From Macrostomum hystrix (Eukaryota > Animalia > Platyhelminthes): a stretch of 64,000 bases of DNA. Both the position numbers and the translations under genes were made by a program. The notes below the pieces were generated by a model. It was not told where the DNA came from and did not search any database. It saw nothing but the letters and a program-made list of their open reading frames with translations. Location: positions 2,852,001 through 2,916,000 of the forward strand of contig CATNEN010000008.1 in NCBI GenBank assembly GCA_950097015.1. The letters are read 5' to 3'. How positions within the stretch are numbered: the stretch's first letter is position 1; every line of letters starts with the position of its first letter. This document shows positions 1-64,000 of this stretch, one piece after another.

Positions 1-554
1 GCGGCAGGAGAGAGATAGAGAGAGCCAACAAGGCTTTGAGCACACATATCAATCATTTCGATGCAGCTTTACGCACAGGACCGATCAAATTTTGAGTCAG
101 AGCGGGAGACACTCAATTGGTAGCGAGTAGTGGGCACTGGCTAGTGCGAAATGAGCGATGGACAAATTGTGCTACTTGTGGAAGTCCAGTATATGAATGT
201 AGTATATTTAAGCAGACTAGAACTAATTAAGATTATTAAGATTAATAGGTAAAGATAGGAAATTTGTCAGATAGACTTAGACAATAGAGATGGGACAGTT
301 TAGAGTAATAAGTGAGTGAAATAATGTGAAATAGCAGGAAATGAGTGAAGAAGTGAAGAGTGAAGAAAGTGAAATAAATTTCATCGTAGAGTTTAGACTC
401 AAAATAGGAGACGATATGTATCGAAAAAGTAATAACTAGAGAAATGGTTTTATGAAAATTTCAGAGTCTTATATAAATTTTGGGTAGGAAAGAGGATATG
501 AAAAAGTCACTGTTAAGTCCCATTTTTGTATGTCCGAATTCTGTAGTTAGGCTA

Positions 555-783
555 CACACGCACACAGATACCGTACGCAGGCACACACTCACACAGGTTT
601 TCTCATCGTCTGGCAGTGTACACTCTCACTGTGCCTTGGAGGTTGGCCCTCATGGGCGTAAATTGCACGACAAGCCCCCAAGCCTTTTTATCGCGGCTGC
701 GCCCCAAATAATTGTGGCCTGGCCGCGGAATCGAGCTCAGGGACCATGGCGCGAGAGGCAAACGCGTTAACCGCTCTGCCACC
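555..783 (-). mobile_element. tRNA-derived SINE copy 1 (5' head intact, 3' part missing)
   Basis: The minus strand starts GGTGGCAGAGCGGTTAACGCG (A-box-like) then GAGCTCGATTCC (B-box-like). The same sequence recurs at about 7838-8160 and 62878-63140. Confidence 0.75.
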
Positions 784-1686
784 GATTCCCATGTGGATGG
801 ATAGAATGGATAGAATGGATAGAATGGATAGAAATAATCATTGTCGGGCCAAATAAACAGCTAGTGACAAAGCCGCAGCTATTTATTCATAAATTAATGG
901 ACATTAACAGGATTTAATAAAAAATATTCAGATCTCACCGATGAGAACATTGTCGATCTGGTATCAAATAGAATACCGAAAATAAATCTATATTTATTGC
1001 TAGTCTGGGTTAAATACTAAATTTCAAACAGTCGGTTGTCCACAGACAAGAGTCTGTAAAGTATAATATAAAGCTGCAGTTGGACGGGCTGTGAATAGGA
1101 AACTGGAGGCTGTGGACAATGCAAGGAATAGGTAGAGAGGGTAACAGAACTGACGTGGCCCAGCCAATCACCAATGATAGGTCAAATCTATCGGCTATTG
1201 GCTGCCGTTTTGTACTTTAAAACATTCATTCTCATGCACGAAATTCCCCTCCATTCTCTGGGATTATTTTATGTCGACAAAAATGACGCGAACGGATATT
1301 GAGGCGTCAATGAGTTCGAGCTAATGGGAGATTAATGGGATTTTGCGAGTTAGCTAGCGAGTGGAGCCGGTGTCAAATAATCCCAACAGGGTCTCAGTAG
1401 AGGCCAGGCGAGGCCACTAGAAGCTTGAGTGCAACAATCTGGGACATCCACCTGCGTAAGCAACCAACTGAAATATTGCAACGGAAGAAAGCTAGATTAA
1501 AAGAACATATCGGATTTTGGTGAAAGCTTGTTGTGCCAATGCAGAATTGACACACAGGTGGTTGTGCATCTTAACAATTTAAACATTTAAACATGTATAA
1601 AAGTGAACAAAATGACTTTGTTTTGATAAAGTTATACACGTTAATCGTTAAAAATAGTGAGAAACACAACAGGAACACTAACACAC

Positions 1687-2303
1687 AGGTTAGTAGGGAT
1701 CACAGGATAGTAGGGATCACAGGATAGTAGGGATCACAGGATAGTAGGGATCACAGGATAGTAGGGATCACAGGATAGTAGGGATCACAGGTTAGTAGGG
1801 ATCACAGGATAGTAGGGATCACAGGTTAGTAGGGATCACAGGATAGTAGGGATCACAGGATAGTAGGGATCACAGGTTAGTAGGGATCACAGGTTAGTAG
1901 GGATCACAGGATAGTAGGGATCACAGGTTAGTAGGGATCACAGGTTAGTAGGGATCACAGGTTAGTAGGGATCACAGGTTAGTAGGGATCACAGGATAGT
2001 AGGGATCACTGGATAGTAGGGATCACAGGTTAGTAGGGATCACAGGTTAGTAGGGATCACAGGTTAGTAGGGATCACAGGATAGTAGGGATCACAGGTTA
2101 GTAGGGATCACAGGATAGTAGGGATCACAGGATGGGAGGGATCACACAGGATGGGAGGGATCACACAGGATTGGAGGGATCACACAGGATGGGAGGGATC
2201 ACACAGGATGGGAGGGATCACACAGGATGGGAGGGATCACACAGGATGGGAGGGATCACACAGGATGGGAGGGATCACACAGGATGGGAGGGATCACACA
2301 GGA
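1687..2303. repeat. Minisatellite: 17-bp TAGTAGGGATCACAGGA switching at about 2131 to 19-bp TGGGAGGGATCACACAGGA
   Basis: Units read directly from the sequence. Confidence 0.95.
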
Positions 2304-2792
2304 CTGTTACAATCATATAAATCTAGGAGCAAACGAAACTGAATAGATTACAGATGAATGAAGGATTTATATTGCAGGAGCGAACAGTAGAATTTCGTAT
2401 GCAGAAGGCAACCATTTTTTTGTTTAGAATAGAGAAATAACACAACAGAAACACAGACACACGGACCCGACCAGGCCATTCTGTCAACTAAAGCTGCGTT
2501 ACATATGAAGGATTCGTATGTTTCAAACACACGAACTCGCACACACAGCATTTGCTGCAATTTCCCCTGCTGCTGCTGCTGCTGCCGCTGCTGCTGCTGC
2601 TGTACCTATCAAAACCAAATCTTCAATCCCATCCTATTTTTTTTTCTGAAAAAAAGAAGCGGAAACCTCCAGGTTCCATTTGGTGAAATACTTTTTAAAG
2701 CTCCCCAATGGGCCATTAGAGAATGCGCGGAATGCCGCGGACGAACCACAGCGCCTATATCGGTCCAGCGGAATTAGAGGCCACCCAGGCGT

Positions 2793-3860
2793 GACTGACT
2801 GACTCACACACACACACTCACACACTCACTCACACACTCACTCACCCACTCACTCAGTCACTCACTCACTCACTCACTCACTCATACACTCACTCACTCA
2901 GTCACTCACTCACTCACACACAATCACACACTCAGTCACACTGCACGACAAGTGTGACTGAGTCACTCAGTCACTCACTCAATCACTCACTCACACACTC
3001 ACTCACTCAGTCACTCACACACTCACTCACTCACTCAGTCACTCACTCACTCAGGCACTCACTCACACACTCACTCACTCACTCACACACTCACTCACTC
3101 ACTCACTCACACACTCACTCAGTCACTCACACACTCACTCACTCACTTACTCAGTCACTCACTCACTCAGGCACTAACTCACACACTCACTCACTCACTC
3201 ACACACTCACTCACTCACTCACTCAGTCACTCACACACACACACTCACTCACTCACTCAGTCACTCACTCACACACACACTCACTCACTCACTCAGTCAC
3301 TCACTCAGAGTCACTCACTCAGTCACTCACTCAGAGTCACTCACTCAGTCACTCACTCAGTCACTCACTCAGTCACTCACTCACTCAGTCACTCACTCAC
3401 TCACTCACTCAGTCACTCACTCACACACTCACTCACTCACACACTCACTCACACACTCACTCAGTCACTCAGTCACTCACACACTCACACACACACTCAC
3501 TCACTCAGTCACTCACTCAGAGTCACTCACACACTCACTCACTCACTCAGTCACTCACTCACTCACACACACATTCACTCACTCAGTCACTCACTCAGAG
3601 TCACTCACTCACTCACTCACTCACTCAGAGTCACTCACTCAGAGTCACTCACTCACTCACTCAGAGTCACTCACTCACTCACTCAGAGTCACTCACTCAC
3701 TCACTCACTCAGTCACTCACTCACTCACTCACTCACTCACTCACTCACTTAGAGTCACTCACTCAGAGTCACTCACTCACTCACTCAGAGTCACTCACTC
3801 ACTCACTCAGAGTCACTCACTCAGAGTCACTCACTCAGTCACTCACTCACTCACTCACTA
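2793..3860. repeat. (TCAC)n-based microsatellite
   Basis: TCAC/ACAC/TCAG units. Explains spurious ORF 2954-3970. Confidence 0.95.
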
Positions 3861-4499
3861 GACTGGCAGACAGACAGACAAGCGAACAGAGGCGGACCAA
3901 TTCAAAGCATTTTACAACACGGATTTCAAAGCTTCGAAGCCATATAGCTTGTGCGCAAATCTCTCCTTAAAAATTGTAGTTTTGTCAATCCGTTTGCGAA
4001 TCAAGCATTAAACAAGAGAAATAACAAAAAGCAACACAAACACAGCTTAATGAACATTTATTGCTATAAAATTGTAAGCCGAACCCGACTGCCTGACAGA
4101 CCCAGGTTGGGCGACCTCCCTCCCATCCTGTTAGGAGCGCTTTTGGGCAGCGTTGTCAAGGGCCAAGCTACGTATAATGTCACTCAGCACCCTAAACCAA
4201 TTGTTAAAACCAAACAAAGGTATCTACTAAAATAGTACAGGATTATAACTGCAAATTTAACAATAGGAAAAATCTAGACGGCAAGGAGAATTGGAACGCC
4301 CGTATTAGGGCAAAAGGAAGAAAAATACTCGGGCTAAGGCTGCATGCATGAATTGTGAATTTTACCTCGAAGAGAGGGGAACAGACAAGAAACGACATTG
4401 CAACGAGATTTCAAAGACAGAGTACATACACTTAGCGACTGCAGATGACAAAAGAAAGAAAATAGGGAGGAGGAAAGGACAGAGTAGAGACAAAACAGA

Positions 4500-6760
4500 A
4501 GATGCGAGGGATCACAGAGGATGGAATGGATCACACAGGATGGGAGGGATCACACAGGATGGGAGGGATCACACAGGATGTGAGGGATCACACAGGATGG
4601 GAGGGATCACACAGGATGGGAGGGATCACACAGGATGGGAGGGATCACACAGGATGTGAGGGATCACACAGGATGGGAGGGATCACACAGGATGGGAGGG
4701 ATCACACAGGATGGGAGGGATCACACAGGATGTGAGGGATCACACAGGATGTGAGGGATCACACAGGATGGGAGGGATCACACAGGATGGGATGGATCAC
4801 ACAGGATGGGAGGGATCACACAGAATGGGATGGATCACACAGGATGGGAGGGATCACACAGGATGGGAGGGATCACACAGGATGGGAGGGATCACACAGG
4901 ATGGGAGGGATCACACAGGATGGGAGGGACCACACAGGATGGGAGGGATCACACAGGATGGGAGGGATCACACAGGATGGGAGGGATCACACAGGATGTG
5001 AGGGATCACACAGGATGGGAGGGATCACACAGGGGATGGGAGGGATCACACAGGATGGGAGGGATCACACAGGATGGGAGGGATCACACAGGATGGGAGG
5101 GATCACACAGGATGGGAGGGACCACACAGGATGGGAGGGATCACACAGGATGGGAGGGATCACACAGGATGGGAGGGATCACACAGGATGGGAGGGATCA
5201 CACAGGATGGGAGGGACCACACAGGATGGGAGGGATCACACAGGATGGGAGGGATCACACAGGATGGGAGGGATCACACAGGATGGGAGGGATCACACAG
5301 GATGGGAGGGATCACACAGGATGGGAGGGATCACACAGGATGGGAGGGATCACACAGGATGGGAGGGATCACACAGGATGGGAGGGATCACACAGGATGT
5401 AAGGGATCACACAGGATGTGAGGGATCACACAGGATGTGAGGGATCACACAGGATGAGAGGCATCACACAGGATGGGAGGGATCACAGAGGATGGAATGG
5501 ATCACACAGGATGGAAGGAATCACACAGGATGGAATGGATCACACAGGATGGGAGGGATCAAACAGGATGGGAAGGATCACAGGGGATGGGAGGGATCAC
5601 ACAGGATGTAAGGGATCACACAGGATTGGAGGGATCACACAGGATGGGAGGGATCACAAGGGAAGGGAGAGATCACACAGGATGGGAGGGATCACACAAG
5701 ATGGGAGGGATCACACAGGATGGGAGGGATCACACAGGATGGGAGGGATCACACAGGATGGGAGGGATCACACAGGATGGGATGGATCACACAGGATGGG
5801 AGGGATCACAGAGGATGGAATGGATCACACAGGATGGGAGGGATCACACAGGATGGGAGGGATCACACAGGATGGGAGGGATCACACAGGATGGGATGGA
5901 TCACAGAAGATGGGAGGGATCACACAGGATGGGAGGGATCACAGGGGATGGGAGGGATCACACAGGATGTAAAGGATCACACAGGATGGGAGGGATCACA
6001 CAGGATGGGAGGGATCACAGGGGATGGGAGAGATCACACAGGATGGGAGGGATCACAGGGGATGGGATGGATCACAGAGGATGGAATAGATCACACAGGA
6101 TGGGAGGGATCACACAGGATGGGAGGGATCACACAGGGGATGGGAGGGATCACACAGGATGAGAGGCATCACACAGGATGGGAGGGATCACAGAGGATGG
6201 AATGGATCACACAGGATGGGAGGGATCACACAGGATGGGATGGATCACACAGGATGGAATGGATCACACAGGATGGGAGGGATCAAACAGGATGGGAGGG
6301 ATCACAGGGGATGGGAGGGATCACACAGGATGGGAGGCATCACACAGGATGTAAGGGATCACACAGGATGTAAGGGATCACACAGGATGGGAGGGATCAC
6401 AGAGGATGGAATGGATCACACAGGATGGGAGGGATCACACAGGATGGGAGGGATCACACAGGATGGGAGGGATCACACAGGATGGGAGGGATCACACAGG
6501 ATGGGAGGGATCACACAGGATGTGAGGGATCACAGGTGATGGGAGGGATCACACAGGATGGGAGGGATCACACAGGATGGGAGAGATCACACAGGATAAG
6601 AGGGATCACACAGGATGGGAGGGATCACACAGGATGGGAGGGATCACACAGGATGGGAGGCATCACACAGGATGGGGGGATCACACAGGATGAGAGGGAT
6701 CACACAGGATGGGAGGGATCACACAGGATGGGAGGGATCACACAAGATGTGAGGGATCGT
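4500..6760. repeat. 19-bp minisatellite TGGGAGGGATCACACAGGA
   Basis: Same unit as 2131-2303. Explains the MGGITQDGRDHTGWEGSHR ORFs. Confidence 0.95.
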
Positions 6761-7837
6761 GCAGGATTGTTCATACAATATGGGAGCATAGAACAGGCAA
6801 AGGGATTACGAGTACACGTGGATGGGATCCATAACGCATACGCCAATTCATTACTTAGATCTAAGAAACAGAGCAGAGGCAGAGACCCTGGCAGGTAGTT
6901 TGTTCTACAATATATGATGATGCTGCCTCATTGGATTCATTCAATCGTGAAATAAAACACAAAGGTAGGGAAGCAGAGCGATGAACAGAAATGCGGGATG
7001 CCGCTGGCCTGGGATGAAGCAGTTCGAAGTTATGCGGGACAGAATTAGAATTCACAGGGACTGAGACCTCAGATGGGGGAATAGATCTATAGAGCTAGGA
7101 CCAGAAGCTGATCAAGTTCTGAAAGCAGCTAGCTCACTAACTCTGCTTACTACGAGTACAATCTTTGCTTTGTCGAATCAATAGTAGAAAACGCCCCTAA
7201 GCAAGAGACAGAGAGGATTAAATAGCGTGGCCGGCCTGACAACGCTGTCAGGTATTATAAGACAGACCATTGAGCAGTTTTCCCATTTTCTTTAGCTCTT
7301 ACTTATCACCATTGGCCTCGCACAGCGGATGGATCAGCTCGGAGAAGCTAATGGACTTACTAACAAGGTATGGCGGAGGCGGTATTTATAGGGGGAGGGA
7401 GAACAAAGCTGCTCCCATTGCTGACCCAGGCATTCAGCTATGAGGGAGAAAAATTGACGATACGTCCCAGACGGAGCAGGGAAGATTTCTAAATAGTGAC
7501 TAAATGCTAAAAACACGGCCATCATTATCTGCTAGGCAAAAATCACATTTCTTTTAACTGTAAGCGATTCGTTACTATTCGCTGCAAATATCAATAATGG
7601 GGAGAGGCGACTTCTAGGATCCCATTAATTCTTCCCATCGTTTACCTCTCAGTTGACTAAAGCTGACTATCCTAATCCCTCTGTGTTCTCCTTTACTCTC
7701 TTATAGTCCTAATCTCACAATCACTTTTCCTATTCTCCCATGTACTCAAATTTCTCTATATTTAACTCATCTTTCCTGATAATCTTCTTCTCCAAATTTA
7801 CTCTTCGAGTTTTCTTATAATTTATAAAAAATTATTG

Positions 7838-8160
7838 CAGGAGAGCTGCGGGCAACGGCACATCATTTGGTGACACTAGACCCGCAGCTAGCCAGGAGGC
7901 AATTCTGCCCGTTTCGCTGACTCCTGAGCACACACGCACACAGATACCGTACGCAGGCACACACTCACACAGGTTTTCTCATCGTCAGGCAGTGTACACT
8001 CTCACTGTGCTTTGGAGGTTGGCCCTTAAAGGGCGTAAATTGAACGACAAGCCCCCAAGCCTTCTTATCGCGGCTGCCCCCCAAATGAATGTGGCCTCGC
8101 TGCGGAATCGAGCTCAGGGACCTTGGCGCGAGAGGCAACCGCGTTAACCGCTCTGCCACT
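7838..8160 (-). mobile_element. tRNA-derived SINE copy 2 (longest copy, about 320 bp)
   Basis: A/B-box head at 8100-8160. The body matches copy 1, and the 3' part (GCTCAGGAGTCAGCGAAA...AAATGATG) matches copy 3. Confidence 0.75.
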
Positions 8161-10861
8161 GTCACTTAAAGTTTCTTAATCTCATTCATTGCGCACTGTA
8201 AGATCGAAAATCGCCTATGAAAACAGAACATGTCCAAAATGTAGAGTCGAGGTAGAGAACGAAAGTCAAATTCTCTTTAGATGCGATTGGTTCGTTTATG
8301 TTCCAATTAGAAATAAATACAAAGAGAAAGTGGCAGGTATTGTTCGTATTTTCGAAAGCTAACAGCTGATGACAAAATTGTGAAATTTAGTGACACAGGA
8401 AGCACAGAATTAACAGAAAGTTTTGTGGACTTCATAGAAAGCATAATTAAAGCAAGATAAAAAAGCCACTGCCCTGAGGCCCATAGTTGGAATGCTTGAT
8501 TATAGTTTGAGTTTGAGTTTTGTATTTTATCGTAACTCGCAAAAACACAATAGCTATTCACCTTTCGTGAGCGAAGTGATTTCAGTTGCAGTTTTAATTT
8601 TCTCTTTAAATTTAAATTTTTTGTTTTTTGTTTTAATGCCTCTGTTTACAAATTTCAAATATTTTATTCACCTAAAATTAATCTTCAGCATGCTACCGTT
8701 TTTCTATCGCCATTTTTTTTAAATCGAATTGTTCATCATTGTTACCAACATCAAATAAACAAAAAATCAGCACCCAATCGGCGTGCGCACTACAATAATA
8801 ATAATAATAATAATAATCCCCAAATTCTTTTTTTAACCTCACTCTCATTCATTCATTTCTCCGATGCAGTAATTTATCCAATCCCTAACTCGTGATCCAT
8901 AACTAGTTTTTCGTGATCAATTATTTACACGCAAATTATGGAAATTGATTTCAGCCTATAATTCAGCCTTCTAAAAACAGCTAATTGAAGTGGCATTTAA
9001 TCATTTTATGCCTTCAGTATAAAATGATACTCGAGGACGCACGCAGACTCGCGATCTGAGCAACCTAGTTGGAGGCAGTGAAAATTCATAAATTTCAGCG
9101 ACAATAATATACCCGCGCGTCGTTATCGCATTCGACCAGTAGCTGGCGAGGTAGGCTTAGTAGAGGGTAAGAAATGCTTTTTAAGTTATTTTTGTTGAAG
9201 CAGCACTGCATTGCTGCCTAACAGAAATTAATGAAGTGGAACGTAGTTAGTTGTATGTCAGCTATTGTTATAGGACACCAGGCGAATACCCACTAGACAA
9301 AGTCGAGACAAAGTCGATTTTTCCCTGGGGAAAAACCACGGGGGGGAATTTAAAATAACCACTGCCTAATTCACGATAGCTCATAAAAAACCAGATAACC
9401 CTTTTTCATGAAATTCCACCACCTTTACGATGAACTAACTTTCAAAGCCGATGTCAACATCGTCGAGATATTCAGCGATTCTTGTGGAAGACCCTGGTGA
9501 CAAGGACAACTGATATTGTTATGTATAAACCTCTTTGTTGGTGGTTTTTGACAACAGACACCCCGACTAGAACCGTTGAACGATACCGATTTTTTGTGAT
9601 TCTGGAAGTTGCTCCATCGGATAAAGCCCGTGTTCTGGATTTTCATAGCCATAGGTTTATTTTGGGAGATAAAGAAAAAAAGATAAATGTTGGTATTTGA
9701 AATATCCCCTTTCTACTCTTAACTATTATTAATTACCTAATTTTAAGGCAGCGCGTTAAATGGAATGAAGAAAAACACAGGCTAAGATTATTTATATATG
9801 TGCCAACACTGCCAAATCCTGTCACATTTTCTATCACAAATATTTCTTCTCCCGAGTCTGTCCTCAGATTAGATAAATCCCCTCTTAATCAGGGATAACA
9901 AGCCACTTTATCCTCACTGGCAGATGGCTTAATAAGGCAAAGGCAAGGCAATGGCTGGGCACGAGCGAAGAGTGCAAGCACCTGTTATGCAGTTGTCATG
10001 CGGCTTGCAACGATTACTAATTTGGTAACTAGGGGAAAAAGCATGTAGGCCAATTTTGTTCAATTAATTTAAATGAAAACAGGACTAATAAACAGACAAT
10101 TTTGTCATATTTGCAACATATCGATCAATACAGTCTATGGCCAAAACCTGATGAAGATAAATTTAATACTAACTCAAATAGATAAATTAAGTACATTGCT
10201 CAAGGCTGCGATTCGAACTTCAGACCTTTCTTTGAGAATTCCTAAGCTTCAACTACTTGTTCTTCTAAAACCTCATGATGGAATTAAGTACTTCGGCACG
10301 GAAAATTTCATATTCCATAAGCATCTCTCTCAAAAATTGCCGAATGAAAATCAAACATCAAAAGATAATGATTAGAATTTTAATTACAGTAGAAACGGAT
10401 AGATTTAGAACAGCAGGCAGTGACTGGCTTTTTAATCTAAACTAATTTTTCTCCTAACTTGGCATCAAAATTGATCAGCCAACCAAATAGGATGTGAAGC
10501 TTTCTCTTCCTGTTTCATGAGAACACTTGAGGTTCAAGTCGGAGTGAAGGGGCCTTTTATTGCGCTAGTCTTATATACTAAAATTCTATAACTAAATTCA
10601 TTTTTAAACAATTTTACGCACAACCCGTTTTTACTTTATTTAAAAACGATTTTTTTCTACAACAATGCAAGAACAAGCTCTACAGCATTGGCGACACAAG
10701 TCTGCGCGTAGTCTAAGAGTACAAAAGCAGGACTAGTGTGTCATTTTTTAAAGCAATTTATACTTAAATGTCTAAAATTATATCTTGCTTCAGGAGTCTG
10801 TATATGACTCATCGCAATCGGAATCTCATTTAAAAACCATCTAGATTTTGGAGATTGTTGA

Positions 10862-12018
10862 GGGAATCTATGGGGATTTTTCTGGAGACAATTGTGGAAA
10901 TCCATGGGGATTATTCTGGAAAATGCTGTGGAAACCAATGGGGATTATTCTGGAAAATGCTGTGGAAATCCATGGGGATTAGTCTGGAAAATGCTGTGGA
11001 GACCAATGGGGATTAGTCTGGAAAATGCTGTGGAAACCTATGGGGGATTAGTCTGGAAAATGCTGTGGAAACCTATGGGGGATTAGTCTGGAAAATGCTG
11101 TGGAAATCCATGGGGATTAGTCTAGAAAATGCTGTGGAAATCCATGGGGATTAGTCTGGAAAATGCTGTGGAAATCCATGGGGATTAGTCTGGAAAATGC
11201 TGTGGAAACCTATGGGGATTAGTCTGGAAAATGCTGTGGAAACCTATGGGGGATTAGTCTGGAAAATGCTGTGGAAACCTATGGGGGATTAGTCTGGAAA
11301 ATGCTGTGGAAATCCATGGGGATTAGTCTGGAAAATGCTGTGGAAATCCATGGGGATTAGTCTAGAAAATGCTGTGGAAATCCATGGGGATTAGTCTGGA
11401 AAATGCAGTGGAAATCCATGGGGATTAGTCTGGAAAATGCAGTGGAAACCAATGGGGATTAGTCTGGAAAATGCTGTGGAAATCCATGGGGATTAGTCTG
11501 GAAAATGCTGTGGAAACCTATGGGGGATTAGTCTGGAAAATGCTGTGGAAACCTATGGGGGATTAGTCTGGAAAATGCTGTGGAAATCCATGGGGATTAG
11601 TCTGGAAAATGCTGTGGAAATCCATGGGGATTAGTCTGGAAAATGCTGTGGAAATCCATGGGGATTAGTCTAGAAAATGCTGTGGAAATCCATGGGGATT
11701 AGTCTAGAAAATGCTGTGGAAATCCATGGGGATTAGTCTGGAAAATGCTGTGGAAATCCATGGGGATTAGTCTGGAAAATGCTGTGGAAATCCATGGGGA
11801 TTAGTCTAGAAAATGCTGTGGAAATCCATGGGGATTAGTCTGGAAAATGCTGTGGAAATCCATGGGGATTAGTCTGGAAAATGCTGTGGAAATCCATGGG
11901 GATTAGTCTGGAAAATGCTGTGGAAATCCATGGGGATTAGTCTGGAAAATGCTGTGGAAATCCATGGGGATTAGTCTGGAAAATGCTGTGGAAACCAATG
12001 GGGATTAGTCTGGAAAAT
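10862..12018. repeat. 34-bp minisatellite GGGGATTAGTCTGGAAAATGCTGTGGAAATCCAT
   Basis: 34-nt periodicity read directly. Confidence 0.95.
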
Positions 12019-12756
12019 TGTGCAAAATATGAGAGCTACAATTATGGATTATTTAACAATTGAATTTGAGTTATAAGCTTGTTTCTGTTATGAGATAGCT
12101 TGTATTAAAGCGAACGAATGTTGTAAGCGGCGGATAATGAAATACATAAGAACAACACAAATACCCTGTGTTACAGAAAATGCAATTACATTCAAGCCAG
12201 CCATTTAGAAAATAATCAACCCTCTAAATGCAGTTTAGAGCAAAGTTAAGCAACGCTATGACGTAGCGCGAACTAAACGATTTTACCTGTCCGTATTTCT
12301 CCGGCAACGAAGCCCAGAGGGAGGTGATTTTTTTCAGGCTGACCCTTTGCTTTAGCTTACTACTACTGACAGTAGCGTCGATCGGCGACTATGTAATTTT
12401 GTAGAAAAGAATAAAAAGAATACGTTAAAACTATTTTCTAAGAGTGTGAAGCTCATTAAATTCTCTTATTCAACTCCCGTCGACCGAAAACTGATATTTC
12501 TTCTTGTAACACTTTAGGCGCGCGTATAGATTAAATGGCAATTTATATGCAAATTCATACAACGGCATCCATAGCATAGCATAAATGAGACAATCTGGGT
12601 GAAGAATTGCAAGATTTCGTGCATTTCTGAATAAAAAATAAGCAAAAAGTTATAAGGAAGGGCAATTATTAGCTAAAAATAAAGTACTCAGTGAAACACT
12701 GGGATGCAACTGAAGGCTAATAAAGAATTTGTTTACAAAATTGCTCAAAAACCTAC

Positions 12757-15700
12757 CTCGCCGGGTGAGTTGAATAATCTGGACTTGTACCGGTGACCGG
12801 AACTGGGACTGGGACTGGGACTAGGCGACTCGCACTGGCTGCTGCTGTTGCTGAGTGGCCTAGCCGCTGTGTTAGTTGAATCTGCAGTAGGAGGATCAGC
12901 ACAGGCACAATGAAATCACGGCTACTGCGAGAGAAACGAAAGGAAACAGAGAAATAGGATCGGAGAGAGGAAGGAAGGGGAGAAGAGGATCGGAGAGAGG
13001 AAGGAAGGGGAGAAGAGGATCGGAGAGAGGAAGGAAGGGGAGAAGAGGAATGGAGAGAGGAAGAAAGGGGAGAAGAGGAATGGAGAGAGGAAGGAAGGGG
13101 AGAAGAGGAATGTATAGAGGAAGGAGGGGGAGAAGAGGGACGGAGAGAGGAAGGAAGGGGAGAAGAGGAATAGAGAGAGGAAGGAAGGGGAGAAGAGGAA
13201 TAGAGAGAGGAAGGAAGGGGAGAAGAGGAACGGAGAGATGAGGAAGGGGAGAAGAGGAATGGAGAGAGGAAGGAAGGGGAGAAGAGGAATGGATAGAGGA
13301 AGGAAGGGGAGAAGAGGAACGGAGAGAGGAAGGAAGGGGAGAAGAGGAATGGAGAGAGGAAGGAAGGGGAGAAGAGGAATGGAGATAGGAAGCAAGGGGA
13401 GAAGAGGAATGTATAGAGGAAGGAATTGGAGAAGAGGAATAGAGAGAGGAAGGAAGGGGAGAAGAGGAATGGAGAGAGGAAGAAAGGGGAGAAGAGGAAT
13501 GGAGAGAGGAAGGAAGGGGAGAAGAGGAATGGAGAGAGGAAGGAAGGGGAGAAGAGGAACGGAGAGATGAGGAAGGGGAGAAGAGGAATGGATAGAGGAA
13601 GGAAGGGGAGAAGAGGAATGGAGAGAGGAAGGAAGGGGAGAAGAGGAATGGATAGAGGAAGGAAGGGGAGAAGAGGAACGGAGAGATGAGGAAGGGGAGA
13701 AGAGGAATAGAGAGAGGAAGGAAGGGGAGAAGAGGAATGGATAGAGGAAGGAAGGGGAGAAGAGGAACGGAGAGATGAGGAAGGGGAGAAGAGGAATGGA
13801 GAGAGGAAGGAAGGGGAGAAGAGGAACGGAGAGATGAGGAAGGGGAGAAGAGGAATGGATAGAGGAAGGAAGGGGAGAAGAGGAATGGAGAGAGGAAGGA
13901 AGGGGAGAAGAGGAATGGATAGAGGAAGGAAGGGGAGAAGAGGAACGGAGAGATGAGGAAGGGGAGAAGAGGAATGGAGAGAGGAAGGAAGGGGAGAAGA
14001 GGAATGTATAGAGGAAGGAAGGGGAGAAGAGGAACGGAGAGAGGAAGGAAGGGGAGAAGAGGAATAGAGAGAGGAAGGAAGGGGAGAAGAGGAATAGAGA
14101 GAAGCGGAGAGAGGAAGAGGAGAAGAGGAAAAAAGAGAATGGGGAGATGCTTAAATTGGGGAGGCCTAGATCCCGCAATTCAGGATCAGTCTCATTACAA
14201 CAGGAATTTTTTTAATTGTAGGCAGCTCTGTTGTGAATCAGTTGGGAAAACAATCCCATGACTGTGCATACACATGCATTCAGAGAAGCATTCAGTGCTG
14301 AATAAAAAGATTTTCTAACCGGTTCAGAATCCCACTAACTGGCTTCATTGAGATGCGGATTAGCCAGACAGATACGGTAAATAAGGGCGGCAGTTTAGAC
14401 AACGAATGCATGGGCCTCGCTAAGCAGATTTCCTAGCCAAGTTATATGAAGCGTGTCTATATGCTTTCCGCTAAAGGTTTTGCTTTGCCCAGAAATGCGT
14501 AACGGCAGTTTTTTAAGTACATTTCTAAAAATTCTGAGGTGTTAATTATTGAAATTGGCCTGTCAGATGTCAATCATTGAATTGCATCCAAATTTATTAA
14601 CTGTGCTATAACACCAGATAAATCCCATATTATAGCACATTCTCAAACCCTAAAACTGTCACTTCACCATTTTCTCGAAATACTTAAACCTCTCCCTTCA
14701 CGATCGCTTAACCCTAAACCACTCCCTTTACAAAATTCGAACTCGAAATCCTTACCTTCATAATATTAAACCCTAAATCTCTCCATTCACAATATCCGAA
14801 CCACAGATCTCTCCCTTCACAATATCCTAACCCCAGATCTCTCCCTTCACAATATCCTAACCCCAGATCTCTCCCTTCACAATATCCTAACCCCAGATCT
14901 CTCCCTTCACAATATCCTAACCCCAGATCTCTCCCTTCACAATATCCTAACCCCAGATCTCTCCCTTCACAATATCCTAACCCCAGATCTCTCCCTTCAC
15001 AATATCCTAACCCCAGATATCTACCTTCACAATATCCTAACCCCAGATCTCTCCCTTCACAACATCCTAACCCCAGATCTCTCCCTTCACAATATCCTAA
15101 CCCCAGATCTCTCCCTTCACAATATCCTAACCTCAGATCTCTCCCTTCACAACATCCTAACCCCAGATCACTCCCTTCACAATATCCTAACCCCAGATCT
15201 CTCCCTTCACAACATCCTAACCCAGATCACTCCCTTCACAATATCCTAACCCCAGATCTCTCCCTTCACAACATCCTAACCCCAGATCACTCCCTTCACA
15301 ACATCCTAACCCCAGATCACTCCCTTCACAATATCCTAACCCCAGATCACTCCCTTCACAATATTCTAACCCCAGATCTCTCCCTTCACAACATCCTAAC
15401 CCCAGATCACTCCCTTCACAACATCCTAACCCCAGATCACTCCCTTCACAATATCCTAACCCCAGATCACTCCCTTCACAATATCCGAACCTCAAAGCTC
15501 GCCCTTGACAACATCCTAACCCAAAATATTCATTTTTAAATCTTCTTCGAAAAGCAAATCACTTTCTTGTTTAACTCACCAGCGGCGGAGGAGAACAGAA
15601 ACACGGGCACAGGCGAGGCGGAGGCGGCAGGCCAACCGGAAGTGGCCGCTCTCTCTCTCATCGCGCCGGCCGGATTATTGTAACTGTTATTATAGTTAAT

Positions 15701-18700
15701 AACATTATAATTCGGCGACGGAGACAAAGACACCGACGAATCATCGCCGCCGCCGCCGCCGCCGCCGCTGCCCAGACTCAGGCGGCTAAACGGAGAGGTC
15801 GAAGGCGAGGCCGATTGAGTCTTTGCTGGCGAGGATTGAGCCGAGCCCGGAGTCCAAGGCGGCGACAGGTGCTCCTGGAACTGGTGCTGGGCAGTCTGGC
15901 TGGGCGGCCGGCTGTAGCCGCGCTTTAGTTGTATTCGCGGCGAAGTTGGCCCGGCGGCGGATGCGGCCGGCGAGGAGAAGCCCCGCTCCGGCGTCCAATG
16001 GCGACGCTCGCGACGAGTGACCTTCGGCAGCTGCTGCTCGGCATCTTCTTCTCCTAGGGGAGACTCCATGTGGCCAGCAGGCTCGAACTTTTGCGCCAGT
16101 TCTTCTTCTTGATTGGCCTTTTGTAAATCTTCAATGACTGCCGGCTGGGCGATGCTTGTTTCAGCCTCGCTTGCTTCTTCGGCTTGGGCAACAGTCGGCG
16201 GAGCCTGCGGCAGTATCGTCAGGGCGATCCGACAAACCTGACTGGAGAGAGGAATGACACTTCACTTGAACACTAACCAGCTTGGGTCCTGACAGGGAGG
16301 TATGGAATGTATCGGGGATGGAGGAGTGGGAAGGAGAAAGGGGAGAGGAGAAAGGGGAGAGGAATAGGGAGTGGGAGAAACGGGAGAGTAATAGGGAGTG
16401 GGAGAAAGGGGAGAGGAATAGGGAGTGGGAGAAAGTGGAGAGGAATAGGGAGTGGGAGAAAGAGAAGAGGAATAGGGAGTGGGAGAAAGGGGATAGGAAT
16501 AGGGAGTCGGAGAAGGGAGAGGAATTGGGAGTGGGAGAAAGGGGGAGAGAAATAGGTAGTGGAAGAAAGGGGAGAGAAATCGGGAATGGGAGAAAGGGGA
16601 GATGGGAGTGGGGAGATAGAGTAAGGGAATATTAAAGAGTGGAGAGAGATGGGGAAACTAAAGTTATGACAAGGAGAAAATATGTTAGGCGGTTTGTGGC
16701 AGTAACCTAACTTGTGAATCAGCAGTCAATTAAAAACTAGACCAAAAAGTTTGCAAAAATAGTCAGCAATTCATCGTGATTGCAAATGAAAATTGCTAAA
16801 GAAAAAGTGCACAGTGGTTCTAGTTAGTACCAACAAGGGCTAGAGAAGAAAAACTAATTCGGAATAAAAACCGGGTAGGCATCGTGGTCGCCTAGCAACA
16901 ACAATAATTTTAGTTTGGTGACTGACGCTAGGCAAAGCAATCACACAGAGTGTAGAGGCAGTGATTCACCAAAATATGAAATTCTATGCAACAATAAAAA
17001 AGCTTGCGAACAAAATAAACTTCATATAACAAACAATAAGCTAACCTGATTGTTGTTAAAGCTGTGCCCAGTGTCAGTGTGCTAGTTAGTTGTGCACTTA
17101 CTGTATTAACATAACTAAATAACAAAAATAGGACAACTTCTAAGAAACCAAGGAAATATGAAAACAATAACCTTAGCATGCTCTCTGTGTGCACGCAGAC
17201 ATGTGAGCCTTACTCTGGCCAATGTATGTCCTGTTCTTGACAAGGTCTGCCAATGCGGAGTCCTGTAAGATAATGTGTTGAATCAGGTCAAAGCTGCAGA
17301 TTTTTGACGCAGTGGGCGACGGACAGACAGACAGCACAGGAACAACAGACAGACTGGTGGACAGACAGACAGACAGCACGGGAACAACAGACAGACTGGT
17401 GGACAGACAGACAGCACAGGAACAACAGACAGACTGGTGGACAGACAGACAGACAGCACAGGAACAACAGACAGACTGGTGGACAGACAGACAGACAGCA
17501 CGGGAACAACAGACAGACTGGTGGACAGACAGACAGACAGCACGGGAACAACAGACAGACTGGTGGACAGACAGACAGACAGCACGGGAACAACAGACAG
17601 ACTGGTGGACAGACAGACAGACAGCACGGGAACAACAGACAGATTGGTGGACAGACAGACAGACAGCACGGGAACAACAGACAGACTGGTGGACAGACAG
17701 ACAGACAGCACGGGAACAACAGACAGATTGGTGGACAGACAGACAGACAGCACGGGAACAACAGACAGACTGGTGGACAGACAGACAGACAGCACGGGAA
17801 CAACAGACAGACTGGTGGACAGACAGACAGACAGCACGGGAACAACAGACAGACTGGTGGACAGACAGACAGACAGCACGGGAACAACAGACAGATTGGT
17901 GGACAGACAGACAGACAGCACGGGAACAACAGACAGACTGGTGGACTGCCATTCGGACAGACATACGGACAGACAAATAGACAACAGAAAGTTGATTACC
18001 TGTAAAATTATAAAAAGTTAATTCACTTTTTCAAGCAAGAAAAGTAACTGCGAAAATGTCTAAATTTCGCCATTTAAGTACCTAGAGAGGAGTTTTTGTA
18101 CTTTTCTAACACAAAGCGCAGTGATTAGACGCAAACCTTCCAAACAAAGAAGGTAAAAAACGGAAGCAAATATAGTAGAGTTTTTCGAAGCCTTGAAAAA
18201 GTTAAAATCAGAAAACACAAGAGAAGCCGTAAGTTTATCGCCTTAGAAAACTTACCAGTAGAATCAGTGCAGCGCCTAAGCTCTAGGTTTAAACAATGCC
18301 CCGATGGTTGCTGGTCTTGGGGAAATCGGAGAAAGGGCAAAAGTTGTCAACTGAAAAAATGGGATAACGGATTATCGGCCGGAGCTTGATCCGCATCCCA
18401 TAGCGACCAATATCATGCTGTCTTCGGTGTGAGGAGGAGGAAGAGATGAGGAGGAGTAAAGAGCGGGGATGAGGGATATTGCTTCCAATGGGGGGGGGGG
18501 AGGCGACTGAGACCTTCCTCCGTAGACTGTTGGGGAGATGGTTGGGAAGAGGAGAGAAGAAAACACTCTCCCAGGCAGCCTCAGTCCAGGTTTGTGTGTG
18601 TTTATTCCTCGGCAGTTCCATCTGCAATTCAGGGCCACAACTACCAATCTCTGGCAAAAAACACACACTGCCTGACTGACTGGCTGGCTGGATGACTGGA

Positions 18701-21700
18701 CAAGCGGATCTGAACACGCCGTGAATGATTGTGGATGGGGTAGAAGCGGGGTTCCGCCATGCGACATGCGTCACCAGAGGGGAACCGAGGCGATTTAGAT
18801 TAGGACACGGGAAAAGAGGAGGATGGGGAGGAGGCGGAGAAAAAGTGCACACACACACAGCCTTTTCAGGGTGTAGTCCATCAAAAAGTCATCATTCCTG
18901 GGAGGGTAGGTCGCAAGTCACAGGATTTTCTTCTTTTCCTTCTTTTATTGAGCACATTCTCATCAACTGTTCAACCTATTTTCTTTCTCCCCCAGACTCT
19001 CTTGCCAGAATTTCCAGTCGATTCCTGAACAATGCCGAGTCAATAAAAGCTTGGTCTAGCTACGAGTAAATGGATGAAAACTCTCTGTTCCACCGACCCC
19101 CGAAACAAAAGTACAGGTCCCTTTGGGAGTTTCTGGGGAAAGCGAGGCAGCTAGTGAGTTAAGTTGGTGGGGAAATCAAACAACAGCTATGCATAAAAAC
19201 ATATAGCTAACCATTCTTTACTGTCTATGATGCTAATTTCTCGGATGAGACTCAGAGACTTGTAAAATGGTCTTCCATAATTTACTTTTTAAATCGAAAA
19301 GGCATTGGCTTACGAGGCATTGAGACGCACATATGAGAGAGCATCTGCCTTGACTCTCTTTTTTACAGCGCTGCAAATTAACAAATGTTAGAGGAAATAG
19401 CTGCTAAAGGAAACTACTTTGTAGTACACAGAAAAAAGCTAGCCTGAAGTACAGGAGGAAGCGACCTGAATTCTCAGATGAAGCGACCCAGAATTCTCAG
19501 ATGAAGCGATCCTGAATTATCAGATGAAGCGACCCTGAATTCTCAGATGAAGCGACCCAGAATTCTCAGATGAAGCGATCCTGAATTATCAGATGAAGCG
19601 ACCCTGAATTATCAGATGAAGCGACCCTGAATTATCAGATGAAGCGACCCTGAATTATCAGATGAAGCGACCCTGAATTCTCAGATGAAGCGATCCTGAA
19701 TTATTAGATGAAGCGACCCTGAATTATCAGATGAAGCGACCCTGAATTCTCAGATGAAGCGATCCTGAATTCTCAGATGAAGCGACCCTGAATTATCAGA
19801 TGAAGCGACCCTGAATTATCAGATGAAGCGACCCTGAATTATCAGATGAAGCGACCCTGAATTCTCAGATGAAGCGATCCTGAATTATCAGATGAAGCGA
19901 CCCTGAATTATCAGATGAAGCGACCCTGAATTCTCAGATGAAGCGATCCTGAATTCTCAGATGAAGCGACCCTGAATTATCAGATGAAGCGACCCTGAAT
20001 TATCAGATTTAGCGATCCTGAATTCTCAGTTGAAGCGACCCTGAATTATCAGATGAAGCGATCCTGAATTATCAGATGAAGCGACCCTGAATTATTAGAT
20101 GAAGCGACCCTGAATTATTAGATGAAGCGATCCTGAATTCTCAGATTAAGCGACCCTGAATTCTCAGATGAAGCGACCCTGAATTATTAGATGAAGCGAC
20201 CCTGAATTATCAGATTAAGCGACCCTGAATTATCAGATTAAGCGACCCTGAATTATTAGATGAAGCGACCCTGAATTATCAGATGAAGCGACCCTGAATT
20301 ATGAGATGAAGCAACCCTGAATTATGAGATTAAGCGACCCTGAATTATTAGATGAAGCGATCCTGAATTATCAGATTAAGCGACCCTGAATTATTAGATG
20401 AAGCGATCCTGAATTATCAGATTAAGCGACCCTGAATTATTAGATGAAGCGACCGTGAATTATTAGATAAAGCGATCCTGAATTATCAGATTAAGCGACC
20501 CTGAATTATCAGATGAAGCGACCCTGAATTATCAGATTAAGCGACCCTGAACTATCAGATGAAGCGACCCTGACTTATCAGATAAAGCGACCCTGACGTA
20601 CAGCGGGGAAACTAGCCTCAAGTACAGGAGGAAGCCACCCTTAAGTACACTCAAGCTACACTCAAAGACAAAATTCAAGAGCGAATCGTCACTGCTGCCT
20701 TTCTGTCCGATTCTGAGCATCCACAGCATTACAGCACATAGAGCTCATGTGTATATAAATATACAAGAGCAGAAAACTTAATTAGTCCGACAGTTCAGCA
20801 TAGATATTTTTAAACCAAGCCTTACAAAGCGGCCAAATACTATAGAATTGAGAAAGAGGAGAATAATTTCAGCAGTTTAAGAAACGAATAGCCGGTGTAC
20901 TCTTGTCGATTCGCTGTGCAAAGCCATTCCCAACCCACGGATGAAAATTATCCCATTCTAGCCCATTCACTGAAACTCGACTACTTCTCTCAACTCTCTC
21001 TCTCTCTATCTCTTAGCTGTCCCTATCTATTCCATTCTCCACTTTATCATATTGGGACTTTATCACTATTACTAGGCACGCCTGTAGTGGACTGAGAGTC
21101 AATTTTCAAACCGGTTAAGGGGACAAAGCGCAGTCTATTGGCTAATGAGTTTTATATTCTACATTATTAGCTTAATGATGAGGCACTGTGCAAGAACTTT
21201 ACTAATCTAAAACTACTTTCCCAGATCACTTCGACTGATAGCGAGACAGTCATTCAGTATGTTTAGATTAATGTCTTAAAAACTATACTTAAAATATTAT
21301 TTAGAATAAAAAATGCTGTTAAACATGTCTTGCCTGAAGTAACAAACAAGGAAAGTGAAAATGAAGTATTGATAGAATCCACCCTGAAGTATTAATGGAA
21401 TCCACCCTGAAGTATTGATGTAATCCCAGCCTGAAGTATTGATGGAATTCACCCTGAAGTATTGATGGAATCCACCCTGAAGTATTGATGGAATCCCAGC
21501 CTGAAGTATTGATGGAATCCACCCTGAAGTATTGATGGAATTCACCCTGAAGTATTGATGGAATCCACCCTGAAGTATTGATGGAATTCACCCTGAAGTA
21601 TTGATGAAATCCACCCTGAAGTATTGATGAAATCCACCCTGAAGTATTGATGGAATCCCACCCTGAAGTATTGATGGAATCCACCCTGAAGTATTGATGG

Positions 21701-23445
21701 AATCCCAGCCTTAAGTATTGATGAAATCCACCCTGAAGTATTGATGAAATCCACCCTGAAGTATTGATGGAATCCCACCCTGAAGTATTGATGGAATCCA
21801 CCCTGAAGTATTGATGGAATCCCACCCTGAAGTATTGATGGAATCCCAGCCTGAAGTATTGATGGAATCCACCCTGAAGTATTGATGGAATCCACCCTGA
21901 AGTATTGATGGAATCCCACCCTGAAGTATTGATGGAATCCCAGCCTGAAGTATTGATGGAATCCCAGTATTGATGGAATCCCAGCCTGAAGTATTGATGG
22001 AATCCACCCTGAAGTATTGATGGAATCCCAGCCTGAAGTATTGATGGAATCCCAGTATTGATGGAATCCCAGCCTGAAGTATTGATGGAATCTACCCTGA
22101 AGTATTGATGGAGTCCCAGCCTTAAGTATTGATGGAATCCACCCTGGTGTATTGATGGAATCCACCCTGAAGTATTGATGGAATCACAGCCTGAAGTATT
22201 GATGGAATCCACCCTGAAGTATTGATGGAATCCACCCTGAAGTATTGATGGAATCCACCCTGAAGTATTGATGGAATCCACCCTGAAGTATTGATGGAAT
22301 CCACCCTGAAGTATTGATGGAATTCACCCTGAAGTATTGATGGAATCCCAGCCTGAAGTATTGATGGAATCCCAGTATTGATGGAATCCCAGCCTGAAGT
22401 AATGATGGAATCCCAGCCTGAAGTATTGATGGAATCCCAGTATTGATGGAATCCCAGCCTGAAGTATTGATGGAATCTACCCTGAAGTATTGATGGAATC
22501 ACAGCCTGAAGTATTGATGGAATCCACCCTGAAGTATTGATGGAATCCACCCTGAAGTATTGATGGAATCCACCCTGAAGTATTGATGGAATCCACCCTG
22601 AAGTATTGATGGAATCCACCCTGAAGTATTGATGGAATTCACCCTGAAGTATTGATGGAATCCCAGCCTGAAGTATTGATGGAATCCCAGTATTGATGGA
22701 ATCCCAGCCTGAAGTAATGATGGAATCCCAGCCTGAAGTATTGATGGAATCCCAGTATTGATGGAATCCCAGCCTGAAGTAATGATGGAATCCCAGCCTG
22801 AAGTATTGATGGAATCCCAGTATTGATGGAATCCCAGCCTGAAGTATTGATGGAATCCCAGTATTGATGGAATCCCAGCCTGAAGTAATGATGGAATCCC
22901 AGCCTGAAGTATTGATGGAATCCCAGTATTGATGGAATCCCAGCCTGAAGTAATGATGGAATCCCAGCCTGAAGTATTGATGGAATCCCAGTATTGATGG
23001 AATCCCAGCCTGAAGTATTGATGGAATCTACCCTGAAGTTTTGATGGAGTCCCAGCCTTAAGTATTGATGGAATCCACCCTGAAGTATTGATGGAATTCA
23101 CCATCAGTACTAGAGAAAACCGTACATCCTTAATCAAAATAAAGGAGATGCTCTTATAATACAAAGTAAGGCAACTATTCAGGTAAAAAAGCGGCAAAAA
23201 GGAAAAATTGGTTTCAAATATCATAAGAGCAAGTCTGCAAAAAACTTGGTATCCTAGATGAGCAGCCGTTACGAATATTTGGCATGGAACTCACCGATTC
23301 TCAAGCAAATTTCGCAGCGAAACCTCATCAAATCTGGTCAGGGGCGTCCCATTGATGGCCGAGATGCGATCACCGCGTTGAAGTCCGGCCCGAGCCGACG
23401 GACCGCCGGGTGAAACGGCGGTTATTGGCACGGCGACATTGTGAG
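12757..23445 (-). CDS. Partial PDZ-domain protein gene (PDZ followed by a long Ser/Pro/Gly-rich linker); three exons supported
   Basis: Exons are 23445-23295 (acceptor uncertain), 16241-15580 and 12881-12757. Exon 1 reads VPITAVSPGGPSARAGLQRGDRISAINGTPLTRFDEVSLRNLLENR (PDZ strands C-D and helix B) and ends phase 2 at GTGAGT. It joins in frame to ctctctccag|T CAG GTT, giving QVCRIALTIL (last PDZ strand), and continues into ORF 15536-16069. The phase-1 GTGAGT donor joins ctactgcag|AT, giving DSTNTAARPLSNSSSQCESPSPSPSPSSGHRYKSRLFNSPGE, with a GTAGGT donor. The 5' and 3' exons were not found. Confidence 0.7.
12945..14130. repeat. 30-bp purine-rich minisatellite GGAGAGAGGAAGGAAGGGGAGAAGAGGAAT (intronic)
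   Basis: Units read directly. Explains ORF 12922-14178. Confidence 0.95.
14790..15490. repeat. 30-bp minisatellite AATATCCTAACCCCAGATCTCTCCCTTCAC (intronic)
   Basis: Exact 30-nt periodicity. Confidence 0.95.
16330..16620. repeat. Degenerate purine-rich repeat, about 27-bp unit (GAGAGGAATAGGGAGTGGGAGAAAGGG)
   Basis: Units read directly. Confidence 0.8.
17320..17945. repeat. 42-bp minisatellite built on (GACA)n
   Basis: Gives a 14-aa repeat in all six frames, so it is not a gene. Confidence 0.95.
19465..20595. repeat. 23-bp minisatellite CCCTGAATTATCAGATGAAGCGA
   Basis: 23-nt periodicity. Confidence 0.95.
21365..23103. repeat. 23/24/17-bp minisatellite CCCTGAAGTATTGATGGAATCCA with a 65-bp higher-order block
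   Basis: Units read directly. The 24+17+24 block starts at 22661, 22726 and 22791. Confidence 0.95.
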
Positions 23446-23594
23446 CTGAGTTTGATTGTTGAGACAGTTGCTGATAATCGGTTTGTATCTTCACTCAATC
23501 CTGACTCGGCTTTAATTAATACCAAAAATCTACTTAAAATTCTCAAACACTAAAATCTGAGATCTCCATAGCCGAAAATCTCATCGAAGAATAT

Positions 23595-24060
23595 CATACT
23601 CGAAATCTCACCAAAGAATCTCATACCCGAAATCTCACCAAAGAATCTTATACCCCAAAATCTCACCAAAGAATCTTATACCCCAAAATCTCACCAAAGA
23701 ATCTCATACCCGAAAATCTCAGCAGAGAATCTCATACCAGAAAATCGCACCAAAGAATCTCATACCAGAAAATCTCACCAAAGAATCTCATACCAGAAAA
23801 TCTCACCAAAGAAACTCATACCAGAAAATCTCAGCAGAGAAACTCATACCAGAAAATCTCACCAAAGAATCTCATACCCTAAAATCTCACGAAAGAATCT
23901 CATACCAGAAAATCTCACCAAAGAATCTCATACCAGAAAATCTCACCAGAGAATCTCATACCAGAAAATCTCACCAAAGAATCTCATACCAGAAAATCTC
24001 ACCAAAGAATCTCATACCAGAAAATCTCACCAAAGAATCTCATACCAGAAAATCTAACGA
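23595..24060. repeat. 28-bp minisatellite AAAATCTCACCAAAGAATCTCATACCAG
   Basis: Units read directly. Confidence 0.9.
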
Positions 24061-24829
24061 AAGGATGTCATACTCGAAAATCTGACTAATAATTCTGTTT
24101 GTAGGAAATGAATACTTTAACGCGCACTGCAGACTACTTAAATCGACGTGCAGATAAAAATTGTTGAAATTCTTGAAGACTTTTTATAACTATCAAGCTA
24201 GTCTTTCTTTAAAACTATTGTGACGGAACCATGCAAAATGTAATTTTATTAGAGCTATTAGATAGAACTTAATTCCTTTAAATTCACTTAACGAATATTG
24301 GAAAGGCTTCACGGATAACAGCTGCAAAGAAGGGCTTATCTCGAGAAATCTCGCTTTGAGTACCGCATTAATCAGGGTGGTAATTTTTCCGTCACTATCT
24401 CGACAAATAGCCTAAAATTGATGCGAATTATTCATTGGACTAGACCCACTTGAGTTTGTTTGGGAATAGGAAATGGTAAAGAAAGATAGAGGGCTGGCAA
24501 ATCTGCAACAAAGTCTTATCATCGCTTAGAACAGCTTCATAATGAACGCATGGAAATAGATTCTTAACGCAATTATTTCTTTTATTTTTTAGAAACACTT
24601 TGGGAATAAGGCCTTGATTGAAGAAAAAGGTAAAATTGTTCTCACTGAGTTACATTTCTACTATTCTCAATCATCCACTCATATGTCAGCCCACAGTTTC
24701 TATATCAAATCATCTTCATCAAAGAAAAATCTTTCTAAATCTCAAATTACTTGCTTCCCGATCTCAATCGAATCAATCCCAAAGACGTCCGAATCTTTCA
24801 AAAAAGTAAATCGAACCCAATCAGTCCCG

Positions 24830-25965
24830 ATCTCATCTGAATCCACCCAGATCTCATCTGAATCCACCGAGATCTCATCTGAATCCACCCAGATCTCATC
24901 TGAATCCACCCAGATCTCATCTGAATCCACCGAGATCTCATCTGAATCCAACCAGTTCTCATCTGAATCCACCCAGGTCTCATCTGAATCCACCCAGATC
25001 TCATCTAAATCCACCCAGATCTCAGCCGAATCCACCCAGATCTCATCTGAATCCACCCGGATCTCATCTGATCCACCCAGATCTCATCTGAATCCAACCA
25101 GTTCTCATCTGAATCCAACCTGATCTCAACTGAATCCACCCAGATCTCATCTGAATCCACCCAGATCTCATCTGAATCCACCCAGATCTCATCTAAATCC
25201 ACCCAGATCTCAGCCGAATCCACCCAGATCTCATCTGAATCCACCCAGATCTCATCTTAATCCACCGAGATCTCATCTGAATCCAACCAGTTCTCATCTG
25301 AATCCACCCAGGTCTCATCTGAATCCACCCAGATCTCATCTAAATCCACCCAGATCTCAGCCGAATCCACCCAGATCTCATCTGAATCCACCCAGATCTC
25401 ATCCGAATCCACCCAGATCTCATCTGAATCCACCCAGATCTCATCTGAATCCACCCAGGTCTCATCTGAATCCACCCAGATCTCATCTAAATCCACCCAG
25501 ATCTTAGCCGAATCCACCCAGATCTCATCTGAATCCACCCAGATCTCATCTGAATCCAACCTGATCTCAACTGAATCCACCCAGATCTCATCTGAATCCA
25601 CCCAGATCTCATCTGAATCCACCCAGATCTCATCTGAATCCACCGAGATCTCATCTAAATCCACCGAGATCTCAGCCGAATCCACCCAGATCTCATCTGA
25701 ATCCACCCAGATCTCATCTGAATCCACCCAGGTCTCATCTGAATCCACCCAGATCTCATCTAAATCCACCCAGATCTCAGCCGAATCCACCCAGATCTCA
25801 TCTGAATCCACCCAGATCTCATCTGAATCCACCCAGATCTCATCTGAATCCAACCTGATCTCAACTGAATCCACCCAGATCTCATCTGAATCCAACCTGA
25901 TCTCAACTGAATCCACCCAGATCTCATCTGAATCCAACCTGATCTCAACTGAACCCACCAAGATC
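24830..25965. repeat. 21-bp minisatellite TCATCTGAATCCACCCAGATC
   Basis: Units read directly. Explains the ISSESTQ and DSDEIWV ORFs. Confidence 0.95.
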
Positions 25966-27784
25966 TCATTAAAAATTTTCCCAAATGCACCTGCATTCTC
26001 CTAGATCTCATTTGAATTCTACTCAATCCCACTTAAATACTTCTCACTCGAAGACTTAACAATCCAAATCCTTACCAGTCTGAAATCAATCAAACACTAA
26101 AGCTAGATCTGACCTAAATCATTACATAAAATGCAACTTACTCATGTTGATAGCAAATCCAATTGAGATACCATAGCTAATGTCATCTGGATTGCGTGAA
26201 ATTATCACAGTTCTCTCCATTTGTCAGAATTTCATGATGACTACTCTGAAGTTTTGTAATAAGCAAAACACTACATGAGATGATACTTTAGATAATTATG
26301 AAAAAATAATAGTTAGCGATCACACAAATTGTCTAGCATTGATTCACTTATTAATTAGAATTAAAAAATTGATTTTAGCTAAAGCAAATAAGTTTTTTGC
26401 CAACCTAATAATACTAAATTATCTTATCTCATTTACAAGCCACAAAGGCCTAGTTATGTCACCCAAAGAACTGGAAAAGCTGAGGCGAAAACCATAAAAT
26501 TGTTGCATTAGGTAAAACAATATATCTAGCTTTAAGCATCTAAATCAATTGTAAACTCTGTAATTTCTATTTAAGTCCATATCTCTAGTTAAATTAGACA
26601 TCCTAAATTAAGTTCTCCAAATTATCCAACATGCTACTAATATGTTCTAAAATTAATCAAGCTAGCTAGTAGGCCAGGCCATAGGGCCCAAAGTTAAATC
26701 AATAAGTATAATACATATACAAGGCTCAAAAGTAAGAAAATCTATTTAAAAAATGGGTTTATTGTCATTGGTTTTAGGCACATCGGATGAAGCTATTAAA
26801 ATTTCAATTTTGCGTGCTGAGTGGTTATTGGTTAAAGCTAGCCTAGACATTAATAAATCTAAGTAAATAAATTAAGTCGTTTGTGTCATGTTTTAATAGT
26901 GAATTTCTAGGATTTTTATATAAACATGTAGATCCAACAAACAGCATCAAAATTCTCAAGTATCAATGCCCATGGTATATATTTATAGTAAATATACAAA
27001 TCTGGTGAATAATCCGGCATGTTCTGCTCAGGCTCAGGACTTTTTACTGAGATAGAGTGCAATTTAAGAATTATCTGATTTACTCGTTTAAAAAACTGAC
27101 CATGCGACTTTCTTCTAAAAAACACGTGTCTTTCAAAGTCCAAATAATATGTTAGTTAATTGTTTTCATCAACTTTCCTAGATTGTCTTCCTTAAAAGGA
27201 GAGAAATTATTTATTAAAATGTGATTTTTTGTTTTACTTCTACTTATGTTATTTTCAACTGTACAGTGTTCAATAAAATCTTAATTTGTTACAGTTTGTG
27301 TTACATCGACCTAACCAATCCTTCAAATAAAATACAATAATTGGCTTTAACAGGCTGCTTGCCTGCGCCAAAATATTAATACTACTAATCGAATTCACAA
27401 CTCCGGGCGCGGTTAGAATCTAATTTCGTGTAAGGGAAAATGGTTAGAATTAATGAAGCCACTCTATCTACTGTTGTTGTTAGACTCGTAATACTTTAAT
27501 TTATCATTATATTTTGCGATTATGAGCGAAGATGAACAAAGTCATGCACCAGCGAGGGAAAGAAGGGTTCAGGCGCCTCAGGCATCGACCATTATTTTTT
27601 TCAAACCGAGTGCGAGAAATAGAAAACATTAAGCAGGGTAGGCAAAGAAAAGATAAATATAAAAATATATTTACATACCAAATAAAATAAAGCATAGACT
27701 TTACACATGTGCCTCTATCTGCGTGCGCATTAATGATATTGAAACAGCTTGGCTTATTTTATTTAGAATAGGCGAAACACTTAA

Positions 27785-30073
27785 CCCGAGAAAAAAACTT
27801 GTCAACCTTGTCAAGTCAGCAATGGTACTTTGTACTTATAGCAATTAAAAAGTTTGCCATGTTGGAGATCTTGGAAAGTACTTGGAAGTAGGTCTGTCGA
27901 CATGTAGTTCAAACATTGAATAATTAGAAAGAAACATGGAAGTTATTATCTGATATAGTTTGGTATCCGTACTTGAATTAAGTAACTTTAAATTCAAAAT
28001 TAACATCCCAAACTTGCCCGGCTTGTGACAATACTTTGCAGTAATTATTCAAGTATGTCATGTTTACTTTCGAAGTTACGTGTCAAGGTTTTCATAATAT
28101 TTTTTTCGGGTCTATGAAGTTGGCTTGCAAGAATTTTGCTTGCCGAGCTTTGCTTGCGGAAATTTGCTTGCCGAAGTTTGCATGACGAAGTTTGCTTGCG
28201 GATGTCTGCACGCCGAAGCTTGCTTGCCGAAGTTTGCTTGCAGATGTCTGCATGCCGAAGCTTGCTTGCCGAAGTTTGCTTGCGGAAATTTGCTTGCCGA
28301 AGTTTGCTTGACGAAGTTTGCTTGCAGATGTCTGCATGCCGAAGCGTCCCGTCTCGGGACACAACACTGCAGATTAAGTTATGGAAAGAAGCTACGAACG
28401 TGCACATTCCACATTTGTAAAAAGCTTATTTGCAATACCTAGATAAATGTACCGAAGAACGGTCGTGAATCGTGTTATTGATAGAATCTCGATAGAACCG
28501 CACTAATAACTGCAACACAATTTAAGAGTCTTGTGTGTTTAATTTATTGCGCATTAGAATTATGAATTTTCCACGCTTTCGGAAACACGCTTGAAGGTAT
28601 GAATTCATCCGTCAGGACACCTGTCATTAGACTCTTACCTCAATTTAAACTTTCGTTCTACAGTAAAAAGTACAATCTACTATACAAGTACTCGTACAAT
28701 TCACTCAGTTTAAGTCTTCTTCTCTCTCACTCTAAAGCTGCGAAATCTTGTCTCCTGGCTTTGTTCTCCTCGGAGTTCCTCGCAGCCAGCACGTCACCTT
28801 CCCTCGAGGGGCACTTCATTGTGTAAAGTTGACCGTCCAGTGCCCTCGAAATGGTGGAGATGTCAACACTATCGAGCGTACCCTGAAACTCGGCCAGCAA
28901 GCGAGTACGCAACTGCTGCAGTGTAGCAAAAGGGTCCTCGTCCTCAACGGCCATCAGGAAATTCTACATGGGGTTGGTGAGCTCTTGGCGCCTGTTACCA
29001 CCCTTAGGCCATGAATACCTTCTCCCCTCCGTGTCAAAAGCGTGACAGATGCTGTACACGGTTGAGCGCTTCACCCCAAGCATCCTTGATATGTCCGTGA
29101 CGAGCTCTCCGCGCTGCAAGCCTGGATTACAAGATCTCTTTTGTCTCTGGATATTGTTGCATACTGCCGATGCTCCATGTTAAACTGTTAGCTTTTAACA
29201 GAGAAGACTCAGTGCTGCTAAACTCTCTCCCTCTGTGATCTCTGTCATATTAACGAGCAGTCAAGCTGCTTCTACCATAGACAGCTGCCACGAGCTGAGG
29301 ATTGCCAGTAAGAGAAAAGTTCCAGTCAATCTGTTTGCATGCCGAAATTGATTGCCCGCTGTCGAATTTGAAAGCCGGTCTGTGCATTTTCTGGCCATAG
29401 ACACCAATGGGAGGGGATGGGAGACTGACACATAGACCCTTGCCGAAATTGAAAGCCCGCTGTCCAAAATTGAACGCAAAAAGCTATAGTAAAAAATACG
29501 TGTTTTCGTGTCTACCTAATGCATTTCTTTCTCGCCGCAGTCAGAGCCAATTTAGTCTATGGCCGAGTCTAGAGACAGGGAAGAATGTATTGCTGTGCTT
29601 ATTTTAATAATTACAAAAAATCCTAGCTATAGAGAGCTATACTATAGCTTAGTGGCTTGCTGAAGAAGCATAAGTCAATAATCTCATGGCAAAATGTTCA
29701 GATAACTGTTATATATCTATATCTTCATAGTTAATATATCTAAACGAATTCGTCTTGTAGTTAGCTCATAGCTCCGCCTGTTATGACCACCACTATGATC
29801 ATATTCGTTATCTGTTCGATCGTGCTGAAACCAGGAACTGCTACAATTTATGCTGCTATTATCCTTCCATTATACTAAATCCTTCGTGTACAAATCCCAA
29901 GGCTAGTTCGAAAGCTTACTGTGAGTGAGTTTACGACATTTCCGCTGATAAGCGCTTGCAAACATTCTGTAGCAATAATTGACTCACCAACTTCGAAAGC
30001 AAACAGTCAGGAAGCAAACTTCGGCAAGCAAACTTCCCGCAAGCAAAAGTCGTACTCCCATTTTTTTCTCGGG
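27785..30073. mobile_element. Possible non-autonomous EnSpm/CACTA-like DNA element
   Basis: Perfect 13-bp inverted termini CCCGAGAAAAAAA (27785-27797) and TTTTTTTCTCGGG (30061-30073), each flanked by AA (2-bp TSD candidate). GAAGTTTGCTTGC motifs are repeated at 28113-28345 and inverted at about 29995-30055. Confidence 0.4.
28727..29178 (-). pseudogene. Tc1/mariner-IS630-type transposase N-terminal (paired HTH) remnant, DDE domain absent
   Basis: Reads MEHRQYATISRDKRDLVIQA/LQRGELVTDISRMLGVKRSTVYSICHAF...KGGNRR...VEDEDPFATLQQLR...VDISTISRALDGQLYTMK...RNSEENKARRQDFA. There is one frameshift near 29118 and an in-frame TAG at 28964-28966. The match is lost before the first catalytic Asp. Confidence 0.8.
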
Positions 30074-30767
30074 AAGTCGGGCCAATATATATTTGAGCGA
30101 TGAGCGACAAAACTTGAGCCTCGGCATAACAAAGCATCACGCAACAATAGACAAAAAATAAAAACAGGTTTCATACTGTTTAACCTTATTTACCTTGCAA
30201 TATATCATAGACATATTTTAATTGCCGATTAAGCATAAATGTAGCAAAATGGAGTCCAGTCCGATATAATTAGACAGTTGAATACGGTGTCATTGATCAC
30301 TAGAATATCGGGAGCTACGGGAGCTTCAATCGTCGACTTAATAATTGAGCTCTAAAAGTCAAGAGTCACAAGCAATTGCTGGATAATCTGGATTCGAAAA
30401 GAATACAGAAATAAAAGATAATTGTATGACGCCATTTATAACAAGAAATTTGAATTCAGGGGCATATGAAAACAATTACATAAAACATTCTGAATACATA
30501 CCCTAATTAGCCTTCTGGAGTAAAGCTTCAATCAGTTCACCTAAACGCGATCGCCATGCAGCGCTCACTTAATGACCAAATAAAACTAACTAGTTTCGCA
30601 TATCACGTGAAGCTCCGAAACAGCTTAACCATTGCTCTTTGCAACTTTACAATTTAGAGTATTTTAAGCCCATGCTGAACGGAAACTGAACGAATTTTTC
30701 ATTTCTAGTATCGAAATAGCGCAGTGAGCACGATCGAGTTATGAGCAGCTCTCTGAGGAGAGTCCGA

Positions 30768-31612
30768 CAGGGCCGTAGCCAGGTGGTTGCGAGGGGGGCC
30801 GCGGCCTACCCCCTAATCGGCCTACAAAACTATATGGTAGTGGCACCCCGTGTGGTATTGGCGCCCCATGTGGTATTGGCGCCCCATGTGGTAGTGGCAC
30901 CCCGTGTGGTAGTGGCACCCCGTGTGGTAGTGGCGCCCCTGTGTGGTAGTGGCGCCCCGTGGGGTAGTGGCGCCCTGTGGGGTAGTGGCGCCCCGTGGGG
31001 TAGTGGCGCCCCGTGTGGTAGTGGCGCCCCCATGTGGTAGTGGCGCCCCCATGTGGTAGTGGCACCCCCGTGTGGTATTGGCGCCCCCCATGTGGTAGTG
31101 GCGCCCCCATGTGGTAGTGGCACCCCCGTGTGGTAGTGGCGCCCTGTGGGGTAGTGGCGCCCCGTGGGGTAGTGGCGCCCCGTGTGGTATTGGCGCCCCC
31201 CATGTGGTAGTGGCGCCCCCATGTGGTAGTGGCACCCCGTGTGGTAGTGGCGCCCCGTGGGGTATTGGTGCCCCCCATGTGGTAGTGGCGCCCCCATGTG
31301 GTAGTGGCACCCCGTGTGGTAGTGGCGCCCCGTGGGGTAGTGGCGCCCTGTGGGGTAGTGGCGCCCCGTGGGGTAGTGGCACCCCGTGTGGTAGTGGCGC
31401 CCCGTGGGGTAGTGGCGCCCTGTGGGGTAGTGGCGCCCCGTGGGGTAGTGGCGCCCCGTGGGATAGTGGCGCCCCGTGGGGTAGTGGCGCCCCGTGTGGT
31501 AGTGGCGCCCCGTGGGGTAGTGGCACCCCATGTGGTAGTGTCGCCCCAATTTGTTAGTGGCGCCCGAAGTAGTCGCGCCCCCAAAAGGCGCGTCCCCTAG
31601 GCAACGCCACTG
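30768..31612 (-). mobile_element. hAT-like MITE containing an 18-bp GC-rich minisatellite (30835-31545)
   Basis: Imperfect TIRs CAGGGCCGTAGCC and CAGTGGCGTTGCC. The 8-bp TSD is GAGTCCGA (30760-30767) and GATTCCGA (31613-31620), a 7/8 match. Confidence 0.8.
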
Positions 31613-31637
31613 GATTCCGACACCACACATCCCCCAC

Positions 31638-31775
31638 TCAGGTTACGTAGACCCCAGCAGCAGCGATCTCCAGCTTGTACTCAGAGTTCTCATACTCAGT
31701 GGCGGGGTCGAGCGGCCCACCTGGCGTCGCAGCCGGCTGTCCGGCCTCAGCAGCAGTTTCTCCGCATCGGCTCAC
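31638..31775 (-). CDS. Gene A last exon, cytoplasmic tail ...PATEYENSEYKLEIAAAGVYVT*
   Basis: Phase-0 acceptor ctccag|GTG. The three-Tyr motif is conserved in gene C. Confidence 0.85.
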   Translation of the reverse strand: MSRCGETAAEAGQPAATPGGPLDPATEYENSEYKLEIAAAGVYVT

Positions 31776-34700
31776 CTGGAGGTCGCCAGCCAAAGTTTTC
31801 ATGCAGGCTTAAATATGATGTCTGAGCATGGAAGGCTTCTCAAACGAAACTTACCATCGCAACTTGCTCAATTTCGCCCTGAGCACGCCAACAAAGAGCT
31901 CGTCGACTCTGCAGAAAAGACTGAAAAAACGAAATAAAATAGATGCGATGCGGGACCATCTGGAAATGAGAACAAAGCACCAATTCATCTTCACCAATCG
32001 CATCTCTTACTCTCTTGACAATTCCTGCAATGATGGCTGCGGCAATGGCTGCTGTCCCGAATCCGCAGCCGAATGCAATCGCCATTGGCACCATTGCTGA
32101 TGCACTGCAGCAGCTCACCAGAGTCAGTTTGCTTTGAGCAGCCTGGACACCAGATGCCCCTGGAGCAATCTGTATTTCAGTGCAGTTGACGATGGCGCCT
32201 TTGAGCTCTCGGTATGCGGCATTGTCAAACTTCCACGTGCTGATGAGTACAGTGCCGTATTCATCAGGCACCTGCGAAATCGCACCGCACATAAATCAGC
32301 ATCTGACTGAGGCGAAATTTTCAAGCGGTGAAGAAACTCACTTGAGTCAGACGCGTGAGTTTCAAGACGCCAACTTCACCAGCATCAGCGCTGCATTTGT
32401 GCTCTGGCACCGAGTGAGATGAGGCTGATCTGAACTCCACCGTCACATCAGACAGACTCGTGCAATTGTGCGAATTCAGCAGGGAAATCGTCAAGTCTGA
32501 CCACGCAGCTGCAGATGGAGATGGATAGTCTTGAATAGCCCTTGGATAGTCTTGAAAGCTTACTTACAAAGTCGCATGTTCAAATCTTGTGAAACAAAGA
32601 GAAGCACAGTCCTGCGATCTACCTTTTGATTTGCCGCAAGTCCAACTGGCACTATTTTCTGAGACGTAGCTGAATGGGCTGGTGGTCGATCCATTGTGAG
32701 CAGCAGCGCAATGAACTGTACCCCTGCTTGCATCCAGCCAGCGATCTCCAACACTAACAAGACGCCACAGACTAACTCTTGAGCCGTTCTCGCTGGTGTT
32801 CTGAAATTTCGAAAAGCTAGAAAATTTTGCATTCCATTGCGTGCTCACAATTCAATATTGCTCATAGAATGAAGTCAAAACTCACAGTTGATAGCAGTAT
32901 GGATTGTTTAATGACTCCACCACCTACTGCATGGCACCTGTGCTCAGGTAGCGGGTGAGATTCTGAGGAGCTAAAGCTGACGATGATGTCTGACACAATG
33001 GTGCAATTGTGCGAATTCAGCAGCGTGACTGACACGTTTGACGGCGGGTCTGCAGGGAGGTCCGAGGCGCTTCGCTTTTACTGTTAGTTTTACACAGAGA
33101 GATGTGACACCTAACACAGCTGGGCAATGTGTACTGTCTATGGCACAAGTCACAGCTATAGCTACGACTTGGCAGCGAGAGGCTGTGTACAACTGTTCAG
33201 TCCGTGGACTGGGGGCCATCACGCGATCCTAAATTTCTATCCCAGCTAATTCTGGTACCGATTTGACAGCTGGGTGAACCGAATTGGGGAATCAAGGGCA
33301 CATATGATATCTCATGGGTTGAGATTCGAACTTCGGACCTCTTGGCCAGGAGTCCGACGCTCTAACTGCAGGTCTACAAGCTCTAAATAGATGCGTATCA
33401 AGCACTGCTATGAGTGTGGAATGTTGTCGGGAAGTATTAGACCACATGAAGTACGTACCCAAAGGACTGGCTGTGCATACCGTATTGTTCATTCTAGCAT
33501 GAGCGACAGTAAAATTTATAGCCAATTTTCTTACAAAGCACGGTGACCGATGCTGACTTGGCAGCAGATCCGGCTCTGCAAGTGTAGTTGCCTGAGTGCT
33601 GAGGCTCTGCTCTGAGAATCTCTACTAGCCTGCGATTTTCTCCAGTCTCCGAGCAGCTGCCGTTAGGAAAGCAGAGCTGAACTTGCCCCTGCACTCTGCA
33701 GCTCTCAGAGCCGCAGTGCAATGAGCATTCAACTGTGAAGCTTGTGTTTGCTACCACAGTCAAGTCTGGAGTCGATGCTGCAACGAAAGAGCTGTCACTG
33801 TTAGTCAAAACTGAGTATCCGTGCTCAAGGAAGCTGAGAATGGATGTGAGACTCACACAGCACAGTGACAACCGACTCCACTTCTGTTGAGTTCAGCTTG
33901 CACTTGTAGACTCCAGCGTCCTGAGGAGTTGAGCTCAAAATTTCCACAGACGCTTTTCTGGTGCAGCTGCCGTTCGGAAGACAGACCTGCGGCTCATGGA
34001 AAGTCTTGGAGTCAGGGTAGAGCAGTGAGCAGTTCACAGAGAGCTTTGAACCATGCGCGACCACTTGGTCAGGTGTTGCGGCTGCAGTTGATGGGATATG
34101 GCTTGTGAATGAGGATTCTATCAATCAAAAGCGTCACAACAATGGCTCACAGCCACTCATAAGTACATGGGATTGATCGCTTTGGTTTTTAAATTAGCAT
34201 TCGCATTTCCAAAATTGGCCTTCTCATGGGCACTTCTCAAAACATGTTGGTTGAAGACTAAATTAGGATACGTAATTATCCATGTACTCGCGAACAGAAC
34301 TCCGGGCTCAAAATCTGACGTATCATTTGATCATACTAATCATTTAGTGTTATGAAAAGCAGAGCCAGATGAACTCGCAGAAGCCGAGACTCACACAGCA
34401 AAGCCACAGCGGTCCGCTTCATGACATTCCCAGCAGCGCAGGTGTATTCACCTGCGTTCCCTGGCTGCGCACGGACAATGCTCAGATTCTTGCCCGACAC
34501 GTGGCTACCGTTTGGCAGGATCAACTGAAGGTCACCTAAATTCGGGCATTGCTCCGAGCTGTTGCAGTGCAGCCAGCAGCTCACAGAGAGCTCGGAGTTC
34601 ATCGCGACCACTTGGCTTGGAGAAGAGGCTTAAATGTTTTTTACGTTTACAAGATTAGCCGAAAGGTGCACTGCAATATTTCTACCTGAGAATCAATATT

Positions 34701-37700
34701 CCTTGATACTTTCAGCAGCTTGTCAGAGGATCTGGGGTCATTGGGAAACTCACACAGCACGGAGACTGTGGTCGACAAACTGCGGTCACTGGAGCCGAGT
34801 CTGCAAGTGTACTTTCCAGAATGGACAGGCTGCGCTTTGCTAATCAGCAGCGTTTGATTTTCTGAGCACCTGCCATCTGGAGAGCAGATCCGCATCTGGC
34901 CTGAGTCTGTGCTCAAATCGGTGACATTGCAGTGCAGCTCGCAGCTCACAGTGAAGCTGGAGCTCTCAGCCACCAGCTGAGGACTCGCGACTCCTGCGGT
35001 TGTCAGGAGCGGGAAGAGCTCTGTTGAAGCATTGCGGTTTTCAGTCTCGACTATTTTAGCTCTGACTTCTTGGATTGAAAACTCATAGTATTGTTTAGAC
35101 ACCATAGAAGCTAACTTAATAGAATTGCATTGACAGTATCAAAGCTAACTCAATCCAATTGCATAGACACTATCAAAGCTAACTCAATCCAATTGCATGG
35201 ACAGTATCAAAGCTAACTCAATCCAATTGCATAGACACTATCAAAGCTAACTCAATCCAATTGCATAGACACTATCAAAGCTAACTCAATCCAATTGCAT
35301 AGACACTATCAAAGCTAACTCAATCCAATTGCATAGACACTATCAAAGCTAACTCAATCCAATTGCATAGACAGTATCAAAGCTAACTCAATCCAATTGC
35401 ATAGACACTATCAAAGCTAACTCAATCCAATTGCATAGACACTATCAAAGCTAACTCAATCCAATTGCATAGACACTATCAAAGCTAACTCAATCCAATT
35501 GCATAGACACTATCAAAGCTAACTCAATCCAATTGCATAGACAGTATCAAAGCTAACTCAATCCAATTGCATAGACACTATCAAAGCTAACTCAATCCAA
35601 TTGCATAGACAGTATCAAAGCTAACTCAATCCAATTGCATAGACACTATCAAAGCTAACTCAATCCAATTGCATAGACAGTATCAAAGCTAACTCAATCC
35701 AATTGCATAGACACTATCAAAGCTAACTCAATCCAATTGCATAGACAGTATCAAAGCTAACTCAATCCAATTGCATAGACAGTATCAAAGCTAACTCAAT
35801 CCAATTGCATAGACACTATCAAAGCTAACTCAATCCAATTGCATAGACACTATCAAAGCTAACTCAATCCAATTGCATAGAAACTATCAAAGCTAACTCA
35901 ATCCAATTGCATAGACACTATCAAAGCTAACTCAATCCAATTGCATAGACACTATCAAAGCTAACTCAATCCAATTGCATAGACAGTATCAAAGCTAACT
36001 CAATCCAATTGCATAGAAACTATCAAAGCTAACTCAATCCAATTGCATAGACAGTATCAAAGCTAACTCAATCCAATTGCATAGACACTATCAAAGCTAA
36101 CTCAATCCAATTGCATAGACAGTATCAAAGCTAACTCAATCCAATTGCATAGACACTATCAAAGCTAACTCAATCCAATTGCATAGACAGTATCAAAGCT
36201 AACTCAATCCAATTGCATGGACACTATCAAAGCTAACTCAATCCAATTGCATAGACAGTATCAAAGCTAACTCAATCCAATTGCATAGACACTATCAAAG
36301 CTAACTCAATCCAATTGCATAGACACTTTCAAAGCTAACTCAATAGAATTGCATCGACACTATCAAAGCTAACTCAACTGAAAATTTAGGCAAGGCAAAG
36401 AAAAAATTGAAATGATTAATTACTTATCGATACTGTCTCAACTATGAGGTCCGCAAAGCTCATGTATTGATCGTTCTCAGCTTTCGCATTCGCAGCCCGT
36501 CTCAAAAGCAGCTGTCGCACCTGCAGTTCAGAGATTCATTCACCGGTGTGTCTGCAATAATTAATTGGCATTGCTTCACTCACTCACTCACCTCAGCAAC
36601 GCAGCTGACAGTGAAGATTTCACCTGCTGAGATTGTCCCTTCCTTCCGAGTCTGGCCGCACAGTCTCCAGAGACTCCTAGACTCATTGAACAGTCTGCTC
36701 ATGGTCTTCGAGGCGCAGTGGTCGCCAGAGAAGATGGCCTTGCTGCTGCTTGAAGTGAAGATATCTATGCTCCGTGCTCTCTTGTAGGCATCGTGATACT
36801 CACCTGCATCTGAAATTCCGAGTTCGTTTCGAGTTGCTTCGACCCAACTCCACAACCTTCATTTATTGACCAAGGACTACTGGAATAGACTAACTACTAA
36901 CTAACTCATACTACTACCAGTACTAGCTAACTACTTGGTCCTTCTTGTTGTCTCGAAATCCGAAAATATCGCAATGTTGTTTTATTAAAGAAGTAGAAAA
37001 CAGCATCCCTATTGGCCCGCGCAATAAATAATTATACTTGACAACACTCAAATTAGTTTTGCAGTCCTTAATTTAAAATCTGAGTCCCTCATTAACTGCT
37101 CAAATCTTTCTTTAATTGCATTCAGCGAAACAAAAAAAATTTCTATTTCACAAATTTTACTTTCTGAAGATCACTTGAAGATCTTCTTTGATTAGAAAAA
37201 GGCAATGGTGACATTGTGTAGACTTTCACTCACCACTCCTGCCCACCACAGTGACTGATCTGATGAGAACTGGCTCAGCCAGCTGCACTGCGAACCAGTG
37301 AAATCCTCCGTCTGCTTGGCTCTGCTCAGAGCTGTGGAAGAACCACCATTTGCCCCCAGCTTGTCTATCCACCTCTGCATCTCGGGGATGAAAACAAGTG
37401 GAAGGGTGATCTGTAAAGTAGGATGACTGCCAAGATGCCAATATGCGGCTTCTGCGGATCGCGAATTTACCTGCAGTTTAAATTAGGAGAGAAAAGTTTT
37501 TGTCATTGAAAAGTGCACCAGAAAGCATGGCGAGATGTTCGCTTGACACGAAACGGCCTTAAACGAATTCTTAACAGAATGACTACTCACACACAACTGA
37601 GACTGAAGCTGACTTCACCGCCCTGCCGAATCTGCAACTATAGTTCCCGGAGTGCCAGGGCTGCGCGTTCGTGACATTCAGCAGCTGGCCTCGGACGCAG

Positions 37701-40557
37701 CTGCCAGTCGGAGGGCACAGCTGCAGATGACTCGAGTTGCAGCTCAGATCCGAGGCATTGCAGTGCAGTGAGCACCTCACCGAGAACTGGCTGCTCACAG
37801 GCAACAGTTGGTCTGGCGATGAAGCTGAAATATAGTTTAAGGATATGAAGGCCTTGGACTGTGAGCAGTCAGTTCTATTCTGAAAGTCAGGAGAAGGTGA
37901 TGAAGCTGAAATATTGGTTAGGGATATGAAGGCCTTGGATTGTGAGCAGTCAGTTCTATTCTGAAAGTCAGGAGAAGGTGACGAAGCTGAAATATTGGTT
38001 AGGGATATGAAGGCCTTGGACTGTGAGCAGTCAGTTCTATTCTGAAAGTCAGGAGAAGGTGATGAAGCTGAAATATTGGTTAGGGATATGAAGGCCTTGG
38101 ATTGTGAGCAGTCAGTTCTATTCTGAAAGTCAGGAGAAGGTGACGAAGCTGAAATATTGGTTAGGGATATGAAGGCCTTGGACTGTGAGCAGTCAGTTCT
38201 ATTCTGAAAGTCAGGAGAAGGTGATGAAGCTTACACAGCACGGTGACAAACGATCGAACTTCCGCTGACTGATGCCTGCATCGGTACAAGCCGGAGTGTG
38301 AGGGTCGAGCCCTAGCTATCCTGATTGAGGAGCCTGGAGCAAGGCTGTCGTCAGGAAAGAAGAGCTGCAGAAGCTTCTGGGAGTCGGCAGTGTCATTGAA
38401 GTGCAGCACGCAGTCCAGTCCCAGACTCGACTTCTCGGCAACAACTTGATCCGGAGTCAGAGCTGCAGATGGCCAGTGAGTTTCTATGAGCACTGCACCA
38501 CAGGTAAAATGCATTGTAAATAGAGTTCACTCACTGAGCACACTGACACGGCTCACAGCGACTGCTGAGTCCAGTCTGCACTCATAGCTCCCTGACTGGG
38601 CTGCAGCCACGGCATCGATCCGGAGCGTGGCGTCATCGATGCAGCTGTTGCTAGGAGAGCACAGCCGCGGTCGCCCGAGTTGACCAAAGTCAGCACAATG
38701 AGTTGCATTACCGCAGTGCAGAGAGCAGCTCAGACTGATACTGGAGTTCTCAGCGACCACTTGATGGGGAGTGGAAGCTGGAGAGGAGGGGCTCGAGAAT
38801 GTAAATGCTATCCATAATCTCAAAACAGCACTTTAAAGAGTACTCATCTGAGAATGTGAGCACTCACACAGAACGGTGACGGCAGTCGGTATCGCCAAAG
38901 GACCAGCCCTGCAAGTGTAGACTCCTGAGTCCCCAGGCTGAGCTTGAGCAACTTCCAGCCGGTTCTCAGAGATGCAGCTGCCGTTCGGAGGGCAGAGCCG
39001 CAGGTCGCTTGAGCTCGTGCTCAGCTGCTGCGAGCCGGTGCAGCGCCTTGAGCAGCTCACTGTGAAGCTGGAGTTCTCAGCCACCAGCTCAGGACTCTCC
39101 GCCCCTGGAAGGCGGATGGCGTAATTGAATGAACTCATGCAATGCCAGTTCCCTGCTACATCTCCAAAAACTGCCAAATGAACTCATGCAATGCCAGTTC
39201 CCTGCTACATCTCCAAAACCTGCCGAATGAACTCATGCAATGCCAGTTCCCTGCTGCATCTCCAAAAACTTCCAAATGAACTCATGCAATGCCAGTTCCC
39301 TGCTGCATCTCCAAAAACTGCCGAATGAACTCATGCAATGCCAGTTCCCTGCTGCATCTCCAAAAACTGCCGAATGAACTCATGCAATGCCAGTTCCCTG
39401 CTGCATCTCCAAAAACTGCCGAATGAACTCATGCAATGCCAGTTCCCTGCTGCATCTCCAAAAACTGCCGAATGAACTCATGCAATGCCAGTACAAAAGC
39501 TGGTTACTCAAGGACAGAGTCTGAAGGCCGAGGTCTGCGAAGCTCATGTAGCCGTCGTCTTCCGATGCATTTCTTCTGAGCAGCAAATGCCAAACCAGAA
39601 ATGCGGACTCCTCAGTGCCCTGAAACGGAGTGAAGGCCATCATTCTTGGTCTGCATGACATTGCTGATTTCAGCATTTCCCCACCTGACTGGCGCAGTCC
39701 ACGGTGAAAATTTCACCGGCTGAGATGGCTCCCTCCTTCTGAGTCTTGCCGCATCGCGTCCAGTCACTCAGGGAGTTGTGAAACTCAGCGCTGATGCTTG
39801 TGGAGCTGCAGCGGTCACCGAAGAAGATTTGACTGCTGCGGTTCGACACGAACACTTCAATGTCTTTGGCTCTGGCATAGGTACAGTTTTTGTCATCTGC
39901 AATTGAGAAGCCAGACCTGCTCAATCGTCTCAAAGTGGCATTCTTAGTGTTTTGAGACTAGATCTCTGAGCTGAAAAGAGAATGTGACTCACCCTCTCTG
40001 CCCTTCACAGTTACCGATCTGACAAGCACTGGCTTTCGAAGCTTCACAGCGAACCAGTGAAACCCGCTGCGTGATTGGCTTTTGCCATCACTGTGGAAAA
40101 AGTTATAACTTTTTGTTTTATCATTCAACTCCTCTGATTCCAAAGACTCGCTTTTGTTGTGGAAGCACGAGTTCAGGAAGCTGGAGGACTGCCATGCGCT
40201 GGTAGTGTGCTTCTTCCTAACTCGAAAGTCGCCTAAAATTTATTATTTGTGAATGGCTGAGATTTGGTTAAGGATACGGAGGCCTTGGATTGTGAGCAGT
40301 CAGTTCTATTCTGAAAGTCAGGAGAAGGTGACGAAGCTGGAGGCTGGATGACTGCCATGCACTGGTAGTGTACTTCTTCCTAACTCGAAAGTCGCCTAAA
40401 GTTTATCAAGCAGGCCACGATTGGTAAATGGCTGAGATTTGTAGCTAGAGTGAGCTTGGAGTACTGAGAATCCCACTCTGAGAATAGACTCACAGTCTGC
40501 AGCGGCTCTGGCACACACAGATCCCAGCAGAAGGAGAATCAATGACGCTGTCGCCAT
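31638..40557 (-). CDS. Receptor gene A: SP-[F-type-lectin-like + 4 Ig]x2 + 2 split Ig-like stalk domains + TM + Tyr tail (about 1341 aa, 21 exons)
   Basis: Exons: 40557-40494 (SP MATASLILLLLGSVCARAAAD). Lectin 1: 40232-39993, 39896-39685, 39619-39508. Ig: 39104-38868, 38777-38535, 38462-38235, 37824-37591. Lectin 2: 37470-37234, 36809-36592, 36520-36424. Ig: 34993-34754, 34628-34395, 34081-33857, 33777-33535. Stalk: 33049-32886, 32800-32623, 32508-32342. Stalk+TM: 32271-32011. Tail: 31908-31855, 31775-31638. All introns are GT-AG with matching phases. The total is 4026 nt with no internal stop. Confidence 0.85.
33150..33390 (-). mobile_element. Probable second tRNA-derived SINE in the gene A intron between Ig8 and the stalk
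   Basis: Minus-strand head GCAGTTAGAGCGTCGGACTCCTGGCCAAGAGGTCCGAAGTTCGAATC is tRNA-like with a B box GTTCGAATC. The body extent is approximate. Confidence 0.5.
35130..36375. repeat. 34-bp minisatellite TATCAAAGCTAACTCAATCCAATTGCATAGACAC (gene A intron)
   Basis: Highly homogeneous units. Confidence 0.95.
37821..38230. repeat. 81-bp x5 tandem repeat spanning the 3' splice site of gene A Ig4
   Basis: Units start at 37821, 37902, 37983, 38064 and 38145. Each contains atatttcag|CTTC on the minus strand. Confidence 0.9.
39127..39490. repeat. 49-bp minisatellite (gene A intron between lectin 1 and Ig1)
   Basis: GAATGAACTCATGCAATGCCAGTTCCCTGCTGCATCTCCAAAAACTGCC, about 7.5 copies. Confidence 0.95.
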
Positions 40558-41684
40558 GGATTCAGAAGATTGATTTCAGCAAAATTCTGCGCCTCGTTGT
40601 CAGGAAGAAGTAGCTGACTCTCAGTATCTAAATTTTGACTCTAATCTAAATACTAAATCACAAGTCTGCGTTGTGTTAACAATTATTGTGAGAGCCGCTT
40701 GCAGCACTGACGCCTTCACCGATTTGGCCCTGAAAATGGTGCTAATTATTGATATTTATAAGCTTTTGCATTTCCTTTATGACAAAGCGTTTGCTTGATA
40801 TCTGTTTACTTAACTTATTGAATATTCTAATTAAAATCTATTTTGAAATCGAATGTTTGCATATGAAACCTCTAAGGCATGCAACAAACTGTTCACAATG
40901 ACAGGCTCTGGACCAAAAGTAAGGCTAAATTCTCTAATTTCCTTGAAAAATATCCTGGTGCTAACCCTGCCGGATCTGACTTGCCACGGTGCAGTCTGGC
41001 AGGCGAATAAACCTGCTCGCTGCCAAAAGTTCAGACACCTCATTGGTCTGGTGCGTGGAAGGCGACCTCACACGGCGCAAAGGATTTCACTGGGTCGAGA
41101 CCGTCCTGCTGTACAAGCTGACGAGAGCATCGGGCATGAGGCCCTGTACGAGAGGGGCCAGCTTCAACGCCCGTCCATCATCTTGCGCTCGAGGCGGCAT
41201 CAGCTGACAGTTAACAAGGTGGACAGCCATCAGACGCCGCCTCCATCTGGCATTGCGGCTCGCGTTGTTTAAGTTTAAAGATTAGGTAACGAATTCTGAA
41301 CACGGACAAATAACGAGGCCTTCTAATGCAATGCTGCGATTACATCCAAGTTGAATACCTGTACTTTCTACTTATGTGTAGGATTATAAATTATAAAAAA
41401 ATACCGTTTTCGTGTCAAATAACAGGTCCATCTGACTAGCAATCGCCTTACATTTTCGGCTATACTGAATAGACGAAACATTTTTCTTTAAATCCAACTA
41501 AAAATAACATTGCCAATACCCTCTTTACATTTCAGAAAGTTACTAATTTAAGACATGATAATTAGTAAGCCATTTTTGCCGCCCGTTTTTATACCAATGG
41601 GGAATTCCCCCCTCACAGATTTTTTTGGCAGCGCCTGATGCGATAACTGACGAGGAATTGCAGTAATAAAACCCGTGCTGCTTA

Positions 41685-42080
41685 AGCTATTCAACGCAAT
41701 ACTTAGACTCGGTTATACACCTAAGCCGTGGTCTGTCGCTTTAGTAACCCCGATTTACAAAAGAGGACCCAGAAACGACCCATCAGTGTGCTACCTGCGA
41801 TAGCACGTTTGTTCGCATCAATCTACGGTAAACTCGATGACCATATTAGAAGGTTTAAATTATTGTCTTTTAACCAAATCAGAAGCAAAAAAATCATAGA
41901 ACTTCGGACCACATTGCCACCCTGATCACAATAAAATTAATGAAGAAATCAACAACCTACTCTATTGTGATGACCGACTTATTTCGGTGAAGATCTAACG
42001 GAACTACAAAAGGGACTTGACAAAGTAGCAAATTTTGCTTAGAAAATGCCTCAGAGGTCTGGGCGCCTTTGTTTCCTGGA
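41685..42080 (+). mobile_element. Heavily deleted non-LTR retrotransposon RT remnant
   Basis: Fragments read LFNAILRLGYTPKPWSVALVTPIYKRG, PISVLPAIARLF, NNLLYCDD, LQKGLDKVANF and LENASEVWAP, in collinear order. Confidence 0.75.
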
Positions 42081-43059
42081 ACTTGGGACCCTGGGATCGA
42101 TAAAAACGAAATACTAAATAATAATACTACAATTCAGTCAAAATACTGAAAGCAATGGGACCCGATCAGAAACTGCAGGTAGACTGCCTCTATTGCATGA
42201 TATACAGAAAAGAAGCTTCCAGTTCTGGCCATCCCTATCTCATCGCCCAGACTCCATTATATCTAAGCTTATTCGGGACCCGGAATACAGCGAAATAGGC
42301 ATTGCAACAAAAATGAGTAGTGTTGTACTGCGAAACTGTTCTCTGAGCTCAAAGACAAAGTCTGTTAAAATTCACTGGGAAAACTTTCAATGCGATTTCC
42401 TGGGACACTGGAGACAGAGGGTGCGAAATTCTGCACAGCTCAGCCATTTCTACTGCAGTCTCAATAGAGATTTCTGCCGTGAAAAATATCAATTATGTTC
42501 AGTTCAAGCTTCAGCAATAGCTTATCTTGCATTCTACACTGTGCGATGGTCTCCATTGCATAAACAAACCCTGTCGGATGCACGCGCACTGCAGCCTGGT
42601 CGCACACAGGTGTTGCTATTAATTGACCACAGTTGCCGGGTTTAGGTATCTCAGCGGACTGACGAGACGTCCAAACTCGACACACCAGATGCACCGGAAG
42701 TCCATCTACTAAGCCCCGAGTCACACAGAACGCAGGACAATCATCGAAATATTAAGGATGCTAGAGTTGCATGTAAACAATGGGGCCAGAAGAAAGTAGA
42801 AGATTTTCTAACCTTCCAGTGCTGGAATAGCGATCAAATTAACATTTTTCAAGGTTTCCAAGGAGTTTGAATAGCATGGTTACCCCTTTCTCAGGCAGTG
42901 TACTGATCGCGCGGCTTTGGGGTTTTGCATTCGAGGGCGAATATTGCAAGACAACCCCTGAGCCATCTGCCCACGGTTTCGCCACAAAAGAATTGGGCAT
43001 CGCCGCGGATTCGAGCCCAGGAACCTCGAACACCTGATGACTTCAGTCATCACAGATTT

Positions 43060-43195
43060 TTGTCCGCCGCCTCAGCCGCATTTTCTCCGCATCGACTCAC
43101 CGGGAAGTGGCCAGCCAGAGTTGTCTAGCTTGACTTTGCCGTCTGAGCACAAGGGCTTCTCAAGCTTCTCAAACTCATCATGAAAACTTGCTCAC
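43060..43195 (-). pseudogene. Orphan remnant of an A-type cytoplasmic-tail region
   Basis: Aligns to 31738-31875 (for example TTTCTCCGCATCG(A/G)CTCACC and GGCTTCTCAAA...AACTTGCTCA). The acceptor AG is replaced by CG. Confidence 0.65.
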
Positions 43196-43197
43196 TA

Positions 43198-43310
43198 AGT
43201 TTCGGGTTTCGTGGAGTTTCGGGTTTCGTGGAGTTTCGGGTTTCGTGGAGTTTCGGGTTTCGCGGAGTTTCGGGTATTGTGGAGTATCAGGTTTTGTGAA
43301 GTTTCGGGTT
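43198..43310. repeat. 17-bp repeat GGAGTTTCGGGTTTCGT, about 6 copies
   Basis: Read directly. Confidence 0.9.
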
Positions 43311-44142
43311 TCCTGGAGATAGCGGTAGAGTGAAGCCAATATGGCTAAGGTGGTTCATTACTAAACAATCATTAAAAGCTTATGCCACAACTGTCCAGAT
43401 ACTTGTGTTACAAATCAAACAATGTTTTCTATTGTATTACACAATATATTTTTCTACAGTATCCACAAGCAGCGAAATAAGGGACAATTGCATGATGAGT
43501 TTCATACACAGAAAACTGGAATAGATCCAGAATAAAAGTGTTAAAAAGACGAGCGAGTAAATATTATTTTTAAATAATTGCCCACAAGGTAAGACCAGCA
43601 ATGTGGCCTGCCTTCTCCTTGAGTAATAAATATTTTCAAAACTTTTCTGTCGTCAGTACTTGAATGAACACTTCGTACATAAAAACTATAAATAGCTTGC
43701 AAATTTAAGCTTGTGATGCGGATTGAGAGAGCATAAAAATGGTAGCGACCCTGATAGCCGTTGACGTGTTATAAAAAGTTTCAGTCATGTTAACTCGCAA
43801 TTACTTCCCTATTTGGGGGAGGACAGGAGAAATTCGGGATCTAACTAATTAATCAGGTGTTTGGGAAGGCAGCAGACAACCAAGGTCTCGCATAATGAGC
43901 GAATAATTCAATAAGGGCTGTGCCTTAATACATTTTAAAGGTATGCCCAAATATCTGTCATCAGTATGCCTTGGTGTCGTTGATAATCGATAGAAATATT
44001 GCAGTATAATAGTAATAATAATAATAATAGTCATAAAGTAACAGTAATATAAAAATATAGTAAGATAATATGTTAACAATAAACATTTAACAAATACTGC
44101 ACTGCACAGTCTCAAACCCATCTCTGGCTGATCACGAAACTC

Positions 44143-44283
44143 TCAGTCGCCCACAGCAACAATCTCAATGTACTCGGTGCAGCAGTCGCTGTCTGTGTCC
44201 TGCCCCCCCGCAGCAGCAGCAGCAGCAGTCGCTGGTTTGCACACAGTCAAGTAGCAGCACTCGGACTCGAAGCCGCTGGTTGT
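44143..44283 (-). CDS. Gene B last exon: TTSGFESECCYLTVCKPATAAAAAAGGQDTDSDCCTEYIEIVAVGD*
   Basis: Acceptor ctctgatttcag|ACA, phase 0. Contains YLTV (YxxV) and TEYIEI (TxYxxI). Confidence 0.8.
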   Translation of the reverse strand, partial: TTSGFESECCYLTVCKPATAAAAAAGGQDTDSDCCTEYIEIVAVGD

Positions 44284-47200
44284 CTGAAATCAGAGCAGCC
44301 TTGAGCACTCATTCAGTTTCGGAGAAAAACTAAAAAAACTGCTGACAAGTGACCATTAAAAGTGAGATTTATGAATAAGCAACGTGGCATTTTTCTTGGA
44401 CAGGACAGTCCCTGTTTGTTCGCTGAAGTCTAAGTGACTCATTGACTCACCTCATTGGCTGGACGAAACACATCAGGTGACACTTTAGATTTGTCCTGAA
44501 TGCCTGAGCTCAGCCTGAGCCCGGCTGCTGAAGGCTCAGTTGACGGCACTCGGAGCTGCAATGGAAAGGTTCAGAGCCGTCAGCTGCGGAAGGGCACGAT
44601 CGCCACATTTTCCTGCACTGACCTTCGAGATGAGCAGACAGCATGCAGCGCCGACTAGCACAACAACGAAAACGATGGTGGCTGAGACAGCAATCGTGAA
44701 AGTCGTGAGCCCAGCCCCAGGGCAGTCGAGTCGAGCCGTCGCGTAAACAGGTGAGCCGAAAGTCATGTTCTCAGGGAGGTTCTGTACCGCACTGCAGTTG
44801 ACAAAGACTTCGCTCCTGCTCATGTCATGCTCGACATCGCTGTCGAGCGTCCACGTGCTAAGGAGGCCCATGTTGACTGACACCTGCAGTTTCATTTGGT
44901 CCAGTGTGTTGCGTTGCGAGTGTTGTGTTACAGTGTGTTTCAAGAATCATACGGAATGCAACTCACCTGTGAAAGCAGAGAGACTTTTTTTCCCTTGAGT
45001 TCGGCAGCTTGAAAGTTGCACGTGTGCTCAGGCAGTGGGTGAGAAGCCGATGATCTGAACTGTACAGTTATTCTTGCCATGCTTTTGCAGCTTTCCAGGA
45101 ATTTTATCGAGAGACTCGATGGCGGGTCTGGAGGGAATTTGAGGTGCTGTCACAAATTGCGGCTGAAATATTTGTCATGAGTAAATATGAAAAAAATTCT
45201 AGATGCTCACTCACAGAACACGGTGACTGAGGTCTGCCTGCTGACAGAGCCAAGGCTGCAAGAGTAATTTCCTGAGTGCTCAGGGAGTGCTCGAGCCACT
45301 ACTATATTGTGTTCTGCAATGCAGGTACCGTTAGGAAGGTAGAGCTGGAGCCCGCTAGAGTTTGAGCACAGCTGTGAGCTGTTGCAGTGCAGCTCGCATC
45401 TCACTGCGAAACTCGAGTTGACGGCCACCACCTGATCCGCGGAGGCCGCTGAAAGAATATTTTGACCAGCTTGCATGATAATCAGATAAACTAATAGCGA
45501 TCGAATGCATTTTATGTGACTGAAGTCTCTGTGACGAGTAAATGGTACGGATGCACTCAGAGGCAGTGGAATCTAGTATATATGTGGAGTGAGTTTATCA
45601 ACGAGTCATGAATTCCATGAGTCATAGTTGATGGTCAAATTGGCCATTGGTGTTTCAATTGACTTGGGGTTTTGCCACCATGCCGTGGGCATTGTGTCAG
45701 TTAAGGTTTTGTGCTGGGGGCATTGTGTCAGCTGAGGTTTTGTGCTGTGGAAATTGTGTCAGCTGAGGTTTTGTGCTGTGGAAATTGTGTCAGTTGATGT
45801 TTTGTGCTGTGGACATTGTGTCAGCTGAGGTTTTGTGCTGTGGAAATTGTGTCAGTTGATGTTTTGTGCTGTGGACATTGTGTCAGCTGAGGTTTTGTGC
45901 TGTGGAAATTGTGTCAGTTGATGTTTTGTGCTGTGGACATTGTGTCAGCTGAGGTTTTGTGCTGTGGACATTGTGTCAGTTGAGGTTTTGTGATGTGGAC
46001 ATTGTGTCAGCTGAGGTTTTGTGCTGTGGGCATTGTGTCAGCTGAGGTTTTGTGCTGTGGACATTGTGTCAGCTGAGGTTTTGTGCTGTGGACATTGTGT
46101 CAGCTGAGGTTTTGTGCTGTGGACATTGTGTCAGTTGATGTTTTGTGCTGTGGACATTGTGTCAGCTGAGGTTTTGTGCTGTGGACATTGTGTCAGCTGA
46201 GATTTTGTGCTGTGGACATTGTGTCAGTTGATGTTTTGTGCTGTGGACATTGTGTCAGCTGAGGTTTTGTGCTGTGGACATTGTGTCAGTTGGGGTTTTG
46301 TGGTGTGTGCTTTTTACTTTTGACCTTTTTCAACTTATATTGTAGTTCAATAAACAATATTTTTTGGTGTTATTACACCATTGACACCTTTGCTTGTGTC
46401 ATTAATTATGTTTCTTTCTCTTATAATTTATTATTGTTTTTGCATTCAGCTTTCGACCTTCGTCATTGGATGAATTTTCCCCTGACCAGTTTCTGCTTTT
46501 TGGTTTTCATTGTTTCACTAATTGGTCCAAGCGACAAATTGAAGCGCAAAATGTCCCGCTTTCGGGCCCTTATTATTCTTTAAAAGTTACGAGCATAAAA
46601 AAAGTAGAAAATCTGCTCACAGAGCACGGTGACTGAGGTCTGCTTGCTGACAGAACCAAGGCTGCAAGAGTACTTTCCAGAGTGATCAGGCAGAGCTTGA
46701 GCCACTGCTGTCTTGTGTTCTGCAATGCAGGTACCGTTCGGAAGGCAGAGCTGGAGTCCGCTAGAGTTTGAGCACAGCTGTGAGCGGTTGCAGTGCAGCT
46801 CGCAGCTCACAGTGAAATTCGAGTTGATGGCCACCACCTGATCCACGGAGGCCGCTGAAAAATATAAGTTACCATTGAAATTTCGAACTCAAATTGTGCA
46901 CTTACTGTTTGAGAAATTACTTTAACATTAAACTCACTCAGCACACTGACACTGGATGTGTTCGCGACCGAGCCGAATCTGCACCTGTAGTCACCTGAGT
47001 GCTCAGGCTGAGCACTGCCAATGTGCAGCTCATGGCCGTTTATGCAGCTGTCGTTGGGAGAGCACAGCTGCAGCTCGCTTGAGCTCGAGTTGAGCTCTGC
47101 TCCATCGCAGTCCAGCAAGCAGCTCACGCTGAACTTTGAGCTCTGAGGCACCAGCTGAGGTGCTGAGGACTCTGGAGATTTACAAATCATCCAATCGACA

Positions 47201-48129
47201 TTGCTAAATCATCGAAATTTAAGAATTTCCCTTCCACAACAATGTGTCCATAGTAAAAGACCCGAACTCACTCAGCTGCACAGTCTGAAGCCTGAGATCT
47301 GCGAAGCTCATGAAGTCGGTAGGATAAGATGACACAGTGATGTTCCTTCGCAGCAGCAAGTGTCTCACCTGGAGTTCAGATGAGATCTCAGTGGGATCCA
47401 GAACTCAACAGAGCACAACTCAAGGCACAGAGCAGGTCTCACCTCCGCTGAGCAGTTCACGGTGAAGTTCTCACCAGCCTCGATACGCGCCTGCTTGCTC
47501 ACCGTCAGGCCGCACAGTCTCCAGAGCTGCTGAGACTTGTTAAACTGGCTGCTCATGTTTCTTGAGCTGCAGTGATCACCTGAGAACAGCTGACTGCTGC
47601 TGCTCGATGTCCAGATCTCGATGTCTCTGGCTCTCGCGTAGACATCTGTAGCGCTATCTAAAAGTGAGAACTTCACGACTAAGCAGTGGAAGCTGAAGTG
47701 CATGGAAAAAATTGAGCAGTGACTCACCCTCTCTGCCCTTCACAGTGACCGATCTGATGAGCACTGACTCATTCAGCTGCACTGCGAACCAATGAAATTC
47801 TCCGTCTGCATGGTCTTTGTTTTTGCTGTGGAAGAACCTGTAGCTGTAAGGTTTGTCCTTTACAACGTTTTCCTCATCAGTGTAGTTTCTGTTGCTGAAG
47901 CAAGTCGGTCCGTCATCGAAGGACGACTGCCAGGAGCTGAGCACTCGGCTCCTGCGAATCAGGAACTCACCTGCAGTGTGTGAAAATGGAGTGCTGTAAT
48001 GCCTTCAAACATTTTTTAGTTGAAACTGAAAACAAAACTAAAACACTCACAGTCACCCATGACGCCAGTCATTGCTGAGAAGAGCAGCAACAGCAGCAGC
48101 AGCAGTCGTATGAGCAAAGCAGATACCAT
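44143..48129 (-). CDS. Receptor gene B: SP + F-type-lectin-like + 3 Ig + split Ig-like stalk + TM + ITIM-like/ITSM tail (about 667 aa, 11 exons)
   Basis: Exons: 48129-48051 (SP MVSALLIRLLLLLLLLFSAMTGVMGD). Lectin: 47970-47728, 47657-47443, 47368-47272. Ig: 47171-46938, 46854-46621, 45448-45215. Stalk: 45127-44967. Stalk+TM: 44883-44623 (TM LTTFTIAVSATIVFVVVLVGAACCLLI). Tail: 44555-44451, 44283-44143. The total is 2004 nt with matching phases and no internal stop. Confidence 0.87.
45708..46290. repeat. 31-bp minisatellite TTGTGTCAGCTGAGGTTTTGTGCTGTGGACA (gene B intron between Ig2 and Ig3)
   Basis: Read directly. Confidence 0.95.
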
Positions 48130-49672
48130 CTGAGCTCAGTATGCAATCCGCTAGAGAATAGTCTCACAAAACTTTCTGAGCAGTCTTCAATTCGCACTGC
48201 CTGCAATTCAGTTCTTTTCCGCTACTTAAGCAAGTGGCGGGTAAGACGTCAATGCTGCTTACCTCTCGGCCTGAGATTTACAAGCCGAAAGTTCTAAATT
48301 TGCTGTCTCAGCACTTTAAATATCCAGCAATATGTTTCTCGCTAAGTAAACCAATTCATACTCCGGCTATTTCTTGTAAGACAGGCAGTGAAATAATAGA
48401 ATATTTGACGCCTATTATTGGAGAAATGACCCTGAAAGTGTTGTTTATTGCATGTGTCGCTTGACTGACCAGCTGAAGCAGCTAGTTTCCAGGGCTACTT
48501 GGCTTGAAATGCGGCAAATGATGAGTCTGTCGTTGAAGAGATTGAGCAACTGAAGATGTGAATTGTTTCATCATGACACTTGTCATTCTCGTAGAACATT
48601 ATAAGAAGCATGTCTCGCTTCTTGAATGAGCTCATTCCATCGGCTGGTCTCCTCTTTCATGCTCACTTTTTGTGCGGGTGAAATTTTGAATCTCTCGGCT
48701 ATAAAACGCGACTTGACTACAACAGTCATTAACAAGTTCGCTGTCAGGTTCTGTGCAGCGTCTCAAGCAGTGCTTTTTCACTGCAAATTCATGCCCGAAA
48801 TGGGATATTAAACTTTAAAGCAGTACCTCATTTCATGAACTTGTACCCCATCCAGCAGTTTAAAAAAATTGAAAATCCATTATCCACAGTGCCATCTTCT
48901 GCTGGCCATTTAAAGTTATTTGCTCACGACGATCAGTCACAACACAACTCGCGCGTATATAAAAAGTACATGAATTAAATGTTTTAGTATGCTAAAATAT
49001 CGTCTACTCGTAATAATGTATTCGTCTTTTCGTCAGCATTATTTGACAGTCAAATAAAAAAGCAAATTAATTGCAGATCTTTTTTACCTCCCGAGTAATA
49101 CCCCAAATCGGCCAAGTAGTACCCAATGGGTACTGGTAAAAAACCCTGGTCTCAAGCCTCGATGCCTCGATGCCTCAATGGCACGAATAAAGATTGAGCA
49201 ATTGTCAGCCAGCAGACAGTCGACAAAACGCCGAGTTCGAATCTGTCAGCGTCGGTAAGCTTCTCATGCACCGGCTGCGCACAACATCGACTTGCTGTAC
49301 GGCGGCACGACTGTACAACGACTTCGGTCAGAGACGGACGCAAAGGTATGGCGCGAAGGTATGGGTCATGGCGTACACACAACCAATGAGGAAAAGGCAG
49401 CAGATCAGCGCAAAGCATCATTTGTCTAACTTTGCGAAGGTGAGAGCACTATCTAGCAGTTTATTATTGTATGAAATGTAGGCTCGATGCAGAGAGTACC
49501 AGTTTTAGTATAAGTTTATAGCATTTGATAGTGATGTACAATTTATTTTGTTAAAATAAAGCTCTAGCTTTATTCAGCAACTGCACGCGATCAGTTAGTT
49601 CAGTATTGTAATGAATTTCCGAATATTGCATTCGAATATTGCTAGATATGTTAGATATTTCAAGGTTTTACA

Positions 49673-50645
49673 GGATATGGAAGCTAGTGCTGGATATGGA
49701 AGCTAGTGCTGGATATGGAAGCTAGTGCTGGATATGGAAGCTAGTGCTGGATATGGAAGCTAGTGCTGGATATGGAAGCTAGTGCTGGATATGGTAGATA
49801 GTCCTGGATATGGAAGCTAGTGCTGGATATGGAAGCTAGTGCTGGATATGGAAGCTAGTGCTGGATATGGAAGCTAGTGCTGGATATGGAAGCTAGTGCT
49901 GGATATGGTAGATAGTCCTGGATATGGAAGCTAGTGCTGGATATGGTAGATAGTCCTGGATATGGAAGCTAGTGCTGGATATGGAAGCTAGTGCTGGATA
50001 TGGAAGCTAGTGCTGGATATGGTAGATAGTCCTGGATATGGAAGCTAGTGCTGGATATGGTAGATAGTCCTGGATATGGAAGCTAGTGCTGGATATGGAA
50101 GCTAGTGCTGGATATGGTAGATAGTCCTGGATATGGAAGCTAGTGCTGGATATGGAAGCTAGTGCTGGATATGGTAGATAGTCCTGGATATGGAAGCTAG
50201 TGCTGGATATGGTAGATAGTGCTGGATATGGTAGATAGTCCTGGATATGGAAGCTAGTGCTGGATATGGTAGATAGTGCTGGATATGGAAGCTAGTGCTG
50301 GATATGGTAGATAGTGCTGGATATGGTAGATGGTGCTGGATATGGTAGATGGTGCTGGATATGGTAGATAGTGCTGGATATGGTAGATAGTGCTGGATAT
50401 GGTAGATGGTGCTGGATATGGTAGATGGTGCTGGATATGGTAGATGGTGCTGGATATGGTAGATGGTGCTGGATATGGTAGACAGTGCTGGATATGGTAG
50501 ATAGTGCTGGATATGGTAGATGGTGCTGGATATGGTAGATGGTGCTGGATATGGTAGATGGTGCTGGATATGGTAGATGGTGCTGGATATGGTAGATAGT
50601 GCTGGATATGGTAGATAGTGCTGGATATGGTAGACAGTGCTGGAT
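49673..50645. repeat. 19-bp minisatellite TGGATATGG(AAGC/TAGA)TAGTGC
   Basis: Read directly. Explains the YPALSTISSTIYHIQH ORFs. Confidence 0.95.
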
Positions 50646-50759
50646 ACTGCTGACATGAACAGAAGCACTCAGCACTATATTGTGATTGTGATGGTGCGGC
50701 TTCATGACCTGTTGTGTTCAAGCCCGCTCATAACACTGCTTAAATACTGAAGAACCATA

Positions 50760-51370
50760 TCCATCTCAAGGCTGATCATATCCACCTCAAGGCTGCTCAT
50801 ATTCTCCTCAAGGCTGCTCATATCCACCTCAAGGCTGCTCATATCCACCTCAAGGCTGATCATATCCACCTCAAGGCTGATCATATCCACCTCAAGGCTG
50901 ATCATATCCACCTCAAGGCTGATCATATCCACCTCAAGGCTGATCATATCCACCTCAAGGCTGCTCATACCCACCTCAAGGCTGCTCATGCCCACCCCAA
51001 TACTGCTCATATCCACCTGAATGCTGCTCATACCCACCTCAAGGCTGCTCATACCCACCTCAAGGCTGCTCATTCCCACCTCAAGGCTGCTCATACCCAC
51101 CTCAAGGCTGCTCATACCCACCCCAATACTGCTCATATCCACCTGAATGCTGCTCATACCCACCTCAAGGCTGCTCATACCCACCTCAAGGCTGCTCATT
51201 CCCACCTCAAGGCTGCTCATACCCACCTCAAGGCTGCTCATACCCACCTCAAGGCTGCTCATACCCACCTCAAGGCTGCTCATACCCACCTCAAGGCTGC
51301 TCATACCCACTCCAATACTGCTCATATCCACCTGAATGCTGCTCATACCCACCTCAAGGCTGCTCATATT
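50760..51370. repeat. 21-bp minisatellite ATCCACCTCAAGGCTGCTCAT
   Basis: Read directly. Explains the MSSLEVG ORF. Confidence 0.95.
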
Positions 51371-52149
51371 CACCTAGAAGCTGCTCGTGTCTACAATTTA
51401 AGAGTAGGGCATTGTTTGTCAGTTCAGCGTATCTTGAAATTATCACTCCTCATGCAGGCAACGACCTTCGATCAGGTCACATAAACTCCAGCTGCGGTCT
51501 CCAGCTTGTACTCAGAGTTCTCATACTCTGTGACGCCATCCGCAGATCCAGCAGCACCAGCTACGAGTTCGGCGTCAACTGTCCGTGTCCCGTCTCGACC
51601 CACCTGAAGTACAAGAGGGTCAGCTGCAACAATTGACTTGAGCAAATATTTCTACAGACACAAAACTCTCATCTCATGACAGTCAGCTCACCATGCCGAT
51701 CATCTCAGCCGCACGGTGACTTGGGTCCAGGCGAGGTTGTCCCCAGCAGAACTGAGCAGTCTGAGAGCCCCTGGCTGCTGCCACCTGAAATAGCTTTAAG
51801 AGTTTGAGAATCTTCTGACTTCAGCACAGACAGCAAACTGGAGCACTGCATTGAGGGCTCACTCTGCAGAACACGCAGGCCATGACGACCGCAGTGACGA
51901 ATCCTGACCCGAATCCAGAGGCGAAGTACTTCAGTCCGTCGTTCTCTTCAGGCAGCCCGGATGTCGGAGAACAGCTGAGCTGAGCTCTGGCACTGCGGAC
52001 GGCCTTAAACGGAACTCCTGTCGGCAGAGTCTGAGTAGCTGTGCAAACGATGCTGAGAACACTGCTCAGTTCCTCACTAGGGACATCGAGCTCTGCGAGT
52101 GACCACAGGCTGACGGCGCCTTCCATGCCTGATTGCTGAAACACCGAGT

Positions 52150-52350
52150 TACTCAGTGAGTCATCGATCAGTCATCCAATGAGTCATCGGTCAGTCACTC
52201 AATGAGTCATTGGTCAGTCACTCAGTGAGTCATTGGTCAGTCACTCAGTGAGTCATTGGTCAGTCACTCAGTGAGTCATTGGTCAGTCACTCAGTGAGTC
52301 ATTGGTCAGTCACTCAGTGAGTCATTGGTCAGTCACTCAGTGAGTCATCG
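52150..52350. repeat. 23-bp minisatellite TCAGTCACTCAGTGAGTCATTGG (continues at 56088-56250 beyond the retrotransposon)
   Basis: The same unit flanks both sides of the gypsy element. Each unit contains TGAGTCA. Confidence 0.9.
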
Positions 52351-55300
52351 TGTTGTGTAGTGATTGAAGTAGAAAACAGATTTTTTTTAGATTCCAAATC
52401 GAGAAGCTTTGAGAGCTTATGGTCGCTCTGTTGCCGTATATTTATAGGCTAGGATGTTAGATATCGAAGGTTCTAGAAATATTCCAGGTGCTGCCGTCGG
52501 TCAGTCGGCACGCAGCGCCCATCGTCTTGACAATCCGCAGCGGCACCGAGAGCCGCGTTCCGAGCTTGCCCCGTCGTGTTGGACGCTGCACCCGAACCCA
52601 GTCGCCGGCGCGCAGTGCGGTCCGTGTAGGCTGCCGTCCGCTGCTGGCGCCCTTGGATTTGCTGGGCCATCTCGGTATGCGCAACCGCGGTGTCCTTAGA
52701 CGGGGACAGGAGAGACAGGGCTGTGCGCCATCGCCTGCCCAGCATCAGCTCCGCCGGGCTCTTCCCAGTCTGGGCATGTGGAGTGCTGCGGTAAGCCTCA
52801 AGGAACTGCAGCAGCGCGTCTTGCATCGGAATGTTCGCCGCCCTGGCCGCTCGGATGCTGTCCATCAGCGTCCTGTTGAGTGTCTCGGTCTTGCCGTTGG
52901 TGCTTGGACGGTAAGGGCTGGTCTTCAGGTGCTGAATGCCCCTGAATACCTCAGAAATCCATCGCCGAACTGTGCTCCGTTGTCGGTGAGGACCTTCTCG
53001 CAGAGGCCCCAGCGTGCGAAAAGGCTGCGCAGCACCTTGCAGATCGTCTCAGTGGTGATGCTTGAAGTTGCAAAGACCTCTGGCCACTTGCTGTGCAGAT
53101 CCGTAATGACCAGTAGGACACGTGATGGTGCCGGTGCCGCCTGCAGCTCGCCCACGATGTCGATGGCGATCTCTGTCTACGGTGTAGTCGGCCATGGCAG
53201 AGGCTGCAGCGGAGCCGGTCGCAGCTTGAAATTCTTCTCCGCTGTCTCGCACGCGCCGCAGTCCCGGACGAACGTCTCGACATCGGCGTCCATCTTTGGC
53301 CACCAGGCGAACTCGAGGAGCTGCTGCTTGCTGCTGCTGCACCACCCCCGGATGTCCAGAATGCACCGCCTCCAGAAGCTCGCGCCGCAGCTGCTGGGGA
53401 ATGATGGCTCGTTCTTGGAAAGCCAGGCAGGCGCCGTCCTGCCAGACGCTGAGGTGCTCGCGGACCTTGAAGTACGGCCGCAGCTCGCTATGCGGTGTAG
53501 AGCTCCAGTTGCCGCTTGTGACGTGCTGAATCACCTGTCGCAGAACCTCATCCTCGGCTGTGGCTATCGCTAGCTGCTGCGGGGTAACAACCCGTACCTT
53601 AGGCATCGCAGTCCGGTAGCTGGACGATGTTCATGTCGGACCCGCAGCTCCACCTTGACAGCATGTCGGGCACGAAGTTGCGGTTGCCCGGCAGGTATCG
53701 CACGTGGAAGTCGTACTGTTGAAACCGGTCGCACCACCGTTGGATGCGCAGCGGCCGATGTCCGGTGCCGCTGGGTCCCAGCAGGAGCTGGCGCAGCGCT
53801 TGGTGGTCGGTCCGCAGCTCGAAATGGCGCCCGTACAGGTAGTAGTGCCACTTCTCCATGGCCCTCAGGATCGCCAGCGCTTCTCGCTCGTTCGCTGCGT
53901 ATCGCTTCTCTGTCTCGGTCAGGTCTCGGGCGGCGAAGGCAATCGGCCTCTCGATGCCGTCTTGGACCAGGGACAGCTGCGCACCGAGGGACTCTGCACT
54001 GGCGTCGCTAGTGAAGATCGTCTCGGCCCCTGGGTCGAAGTGAGCAAGGACCGGCGGACTACAGATAGCCTCTTTCAGCGTCTCGATCGCCTTCTCGCAC
54101 TCCGTCGACCATTCGAACACCGCGTCGCCTTTCAGCAGAGGCCGCAGTGGCGCCGTGACCTCAGCGAAGTTGGGTACGAACCGCATCAGATAGTTGGCGG
54201 ATCCCAGGAACGCCTGCAGCTCCTTCCTGTTGGTCGGCGGGCGCAGCTGGCTGAAAGCTTTGGTCTGACTCTCAGACGGTCGCATGCCGTCGGCTGAGAA
54301 GATGAAGCCAAAGAACTCAATCTCAGTCCTCCGCAGCTGGCACTTGTCCTTGTTGGCAGTGAGACCGGCGTCCTCCAATCGCTTCAGCAGTGCTCGCAGC
54401 CTCGAGTCGTGCTCGGCTTCAGTTGCTCCGAAGACGATGAAGTCGTCCAGGATGTGCTCAACACCGTGCAGATCAGACACCAGGTCGTCCAGCGTCCTCT
54501 GGAATGCCGCCGGTGCCGAAGCAAGCCCGAACGGAACCCTGCAGTAGCGATACAGACCCTGGTGAGTAATGAATGCCGTCAGGTCACGTGATGACTCGTG
54601 CAGCTTCATCTGCATGTATCCTGCCTTGATGTCGATCTTGAAGAACACGCTGCCTCCGACAGCTTTGATCTTGGCCGAGATTTCGTCCAGCTGCGGCATC
54701 GGGTGCCTCCAGACGGTTCAGCTCCTCGCCGACTTGTTGCTGCCTAGTGAGCGGAAGTCGACGGAGCGGCTGCTGCACTGGTGGCACCGCTGCGTTGATC
54801 CTCGGTTTGTGCAATGCGCCCTTGCAGAGACCGATCGAGCCGCTGAAGACAGTTGGGAACTCTCGCTCGATGTCTACGCTGGCGATTTCGGCGTCGATCT
54901 CAGCTGGCGGCTGCAGTTGCACGTGGAAGCCCAGCTTCTCCATCAGGTCGCGGCCGATAAGGTTCTCGCCAGACCTCGTGACGTGGAAGTCGTGCTGCCG
55001 ACTGTGGTGCTTGACGGGCACTGTTGCGATCCCAGCTAGGGCGATCAGCTTCCTGCCGTAGCCTCATCGACGACGGTCTTAGGCGAATGTCGCCCAAGCT
55101 TCGCGCAGTGGCCTCGTTCAGCAGGGACACCATGGCACCGCAGTCGACCATCAGGCTGACGATCTTTCAAATGCTGCCAAGCAGAAGCTCGGCGCGGAAC
55201 TCGTCGTTGCCGTTGACTGCGTAGATCGTCTCTTCCGCGCTGACCTGCATTGCATTGCTGCGGCAGCATCAGCTGAAGTGATTCAGTTTGCCGCAGTTGT

Positions 55301-56088
55301 TGCACTTCTTGCCGTGCGCGGGACATTGGGCTTCGGAATCATGGCTGCGGCCGCATCGCTGGCAGGATCCTCCGGCTTGCTGCCCCGGCTTCTTCTTGGA
55401 CGGAGCGCCATGGTGACCTCGGGGTCAGGCCTCCTGCACAGCCTGGACGTTCCCTGAAGAGCCGGCTGCTGCCATCGCCTTGCTGCCTGCCGCTGCCTCC
55501 TCGATAGTCGTCGCGATCACGATGGCTTGGTCCAGTGTCAGCCTGGCGGCGTCCTCAGTCAGCAGGCGCTCACTAATCCGGCTGCTGCTGGTCTTCTGGG
55601 CCAGCTGGTCGCGGATCATCTCGTCAGTCATTGCTCCGTAGTTGCAGGTTGCTGAGAGCTCGCGCAGTGCTGCGACGAACGTGACTGCGTCCTCTCCGGG
55701 CAGCTGATGTCGCTCCCGGAAATCGGTGACGCGCCAACATCACGTTTGGCCTGTCGCCAAACACAGTCGTCAGCAGGTCGCGGGTTTGCCAGAAGGTGTG
55801 GCCGTCGACAATCGCGTTGTGTGCCCCTGGCAATCCGCTGCCCTTCGAAACCGAGCAGGTGCAGCAGCATGTTGGGGCTCCTCTTTGCCAGTCGCGTAGC
55901 TTCCTCTGTTGGAGCTTCGCCCTCTGCCGGCCATCAGTCCAGATCTGCGCCGCTTGGCAATAGATATCGAAAGTGTCGAGCCATCGATTCCATGGAACTG
56001 CTGGAGGTCCGCTTGCCGGCAGGTACGGTGTCGGTGGGCTAACGTTGAGGGCCATCCTCGTCGCCAGTTGTTGTGTAGTGAATGAAGT
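52351..56088 (-). mobile_element. Degenerate Ty3/gypsy LTR retrotransposon (gag-PR-RT-RH-INT) in a gene C intron
   Basis: The LTR 3' end ...CACTACACAACA occurs at both 56069-56088 and 52351-52370. PBS TGGCGACGAGG is at 56056-56066 and gag ATG at 56055. Motifs: protease LMVDCGA; RT KIDIKAGY...PFGLASAPAAFQR...ILDD; RNase H TSDAS...EREALA; integrase HSGHPG, DLHSKWPEV, LTDNGAQF. There are several frameshifts, an RT N-terminal deletion and both LTRs are truncated. Confidence 0.92.
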
Positions 56089-58377
56089 CATTGGTCATTC
56101 ATTGGTCAGTCATCGAATGAGTCATTGGTCATTCATTGGTCAGTCATCGAATGAGTCATTGGTCAGTCACTCAATGAGTCATCGGTCAGTCACTCAATGA
56201 GTCATCGGTCAGTCAGACAGTGAGTCATCGGTCAGTCACTCAGTGAGTCATTGTTTAGTAATTCACTGAGTGCATTGAAACCCACCTGTGAAATGAGTCG
56301 CAGTGATTTCTTACGGACTACTCCAACATCACAGCTGCAGCTGTGCTCAGGCATGGGCTGAGCAGCTGAGGATCTGAACAGCACGGATGCGTTTAAAAGA
56401 TTCTTGCAATTCGCATTGTTGGGCAACGACAATAAAATTGACACACTCGATGGTGGGTCTGCATGTGAGGTAAATATTTTCATTAGATTTTGAAAGCAAT
56501 GTTGCAGATGGAAGTCATGCAGCTAACTCACAGAGCACGGTGACTGAGGTCTGCTTGCTGACAGAACCAAGGCTGCAAGAGTACTTTCCAGAGTGATCAG
56601 GCAGAGCTTGAGCCACTGCTGTCTTGTGTTCTGCAATGCAGGTACCGTTCGGAAGGCAGAGCTGGAGTCCGCTAGAGTTTGAGCACAGCTGTGAGTTGTT
56701 GCAGTGCAGCTCGCAGCTCACAGTGAAATTCGAGTTGATGGCCACCACCTGAGCCACGGAGGCCGCTGAAAAATTTAAGTTACCATTGAAATTTCGAACT
56801 CAAATTGTGCACTTCCTGCTTGAGAAATTACTTTAATATTAAACTCACTCAGCACACTGACACTGGATGTGTTCGCAACCGAGCCGAATCTGCACCTGTA
56901 GTCACCTGAGTGCTCAGGCTGAGCACTGCCAATGTGCAGCTCATGGCCGTTTATGCAGCTGTCGTTGGGAGAGCACAGCTGCAGCTCGCTTGAGCTCGAG
57001 TTGAGTTCTGCTCCATCGCATTCCAGCCAGCAGCTCACGCTGAACTTTGAGCTCTGAGGCACCAGCTGAGGCGCTGAGGTTTCTGGAGATTTACAAATCC
57101 TCCAATCGACATTGCTAAATCATCGAAATTTTAGAATTTCCCTTCCACAACAATGTGTCCAAAGTAAAAGACCCGAACTCACTCAGCTGCACAGTCTGAA
57201 GCCTGAGATCTGCGAAGCTCATGTAGTCCTCATAGCTGGAGAAGTCGCTTGCTGTGATGTTCCTTCGCAGCAGCAAGTGTCTGACCTGGAGTTCAGATGA
57301 GATCTCAGTGGGATCCAGAACTCAACAGAGCACAACTCAAGGCACAGAGCAGGTCTCACCTCCGCTGAGCAGTTCACGGTGAAGATCTCACCACGCTGGA
57401 TTTGCTGCTGCTTGCTCACCGTCAGGCCGAGACTTGTTAAACTGGCTGCTCATGTTTGTTGAGCTGCAGTGATCACCTGAGAACAGCTGACTGCTGCTGC
57501 TCGATATCCAGATCTCGATGTCTCTGGCTCTCGGGTAGACTTCTGTAGCTCTATCTAAAAGTGAGAACTTCACGACTAAGCAGTGGAAGCTGAAGTGCAT
57601 GGAAAAAATTGAGCAGTGACTCACCCTCTCTGCCCTTCACAGTGACCGATCTGATGAGCACTGACTCATTCAGCTGCACTGCGAACCAATGAAATCCTCC
57701 GTCTGCTTGGCTTCTGTCTGTGCTGGAGAAGAACCTGTAGCTGTAAGGTTTGTCCTTTACAACGTTTTCCTCATTGGCGTAGCTTCTGTTGCTGAAGCAA
57801 GTCGGTCCGTCATCGAAGGACGACTGCCAGGAGCTGAGCACTCGGCTCCTGCGAATCGGCAACTCACAGTCTGCAGTTGCCATGGAAATAGGCAGTGCTA
57901 GGAGCAGTAGAAGCATTGTGGACTTGGCCAATTCTAGAATCTTGAAATCAGTAAATATTTGTGCTGCTGAAATCAACCCAGAAATGAAAGCGGATTCACT
58001 AACGGCCTATTTGAATGAATCGGCACCTGCGATATGATTTGATGATCCAGAGAGTAACACTGTTCACTGCGAATCTAATAAAAGGCTGACGAGGATCTAA
58101 ATGAAGCTCGCCTATACCTGGTGAAGCAGTTTCCGTACATCAAACCTTCTAGAAGTTCCTCAGTCATAATTGGCACAATCTGCTTTATTTCGAAGCTTGG
58201 ACCACAAATAGTAACAGGATATTGTGACGGTTTCTTAACTTTGTTTATTGCTGATTGCAGTGGACTAGTTTGGATACCGAAGATGGCTGAATGTTAGCAT
58301 TGTTGAGCCTTTCTTAACGCTATTGAAATCATTTGAGGATGTGTGAAACTCCACTAATTGTGGCAGGCTAGCTATGA

Positions 58378-61300
58378 GTGCGGTATTGTAGGGATGGGTG
58401 CAGTATTGTAGGGATGGGTGCAGTATTGTAGGGATGGGTGCAGTATTGTAGGGATGGGTGCAGTATTGTAGGGATGGGTGCAGTATTGTAGGGATGGGTG
58501 CAGTATTATAGGGATGGGTGCAGTATTATAGGGATGAGTGCAGTATTGTAGGGATGGGTGCAGTATTGTAGGGATGAGTGCAGTATTGTAGGGATGGGTA
58601 CATTATTGTAGGGATGACTGCAGTATTGTAGGGATGGGTACATTATTGTAGGGATGACTGCAGTATTGTAGGGATGAGTGCAGTATTGTAGGGATGGGTG
58701 CAGTATTGTAGGGATGGGTGCAGTATTGTAGGGATGGGTGCAGTATTGTAGGGATGGGTACATTATTGTAGGGATGAGTGCAGTATTGTAGGGATGGGTG
58801 CAGTATTGTAGGGATGGGTGCAGTATTGTAGGGATGGGTGCAGTATTGTAGGGATGGGTACAGTATTGTAGGCATGGGTACAGAATTGTAGGGATGAGTG
58901 CAGTATTGTAGGGATGAGTGTAGTATTATAGGGATGAGTGCAGTATTGTAGGGATGAGTGCAGTATTATAGGGATGGGTACAGTATTGTAGGGATGGGTA
59001 CAGTATTGTAGGGATAGTGCAGTATTGTAGGGATGGGTGCAGTATTGTAGGGATGGGTGCAGTATTGTAGGGATGGGTACAGTATTGTAAGGATGAGTGC
59101 AGTATTGTAGGGATGGGTGCAGTATTGTAGGGATGGGTACAGTATTGTAGGGATGAGTGCAGTATTGTAGGGATGGGTGCAGTATTGTAGGGATGGGTAC
59201 ATTATTGTAGGGATGAGTGCAGTATTGTAGGGATGGGTGCAGTATTGTAGGGATGGGTACAGTATTGTAGGGATGGGTACAGTATTGTAGGGATGAGTGC
59301 AGTATTGTAGGGATGGGTGTAGTATTGTAGGGATGAGTGTAGTATTGTAGGGATGGGTGCAGTATTGTAGGGATGGTTGTAGTATTGTAGGGATGAGTGC
59401 AGTATTGTAGGGATGGGTGCAGTATTGTAGGGATATATATATATATAGACGCAAAAAGTTAGGTAGCTTTTGCGCGCACGCGCTCGCAGAACAGTCGGGA
59501 GGGGCAGGCCATGGCGGACTGGGGATCAAGTCCGATAGCCTGCAAGTCAGCCAACAGAGTGGTAATTAGCGTCACAGTTCTTCCTTGGCCGCGGCGCAGC
59601 CGCTCGGTCGGTTGGTGCAGGAGGACCAGCGCAAGCGGGTTTCGCTCGCCGCGACCGTGGCTCCTCAGACAGTGGCCCAGCAGCATCTGGCGGCGCCGGC
59701 GCAGGGTGACGCTCAGGGCTGGGACGCCGGCGCGAACCATCAGGTCTCTGGACGGCAGCCTCTCCGGGTAGTGCACGCCCAGGGCGTGGCGCAGCAGGGA
59801 CCTGTATAGCGCGTCCAGGGCTTTCTCTCGCGTGGCGGTCATCGGCACTGCTTCCATGCCGTACAGAAGGATAGGCTCAACGGCAGCGCGGAAGAGGCGC
59901 ACCTTCAGGCTGTCTCTTGCAGCAGAGTTGAAGACGTTCCTGAGAAGGTGCGCCGCACGCCAGGCCTGATTCCTTCTGTCGGAGACGATGGAGTCGGGAC
60001 TCATCACCAGGGAGCCGAGGTACCGAAAGTCCTCGCACACCGCGATGGCGTCTCCGTTGGGCAGATCTAGTGCCGGGGCGGTATCAGTGCCCACGTGCAG
60101 CACTTCTGTCTTCAGTGCGTTGATCATCAGTCCAACCCGAGCGCCCTCCTCGCAGAGTCTTAAGAGAGCGCGTTGGGCAGCAGCTGGATCGCGACAGAGG
60201 AATGCGATGTCGTCGGCATACGCAAGAGCCGGCAGCGGGACTGCAGGGTGTCGGGAGCTTCGACGTGGGACTAGCACATAGCCGTCGTCATCATGGAGAG
60301 ACCGGCGCAGCACGTAGTCCACGACCATGATGAAAAGCAGAGGAGCCAGCGTGTCGCCCTGAAGGACGCCAGAGCTTGTGCTGAACTCATCAGTGGGGCC
60401 GTCGCTCGACTGAACAAATGCCCTGGAATCGCTGTACAGATCCATCACCGCAGCCACCAGTGCAGGGGGGACGCCGTAGTAGGACAGCAGCCATGCAATC
60501 GCTAGCCTGGCCACCGAGTCAAAAGCCTTCCGGAAATCCACGAAGACAATCGACACGGAGCGCAGGCGGGTCTTGCAGGCCTCAATGATTGAGCGGATGG
60601 TTGCAACCTGCTCAGTGGTGGACCTGCCTGGCCGAAAACCGCTCTGGAGACTCAGCAGCAGTGGGTTGAGACCTGGCAGGAGGCGGTTGCGCAGCACAGC
60701 ATTCAGCAACTTTGCCGTGGTACATTCCAGCGCAATGCCACGCTGGTTGTCCAGGCTTGTAGAAGCCCCCTTCTTCGGGATGGAAACGATCTTGGAGGTG
60801 CGCCATTGTGGGGGCGCGCAGGCGGCCGCGTCGCCTCCAAGACTGCAGTGCTTGTTCAGCACCTCGGTGATGGCGGGGGTCAGCTCTGGTAGCTTCAGGA
60901 CCCTGGGAGGAATCGTATCCACCCCAGCAGCGGCGTCGGCACGCATGGTCCTCAGAGCCCGGCCAGTATTGTAGGGATGGGTGCAGTATTGTAGGGATGG
61001 GTACATTATTGTAGGGATGGGTACAGTATTGTAAGGATGAGTGCAGTATTGTAGGGATGGGTGCAGTATTGTAGGGATGGGTGCAGTATTGTAGGGATGG
61101 GTGCAGTATTGTAGGGATGGGTGCAGTATTGTAGGGATGGGTGCAGTATTGTAGGGATGGGTGCAGTATTGTAGGGATGGGTGCAGTATTGTAGGGATGG
61201 GTGCAGTATTGTAGGGATGGGTGCAGTATTGTAGGGATGGGTGCAGTATTGTAGGGATGGGTGCAGTATTGTAGGGATGGGTGCAGTATTGTAGGGATGG

Positions 61301-61428
61301 GTGCAGTATTGTAGGGATGGGTGCAGTATTGTAGGGATGGGTGCAGTATTGTAGGGATGGGTGCAGTATTGTAGGGATGGGTGTAGTATTGTAGGGATGG
61401 GTGCAGTTTTGTAGGGATGGGTGCAGTT
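58378..61428. repeat. 20-bp minisatellite GTGCAGTATTGTAGGGATGG, split by a LINE (58378-59435 and 60964-61428)
   Basis: Read directly. Confidence 0.95.
59436..60963 (-). mobile_element. 5'-truncated non-LTR retrotransposon, RTE/RTEX-like RT, about 500 uninterrupted codons, (TA)n tail
   Basis: Motifs SKIVSIPKKG, NQRGIAL, QSGFRPGRST, VFVDFRKAFDSV, GVLQGDTLAPLLF, LAYADDIA, FRYLGS and EPILLYG. The stop is at 59459-59461, followed by a short UTR and a TATATA tail. No endonuclease is present. Confidence 0.92.
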
Positions 61429-62877
61429 AAAGGGTAAAGTAAAGTAAAATAATAGGCACGCGCACAAGAGTAGATGTGAGATGATGATAAGAGAGGAGCT
61501 CGATGGCTAAATAACAATTATAGCCGAATAATTATTCCTAAGCTGGCCTAATCCCGCACCTACTCTGCAATAGAGGCCACCAATGGTCTGCGGTTTCTGC
61601 GAAGGTCCCACAAATCCCATCGGTACCTCTCCATCTGTACCTCATCGAACAGCGAGGACATCGGGGTCGAGGTCGCGTACTCAGCAGAGCCTGCAGTGCG
61701 TATCTAGACCACGCTCGCCAACAACAATCCCTCTGTTGTCAAATTGTCTCTGTTGTCGAATTGTCTCTGTTGTCACGCGAATGTCAAATTGTGCTGCGAA
61801 TTGGCGTCAGGAGATTGGAGACAGCGGATTGAAAAATCATCCAAGCTAAGCCATTCCCATTACACTTTTACAAGGTGTCCCTAATTGGCCTATTTCGACC
61901 TGTCGTAGCCCTTGAAGGTCCAGCGAATTCGTCTAAATAAAAATAGGTGATCAATGAAGACGGAGGTGATGCAGCATTTTTGGGTGACATGCTGATCAAT
62001 TTTAAAAGCCTGGGAAGGCTGCACTGAGGCCAGAACCATTGAATAACTCGACGGCCTGAAGAGCTGGCGACTTGATTCTTGTTTCAGAAGATGTGCAACA
62101 AATAGTTGGCCCGTGTTCTTGAGTTTCGTGTGCTTGCGTTGTTCCGTTCGGGTGCAACACAAAAAATGGTCAGGGGAGATCCCCCCTCTGGTAGATCTAC
62201 TGTTAAATTAGTACTTTTGCGCATCGAGTCAATTCCAGCACGGATCCAGACTGTTTAGTCCACTAACTGAGACCTCCAGTATTTACATCAGATCTGAAGA
62301 GGAAGAAAATCAAGAAATAACAGTTTATCTCTTGAGTAGCATCGCTTGCGTAGGCGCCACTGGGATTTCACTGCATGGTAGGGAATAGGAAATATTATGG
62401 TTTGAAGCCGGTTCTAAAAAGTCACTGCCTGTAGTATTTCTCAAACATGCTTCATGTTGCGTCAATCAAAATGAGCTTGCTTACGTAAAAACAACCCAAT
62501 AGGCCATTGTGTCCGCTTTTGCATGCTAGCAATGCGCTCATGGCTCATGACCATTATTTAAATGCATTTCTAAATAATATTTCTACAATTCCTAAAGCGA
62601 CTAACATATAGCCATCGTTTATTGCTAAATTGAGCCTGCAGATCCTCCGCAGTCGAGTATGGAATCTAACGACAATAATACTGAAGTCCTGTTTTAGACT
62701 TTGTTGATACCGCACCTGTGTTGTATGAGGGAATTACTAAAGCGGCTTTTATACTCAAGCCAATCACTGACTTTTGTGCAGTCAGTCCATGGACTAAAAT
62801 TTGTCTTTATTGCGCAGGTTTTTTCTTCCAAAAATTGGATTTATTGTTTCAACACCGTCACTGCATCCACGTGATTA

Positions 62878-63140
62878 GCGAGAGCTCGATTCCACAACTA
62901 GGCGACCGAGAGAAGGCTTGGGGCTTGTCGTGCAATTTACGTTACGCCCTTAAGGGGCAACCTCCAAGGCACAGTGAGAGTGTACACTGACGGCCGATGT
63001 ACACACCTGTGTGAGAGTGTGCCTGTGTACGGTATCTGAGTCTGTGTGTGCTCAGGAGTCAGCGAAATCGGCAGAATGGCCTCCTCGCTGGCTGCGCGTC
63101 TAATGTCACGAAAATGATGTTCCATTGCTCACAGACCTGC
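62878..63140 (+). mobile_element. tRNA-derived SINE copy 3 (5'-truncated, opposite orientation)
   Basis: Begins at B-box-like GAGCTCGATTCC and matches the reverse complement of copy 2. Confidence 0.7.
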
Positions 63141-63334
63141 AATTATTATTATATCATTACATGCATTAGTGATTCTATGCATTTGATTCTCAATTAGACG
63201 GAATAGTCTCATGGGCCACCTCTGTTGCACATTTACACCCGGAGTCCTATTCGACCATCAGAGTCTGCTCAGCAGGAGTACAACTCGCAATATCGCAATC
63301 AATAGTACATTTTATCCGTTTCTTTTATCCGTAA

Positions 63335-63370
<36 letters not shown>

Positions 63371-64000
63371 GAGTATATAAATATGCCTTTTGCCCAACCC
63401 AACTTCTGACGAAACAAAAGTCAATATTTTGTCCATGCGATAAGTTGAGTTCAAGCATTCATTTCAGCATTTCCATAGCAATTTTCAATTCAATGTAGGT
63501 CTTACACATTCGTGCACTTCTGTTTGATAAAAGGCTGCCTGCATTAACAGTGCCATAATGCATCTCTTGCTCATACATCTCTATGCATGACTGTGTAGAC
63601 ATCGGGTCAGAGTGAGCAGAATGCTAGTCACATGTCATCATTGCAAGTAGACGACGTTGCAGAAGAGATTAACTTATCCGATCGAGTCCAGACAATCTTC
63701 AGATGAAACCGTCTATCATTGGTCAGGATGGGACTTGGGATTGAACAACAGCTGACAGGCTCCACGAAGACACTTTAATTTTCTTGCTAATTGAAAATAG
63801 CTAATCCAGGAAGTGAATTATTCCAATATTATTGCATTGTTGCCACCTCAATCGAAGACTCCGACTTGAGAACTCTTTCACTCAAACTGATCACAGTGGC
63901 CCGCGAGGTCCCACAGACATTTTTTGCAACAAAAAACTGAGGAAATGAGCCAGCTGGGTCGGCGAAAAGTACTTTTACTTCTGCGTGAATGCCTTGACCG

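What the first reader, a model, noticed from the sequence alone, without database searches (positions are those of the whole stretch)
31638..57916. Tandem cluster of F-type-lectin/Ig type-I membrane receptors with Tyr-motif tails: candidate undescribed invertebrate immune-receptor family
Seen: three minus-strand paralogs and one remnant, each with SP + lectin-like domain + 2-8 Ig + stalk + TM + Tyr tail, assembled with consistent splice phases. Established: the N-terminal domain aligns by eye, motif for motif, to the fucolectin fold (xxQSS; H-S...W-x-V-x-L...I-x-S-V-T-x-x-x-R-x-D; R...EI; C...GE-x-x-T-x-x-C; terminal beta strands). Known invertebrate lectin+Ig systems pair Ig with other lectin domains (snail FREPs use fibrinogen domains, amphioxus VCBPs use chitin-binding domains) and are largely secreted. 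Inference: a membrane F-type-lectin-first, Ig-stalk, phosphotyrosine-tail receptor is Siglec-like by convergence, and I do not recognise it as a described family.
Basis: partly seen in the sequence, partly recalled or inferred. Interest (0 to 1): 0.92.

Follow-up and report, generated by a model that had tools for sequence, protein, structure and literature searches.

The report
Flatworm lectin-headed Ig receptor gene cluster
A Macrostomum flatworm carries a tandem cluster of expressed, undescribed surface-receptor genes with a fucolectin-like sugar-binding-type head, a stalk of antibody-like domains, a membrane anchor and tyrosine signalling tails; the head is changing unusually fast, as in immune or mate-recognition receptors.

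Summary
On the minus strand of 31638-57916 lie three paralogous genes. Gene 1 (31638-40557) is a 20-exon, 1,323-codon open frame: signal peptide, lectin-like domain, 4 Ig, a second lectin-like domain, 4 Ig, two membrane-proximal Ig-like domains, TM, tail. Gene 2 (about 43640-48129) has 2-3 Ig. Transcript contigs support seven of its introns. Gene 3 (51472-57916) is broken by a 20-bp frameshift deletion in a lectin exon and carries a retroelement fragment in an intron.

The N-terminal domain falls below Pfam cut-offs. A model of a 52%-identical M. lignano relative (pLDDT 79) has fish fucolectins as its two best matches among 48,161 solved chains (Z 11.9, 11.7). The canonical fucose triad is only partly kept and the calcium motif is absent, so it is F-type-lectin-like, not a proven fucolectin.

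Relatives appear only in Macrostomum lignano (uncharacterised, also tandem) plus one metagenome contig. Two conserved tail types exist: YL[ST]V…TxYxxI, and YENSEYKLE…Y. Between genes 2 and 3 the lectin exons differ by 41 replacement and 3 silent changes, while the two introns inside the domain are identical.

The immune role is untested.

The parts
31638..40557 (-). Signal peptide, lectin-like domain 1, Ig1-4, lectin-like domain 2, Ig5-8, two membrane-proximal Ig-like domains, TM, tail type 2.
   Evidence: Open frame over 20 exons with GT..AG at all 19 introns. No RNA was laid on it.
40494..40557 (-). Gene 1 signal-peptide exon (MATASLILLLLGSVCARAAAD, then a split Cys codon).
39508..40232 (-). 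Gene 1 lectin-like domain 1, three exons (40232-39993, 39896-39685, 39619-39508).
37591..39104 (-). Gene 1 Ig1-Ig4, one exon each, phase 1-1.
36424..37470 (-). Gene 1 lectin-like domain 2 (37470-37234, 36809-36592, 36520-36424). It is joined in frame to Ig4 through a 120-nt intron (37471-37590).
33535..34993 (-). Gene 1 Ig5-Ig8.
32342..33049 (-). Gene 1: first membrane-proximal Ig-like domain (33049-32886 + 32800-32623) and the first half of the second (32508-32342). The second half of the second is in the TM exon.
32011..32271 (-). Gene 1 exon with the end of the stalk domain and the TM helix (MVPMAIAFGCGFGTAAIAAAIIAGIV, then KR).
31638..31775 (-). Gene 1 last exon, tail type 2 (…ATEYENSEYKLEIAAAGVYVT, stop).
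43640..48129 (-). Signal peptide, lectin-like domain, Ig1-2 (optional Ig3), Ig-like stalk, TM, tail type 1, 3' UTR.
   Evidence: Splice joints and exact 3' UTR contigs in runs X4, X6, X9; model.
48051..48129 (-). Gene 2 signal-peptide exon (MVSALLIRLLLLLLLLFSAMTGVMGD, then a split Cys codon). Inferred; its intron was not seen among the joints listed.
47272..47970 (-). Gene 2 lectin-like domain, three exons (47970-47728, 47657-47443, 47368-47272).
46621..47171 (-). Gene 2 Ig1 (47171-46938) and Ig2 (46854-46621).
45215..45448 (-). Gene 2 Ig3, a 90%-identical copy of Ig2. The transcript contigs that join 46621 to 45127 skip it.
44623..45127 (-). Gene 2 stalk exon (45127-44967) and stalk-end/TM exon (44883-44623; TM is LTTFTIAVSATIVFVVVLVGAACCLLI).
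44143..44555 (-). Gene 2 tail type 1, two exons (44555-44451, 44283-44143): …ECCYLTV…(27 residues Tyr to Tyr)…CCTEYIEIVAVGD, stop.
43068..43194 (-). Decayed copy of the tail-type-2 last exon downstream of gene 2 (VSRCGENAAEA, then stop codons). It is 74% identical in DNA to 31738-31870.
51472..57916 (-).
52400..56060 (-). Retroelement fragment (RT, RNase H, integrase-like ORFs, frame-shifted; no LTRs found). It lies inside a 23-bp minisatellite in the intron between the stalk and TM exons of gene 3.
56527..57877 (-). Sharp-edged tract, 93.7% identical to 46616-47977 of gene 2, covering exactly lectin exon 2 through Ig2. Outside it, genes 2 and 3 do not align at DNA level.

Best explanation
This is a lineage-specific (Macrostomum) family of type I surface recognition receptors.

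Shown:
- Each gene encodes a signal peptide and one or two membrane-distal domains with the F-type-lectin (fucolectin) jelly-roll fold.
- A stalk follows, of 2-8 one-exon Ig domains plus one or two membrane-proximal Ig-like domains, then one TM helix and a short cytoplasmic tail.
- The tail is one of two conserved kinds. Type 1 carries C-x-Y-L-[ST]-V and, about 27 residues on, T-x-Y-x-x-I (ITSM-like). Type 2 carries the invariant block YENSEYKLE and a Tyr three residues from the C-terminus.
- At least gene 2 is transcribed and spliced.

Inferred:
- The lectin-like head binds an extracellular ligand, most likely a glycan, through its variable loops.
- The Ig stalk sets its reach from the membrane.
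- Ligand engagement leads to tyrosine phosphorylation of the tail and docking of SH2 proteins, with the two tail types giving different outputs.
- The head is diversifying under selection, which points to recognition of a changing partner: non-self (immune) first, mate or gamete second.
For: Architecture and frames. RNA joints for gene 2.

Fold:
- The model of P0016:24-216 (52% identical to gene 2) has pLDDT 79 and pTM 0.81.
- VIA-align against 48,161 chains puts 3cqo (Z 11.9) and 1k12 (Z 11.7) first, both at 19% identity.
- In AFDB Swiss-Prot, eel fucolectins take ranks 1-3, 5 and 7.
- In AFDB clusters, after a family member, several 'Fucolectin tachylectin-4 pentraxin-1' proteins rank high.
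- The PDB profile search returns 1k12 and 3cqo as its two top hits.

Ig: the profile hits titin, contactin and Fc receptors down to E 8e-13, and all 13 exons match Ig_2.

Tails: the tyrosine blocks are invariant between this window and M. lignano proteins that are only 44-58% identical over the tail.

Diversification: in gene 2 versus gene 3, the lectin exons show 41 replacement and 3 silent differences (pN/pS about 3.7). There are 0 differences in the 144 nt of the two introns inside the domain. The Ig exons show 6 and 3. Fisher p is 1.5e-4 against introns and 1.6e-5 against Ig exons. One cluster of changes lies on the segment aligned to AAA residues 47-58, which holds its sugar-binding His52.

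Family: tandem copies also occur in M. lignano contig NIVC01002544. DNA contig depth on the exons is 10-30 times the flanks.
Against: - No curated lectin profile is reached.
- The His equivalent to AAA His52 and the h2DGx calcium motif are not conserved, so glycan binding is not shown.
- The fold match stands only about 1 Z unit above CBM32 and IFT25.
- The structure is of an M. lignano relative, not of the window's own protein.
- The tail motifs are short. The proximal one is not a canonical ITIM, and one M. lignano copy has Phe in place of the distal Tyr.
- The excess of replacement changes could come from patchy gene conversion with other paralogs rather than selection, and gene 3 is now a pseudogene.
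- There are no data on tissue, induction or ligand.
- The kind of runs X4 and X6 is not on record. They are called RNA here only because they carry spliced joints and give no depth over 45560-46479, the middle of the long intron 45449-46620 between Ig2 and Ig3.
Confidence: 0.5

Rival explanations
1. These are recognition or adhesion molecules of reproduction or self-recognition (sperm, egg, female tract, or allorecognition), not immune receptors. The fast-changing head would follow sexual conflict or mate recognition, as in oyster bindin, which is itself an F-type lectin.
For: The same facts as above: replacement-biased divergence in the head, a lineage-specific tandem expansion, and a surface architecture. 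F-type lectins are known in fertilisation (PMC12221842).
Against: No expression site is known. Conserved tyrosine-motif tails point to signalling rather than simple adhesion, although adhesion receptors can carry them too.
Confidence: 0.28
2. The head keeps the F-type fold but no longer binds sugar. It binds a protein or lipid ligand, as do discoidin domains of DDRs, neuropilin b1, and the degenerate F-type domain of Drosophila furrowed.
For: The His of the fucose triad and the calcium motif are missing. Pfam profiles are not reached. Reviews state that furrowed lacks triad residues and is unlikely to bind sugar (PMC5712786, PMC12221842).
Against: The R-x-[DE] and a downstream Arg are kept in most members. 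The nearest structures are sugar-binding modules throughout.
Confidence: 0.3
3. The cluster is decaying duplicated DNA in a satellite-rich region, and the long frames are of no present function.
For: Gene 3 is frameshifted and carries a retroelement. A decayed tail exon lies behind gene 2. Tandem repeats fill many introns.
Against: Gene 1 is a 1,323-codon frame over 20 exons without a stop. Gene 2 gives spliced transcripts, with exact-match 3' UTR contigs. Tail motifs are conserved across paralogs and species.
Confidence: 0.04

Closest known systems
F-type lectins (eel agglutinin AAA, PDB 1k12; striped bass MsaFBP32, PDB 3cqo)
   Same: Same jelly-roll fold. They are the best structural matches (Z 11.7-11.9, 19% identity) and the best sequence-profile matches. 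Shared blocks: QSS, W-x-V-x-L, SVT-x-x-x-R-x-D, R…EI.
   Different: Those are secreted lectins with one to several tandem heads, the full His/Arg/Arg fucose triad, a calcium site and a vicinal Cys-Cys. Here the His and the calcium motif are not conserved and the Cys-Cys loop is three residues longer without the cysteines. The head also sits on an Ig stalk with a TM and a signalling tail.
Siglecs (CD33-related) and other ITIM/ITSM receptors of the Ig superfamily
   Same: Type I layout: a glycan-reader-type head at the tip, an Ig stalk of variable length, and a tail with a proximal Y-x-x-V and a distal T-x-Y-x-x-I. They also occur in tandem, fast-evolving clusters with alternative tails.
   Different: The Siglec head is a V-set Ig domain with a sialic-acid-binding Arg. 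Here the head is a different fold. The proximal motif has Cys at -2. No common descent is implied.
Snail FREPs/CREPs/GREPs and amphioxus VCBPs (Ig plus lectin immune proteins)
   Same: Ig superfamily domains combined with a lectin-type domain, in diversified multigene families of invertebrates.
   Different: In those the Ig comes first and the lectin (fibrinogen-related, C-type, galectin, chitin-binding) last, and they are secreted. Here the lectin-like domain comes first, it is of the F type, and the protein is membrane-anchored with a tail.
Drosophila furrowed (CG9095) and mollusc MEGF10/11-like proteins with an N-terminal F-type domain
   Same: Membrane proteins that carry an F-type lectin domain, so a membrane-bound F-type head is not unique. 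Furrowed also has a degenerate sugar triad.
   Different: Their spacers are CCP or EGF repeats, not Ig. Different tails. No sequence relationship detectable by HMMER.
Discoidin-domain receptors and neuropilins
   Same: Type I receptors with a related galactose-binding-like jelly roll in the ectodomain.
   Different: The discoidin (F5/8 C) branch scores lower here (DDR1 Z 8.7, neuropilin Z 9.1). They have a kinase or other domains and no Ig stalk.

Membership tests
F-type lectin family (FTLD) | F-type beta-barrel jelly-roll fold as in AAA | tested here: met
   Model of a family member (pLDDT 79, pTM 0.81). 3cqo and 1k12 rank 1 and 2 of 48,161 chains (Z 11.9, 11.7). Eel fucolectins top AFDB Swiss-Prot. 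The margin over CBM32 and IFT25 is only about 1 Z unit.
F-type lectin family (FTLD) | Match to a curated profile (Pfam PF22633 / PF00754) above its cut-off | tested here: not met
   Best is PF00754 at E 0.0084, 16.7 bits against a cut-off of 28.2. PF22633 gives 14.5 bits against 27.8. The SMART FTP profile was not available.
F-type lectin family (FTLD) | Fucose-binding motif H-x24-R-x-D-x4-(R/K) (PMC5712786) | tested here: not met
   In the alignment to 1k12 and 3cqo and the family alignment, R-x-[DE] is kept in most members (GRED). An Arg three residues further than expected is kept (Y-x-R). The position of AAA His52 is S, D, K or Q and lies in the most variable loop.
F-type lectin family (FTLD) | Calcium-binding motif h2DGx | tested here: not met
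   The aligned segment reads VKDKP, LNDKT, VLSKP and so on. No DG is conserved.
F-type lectin family (FTLD) | Binds L-fucose or fucosylated glycans | not testable with these tools
   Needs recombinant protein and a glycan array.
Immunoglobulin superfamily | Ig-domain profile with the B- and F-strand cysteines and the G-x-Y-x-C motif | tested here: met
   The profile of 13 exons hits titin, contactin and Fc receptors (E 8e-13 to 1e-8). All 13 match Pfam Ig_2, best E 2.3e-6, though single exons stay just under the gathering score. C…G-x-Y-x-C is invariant.
Siglecs | N-terminal V-set Ig domain as the glycan-binding head | tested here: not met
   The head is a jelly roll of the galactose-binding-like superfamily. 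So it works like a Siglec at most; it is not one.
Siglecs | Cytoplasmic ITIM (S/I/V/L)xYxx(I/V/L) plus distal ITIM-like/ITSM | tested here: inconclusive
   The distal T-x-Y-x-x-I is present in gene 2 and in M. lignano P0004, P0017 and P0001, with Phe in one copy. The proximal motif is C-x-Y-L-[ST]-V with Cys at -2. Consensus taken from general knowledge.
FREP / VIgL-type Ig-lectin immune proteins | N-terminal IgSF domains followed by a C-terminal lectin domain, secreted | tested here: not met
   The domain order is reversed, and a TM and a tail are present.
Discoidin-domain receptor tyrosine kinases | Cytoplasmic kinase domain | tested here: not met
   The tails are 45-84 residues without any domain. 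No Pfam kinase hit in family members.

The most novel reading that the evidence does not exclude
A flatworm has built, from an F-type lectin head and Ig spacers, a paired-receptor system convergent with Siglecs, KIRs and LILRs. Near-identical, positively selected glycan-reading ectodomains are exchanged by gene conversion between genes. Those genes carry either an ITSM-type (inhibitory or switch) tail or a YENSEYKLE (Grb2-type, activating) tail. This would give an invertebrate a tunable self/non-self glycan sensor.
Probability: 0.2. Interest if true: 0.85.

Novelty: new variant of a known kind. Interest (0 to 1): 0.6.

Why it matters
Flatworm innate immunity has few known receptors, and no Ig-plus-lectin receptor family has been described for the phylum in the papers I could search.

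This family joins two well-known modules in an arrangement not listed in the F-type lectin reviews, which name CTLD, HTLD, pentraxin, CCP, TM and FA58C as partner domains. The modules are an F-type lectin fold and an Ig stalk with tyrosine-motif tails.

The family shows the hallmarks of recognition receptors under an arms race: tandem expansion, exchange of ectodomain exons between genes with different tails, and replacement-only divergence in the head.

Macrostomum lignano is a transgenic, RNAi-amenable model. Ligand, cell type and signalling partners are therefore directly testable there. The family also offers an independent case for asking how lectin-headed, ITIM/ITSM-type receptor systems arise.

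Tried and rejected
- A search for RNA runs with the whole of gene 2 listed none. The 'any' search gave coded runs, two of which behave as RNA. Only gene 2 could be laid.
- Single exons and whole M. lignano relatives against Pfam gave only sub-threshold F5/8-C hits.
- The HMMER search of 1.84 billion representatives used lectin exon 2 only (78 positions), because a spliced domain has no reference. Of its 15 hits, P0002, P0010, P0011, P0014 and P0015 are repeat or bacterial proteins matched on short stretches; I rejected them.
- Word-based searches found only 3 and 10 proteins, all M. lignano.
- I first read the lectin ORF through to 'RPALCLELCSVEFW…stop'. The RNA joints show this is an intron.
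- I considered units B and A (40232 and 37470) as two genes. I rejected this because there is neither a TM/tail exon nor a signal-peptide exon between them and the frame runs on.
- An LTR search around the retroelement found none, only the 23-bp array on both sides.
- The membrane-proximal domain model is weak (pLDDT 71; Foldseek E about 0.01 to Ig domains), so I call it Ig-like only tentatively.
- An ITAM reading of tail 2 was rejected: YKLE and YVT do not fit YxxL/I.

Full report
**What is there.** The window is eukaryotic and rich in satellites. Earlier notes of the scan place the genome in the flatworm genus Macrostomum. All sequence relatives found here are Macrostomum lignano proteins.

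On the minus strand between 31638 and 57916 I find:
- four copies of a two-part lectin-like ORF pair,
- thirteen Ig-like ORFs of about 80 residues,
- three ORFs with a hydrophobic helix,
- short terminal ORFs with tyrosine motifs.

The finding's coordinates are exact. 57916 is the ATG of the uppermost gene and 31638 closes the stop codon of the lowest.

**Gene models.** Two runs of unrecorded type (X4, X6) and one RNA run of a related organism (X9) carry joints with CT..AC ends, which is GT..AG on the minus strand. They give no depth over 45560-46479, the middle of the 1.17-kb intron 45449-46620 between Ig2 and Ig3. I therefore treat them as transcript contigs.

The joints fix seven introns: 47658-47727, 47369-47442, 47172-47271, 46855-46937, 45128-46620, 44556-44622 and 44284-44450. 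Two points differ from a plain ORF reading:
- The lectin domain is in three exons, not two. The tempting continuation 'RPALCLELCSVEFW…stop' is an intron, and the last strands (VRHLLLRRNITVSSYPTDFMSFADLRLQTVQL) lie in a 97-nt exon.
- The third Ig exon (45215-45448), a 90% copy of the second, is skipped in the contigs seen.

With an inferred signal-peptide exon (48129-48051) the model gives 589 residues: signal peptide, lectin-like domain (about 185 aa), two Ig, a stalk of about 110 residues, TM, and an 84-residue tail. Contigs with no mismatch cover 43643-43959, the unique 3' UTR, so this very locus is transcribed.

It gives one open frame of 1,323 codons over 20 exons with GT..AG at all 19 introns. 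Its order is: signal peptide, lectin-like domain, four Ig, a second lectin-like domain, four Ig, two stalk domains, TM, 45-residue tail. Between the fourth Ig and the second lectin exon there are only 120 nt, with a GTGAGT donor, a CTGCAG acceptor and matching phase. There is no room for TM, tail or signal-peptide exons. No reads were laid on this gene, so the single-transcript reading is an inference.

Its lectin exon 3 lacks 20 bp relative to gene 2, which shifts the frame. A 3.7-kb retroelement fragment (RT and RNase H, E 6e-31; no LTRs) sits in a 23-bp minisatellite in the intron before its TM exon. It is most likely a pseudogene, unless the deletion is an assembly error.

**The head domain.** Pfam gives only sub-threshold F5/8 type C hits, for exons and for whole M. 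lignano relatives. A language-model look-alike search of exon 2 pointed to PF22633/PF00754 clusters, mostly molluscan.

The spliced domain has no reference in the window, so I modelled the domain of the M. lignano relative P0016 (52% identical to gene 2). The alignment held 19 family sequences, including the window's exons. The model is fair: pLDDT 79, pTM 0.81. Fold searches gave:
- Foldseek against the PDB: a galactose-binding-like jelly roll, with MsaFBP32 (3cqo) at rank 2.
- VIA-align, both as a second look and as an independent pass over 48,161 chains: the two fish fucolectins first (3cqo Z 11.9, 1k12 Z 11.7, 19% identity). Next come IFT25, the F-type domains of lectinolysin and SpX, and CBM32 modules at Z 10-11.
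- AFDB Swiss-Prot: eel fucolectins at ranks 1-3, 5 and 7, and the Xenopus pentraxin-fucolectin fusion at rank 9.
- AFDB clusters: a family member first, then several 'Fucolectin tachylectin-4 pentraxin-1' proteins of molluscs.

By sequence alone, a profile of the family finds 1k12 (E 0.075) and 3cqo (E 0.21) as its two best hits among 177,635 PDB sequences. They align on …F-x-H-x…W-x-V-x-L…SVT-x-x-x-R-x-D. None of these is decisive alone.

The defining sugar and calcium motifs are another matter. Against the published motif H-x24-R-x-D-x4-(R/K) and h2DGx (PMC5712786):
- The family keeps R-x-[DE] (GRED).
- It keeps an Arg after a loop three residues longer than in fish.
- The position of AAA His52 is S, D, K or Q.
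- The DG of the calcium site is absent.

I therefore file the head as F-type-lectin-like, with sugar binding unproven. Drosophila furrowed is a precedent for a membrane protein with a degenerate F-type domain.

**Stalk, membrane anchor, tails.** A profile of the 13 Ig exons hits titin, contactins, Fc receptors, DCC and Dprs (E 8e-13 to 1e-8). All 13 match Pfam Ig_2. The membrane-proximal domain is split over two exons. Its model is weaker (pLDDT 71), and its best matches are Ig domains of Kirrel3 and SYG-2 and nanobodies at E about 0.01. I call it Ig-like tentatively.

There are two tail types:
- Type 1 (gene 2; M. lignano P0004, P0017, P0001; a second gene on L001) keeps C-x-Y-L-[ST]-V and, 27 residues on, S-D-(C)-C-T-x-Y/F-x-x-I-V. 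The rest of the tail is free to vary. The distal motif fits the ITSM consensus TxYxx(V/I). The proximal one is not a canonical ITIM.
- Type 2 (genes 1 and 3; P0003, P0006, P0016) keeps the nine-residue block YENSEYKLE and a Tyr three residues from the end. YEN fits the pYxN preference of Grb2-type SH2 domains (general knowledge).

Gene 2 still has a decayed type-2 exon behind it at 43068-43194, so tails have been swapped within the cluster.

**Evolutionary signals.** Genes 2 and 3 share a sharp-edged tract of 1.37 kb at 93.7% identity. It runs exactly from lectin exon 2 to the end of Ig2, and they do not align outside it. The differences within it, by region, are:

| Region | Differences |
|---|---|
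| Three lectin exons (535 aligned nt) | 44 (41 replacement, 3 silent; pN/pS about 3.7) |
| Lectin exons 2 and 3 alone | 28 replacement, 0 silent |
| Two introns inside the domain | 0 of 144 |
| All introns in the tract | 7 of 327 |
| Ig exons | 10 of 468 |

Fisher p is 1.5e-4 for lectin exons against introns and 1.6e-5 against Ig exons.

The changes cluster in four segments. One of them aligns to AAA residues 47-58, which include His52. Relaxed constraint in the pseudogene cannot explain silent sites and introns staying unchanged. Positive selection on the head, or patchwise conversion from other paralogs, can.

The family is large and tandem elsewhere too. DNA contig depth on the exons is 10-30 times the flanks. 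A 22-kb stretch of M. lignano contig NIVC01002544 holds at least three copies, only one of them annotated. Stalk length varies from 0 to 8 Ig among paralogs.

**Distribution and prior knowledge.** HMMER over 1.84 billion cluster representatives with the exon-2 profile found 15 hits. About ten are true. Those looked up are M. lignano UniProt entries with automatic names ('Ig-like domain-containing', 'Sushi domain-containing', 'MATH domain-containing' and the like), plus one 1.6-kb metagenome contig.

Full-text searches found no paper on such a family in Macrostomum, and none on an F-type lectin joined to Ig domains. The two F-type lectin reviews list CTLD, HTLD, pentraxin, CCP, TM and FA58C as partners.

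Look-alike searches did turn up three things: mollusc MEGF10/11-like proteins with an N-terminal PF22633 domain, an Atlas cluster that combines PF22633 with I-set Ig (taxa not recorded), and membrane-bound furrowed. The general idea of an F-type head on a membrane protein is therefore not new.

**Verdict.** The Siglec comparison is a fair analogy of layout, not membership. The immune role is an inference; reproductive or self recognition is a serious rival.

I rate it a new variant of a known kind: a new domain combination and a lineage-specific family. Interest is 0.6.

I had tested most of these independently before reading them. The scan has no such note on other DNA.

Noticed in passing
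window 37818-38231: An 81-bp tandem repeat (5.1 copies, 96% alike) in the intron between Ig3 and Ig4 of gene 1. Each unit repeats the acceptor site and is in frame and stop-free, so acceptors at 37986, 37905 and 37824 would add 54, 27 or 0 residues of spacer.
   Followed up: partly
window 35096-36377, 39127-39492, 45681-46307: Long tandem arrays fill other introns of the receptor genes: 34 bp x 38, 49 bp x 7.5 and 31 bp x 20. The last separates the duplicated Ig2 and Ig3 exons of gene 2.
   Followed up: no
window 52400-56060: A retroelement fragment with RT and RNase H (Pfam E 6e-31 and 3e-23) and frame-shifted integrase-like ORFs. No LTRs. It is flanked on both sides by the same 23-bp minisatellite (52147-52348, 56133-56271), inside an intron of gene 3.
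   Followed up: partly
window about 40380-40470: A partial second copy of the start of lectin exon 2 (LGDFRVRKKYTTSAWQSSS…) inside intron 1 of gene 1.
   Followed up: no
L001 (M. lignano NIVC01002544.1:89160-111382), 10163-21095 and 2083-2196: At least three tandem family members on one strand, plus a fragment on the other. Only the first (P0017, no Ig) is annotated. The second has Ig, a stalk and a type-1 tail in which the distal Tyr is Phe.
   Followed up: partly
P0001, P0003, P0016 (M. lignano UniProt models): Some database models join the last coding exon of one gene to lectin exon 2 of the next (P0001), skip lectin exons 3-4 (P0003), or replace the first stalk exon by an Ig exon (P0016). 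These are either prediction artefacts or signs of exon-level alternative splicing, made easy by the uniform phase 1.
   Followed up: no
window 1-31000 and 58000-64000: The flanks are almost wholly minisatellite arrays, for example 2795-3967, 4300-6900, 12756-14260, 14717-15560, 16164-16730, 17176-18030, 21300-23290, 24745-26030, 30739-31630 and 58509-61517. No further family member was found there by tBLASTn.
   Followed up: partly
I did not see that DNA.
   Followed up: no

What the first reader, a model, noticed from the sequence alone, without database searches (positions are those of the whole stretch)
44143..57916. Paired-receptor logic: near-identical ectodomains (B, C) on two different signalling tails
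Seen: B and C share lectin+Ig1+Ig2. B ends in YLTV...TEYIEI, while C ends in TEYENSEYKLETAAGVYVT, almost identical to gene A's TEYENSEYKLEIAAAGVYVT. Established: vertebrate paired receptors (Siglec-5/14, Siglec-11/16, KIR, Ly49) combine matched ligand-binding domains with inhibitory versus non-inhibitory signalling. YxN is the Grb2 SH2 consensus. Inference: B is an inhibitory form and A/C an alternative, possibly activating, class.
Basis: partly seen in the sequence, partly recalled or inferred. Interest (0 to 1): 0.85.

Follow-up and report, generated by a model that had tools for sequence, protein, structure and literature searches.

The report
Flatworm receptor pair, one partner broken
Two neighbouring flatworm surface-receptor genes share a recently copied outer part but carry two different, old signalling tails; one of the two is broken by a frameshift, so this looks like a vertebrate "paired receptor" only in outline.

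Summary
B (44143-48129, minus strand, 11 GT-AG exons, 667 aa, intact) and C (51472-57916) share 1,371 bp at 93.7% identity, introns included. This tract covers the lectin-like head and two Ig exons, and stops about 5 nt after the Ig2 donor. Outside it the genes are old paralogs (membrane-proximal exon 43% aa, TM exon 32%, unalignable tails). B ends in CCYLTV...TEYIEI. C ends in the same three-tyrosine motif as A. Both tail types recur in Macrostomum lignano proteins, so two conserved tail classes are real.

The paired-receptor reading is only partly supported:
- C has a 20-bp deletion inside the lectin domain. It removes a family-invariant W..CG and shifts the frame to a stop.
- C has also lost a family-invariant His and carries a sense-strand retroelement in an intron.
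- The lectin head is the most diverged part of the tract (84% aa, dN/dS about 3), not a matched binding site.
- C has no activating hallmark: no ITAM, no basic TM residue, and a long tail.

Best reading: a recent gene-conversion tract between tandem paralogs of two tail classes, with C now a pseudogene or null allele. The scan has noted this receptor family before on other pieces of this genome.

The parts
44143..48129 (-). Gene B, intact, 667 aa. Exons: signal peptide 48129-48051; lectin a 47970-47728, b 47657-47443, c 47368-47272; Ig1 47171-46938; Ig2 46854-46621; Ig3 45448-45215; membrane-proximal 45127-44967; membrane-proximal part 2 plus TM 44883-44623; tail exons 44555-44451 and 44283-44143.
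   Evidence: All borders are GT-AG and the reading frame is open end to end. The equivalent borders in C coordinates (lectin b to c, Ig1 to Ig2, Ig to Ig) and B's Ig3 to membrane-proximal junction, seen as a loose end, appear as joints in spliced contigs of B-like or paralogous transcripts in runs X1 and X2.
44143..44283 (-). Last exon of B, with the class I tail motifs: ITIM-like CCYLTV and canonical ITSM TEYIEI. The two tyrosines are 27 residues apart.
   Evidence: The same layout occurs in M. lignano P0003 and P0019 (CSYLSV ... TVYLEI).
46616..47977 (-). B copy of the shared tract: 3' end of intron 1, lectin exons a-c, Ig1, Ig2 and the introns between them.
   Evidence: blastn gives 93.7% over 1,371 bp. 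Homology ends about 5 nt past the Ig2 donor.
56527..57877 (-). C copy of the shared tract.
51472..57916 (-). Gene C. Exons: 57916-57625 (signal peptide fused to lectin a, no intron 1); lectin b 57554-57360; lectin c 57285-57183; Ig1 57082-56849; Ig2 56765-56532; membrane-proximal 56458-56286; membrane-proximal part 2 plus TM 52135-51863; tail exons 51784-51692 and 51603-51472. The frame is broken in lectin exon b.
   Evidence: the CDS is 1,729 nt, not a multiple of 3, with a stop after residue 145. All other exons are open in the expected frames.
57429..57430 (-). Site of the 20-bp deletion in C (B keeps 47532-47513). It removes the codons for QQLWRLC and shifts the frame. The resulting stop codon is at 57390-57388.
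   Evidence: W..CG is present in every other family member aligned.
57725..57727 (-). Ser codon in C where all other family members have His (FFHS becomes FFSS).
   Evidence: In the alignment this His sits where the fucose-binding His would be. That placement is my inference.
52350..56086 (-). Decayed Ty3/Gypsy-type retroelement (gag, protease, RT-RNase H and integrase pieces with frameshifts). It lies in sense orientation inside the C intron between the membrane-proximal exon and the TM exon.
   Evidence: ORFs. Pfam RVT_1, RT_RNaseH and RT_RNaseH_2 hits, E 1e-23 to 1e-31.
52147..52350 (.). Minisatellite flanking the retroelement. Its partner lies at 56086-56277, and a related array at 3211-3479.
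   Evidence: The element appears to have inserted into an intronic minisatellite, so the C gene natively spans it.
51472..51603 (-). Last exon of C, with the class II tail: TEYENSEYKLETAAGVYVT*.
31638..32508 (-). Gene A 3' exons: membrane-proximal 32508-32341; TM 32271-32011; tail exons 31920-31855 and 31775-31638. Class II tail.

Best explanation
B and C are adjacent, same-strand members of a Macrostomum-restricted family of single-pass receptors. The layout is signal peptide, F-type-lectin-like head, Ig domains, a membrane-proximal domain, TM and a tyrosine-motif tail. The family has two old TM-plus-tail modules:
- Class I (B): TM of the type TFxxxVSA..VFV, and a tail with CxYLxV plus TxYxEI.
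- Class II (A, C): a GFxxGF-type TM, and a tail ending (T/S)(E/D)YENSEYKLE..G(V/I)Y...

An ectopic, two-ended gene conversion of about 1.37 kb replaced the head of one gene with that of its neighbour. Intron divergence since then is about 2%. The direction B to C is slightly favoured, because B also holds an older tandem copy of the Ig2 exon. Afterwards the lectin exons of both copies changed mostly by replacement substitutions in a few patches.

C then, or in this haplotype, lost 20 bp inside the lectin domain. C also carries a sense-oriented retroelement in an intron. As assembled, C cannot make a lectin-headed receptor. It is a recently disabled gene or a null allele.

Shown: the gene structures, the tract, the lesion, conservation of the two tail classes, and splicing at the predicted borders. 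Inferred: that phosphorylated class I tails recruit an SH2 phosphatase or adaptor, that class II tails recruit Grb2/Drk through pYxN, and that the two classes therefore signal differently.
For: - Tract with sharp ends inside two otherwise old paralogs.
- B is intact and C is frameshifted.
- The deleted W..CG and the substituted His are invariant in A, B, D and all M. lignano relatives aligned.
- A B-like transcript contig reads straight through the only alternative donor that could rescue C's frame, and splices at the normal exon b donor (X1 record 4).
- Tail classes are conserved in M. lignano proteins and in locus L001.
- Divergence is 6.1% in lectin exons against 2.1% in Ig exons and introns. 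Lectin dN is 0.072 and dS 0.024. Derived states are split 11 to 13 between B and C.
- The retroelement has RT and RNase H domains and lies in sense orientation.
- The head folds as a galactose-binding-like jelly roll, and its nearest solved structures are the fucolectins 3cqo and 1k12.
Against: - The frameshift is C's only disabling lesion; every other C exon is open. It is therefore very recent, or allelic, or, less likely for 20 bp, an assembly error.
- A 203-nt contig of run X2 matches C's TM exon with 1 mismatch, so at least that exon is transcribed. Read-through from the upstream sense retroelement could also explain this.
- No read crossed the deletion, so transcripts of an undeleted C allele are not excluded.
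- dN greater than dS in the head after conversion suggests both copies were under selection for some time.
- The direction of conversion is not resolved.
Confidence: 0.6

Rival explanations
1. A working paired receptor. C is normally intact, and the 20-bp deletion is a null allele or an assembly error. B (ITSM plus ITIM-like tail) and C (YxN tail) bind related ligands and give opposite or different signals, and conversion keeps their heads alike, as in Siglec-5/14.
For: - The genes are adjacent and share a conversion tract.
- The two tail classes are conserved.
- C has a single lesion and all other exons are open.
- C's TM exon is present in run X2 contigs at 99.5% identity.
- In vertebrate pairs the non-inhibitory partner is often lost by polymorphism (PMC13358205).
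Against: - The lectin head is the least similar part of the tract (84% aa, dN/dS about 3) and C has lost the invariant His.
- C has no ITAM, no basic TM residue and a 70-residue tail.
- No RNA contig lay on C's own membrane-proximal or tail exons, or on any C-specific junction.
- C has a sense-oriented retroelement in an intron.
Confidence: 0.2
2. C escapes the lesion by alternative splicing. The donor at 57420 joined to the Ig1 acceptor at 57082 gives an in-frame 521-aa receptor with a truncated head. This would act as an Ig-only or decoy receptor on a class II tail.
For: - The alternative model is in frame with GT-AG borders.
- M. lignano UniProt models of the P0002 group join lectin exon a directly to an Ig exon.
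Against: - It would delete the last third of the jelly roll, including strands conserved across the family.
- The one transcript contig covering this site in a B-like relative does not use that donor.
- The P0002-type models are automatic predictions, and some run into the next gene.
Confidence: 0.08
3. There was no conversion. The shared 1.37 kb reflects a plain recent duplication, or a collapse or mis-join in the assembly of a repeat-rich region.
For: The region is rich in satellites and the genome has many young duplicates.
Against: - Both ends of the tract lie inside genes whose remaining exons are only 25-43% identical in protein yet collinear.
- The two copies differ at 49 substitutions and several indels, so they are not one collapsed copy.
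- C's native membrane-proximal exon follows directly after the tract.
Confidence: 0.05

Closest known systems
[quoted passage not shown]
   Same: The genes are closely linked. A sharp-edged tract makes the outer domains alike while the TM and tails stay different. One partner has an ITSM plus an ITIM-like tail. The other partner is disabled, as is common for the non-inhibitory partner in humans (PMC13358205).
   Different: The glycan-binding candidate is a separate F-type-lectin-like domain, not a V-set Ig. The non-ITIM partner has a long tyrosine-rich tail, with no basic TM residue and no ITAM route. The head is the most diverged part of the tract. No function has been tested. The family is unrelated by descent, apart from generic Ig domains.
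F-type lectins (fucolectins; AAA 1k12, MsaFBP32 3cqo)
   Same: Jelly-roll fold, and these are the best structural matches. His and Arg-x-Asp sit at comparable places.
   Different: The motif HX24RXDX4(R/K) is not met: B has H-x31-RED-x7-R. Pfam gives only a sub-threshold F5_F8_type_C hit. The review read for the domain combinations (PMC5712786) lists CTL, PXN, CCP, TM and FA58C partners, not Ig plus an ITSM tail.
ITIM/ITSM receptors of the PD-1, SLAM, CD33 type
   Same: A membrane-distal TxYxx[VI] about 25 residues after an ITIM-like tyrosine. The similarity in layout to PD-1 and CD33 is from my own knowledge.
   Different: The first motif has Cys at position -2, which is outside the I/V/L/S consensus. 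No SH2 partner is known in flatworms for this family.
Macrostomum lignano uncharacterised proteins A0A1I8GJD6, A0A1I8JJS2, A0A1I8H6B9 and BOX15_Mlig012084g1
   Same: Same family. The lectin exon is 59-75% identical to B, and both tail classes are present.
   Different: None is closer than about 75-80% to B or C. They carry only automatic names, and no pair with a shared head is visible among them.

Membership tests
Paired activating/inhibitory immune receptors | Closely linked genes | tested here: met
   B and C are on the same strand, 3.3 kb apart (48129 to 51472).
Paired activating/inhibitory immune receptors | Highly similar ligand-binding ectodomains, kept alike by gene conversion | tested here: inconclusive
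   The tract is 1,371 bp at 93.7% with sharp ends. Ig1 and Ig2 are 96-97% identical in aa, but the lectin head is only 84% with dN/dS about 3 and is broken in C.
Paired activating/inhibitory immune receptors | Inhibitory partner: long tail with ITIM (I/V/L/S)xYxx(L/V), often plus ITSM TxYxx(I/V) | tested here: inconclusive
   B has a canonical ITSM, TEYIEI. The other motif is CCYLTV, with Cys at -2, so it is not a canonical ITIM (consensus from PMC13358205).
Paired activating/inhibitory immune receptors | Activating partner: short tail, basic residue in the TM, signalling through an ITAM adaptor or its own ITAM | tested here: not met
   C's tail is about 70 residues. There is no Yxx[LI]x6-12Yxx[LI], and no K or R in the TM core, only a boundary Arg. 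The same holds for A, P0002 and P0005.
Paired activating/inhibitory immune receptors | Both partners intact and expressed | tested here: not met
   C is frameshifted. The only C-specific RNA evidence is one contig on the TM exon.
Paired activating/inhibitory immune receptors | Opposite signalling outputs | not testable with these tools
   This needs phosphopeptide pull-downs or reporter assays.
F-type lectin domain | F-type jelly-roll fold | tested here: met
   The AF2 model of relative P0018:22-212 has pLDDT 78.9 and pTM 0.82. The top Foldseek hits are 3cqo and 1k12, E 2e-5, TM 0.50-0.58.
F-type lectin domain | Fucose-binding motif HX24RXDX4(R/K) | tested here: not met
   B reads H-x31-R-E-D-x7-R. 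C lacks the His.
Immunoglobulin superfamily domain | Profile match and the two-Cys, DxGxYxC signature | tested here: inconclusive
   Pfam Ig_2 scores 25.6 bits against a cut-off of 27, plus weaker Ig family hits. All Ig exons have ..FxVxC.. and HSGxYxC.
Siglecs | N-terminal V-set Ig domain with the sialic-acid-binding Arg | tested here: not met
   The N-terminal domain is a galactose-binding-like jelly roll, not an Ig domain.

The most novel reading that the evidence does not exclude
Macrostomum has independently evolved a true paired-receptor system. Lectin-headed Ig receptors of two opposing tail classes sit side by side, gene conversion keeps their heads in step while selection diversifies the binding loops, and the broken C is a segregating null allele, like human SIGLEC14 or SIGLEC16 nulls.
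Probability: 0.15. Interest if true: 0.75.

Novelty: new variant of a known kind. Interest (0 to 1): 0.42.

Why it matters
If the two tail classes really signal differently, this family would show that swapping one recognition head between signalling modules by gene conversion arose outside vertebrates, in a regenerating flatworm that can be studied by RNAi. As it stands, it is a clear example of head homogenisation between anciently diverged tandem paralogs, followed by rapid head divergence and loss of one partner. The receptor family, with an F-type-lectin-like head, Ig domains and an ITSM or YxN tail, was not found in the searched literature.

Tried and rejected
- Pfam on single exons gave only sub-threshold F5_F8_type_C and Ig_2 hits.
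- My first reading of an 'Ig0' domain between the lectin and Ig1 was wrong. Alignment with relatives shows it is the C-terminal third of the lectin domain.
- The idea that C is a recent A/B chimera ('A-like ends') was rejected. Outside the tract, C is about equally far from A and B in the membrane-proximal and TM exons, and only the tail class is shared with A. C's 5' end resembles neither.
- Family-wide incongruence between head and tail was not shown. The AU test for B-class monophyly is not significant (p 0.164) and the tree is mostly unresolved.
- The exon-versus-intron excess of differences (p 0.0003) is weakened because the differences sit in only 4-5 patches. Four patches all falling in exons has a chance of about 0.2 by length alone (my arithmetic).
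- An exact look-up of C's first-exon ORF in public assemblies found nothing.
- RNA runs: only two small runs held any of the locus. No contig crossed the deletion or C's Ig2 to membrane-proximal to TM junctions.
- Literature searches for the family and for the tail strings found nothing relevant.
- I did not test whether SHP2/Csw or Grb2/Drk exist in this species.
Full report
**What the window holds**

The window is eukaryotic. All relatives of the genes in question found in two very large protein libraries are from the flatworm Macrostomum lignano: 11 hits, named, and 9 hits. The closest public M. lignano locus I fetched (L001, NIVC01002544.1) is only 73-80% identical in DNA. The window is therefore either a paralogous cluster or a related species.

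Four family members lie on the minus strand:
- D, about 40232-37591
- A, about 37470-31638
- B, 48129-44143
- C, 57916-51472

**Gene B**

B has 11 exons. Every border is GT-AG, and the open frame is 667 aa. In order it has:
- a signal peptide;
- a head encoded by three exons;
- three Ig-type exons, each 234 nt and in phase 1;
- a membrane-proximal domain split over two exons, the second of which also holds the TM;
- two tail exons.

The tail reads ...ECCYLTV...TEYIEIVAVGD*, with the tyrosines 27 residues apart.

**RNA evidence**

I could lay only two small public runs. Their contigs are spliced, so they contain RNA. Their joints fall at or within a few bases of my predicted borders:
- Ig exon end 56532 joined to Ig exon start 56765;
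- Ig1 to Ig2;
- lectin exon b to exon c;
- a loose end that is B's membrane-proximal exon start, with 1 mismatch in 30.

Most of these contigs are 90-95% like C, so they come from B-like or other paralogous transcripts.

**The head**

What I first took for an extra Ig domain is the last third of the head domain. An AlphaFold model of the relative P0018:22-212 has pLDDT 78.9 and pTM 0.82. Its best solved matches are two fish fucolectins, 3cqo and 1k12 (E 2e-5, TM 0.50-0.58). CBM32 and discoidin modules follow.

The published fucose motif HX24RXDX4(R/K) (PMC5712786) is not met. B reads H-x31-RED-x7-R. 'F-type-lectin-like' is a fair description; lectin activity is untested.

**The shared tract**

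B 46616-47977 and C 56527-57877 are 93.7% identical over 1,371 bp. The homology begins in the 3' part of B's intron 1 and ends about 5 nt after the Ig2 donor.

Beyond the tract the two genes remain collinear but old:

| Part | B vs C, aa identity |
|---|---|
| Membrane-proximal exon | 43% |
| TM exon | 32% |
| Tails | not alignable |

C is no closer to A in these exons (36% and 25%). Only the last exon links C with A, at 59%, almost all of it in the final 20 residues.

The pattern is therefore an internal, two-ended replacement between old tandem paralogs: a gene conversion or double crossover. It is neither a fresh duplication nor a recent A/B chimera.

B also has a third Ig exon that is 90-91% identical to Ig2 of both genes. 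This older tandem exon copy within B makes B the slightly more likely donor.

**C is broken**

- With the splice sites that B uses, C's CDS is 1,729 nt.
- A 20-bp deletion between 57430 and 57429 (B keeps 47532-47513) shifts the frame. A stop follows at 57390-57388, after residue 145.
- The deleted codons include a W..CG that is present in A, B, D and every M. lignano relative aligned.
- C has also replaced a family-invariant His by Ser (codon 57727-57725). In the alignment this His sits where the fucose-binding His of F-type lectins would be, which is my inference.
- All other C exons are open. This is a single, young lesion, or an allele.
- One alternative donor (57420) joined to the Ig1 acceptor would restore the frame. 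It would discard the last third of the jelly roll. The one transcript contig that covers this site in a B-like relative reads through that donor and splices at the normal one (X1 record 4).
- The intron between C's membrane-proximal and TM exons holds a 3.7-kb decayed Ty3/Gypsy-type element in sense orientation. The same minisatellite flanks it on both sides, which shows that C natively spans it.
- Run X2 has a 203-nt contig on C's TM exon with 1 mismatch. That exon is therefore transcribed, possibly by read-through from the element.
- No contig lay on C's own membrane-proximal or tail exons, and none crossed the deletion.

**The heads are not matched**

Divergence between B and C inside the tract:

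| Part | Differences | Percent |
|---|---|---|
| Lectin exons | 32/523, plus indels | 6.1% |
| Ig exons | 10/468 | 2.1% |
| Introns | 7/339 | 2.1% |

- Fisher's test for lectin exons against the rest gives p 0.0003.
- In the head, dN is 0.072 and dS 0.024, a ratio near 3 (p 0.06).
- In Ig1 plus Ig2, dN is 0.017 and dS 0.028.
- Protein identity is 84% in the head against 96-97% in the Ig domains.
- At the 28 differing head positions, B keeps the family state at 11 and C at 13. Both copies have changed.
- The differences sit in 4-5 patches. Patchy repair or small secondary conversions could explain them as well as diversifying selection, and the statistics overstate the number of independent events.

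Either way, the part most likely to bind ligand is the least alike. This is the opposite of what the paired-receptor idea needs.

**The tails**

Two classes are real and old.

Class I (B; M. lignano P0003, P0019, P0001; gene 2 of L001):
- CxYLxV, then about 25 residues later TxYxEIVA.
- The second motif is a canonical ITSM. The first has Cys at -2 and is only ITIM-like.
- L001 gene 2 has Phe in place of the second Tyr.

Class II (A, C; P0002, P0012, P0005, P0018):
- The tail ends (T/S)(E/D)YENSEYKLE..G(V/I)Y.. at the C-terminus.
- It has three tyrosines, and the first sits in a YxN context.

Each class has its own TM type: TFxxxVSA..VFV for class I and GFxxGF for class II (my reading). TM and tail thus behave as one module.

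Class II shows none of the marks of vertebrate activating partners as defined in PMC13358205. Its tails are 36-70 residues long, with no ITAM and no basic residue in the TM core.

That YxN is a Grb2-SH2 preference, and that ITSM or ITIM motifs recruit SHP-type phosphatases, is established knowledge. That they do so here is inference.

**Family-wide test**

In a head-domain tree, B and C pair (support 91/94) and the rest is unresolved. With C removed, the data do not reject a clade of class I heads (AU p 0.164).

Head-tail incongruence is therefore proven for this pair only. Class I tails do occur on two different ectodomain layouts: with Ig and membrane-proximal domains in B and in L001 gene 2, and without them in P0019. 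This hints at module shuffling.

**Verdict**

The interpretation captures a real resemblance: adjacent genes, a converted head and two tail classes. It overstates that resemblance, because one partner is disabled, the binding head has diverged, and 'activating' has no support.

The scan has already noted this receptor family on other pieces of the same genome (for example s1-332672 and s1-306092). Those notes gave me the organism lead, which I checked.

Noticed in passing
window 40232-37234: Gene D (lectin exons 40232-39993, 39896-39685, 39619-39508, plus about four Ig exons down to 37591) has no TM or tail of its own before A's lectin exon (37470). A has no visible signal-peptide exon, and D's last Ig exon and A's lectin exon are both phase 1. 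D plus A may therefore be one gene with two lectin-Ig modules.
   Followed up: partly
window 57916-57868 versus 48050-47971: C lacks the phase-1 intron that A, B and D have just before the lectin domain. C's start codon and signal-peptide codons align with the 3' half of B's intron 1. C's signal peptide may therefore be exonised intron sequence.
   Followed up: partly
window 45448-45215: B's third Ig exon is a tandem copy of its Ig2 exon (90.6% nt, 62/77 aa). The intron between them holds a 62-bp tandem array of about 10 copies (45681-46307).
   Followed up: partly
window 49673-51394 and 58374-61427: Long satellite arrays, with periods of about 19-20 bp and 21/63 bp, fill the B-C intergenic space and the region upstream of C. 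They give long spurious ORFs.
   Followed up: no
window 47799-47886, 47477-47490 and 47300-47340 (B coordinates): B and C differ in 4-5 short patches of the lectin exons, almost all by replacement changes, while the two lectin introns (70 and 74 nt) are identical. In the 47799-47830 patch C keeps the family-typical SQADGG and B is the derived copy.
   Followed up: partly
L001 17700-17900: In the M. lignano cluster NIVC01002544.1, the second gene has a class I tail in which the ITSM tyrosine is Phe (TEFLKIVADGD*). It is a natural variant lacking one phosphorylation site.
   Followed up: no
P0002, P0012-P0015, P0014: UniProt models of M. lignano family members join lectin exon a directly to an Ig exon or run on into the next tandem gene. 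The public annotation of this family is unreliable.
   Followed up: no
window 54125-54532: Contigs of both public runs match the retroelement's RT region at about 96-98%, so related elements are transcribed.
   Followed up: no

Follow-up and report, generated by a model that had tools for sequence, protein, structure and literature searches.

Multigene families of immune-type receptors, including KIR, Ly49 and SIRP as well as the fish NITR and the snail FREPs, are homogenised by gene conversion and diversified on their ligand face. In snake venom PLA2 and in the conotoxins, accelerated evolution of the exons is accompanied by conserved introns. Variable recognition receptors have, to our knowledge, not been described in flatworms, a group in which Macrostomum serves as an experimental model, RNAi and transgenesis being available for it. 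Among the F-type lectins, positive selection has been reported at binding-face sites in the F-lectin repeats of the sperm bindin of Crassostrea gigas, with similar variability in eel isoforms (PMC5712786). The fucose motif of these lectins is H-X24-R-X-D-X4-(R/K), with His52, Arg79 and Arg86 as the corresponding residues of AAA, and their cation motif, h2DGx, follows helix h3 (PMC5712786).

The window considered here is a stretch of 64,000 nucleotides from Macrostomum hystrix (contig CATNEN010000008.1 of assembly GCA_950097015.1, forward-strand positions 2,852,001 to 2,916,000), and all coordinates below are those of the window. It is characterised by short GT..AG introns and many minisatellites, long arrays of which, with repeat units of 8-42 nt, occupy introns and spacers throughout a receptor gene cluster (1500-5200, 10800-15600, 17200-26000, 30700-31600, 34950-36300, 45500-46450, 49500-51500 and 58240-59900). 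The genes of this cluster discussed here, designated A, B and C, lie on the minus strand. Gene C starts with an ATG at 57916, from which the frame is open through a first exon (57625..57916) that joins the signal peptide MLLLLLALPISMATAD to the lectin-like exon a (57867-57625) without an intron. This is followed by intron 1 (57624-57555; 70 nt, GT..AG), lectin-like exon b (57554-57360), intron 2 (57359-57286; 74 nt) and lectin-like exon c (57285-57183). The rest of the tract homologous to gene B (56530..57182), which supplies neutral and constrained comparators, comprises intron 3 (57182-57083), Ig exon 1 (57082-56849), intron 4 (56848-56766) and Ig exon 2 (56765-56530). Further downstream (51478..56456), gene C consists of a stalk exon (56456-56283), a stalk/TM exon (52144-51842) and a tail exon (51561-51478) encoding TEYENSEYKLETAAGVYVT. 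A retroelement occupies the intron that separates the first two of these exons (52150-56280), with an RT/RNase H open reading frame on the minus strand at 53599-54699; the fragmented reading frames adjoining it gave no Pfam match, and similar minisatellite blocks are present on both of its sides (56086-56277 and 52147-52351).

The counterpart of this gene, gene B (46619..48129), is intact. Its signal exon (48129-48051) is separate, with a 79-nt intron before exon a (47970-47728), and the splicing of this exon to exon a has been detected in one RNA-like contig (loose end at 57871). Exon b (47657-47443), exon c (47368-47272), Ig1 (47171-46938) and Ig2 (46854-46619) follow. In the C signal peptide, the letters ACTGCAG that end the corresponding intron of B are kept as coding sequence and followed by an extra ACT (57868-57916 against 47971-48129), and the B/C homology begins exactly at this point. 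Gene A is a distant paralog that serves as outgroup, with a first lectin-like domain, A1 (exons a, b and c, 39509..40230), whose dS to both B and C is about 1, and a second, A2 (36425..37468); an extra short copy of the head-exon start (DFRVRKKYTTSAWQSS) has been found upstream of A1, at 40346-40393. Two classes of tail occur on near-identical ectodomains (44100-44330 and 51478-51561). The tail of B, ..SECCYLTV..DCCTEYIEIVAVGD (..SECCYLTV..TEYIEI), resembles that of the Macrostomum lignano protein P0004, and that of C, ..TEYENSEYKLETAAGVYVT (..YENSEYKLE..GVYVT), resembles those of the database proteins P0018 and P0003 and of gene A at 31644-31766.

The exons of B and C, searched one by one, gave products matching proteins of M. 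lignano only, with which they align at 54-75% (P0002-P0008 and P0018). An exhaustive HMMER search of exon a against 1.84 billion representatives recovered nine real relatives, all of them from M. lignano except one metagenome fragment, and a word search under a length window returned one match for exon a and two for the P0018 head. Within the searches made, the head domain appears to be confined to Macrostomum, and a literature search found no paper on a Macrostomum receptor family with lectin heads and Ig domains. Both B and C show the family framework, WQSS..CF..FFHS..ADGGFHWFAVQL..VTVKGRE..W..CG..LLLRR..MSFADL in the head, followed by Ig exons, stalk, TM and tyrosine tail; the stalk, TM and tail exons were located for C and A.

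Pfam searches with the lectin exons and the family gave sub-threshold matches only (F5_F8_type_C at E 0.0084-0.44, NedA-like at 0.055), and a family profile compared with the PDB sequences gave a single weak match, the eel fucolectin 1k12 (E 0.26). The fold was modelled on the database relative P0018 (residues 20-210) with the family alignment, its head being 58-62% identical to those of B and C. The AF2 model obtained, with a pLDDT of 82 and a pTM of 0.84, has the F-lectins 3cqo and 1k12 as its top structures (Z 12.2 over 137 residues, rmsd 3.1-3.3, 19-20% identity; Foldseek E 2.8e-6 to F-lectins), with the F-lectin domain of lectinolysin at Z 11.7 and with CBM32 and F5/8-C domains tied within 1 Z. 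On this model the head is predicted to be an F-type-lectin-like jelly-roll beta-barrel, the fold of the eel fucolectin isoforms and the oyster bindin. Unlike these lectins, the Macrostomum family lacks the His-X24-Arg-X-Asp-X4-Arg/Lys motif and a Pfam match above threshold, and its domain, which is encoded by three exons, forms the head of a membrane receptor that also has Ig domains and tyrosine-motif tails. When the family profile is aligned to 1k12 (E 0.26), the His52 position is taken by Ser, or by Asp in B; at the Arg86 position, B, C and P0018, the members that were read off, have no basic residue, and the loop is longer. Arg79 aligns, within R-E-D in B, C and P0004; B and C retain Arg79-x-Asp81, and FF-H aligns with Phe45-Tyr46-His47 of AAA. 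The h2DGx motif is absent from the aligned positions 36-40, and an FDDGP is present more N-terminally, outside the aligned part. The head may bind sugar.

Self-comparison of the window aligned C 56527-57877 with B 46616-47977 on the minus strand, with 93.7% identity over 1371 columns. This shared tract of 1.35 kb extends from exon a to Ig exon 2; weaker matches of C were detected in the gene A domains at 40230-39509 and 37468-36425. The preliminary description of this locus had counted 15 substitutions among the 243 nt of exon a, changing 12 codons, all of them non-synonymous, and a recount agrees (for example FFHSKNKDHADGEF against FFSSTDRSQADGGF), with the variable patches of C at codons 2-3, 28-31 and 47-57. 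In exon b, 13 substitutions change a further 10 codons, all again replacements, a number that it had also given and that depends on reading C in the frame of B past a 20-nt deletion that had been overlooked. Over these two exons together, all 22 altered codons are replacements, and silent changes number 0 across 146 codons. Introns 1 and 2 are, as had been stated, 100% identical between the two genes. The contrast drawn there between replacement-only exons and identical introns applies to these two exons and these two introns; beyond them, exon c has three synonymous codon changes, and introns 3 and 4 together contain 7 differences in 183 nt (3/100 and 4/83, respectively). The loop of exon c, correctly described as differing in length, has the sequence NITVSSYPTDF in B; that of C, NITASDFSSYEDY, is longer by two codons, and this hypervariable segment combines the indel with 16 substitutions, some of them silent. 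Few changes, some synonymous, had been noted in the Ig exons, and these are found to differ at 10 of 470 nt (7/234 in Ig exon 1 and 3/236 in Ig exon 2), with five replacement and four synonymous codons (dN 0.017, dS 0.037). Transition and transversion counts were uninformative. Exons more diverged than the introns between them, mostly by replacement, are shared with snake venom PLA2 and the conotoxins; those are secreted toxins, whereas here loop patches of a single domain are concerned and two of the four introns differ.

About half of the B/C changes that can be polarised fall on the intact gene B, which has unusual states at the conserved sites P3L, S52D and G57E. Changes derived in C affect a near-invariant His (FFH to FFS; His47) and Thr97, both conserved sites. 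N-glycosylation sequons also move between the copies, with N-R-S in C where B has N-R-N-Y-T (47880-47890 in B, 57783-57793 in C), and with N-F-T within GENFTV in B alone, the sequence being GEIFTV in C, A1 and A2 (47470-47480).

The excess of differences in the head has been evaluated in several ways. The lectin exons differ at 44 of 535 nt, compared with 7 of 327 in the introns (Fisher p 1.5e-4) and 10 of 470 in the Ig exons (p 1.6e-5), and exons a and b taken together are 6.4% different, against 0% in their flanking introns and 2.1% in all introns. When 28 random substitutions were simulated on exons a and b, 5-6.5 synonymous codons were expected and none was observed, with a probability of zero such codons of 0.001-0.003. 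Codon-level DNA tests drew on four copies (A1, A2, B and C) with B/C as the one close pair, and a plain pairwise dN/dS test on that single pair was borderline and non-significant (dN 0.080, dS 0.017, p 0.06-0.09). With codons assigned to a variable or a conserved class on the basis of the family without B and C, the B/C pN at the family-variable codons reached 0.12-0.16 against 0.021 in the introns (p ~1e-7). The columns that vary between B and C are the most variable columns of the family, with an entropy of 1.79 against 1.20 bits (permutation p 5e-5). In the exon-a and exon-b patches, the comparison of B with C yields a pS of 0.09 and a pN of 0.35, a marginal difference (p 0.048); for the same patch codons, A1 or A2 compared with B or C gives a pS of 0.43-0.72. 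Across the longer distance from A1 and A2 to B and C, silent sites are saturated (dS ~1) and the framework dN/dS of 0.25-0.36 denotes purifying selection. The replacement-only signal in the B/C head is real.

The sites that differ have been mapped on the AF2 model of P0018, as the preliminary description had proposed. Outside the deletion, all but three of the B/C differences lie in segments of this model without regular DSSP structure. A first variable segment, at model residues 31-34, runs from the last part of a loop into the beginning of a helix, and a second, the loop at 50-60, corresponds to the CDR2/His52 stretch in AAA numbering. The loop at 84-91, modelled with low confidence, comes just after Arg79-x-Asp81 (CDR4), and further variable sites occur at residues 116 and 140-144 and in the loop 167-176. 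The variable patches are thus predicted to lie in loops whose aligned counterparts in F-type lectins are the CDR2/His52 and CDR4 regions; this placement among the pocket loops was derived from secondary structure and from an alignment that is itself weak (E 0.26). Variation between close copies that is concentrated in loops around the pocket is a second feature in common with the F-type lectins, the loops here being predicted ones. The earlier claim that the changes hit the His and the loops around the sugar pocket holds for the predicted loops; the His that changes, however, aligns with His47 of AAA, beside the CDR2 aromatics, and not with the fucose-binding His52. The variable loops would form the binding face of the head.

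Gene C had been taken as an intact gene, but its lectin head is frameshifted in the assembly. Exon b of C is without 20 nt that are present in B at 47532-47513 (CAGCAGCTCTGGAGACTGTG), and at the junction, 57430|57429, the frame shifts and runs to a TGA stop at 57390-57388, giving a product of 153 residues. The lost residues are QQLWRLC in B and include the family-conserved LWRLC motif, with its Trp and Cys; on the P0018 model, the deletion takes out one predicted strand. As QQLWRLC is conserved in A1, in A2 and in all database relatives covering that part, the deletion is derived in C. A search for a splice variant of C that keeps the whole head found none. Use of a cryptic donor, GACG|GTGAGC, spliced to exon c yields a stop, and a 24-nt intron would be too short and also yields a stop. 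Skipping of exons b and c, from exon a to Ig1, stays in frame, but no such joint has been seen for C, and half a jelly-roll would not fold. Five database models from M. lignano (P0003 and P0012-P0015) run from head exon a straight to the Ig exon (..VKGRE|ELSGPG..), in frame and phase 1 to phase 1, without exons b and c; they may represent genuine isoforms, genes in decay or faulty predictions. The other C exons checked for an open frame (Ig exons 1 and 2, stalk, stalk/TM and tail) are all unbroken. At least in the assembled haplotype, gene C is a young pseudogene or a null allele.

Contigs from four public sequencing runs of one organism have also been compared with the locus; three of these runs behave as RNA and one, run X1, is DNA-like. 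The RNA-like contigs skip intron 1 (57554>57625) and intron 4 (56765>56849) exactly, and one RNA contig has the 20 nt in the B-like form. Contigs of other copies have different sequence in place of the 14-15 nt at the start of exon b and of positions 57717-57814 of exon a, a sign that these segments vary across expressed copies. In run X1, the unique flanks of C and the exon-a patch at 57775-57787 were found at single-copy depth with 0 differences. The C states at 57506, 57132, 56775 and 56753 and the sequence at the side of the deletion were unseen in this run, in contigs, which cannot show absence. The exon-b states of C and the deletion junction have almost no contig support across the four runs (depth 5.8 against ~65), and in this sample the C allele may resemble B in exon b and beyond. 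The same run holds many copies that are at least 95% alike over the exons and introns 1-2, at a depth 10-30 times that of single-copy sequence. The upstream flank of C (57887-58000) occurs there in two forms, one identical to the window at a depth of ~60, the other with four substitutions and a 1-nt gap at ~97; the two may represent alleles or else a duplication of the locus.

Diversifying selection on the binding loops, with the family backbones kept alike by duplication or conversion, is given somewhat better than an even chance of being the right account of these data. It is the best supported reading because there are too many replacements, at family-variable positions and in predicted loops, and the replacements exceed every neutral yardstick of the tract; we infer that selection caused the B/C pattern. 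The proposal of diversifying selection on ligand specificity made earlier stands in its first part, and with the C head frameshifted in the assembly, the present ligand specificity of C is moot. B and C are tandem copies of a receptor family that searches found only in Macrostomum; each comprises a signal peptide, an F-type-lectin-like head and Ig domains, followed by a stalk, a single membrane span and a tail with tyrosine motifs. Their 1.35-kb tract would have been recently duplicated or homogenised, with a neutral divergence of about 2% and of about 0% in the two introns of the head. On this young tract, the head would have gained many replacements and almost no silent changes, clustered in a few loop patches, most likely through positive, diversifying selection on ligand-contact loops. 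Short-patch exchange among close copies may have helped, in that it would shuffle a replacement-only pattern without creating it. C would then have lost 20 nt of exon b, and with them a conserved strand and a cysteine, leaving a truncated protein.

The main rival, and a likely contributor, is the exchange of patches itself. Under patchwork (micro) gene conversion, the patches would have been copied from other family members or would have escaped homogenisation, the differences would represent older divergence between paralogs, and exon-limited homology would keep the converted tracts out of the introns. This is a possible account, to which we give clearly less than an even chance. The tight clustering of the differences is in its favour, as are the 6 of 22 changed codons with two changed bases, the indel and partly silent substitutions of the exon c loop, and the edges of the B/C tract, sharp at exon borders. 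The large family, with its many near-identical copies in run X1, also favours it, and so do the C states found in exon a in that run, in which exon b onward is B-like only wherever C states can be checked. In exon c, where silent changes, replacements and an indel occur together, the sequence looks more like a replaced segment, or else the alignment is unreliable, and exchange among close copies is likely for its loop. Conversion meets the difficulty that no donor is present in the window, the 14-mers of the patches being unique except for one run of 23 nt shared by C and A2 in an 83%-identical stretch. The second lectin domain of gene A had been put forward as the donor on the grounds that it shares SQADGGFHWF with C. 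This sequence is the family consensus, found also in A1 and P0004, and it is B (DH..GE) that is derived; the 23-nt run is the longest identity between C and A2, and a chance run would be roughly ~19 nt. Donors like A1 or A2 would, at a dS of ~1, carry silent differences, and since exons a and b have none, import from gene A is unsupported; any other donor at such a distance faces the same objection. Close donors would only move a replacement-only pattern from copy to copy without explaining it.

Relaxed constraint, by which C is a pseudogene in decay whose differences from B have accumulated neutrally, is a very unlikely explanation, and as the sole cause it is already contradicted by the contrast between introns and exons. 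It would fit the 20-nt deletion and premature stop, the presence of an RT/RNase H element in the intron that follows the stalk exon, and the changes of C at the conserved His47 and Thr97. Neutral decay, however, cannot exceed the intron rate as exons a and b do, and about six silent codon changes would be expected from it where none is seen; in addition, the share of polarisable changes that belongs to intact B and the unbroken state of the other checked C exons are at odds with it. The least probable reading is an assembly artefact, with C a chimera of near-identical paralogs or the 20-nt gap an assembly error, as might be suspected in a multi-copy family from the scarce contig support for the exon-b states and the junction, contigs being unable to show absence; it is opposed by the single-copy depth and lack of differences of the C flanks and exon-a patch in run X1 and by the clustered, in-frame, replacement-only substitutions, which differ from an error pattern.

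Taking diversifying selection as the preferred reading, the family shares with KIR, Ly49, SIRP, NITR and the FREPs a tandem multigene organisation, near-identical ectodomain backbones on different tails, frequent null or decayed copies and an excess of replacements at contact loops, which are predicted ones here. It differs from them in having no sequence relation and in the lack, in the Macrostomum receptors, of the charged TM residue that marks an activating partner. Tentatively, and with a good deal of doubt, B and C may be regarded as a snapshot of flatworm arms-race receptors: a genus-specific family of lectin-headed Ig proteins with alternative tyrosine-signalling tails, backbones kept uniform by conversion, selected sugar-contact loops and frequent null alleles, forming an independent analogue of the paired NK/myeloid receptors of vertebrates or of gamete-recognition lectins. 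For annotation, the analysis means that gene C is not intact in the present assembly. For the genus, it reveals an expanded family whose lectin-like head replaces amino acids faster than its own introns change. This would add an independent case of evolution with a homogenised scaffold and diversified contact loops, a mode already known on the F-type lectin fold from the oyster bindin and the eel lectins (PMC5712786), and it makes the family a concrete candidate for immune, allorecognition or mate/gamete recognition in Macrostomum.
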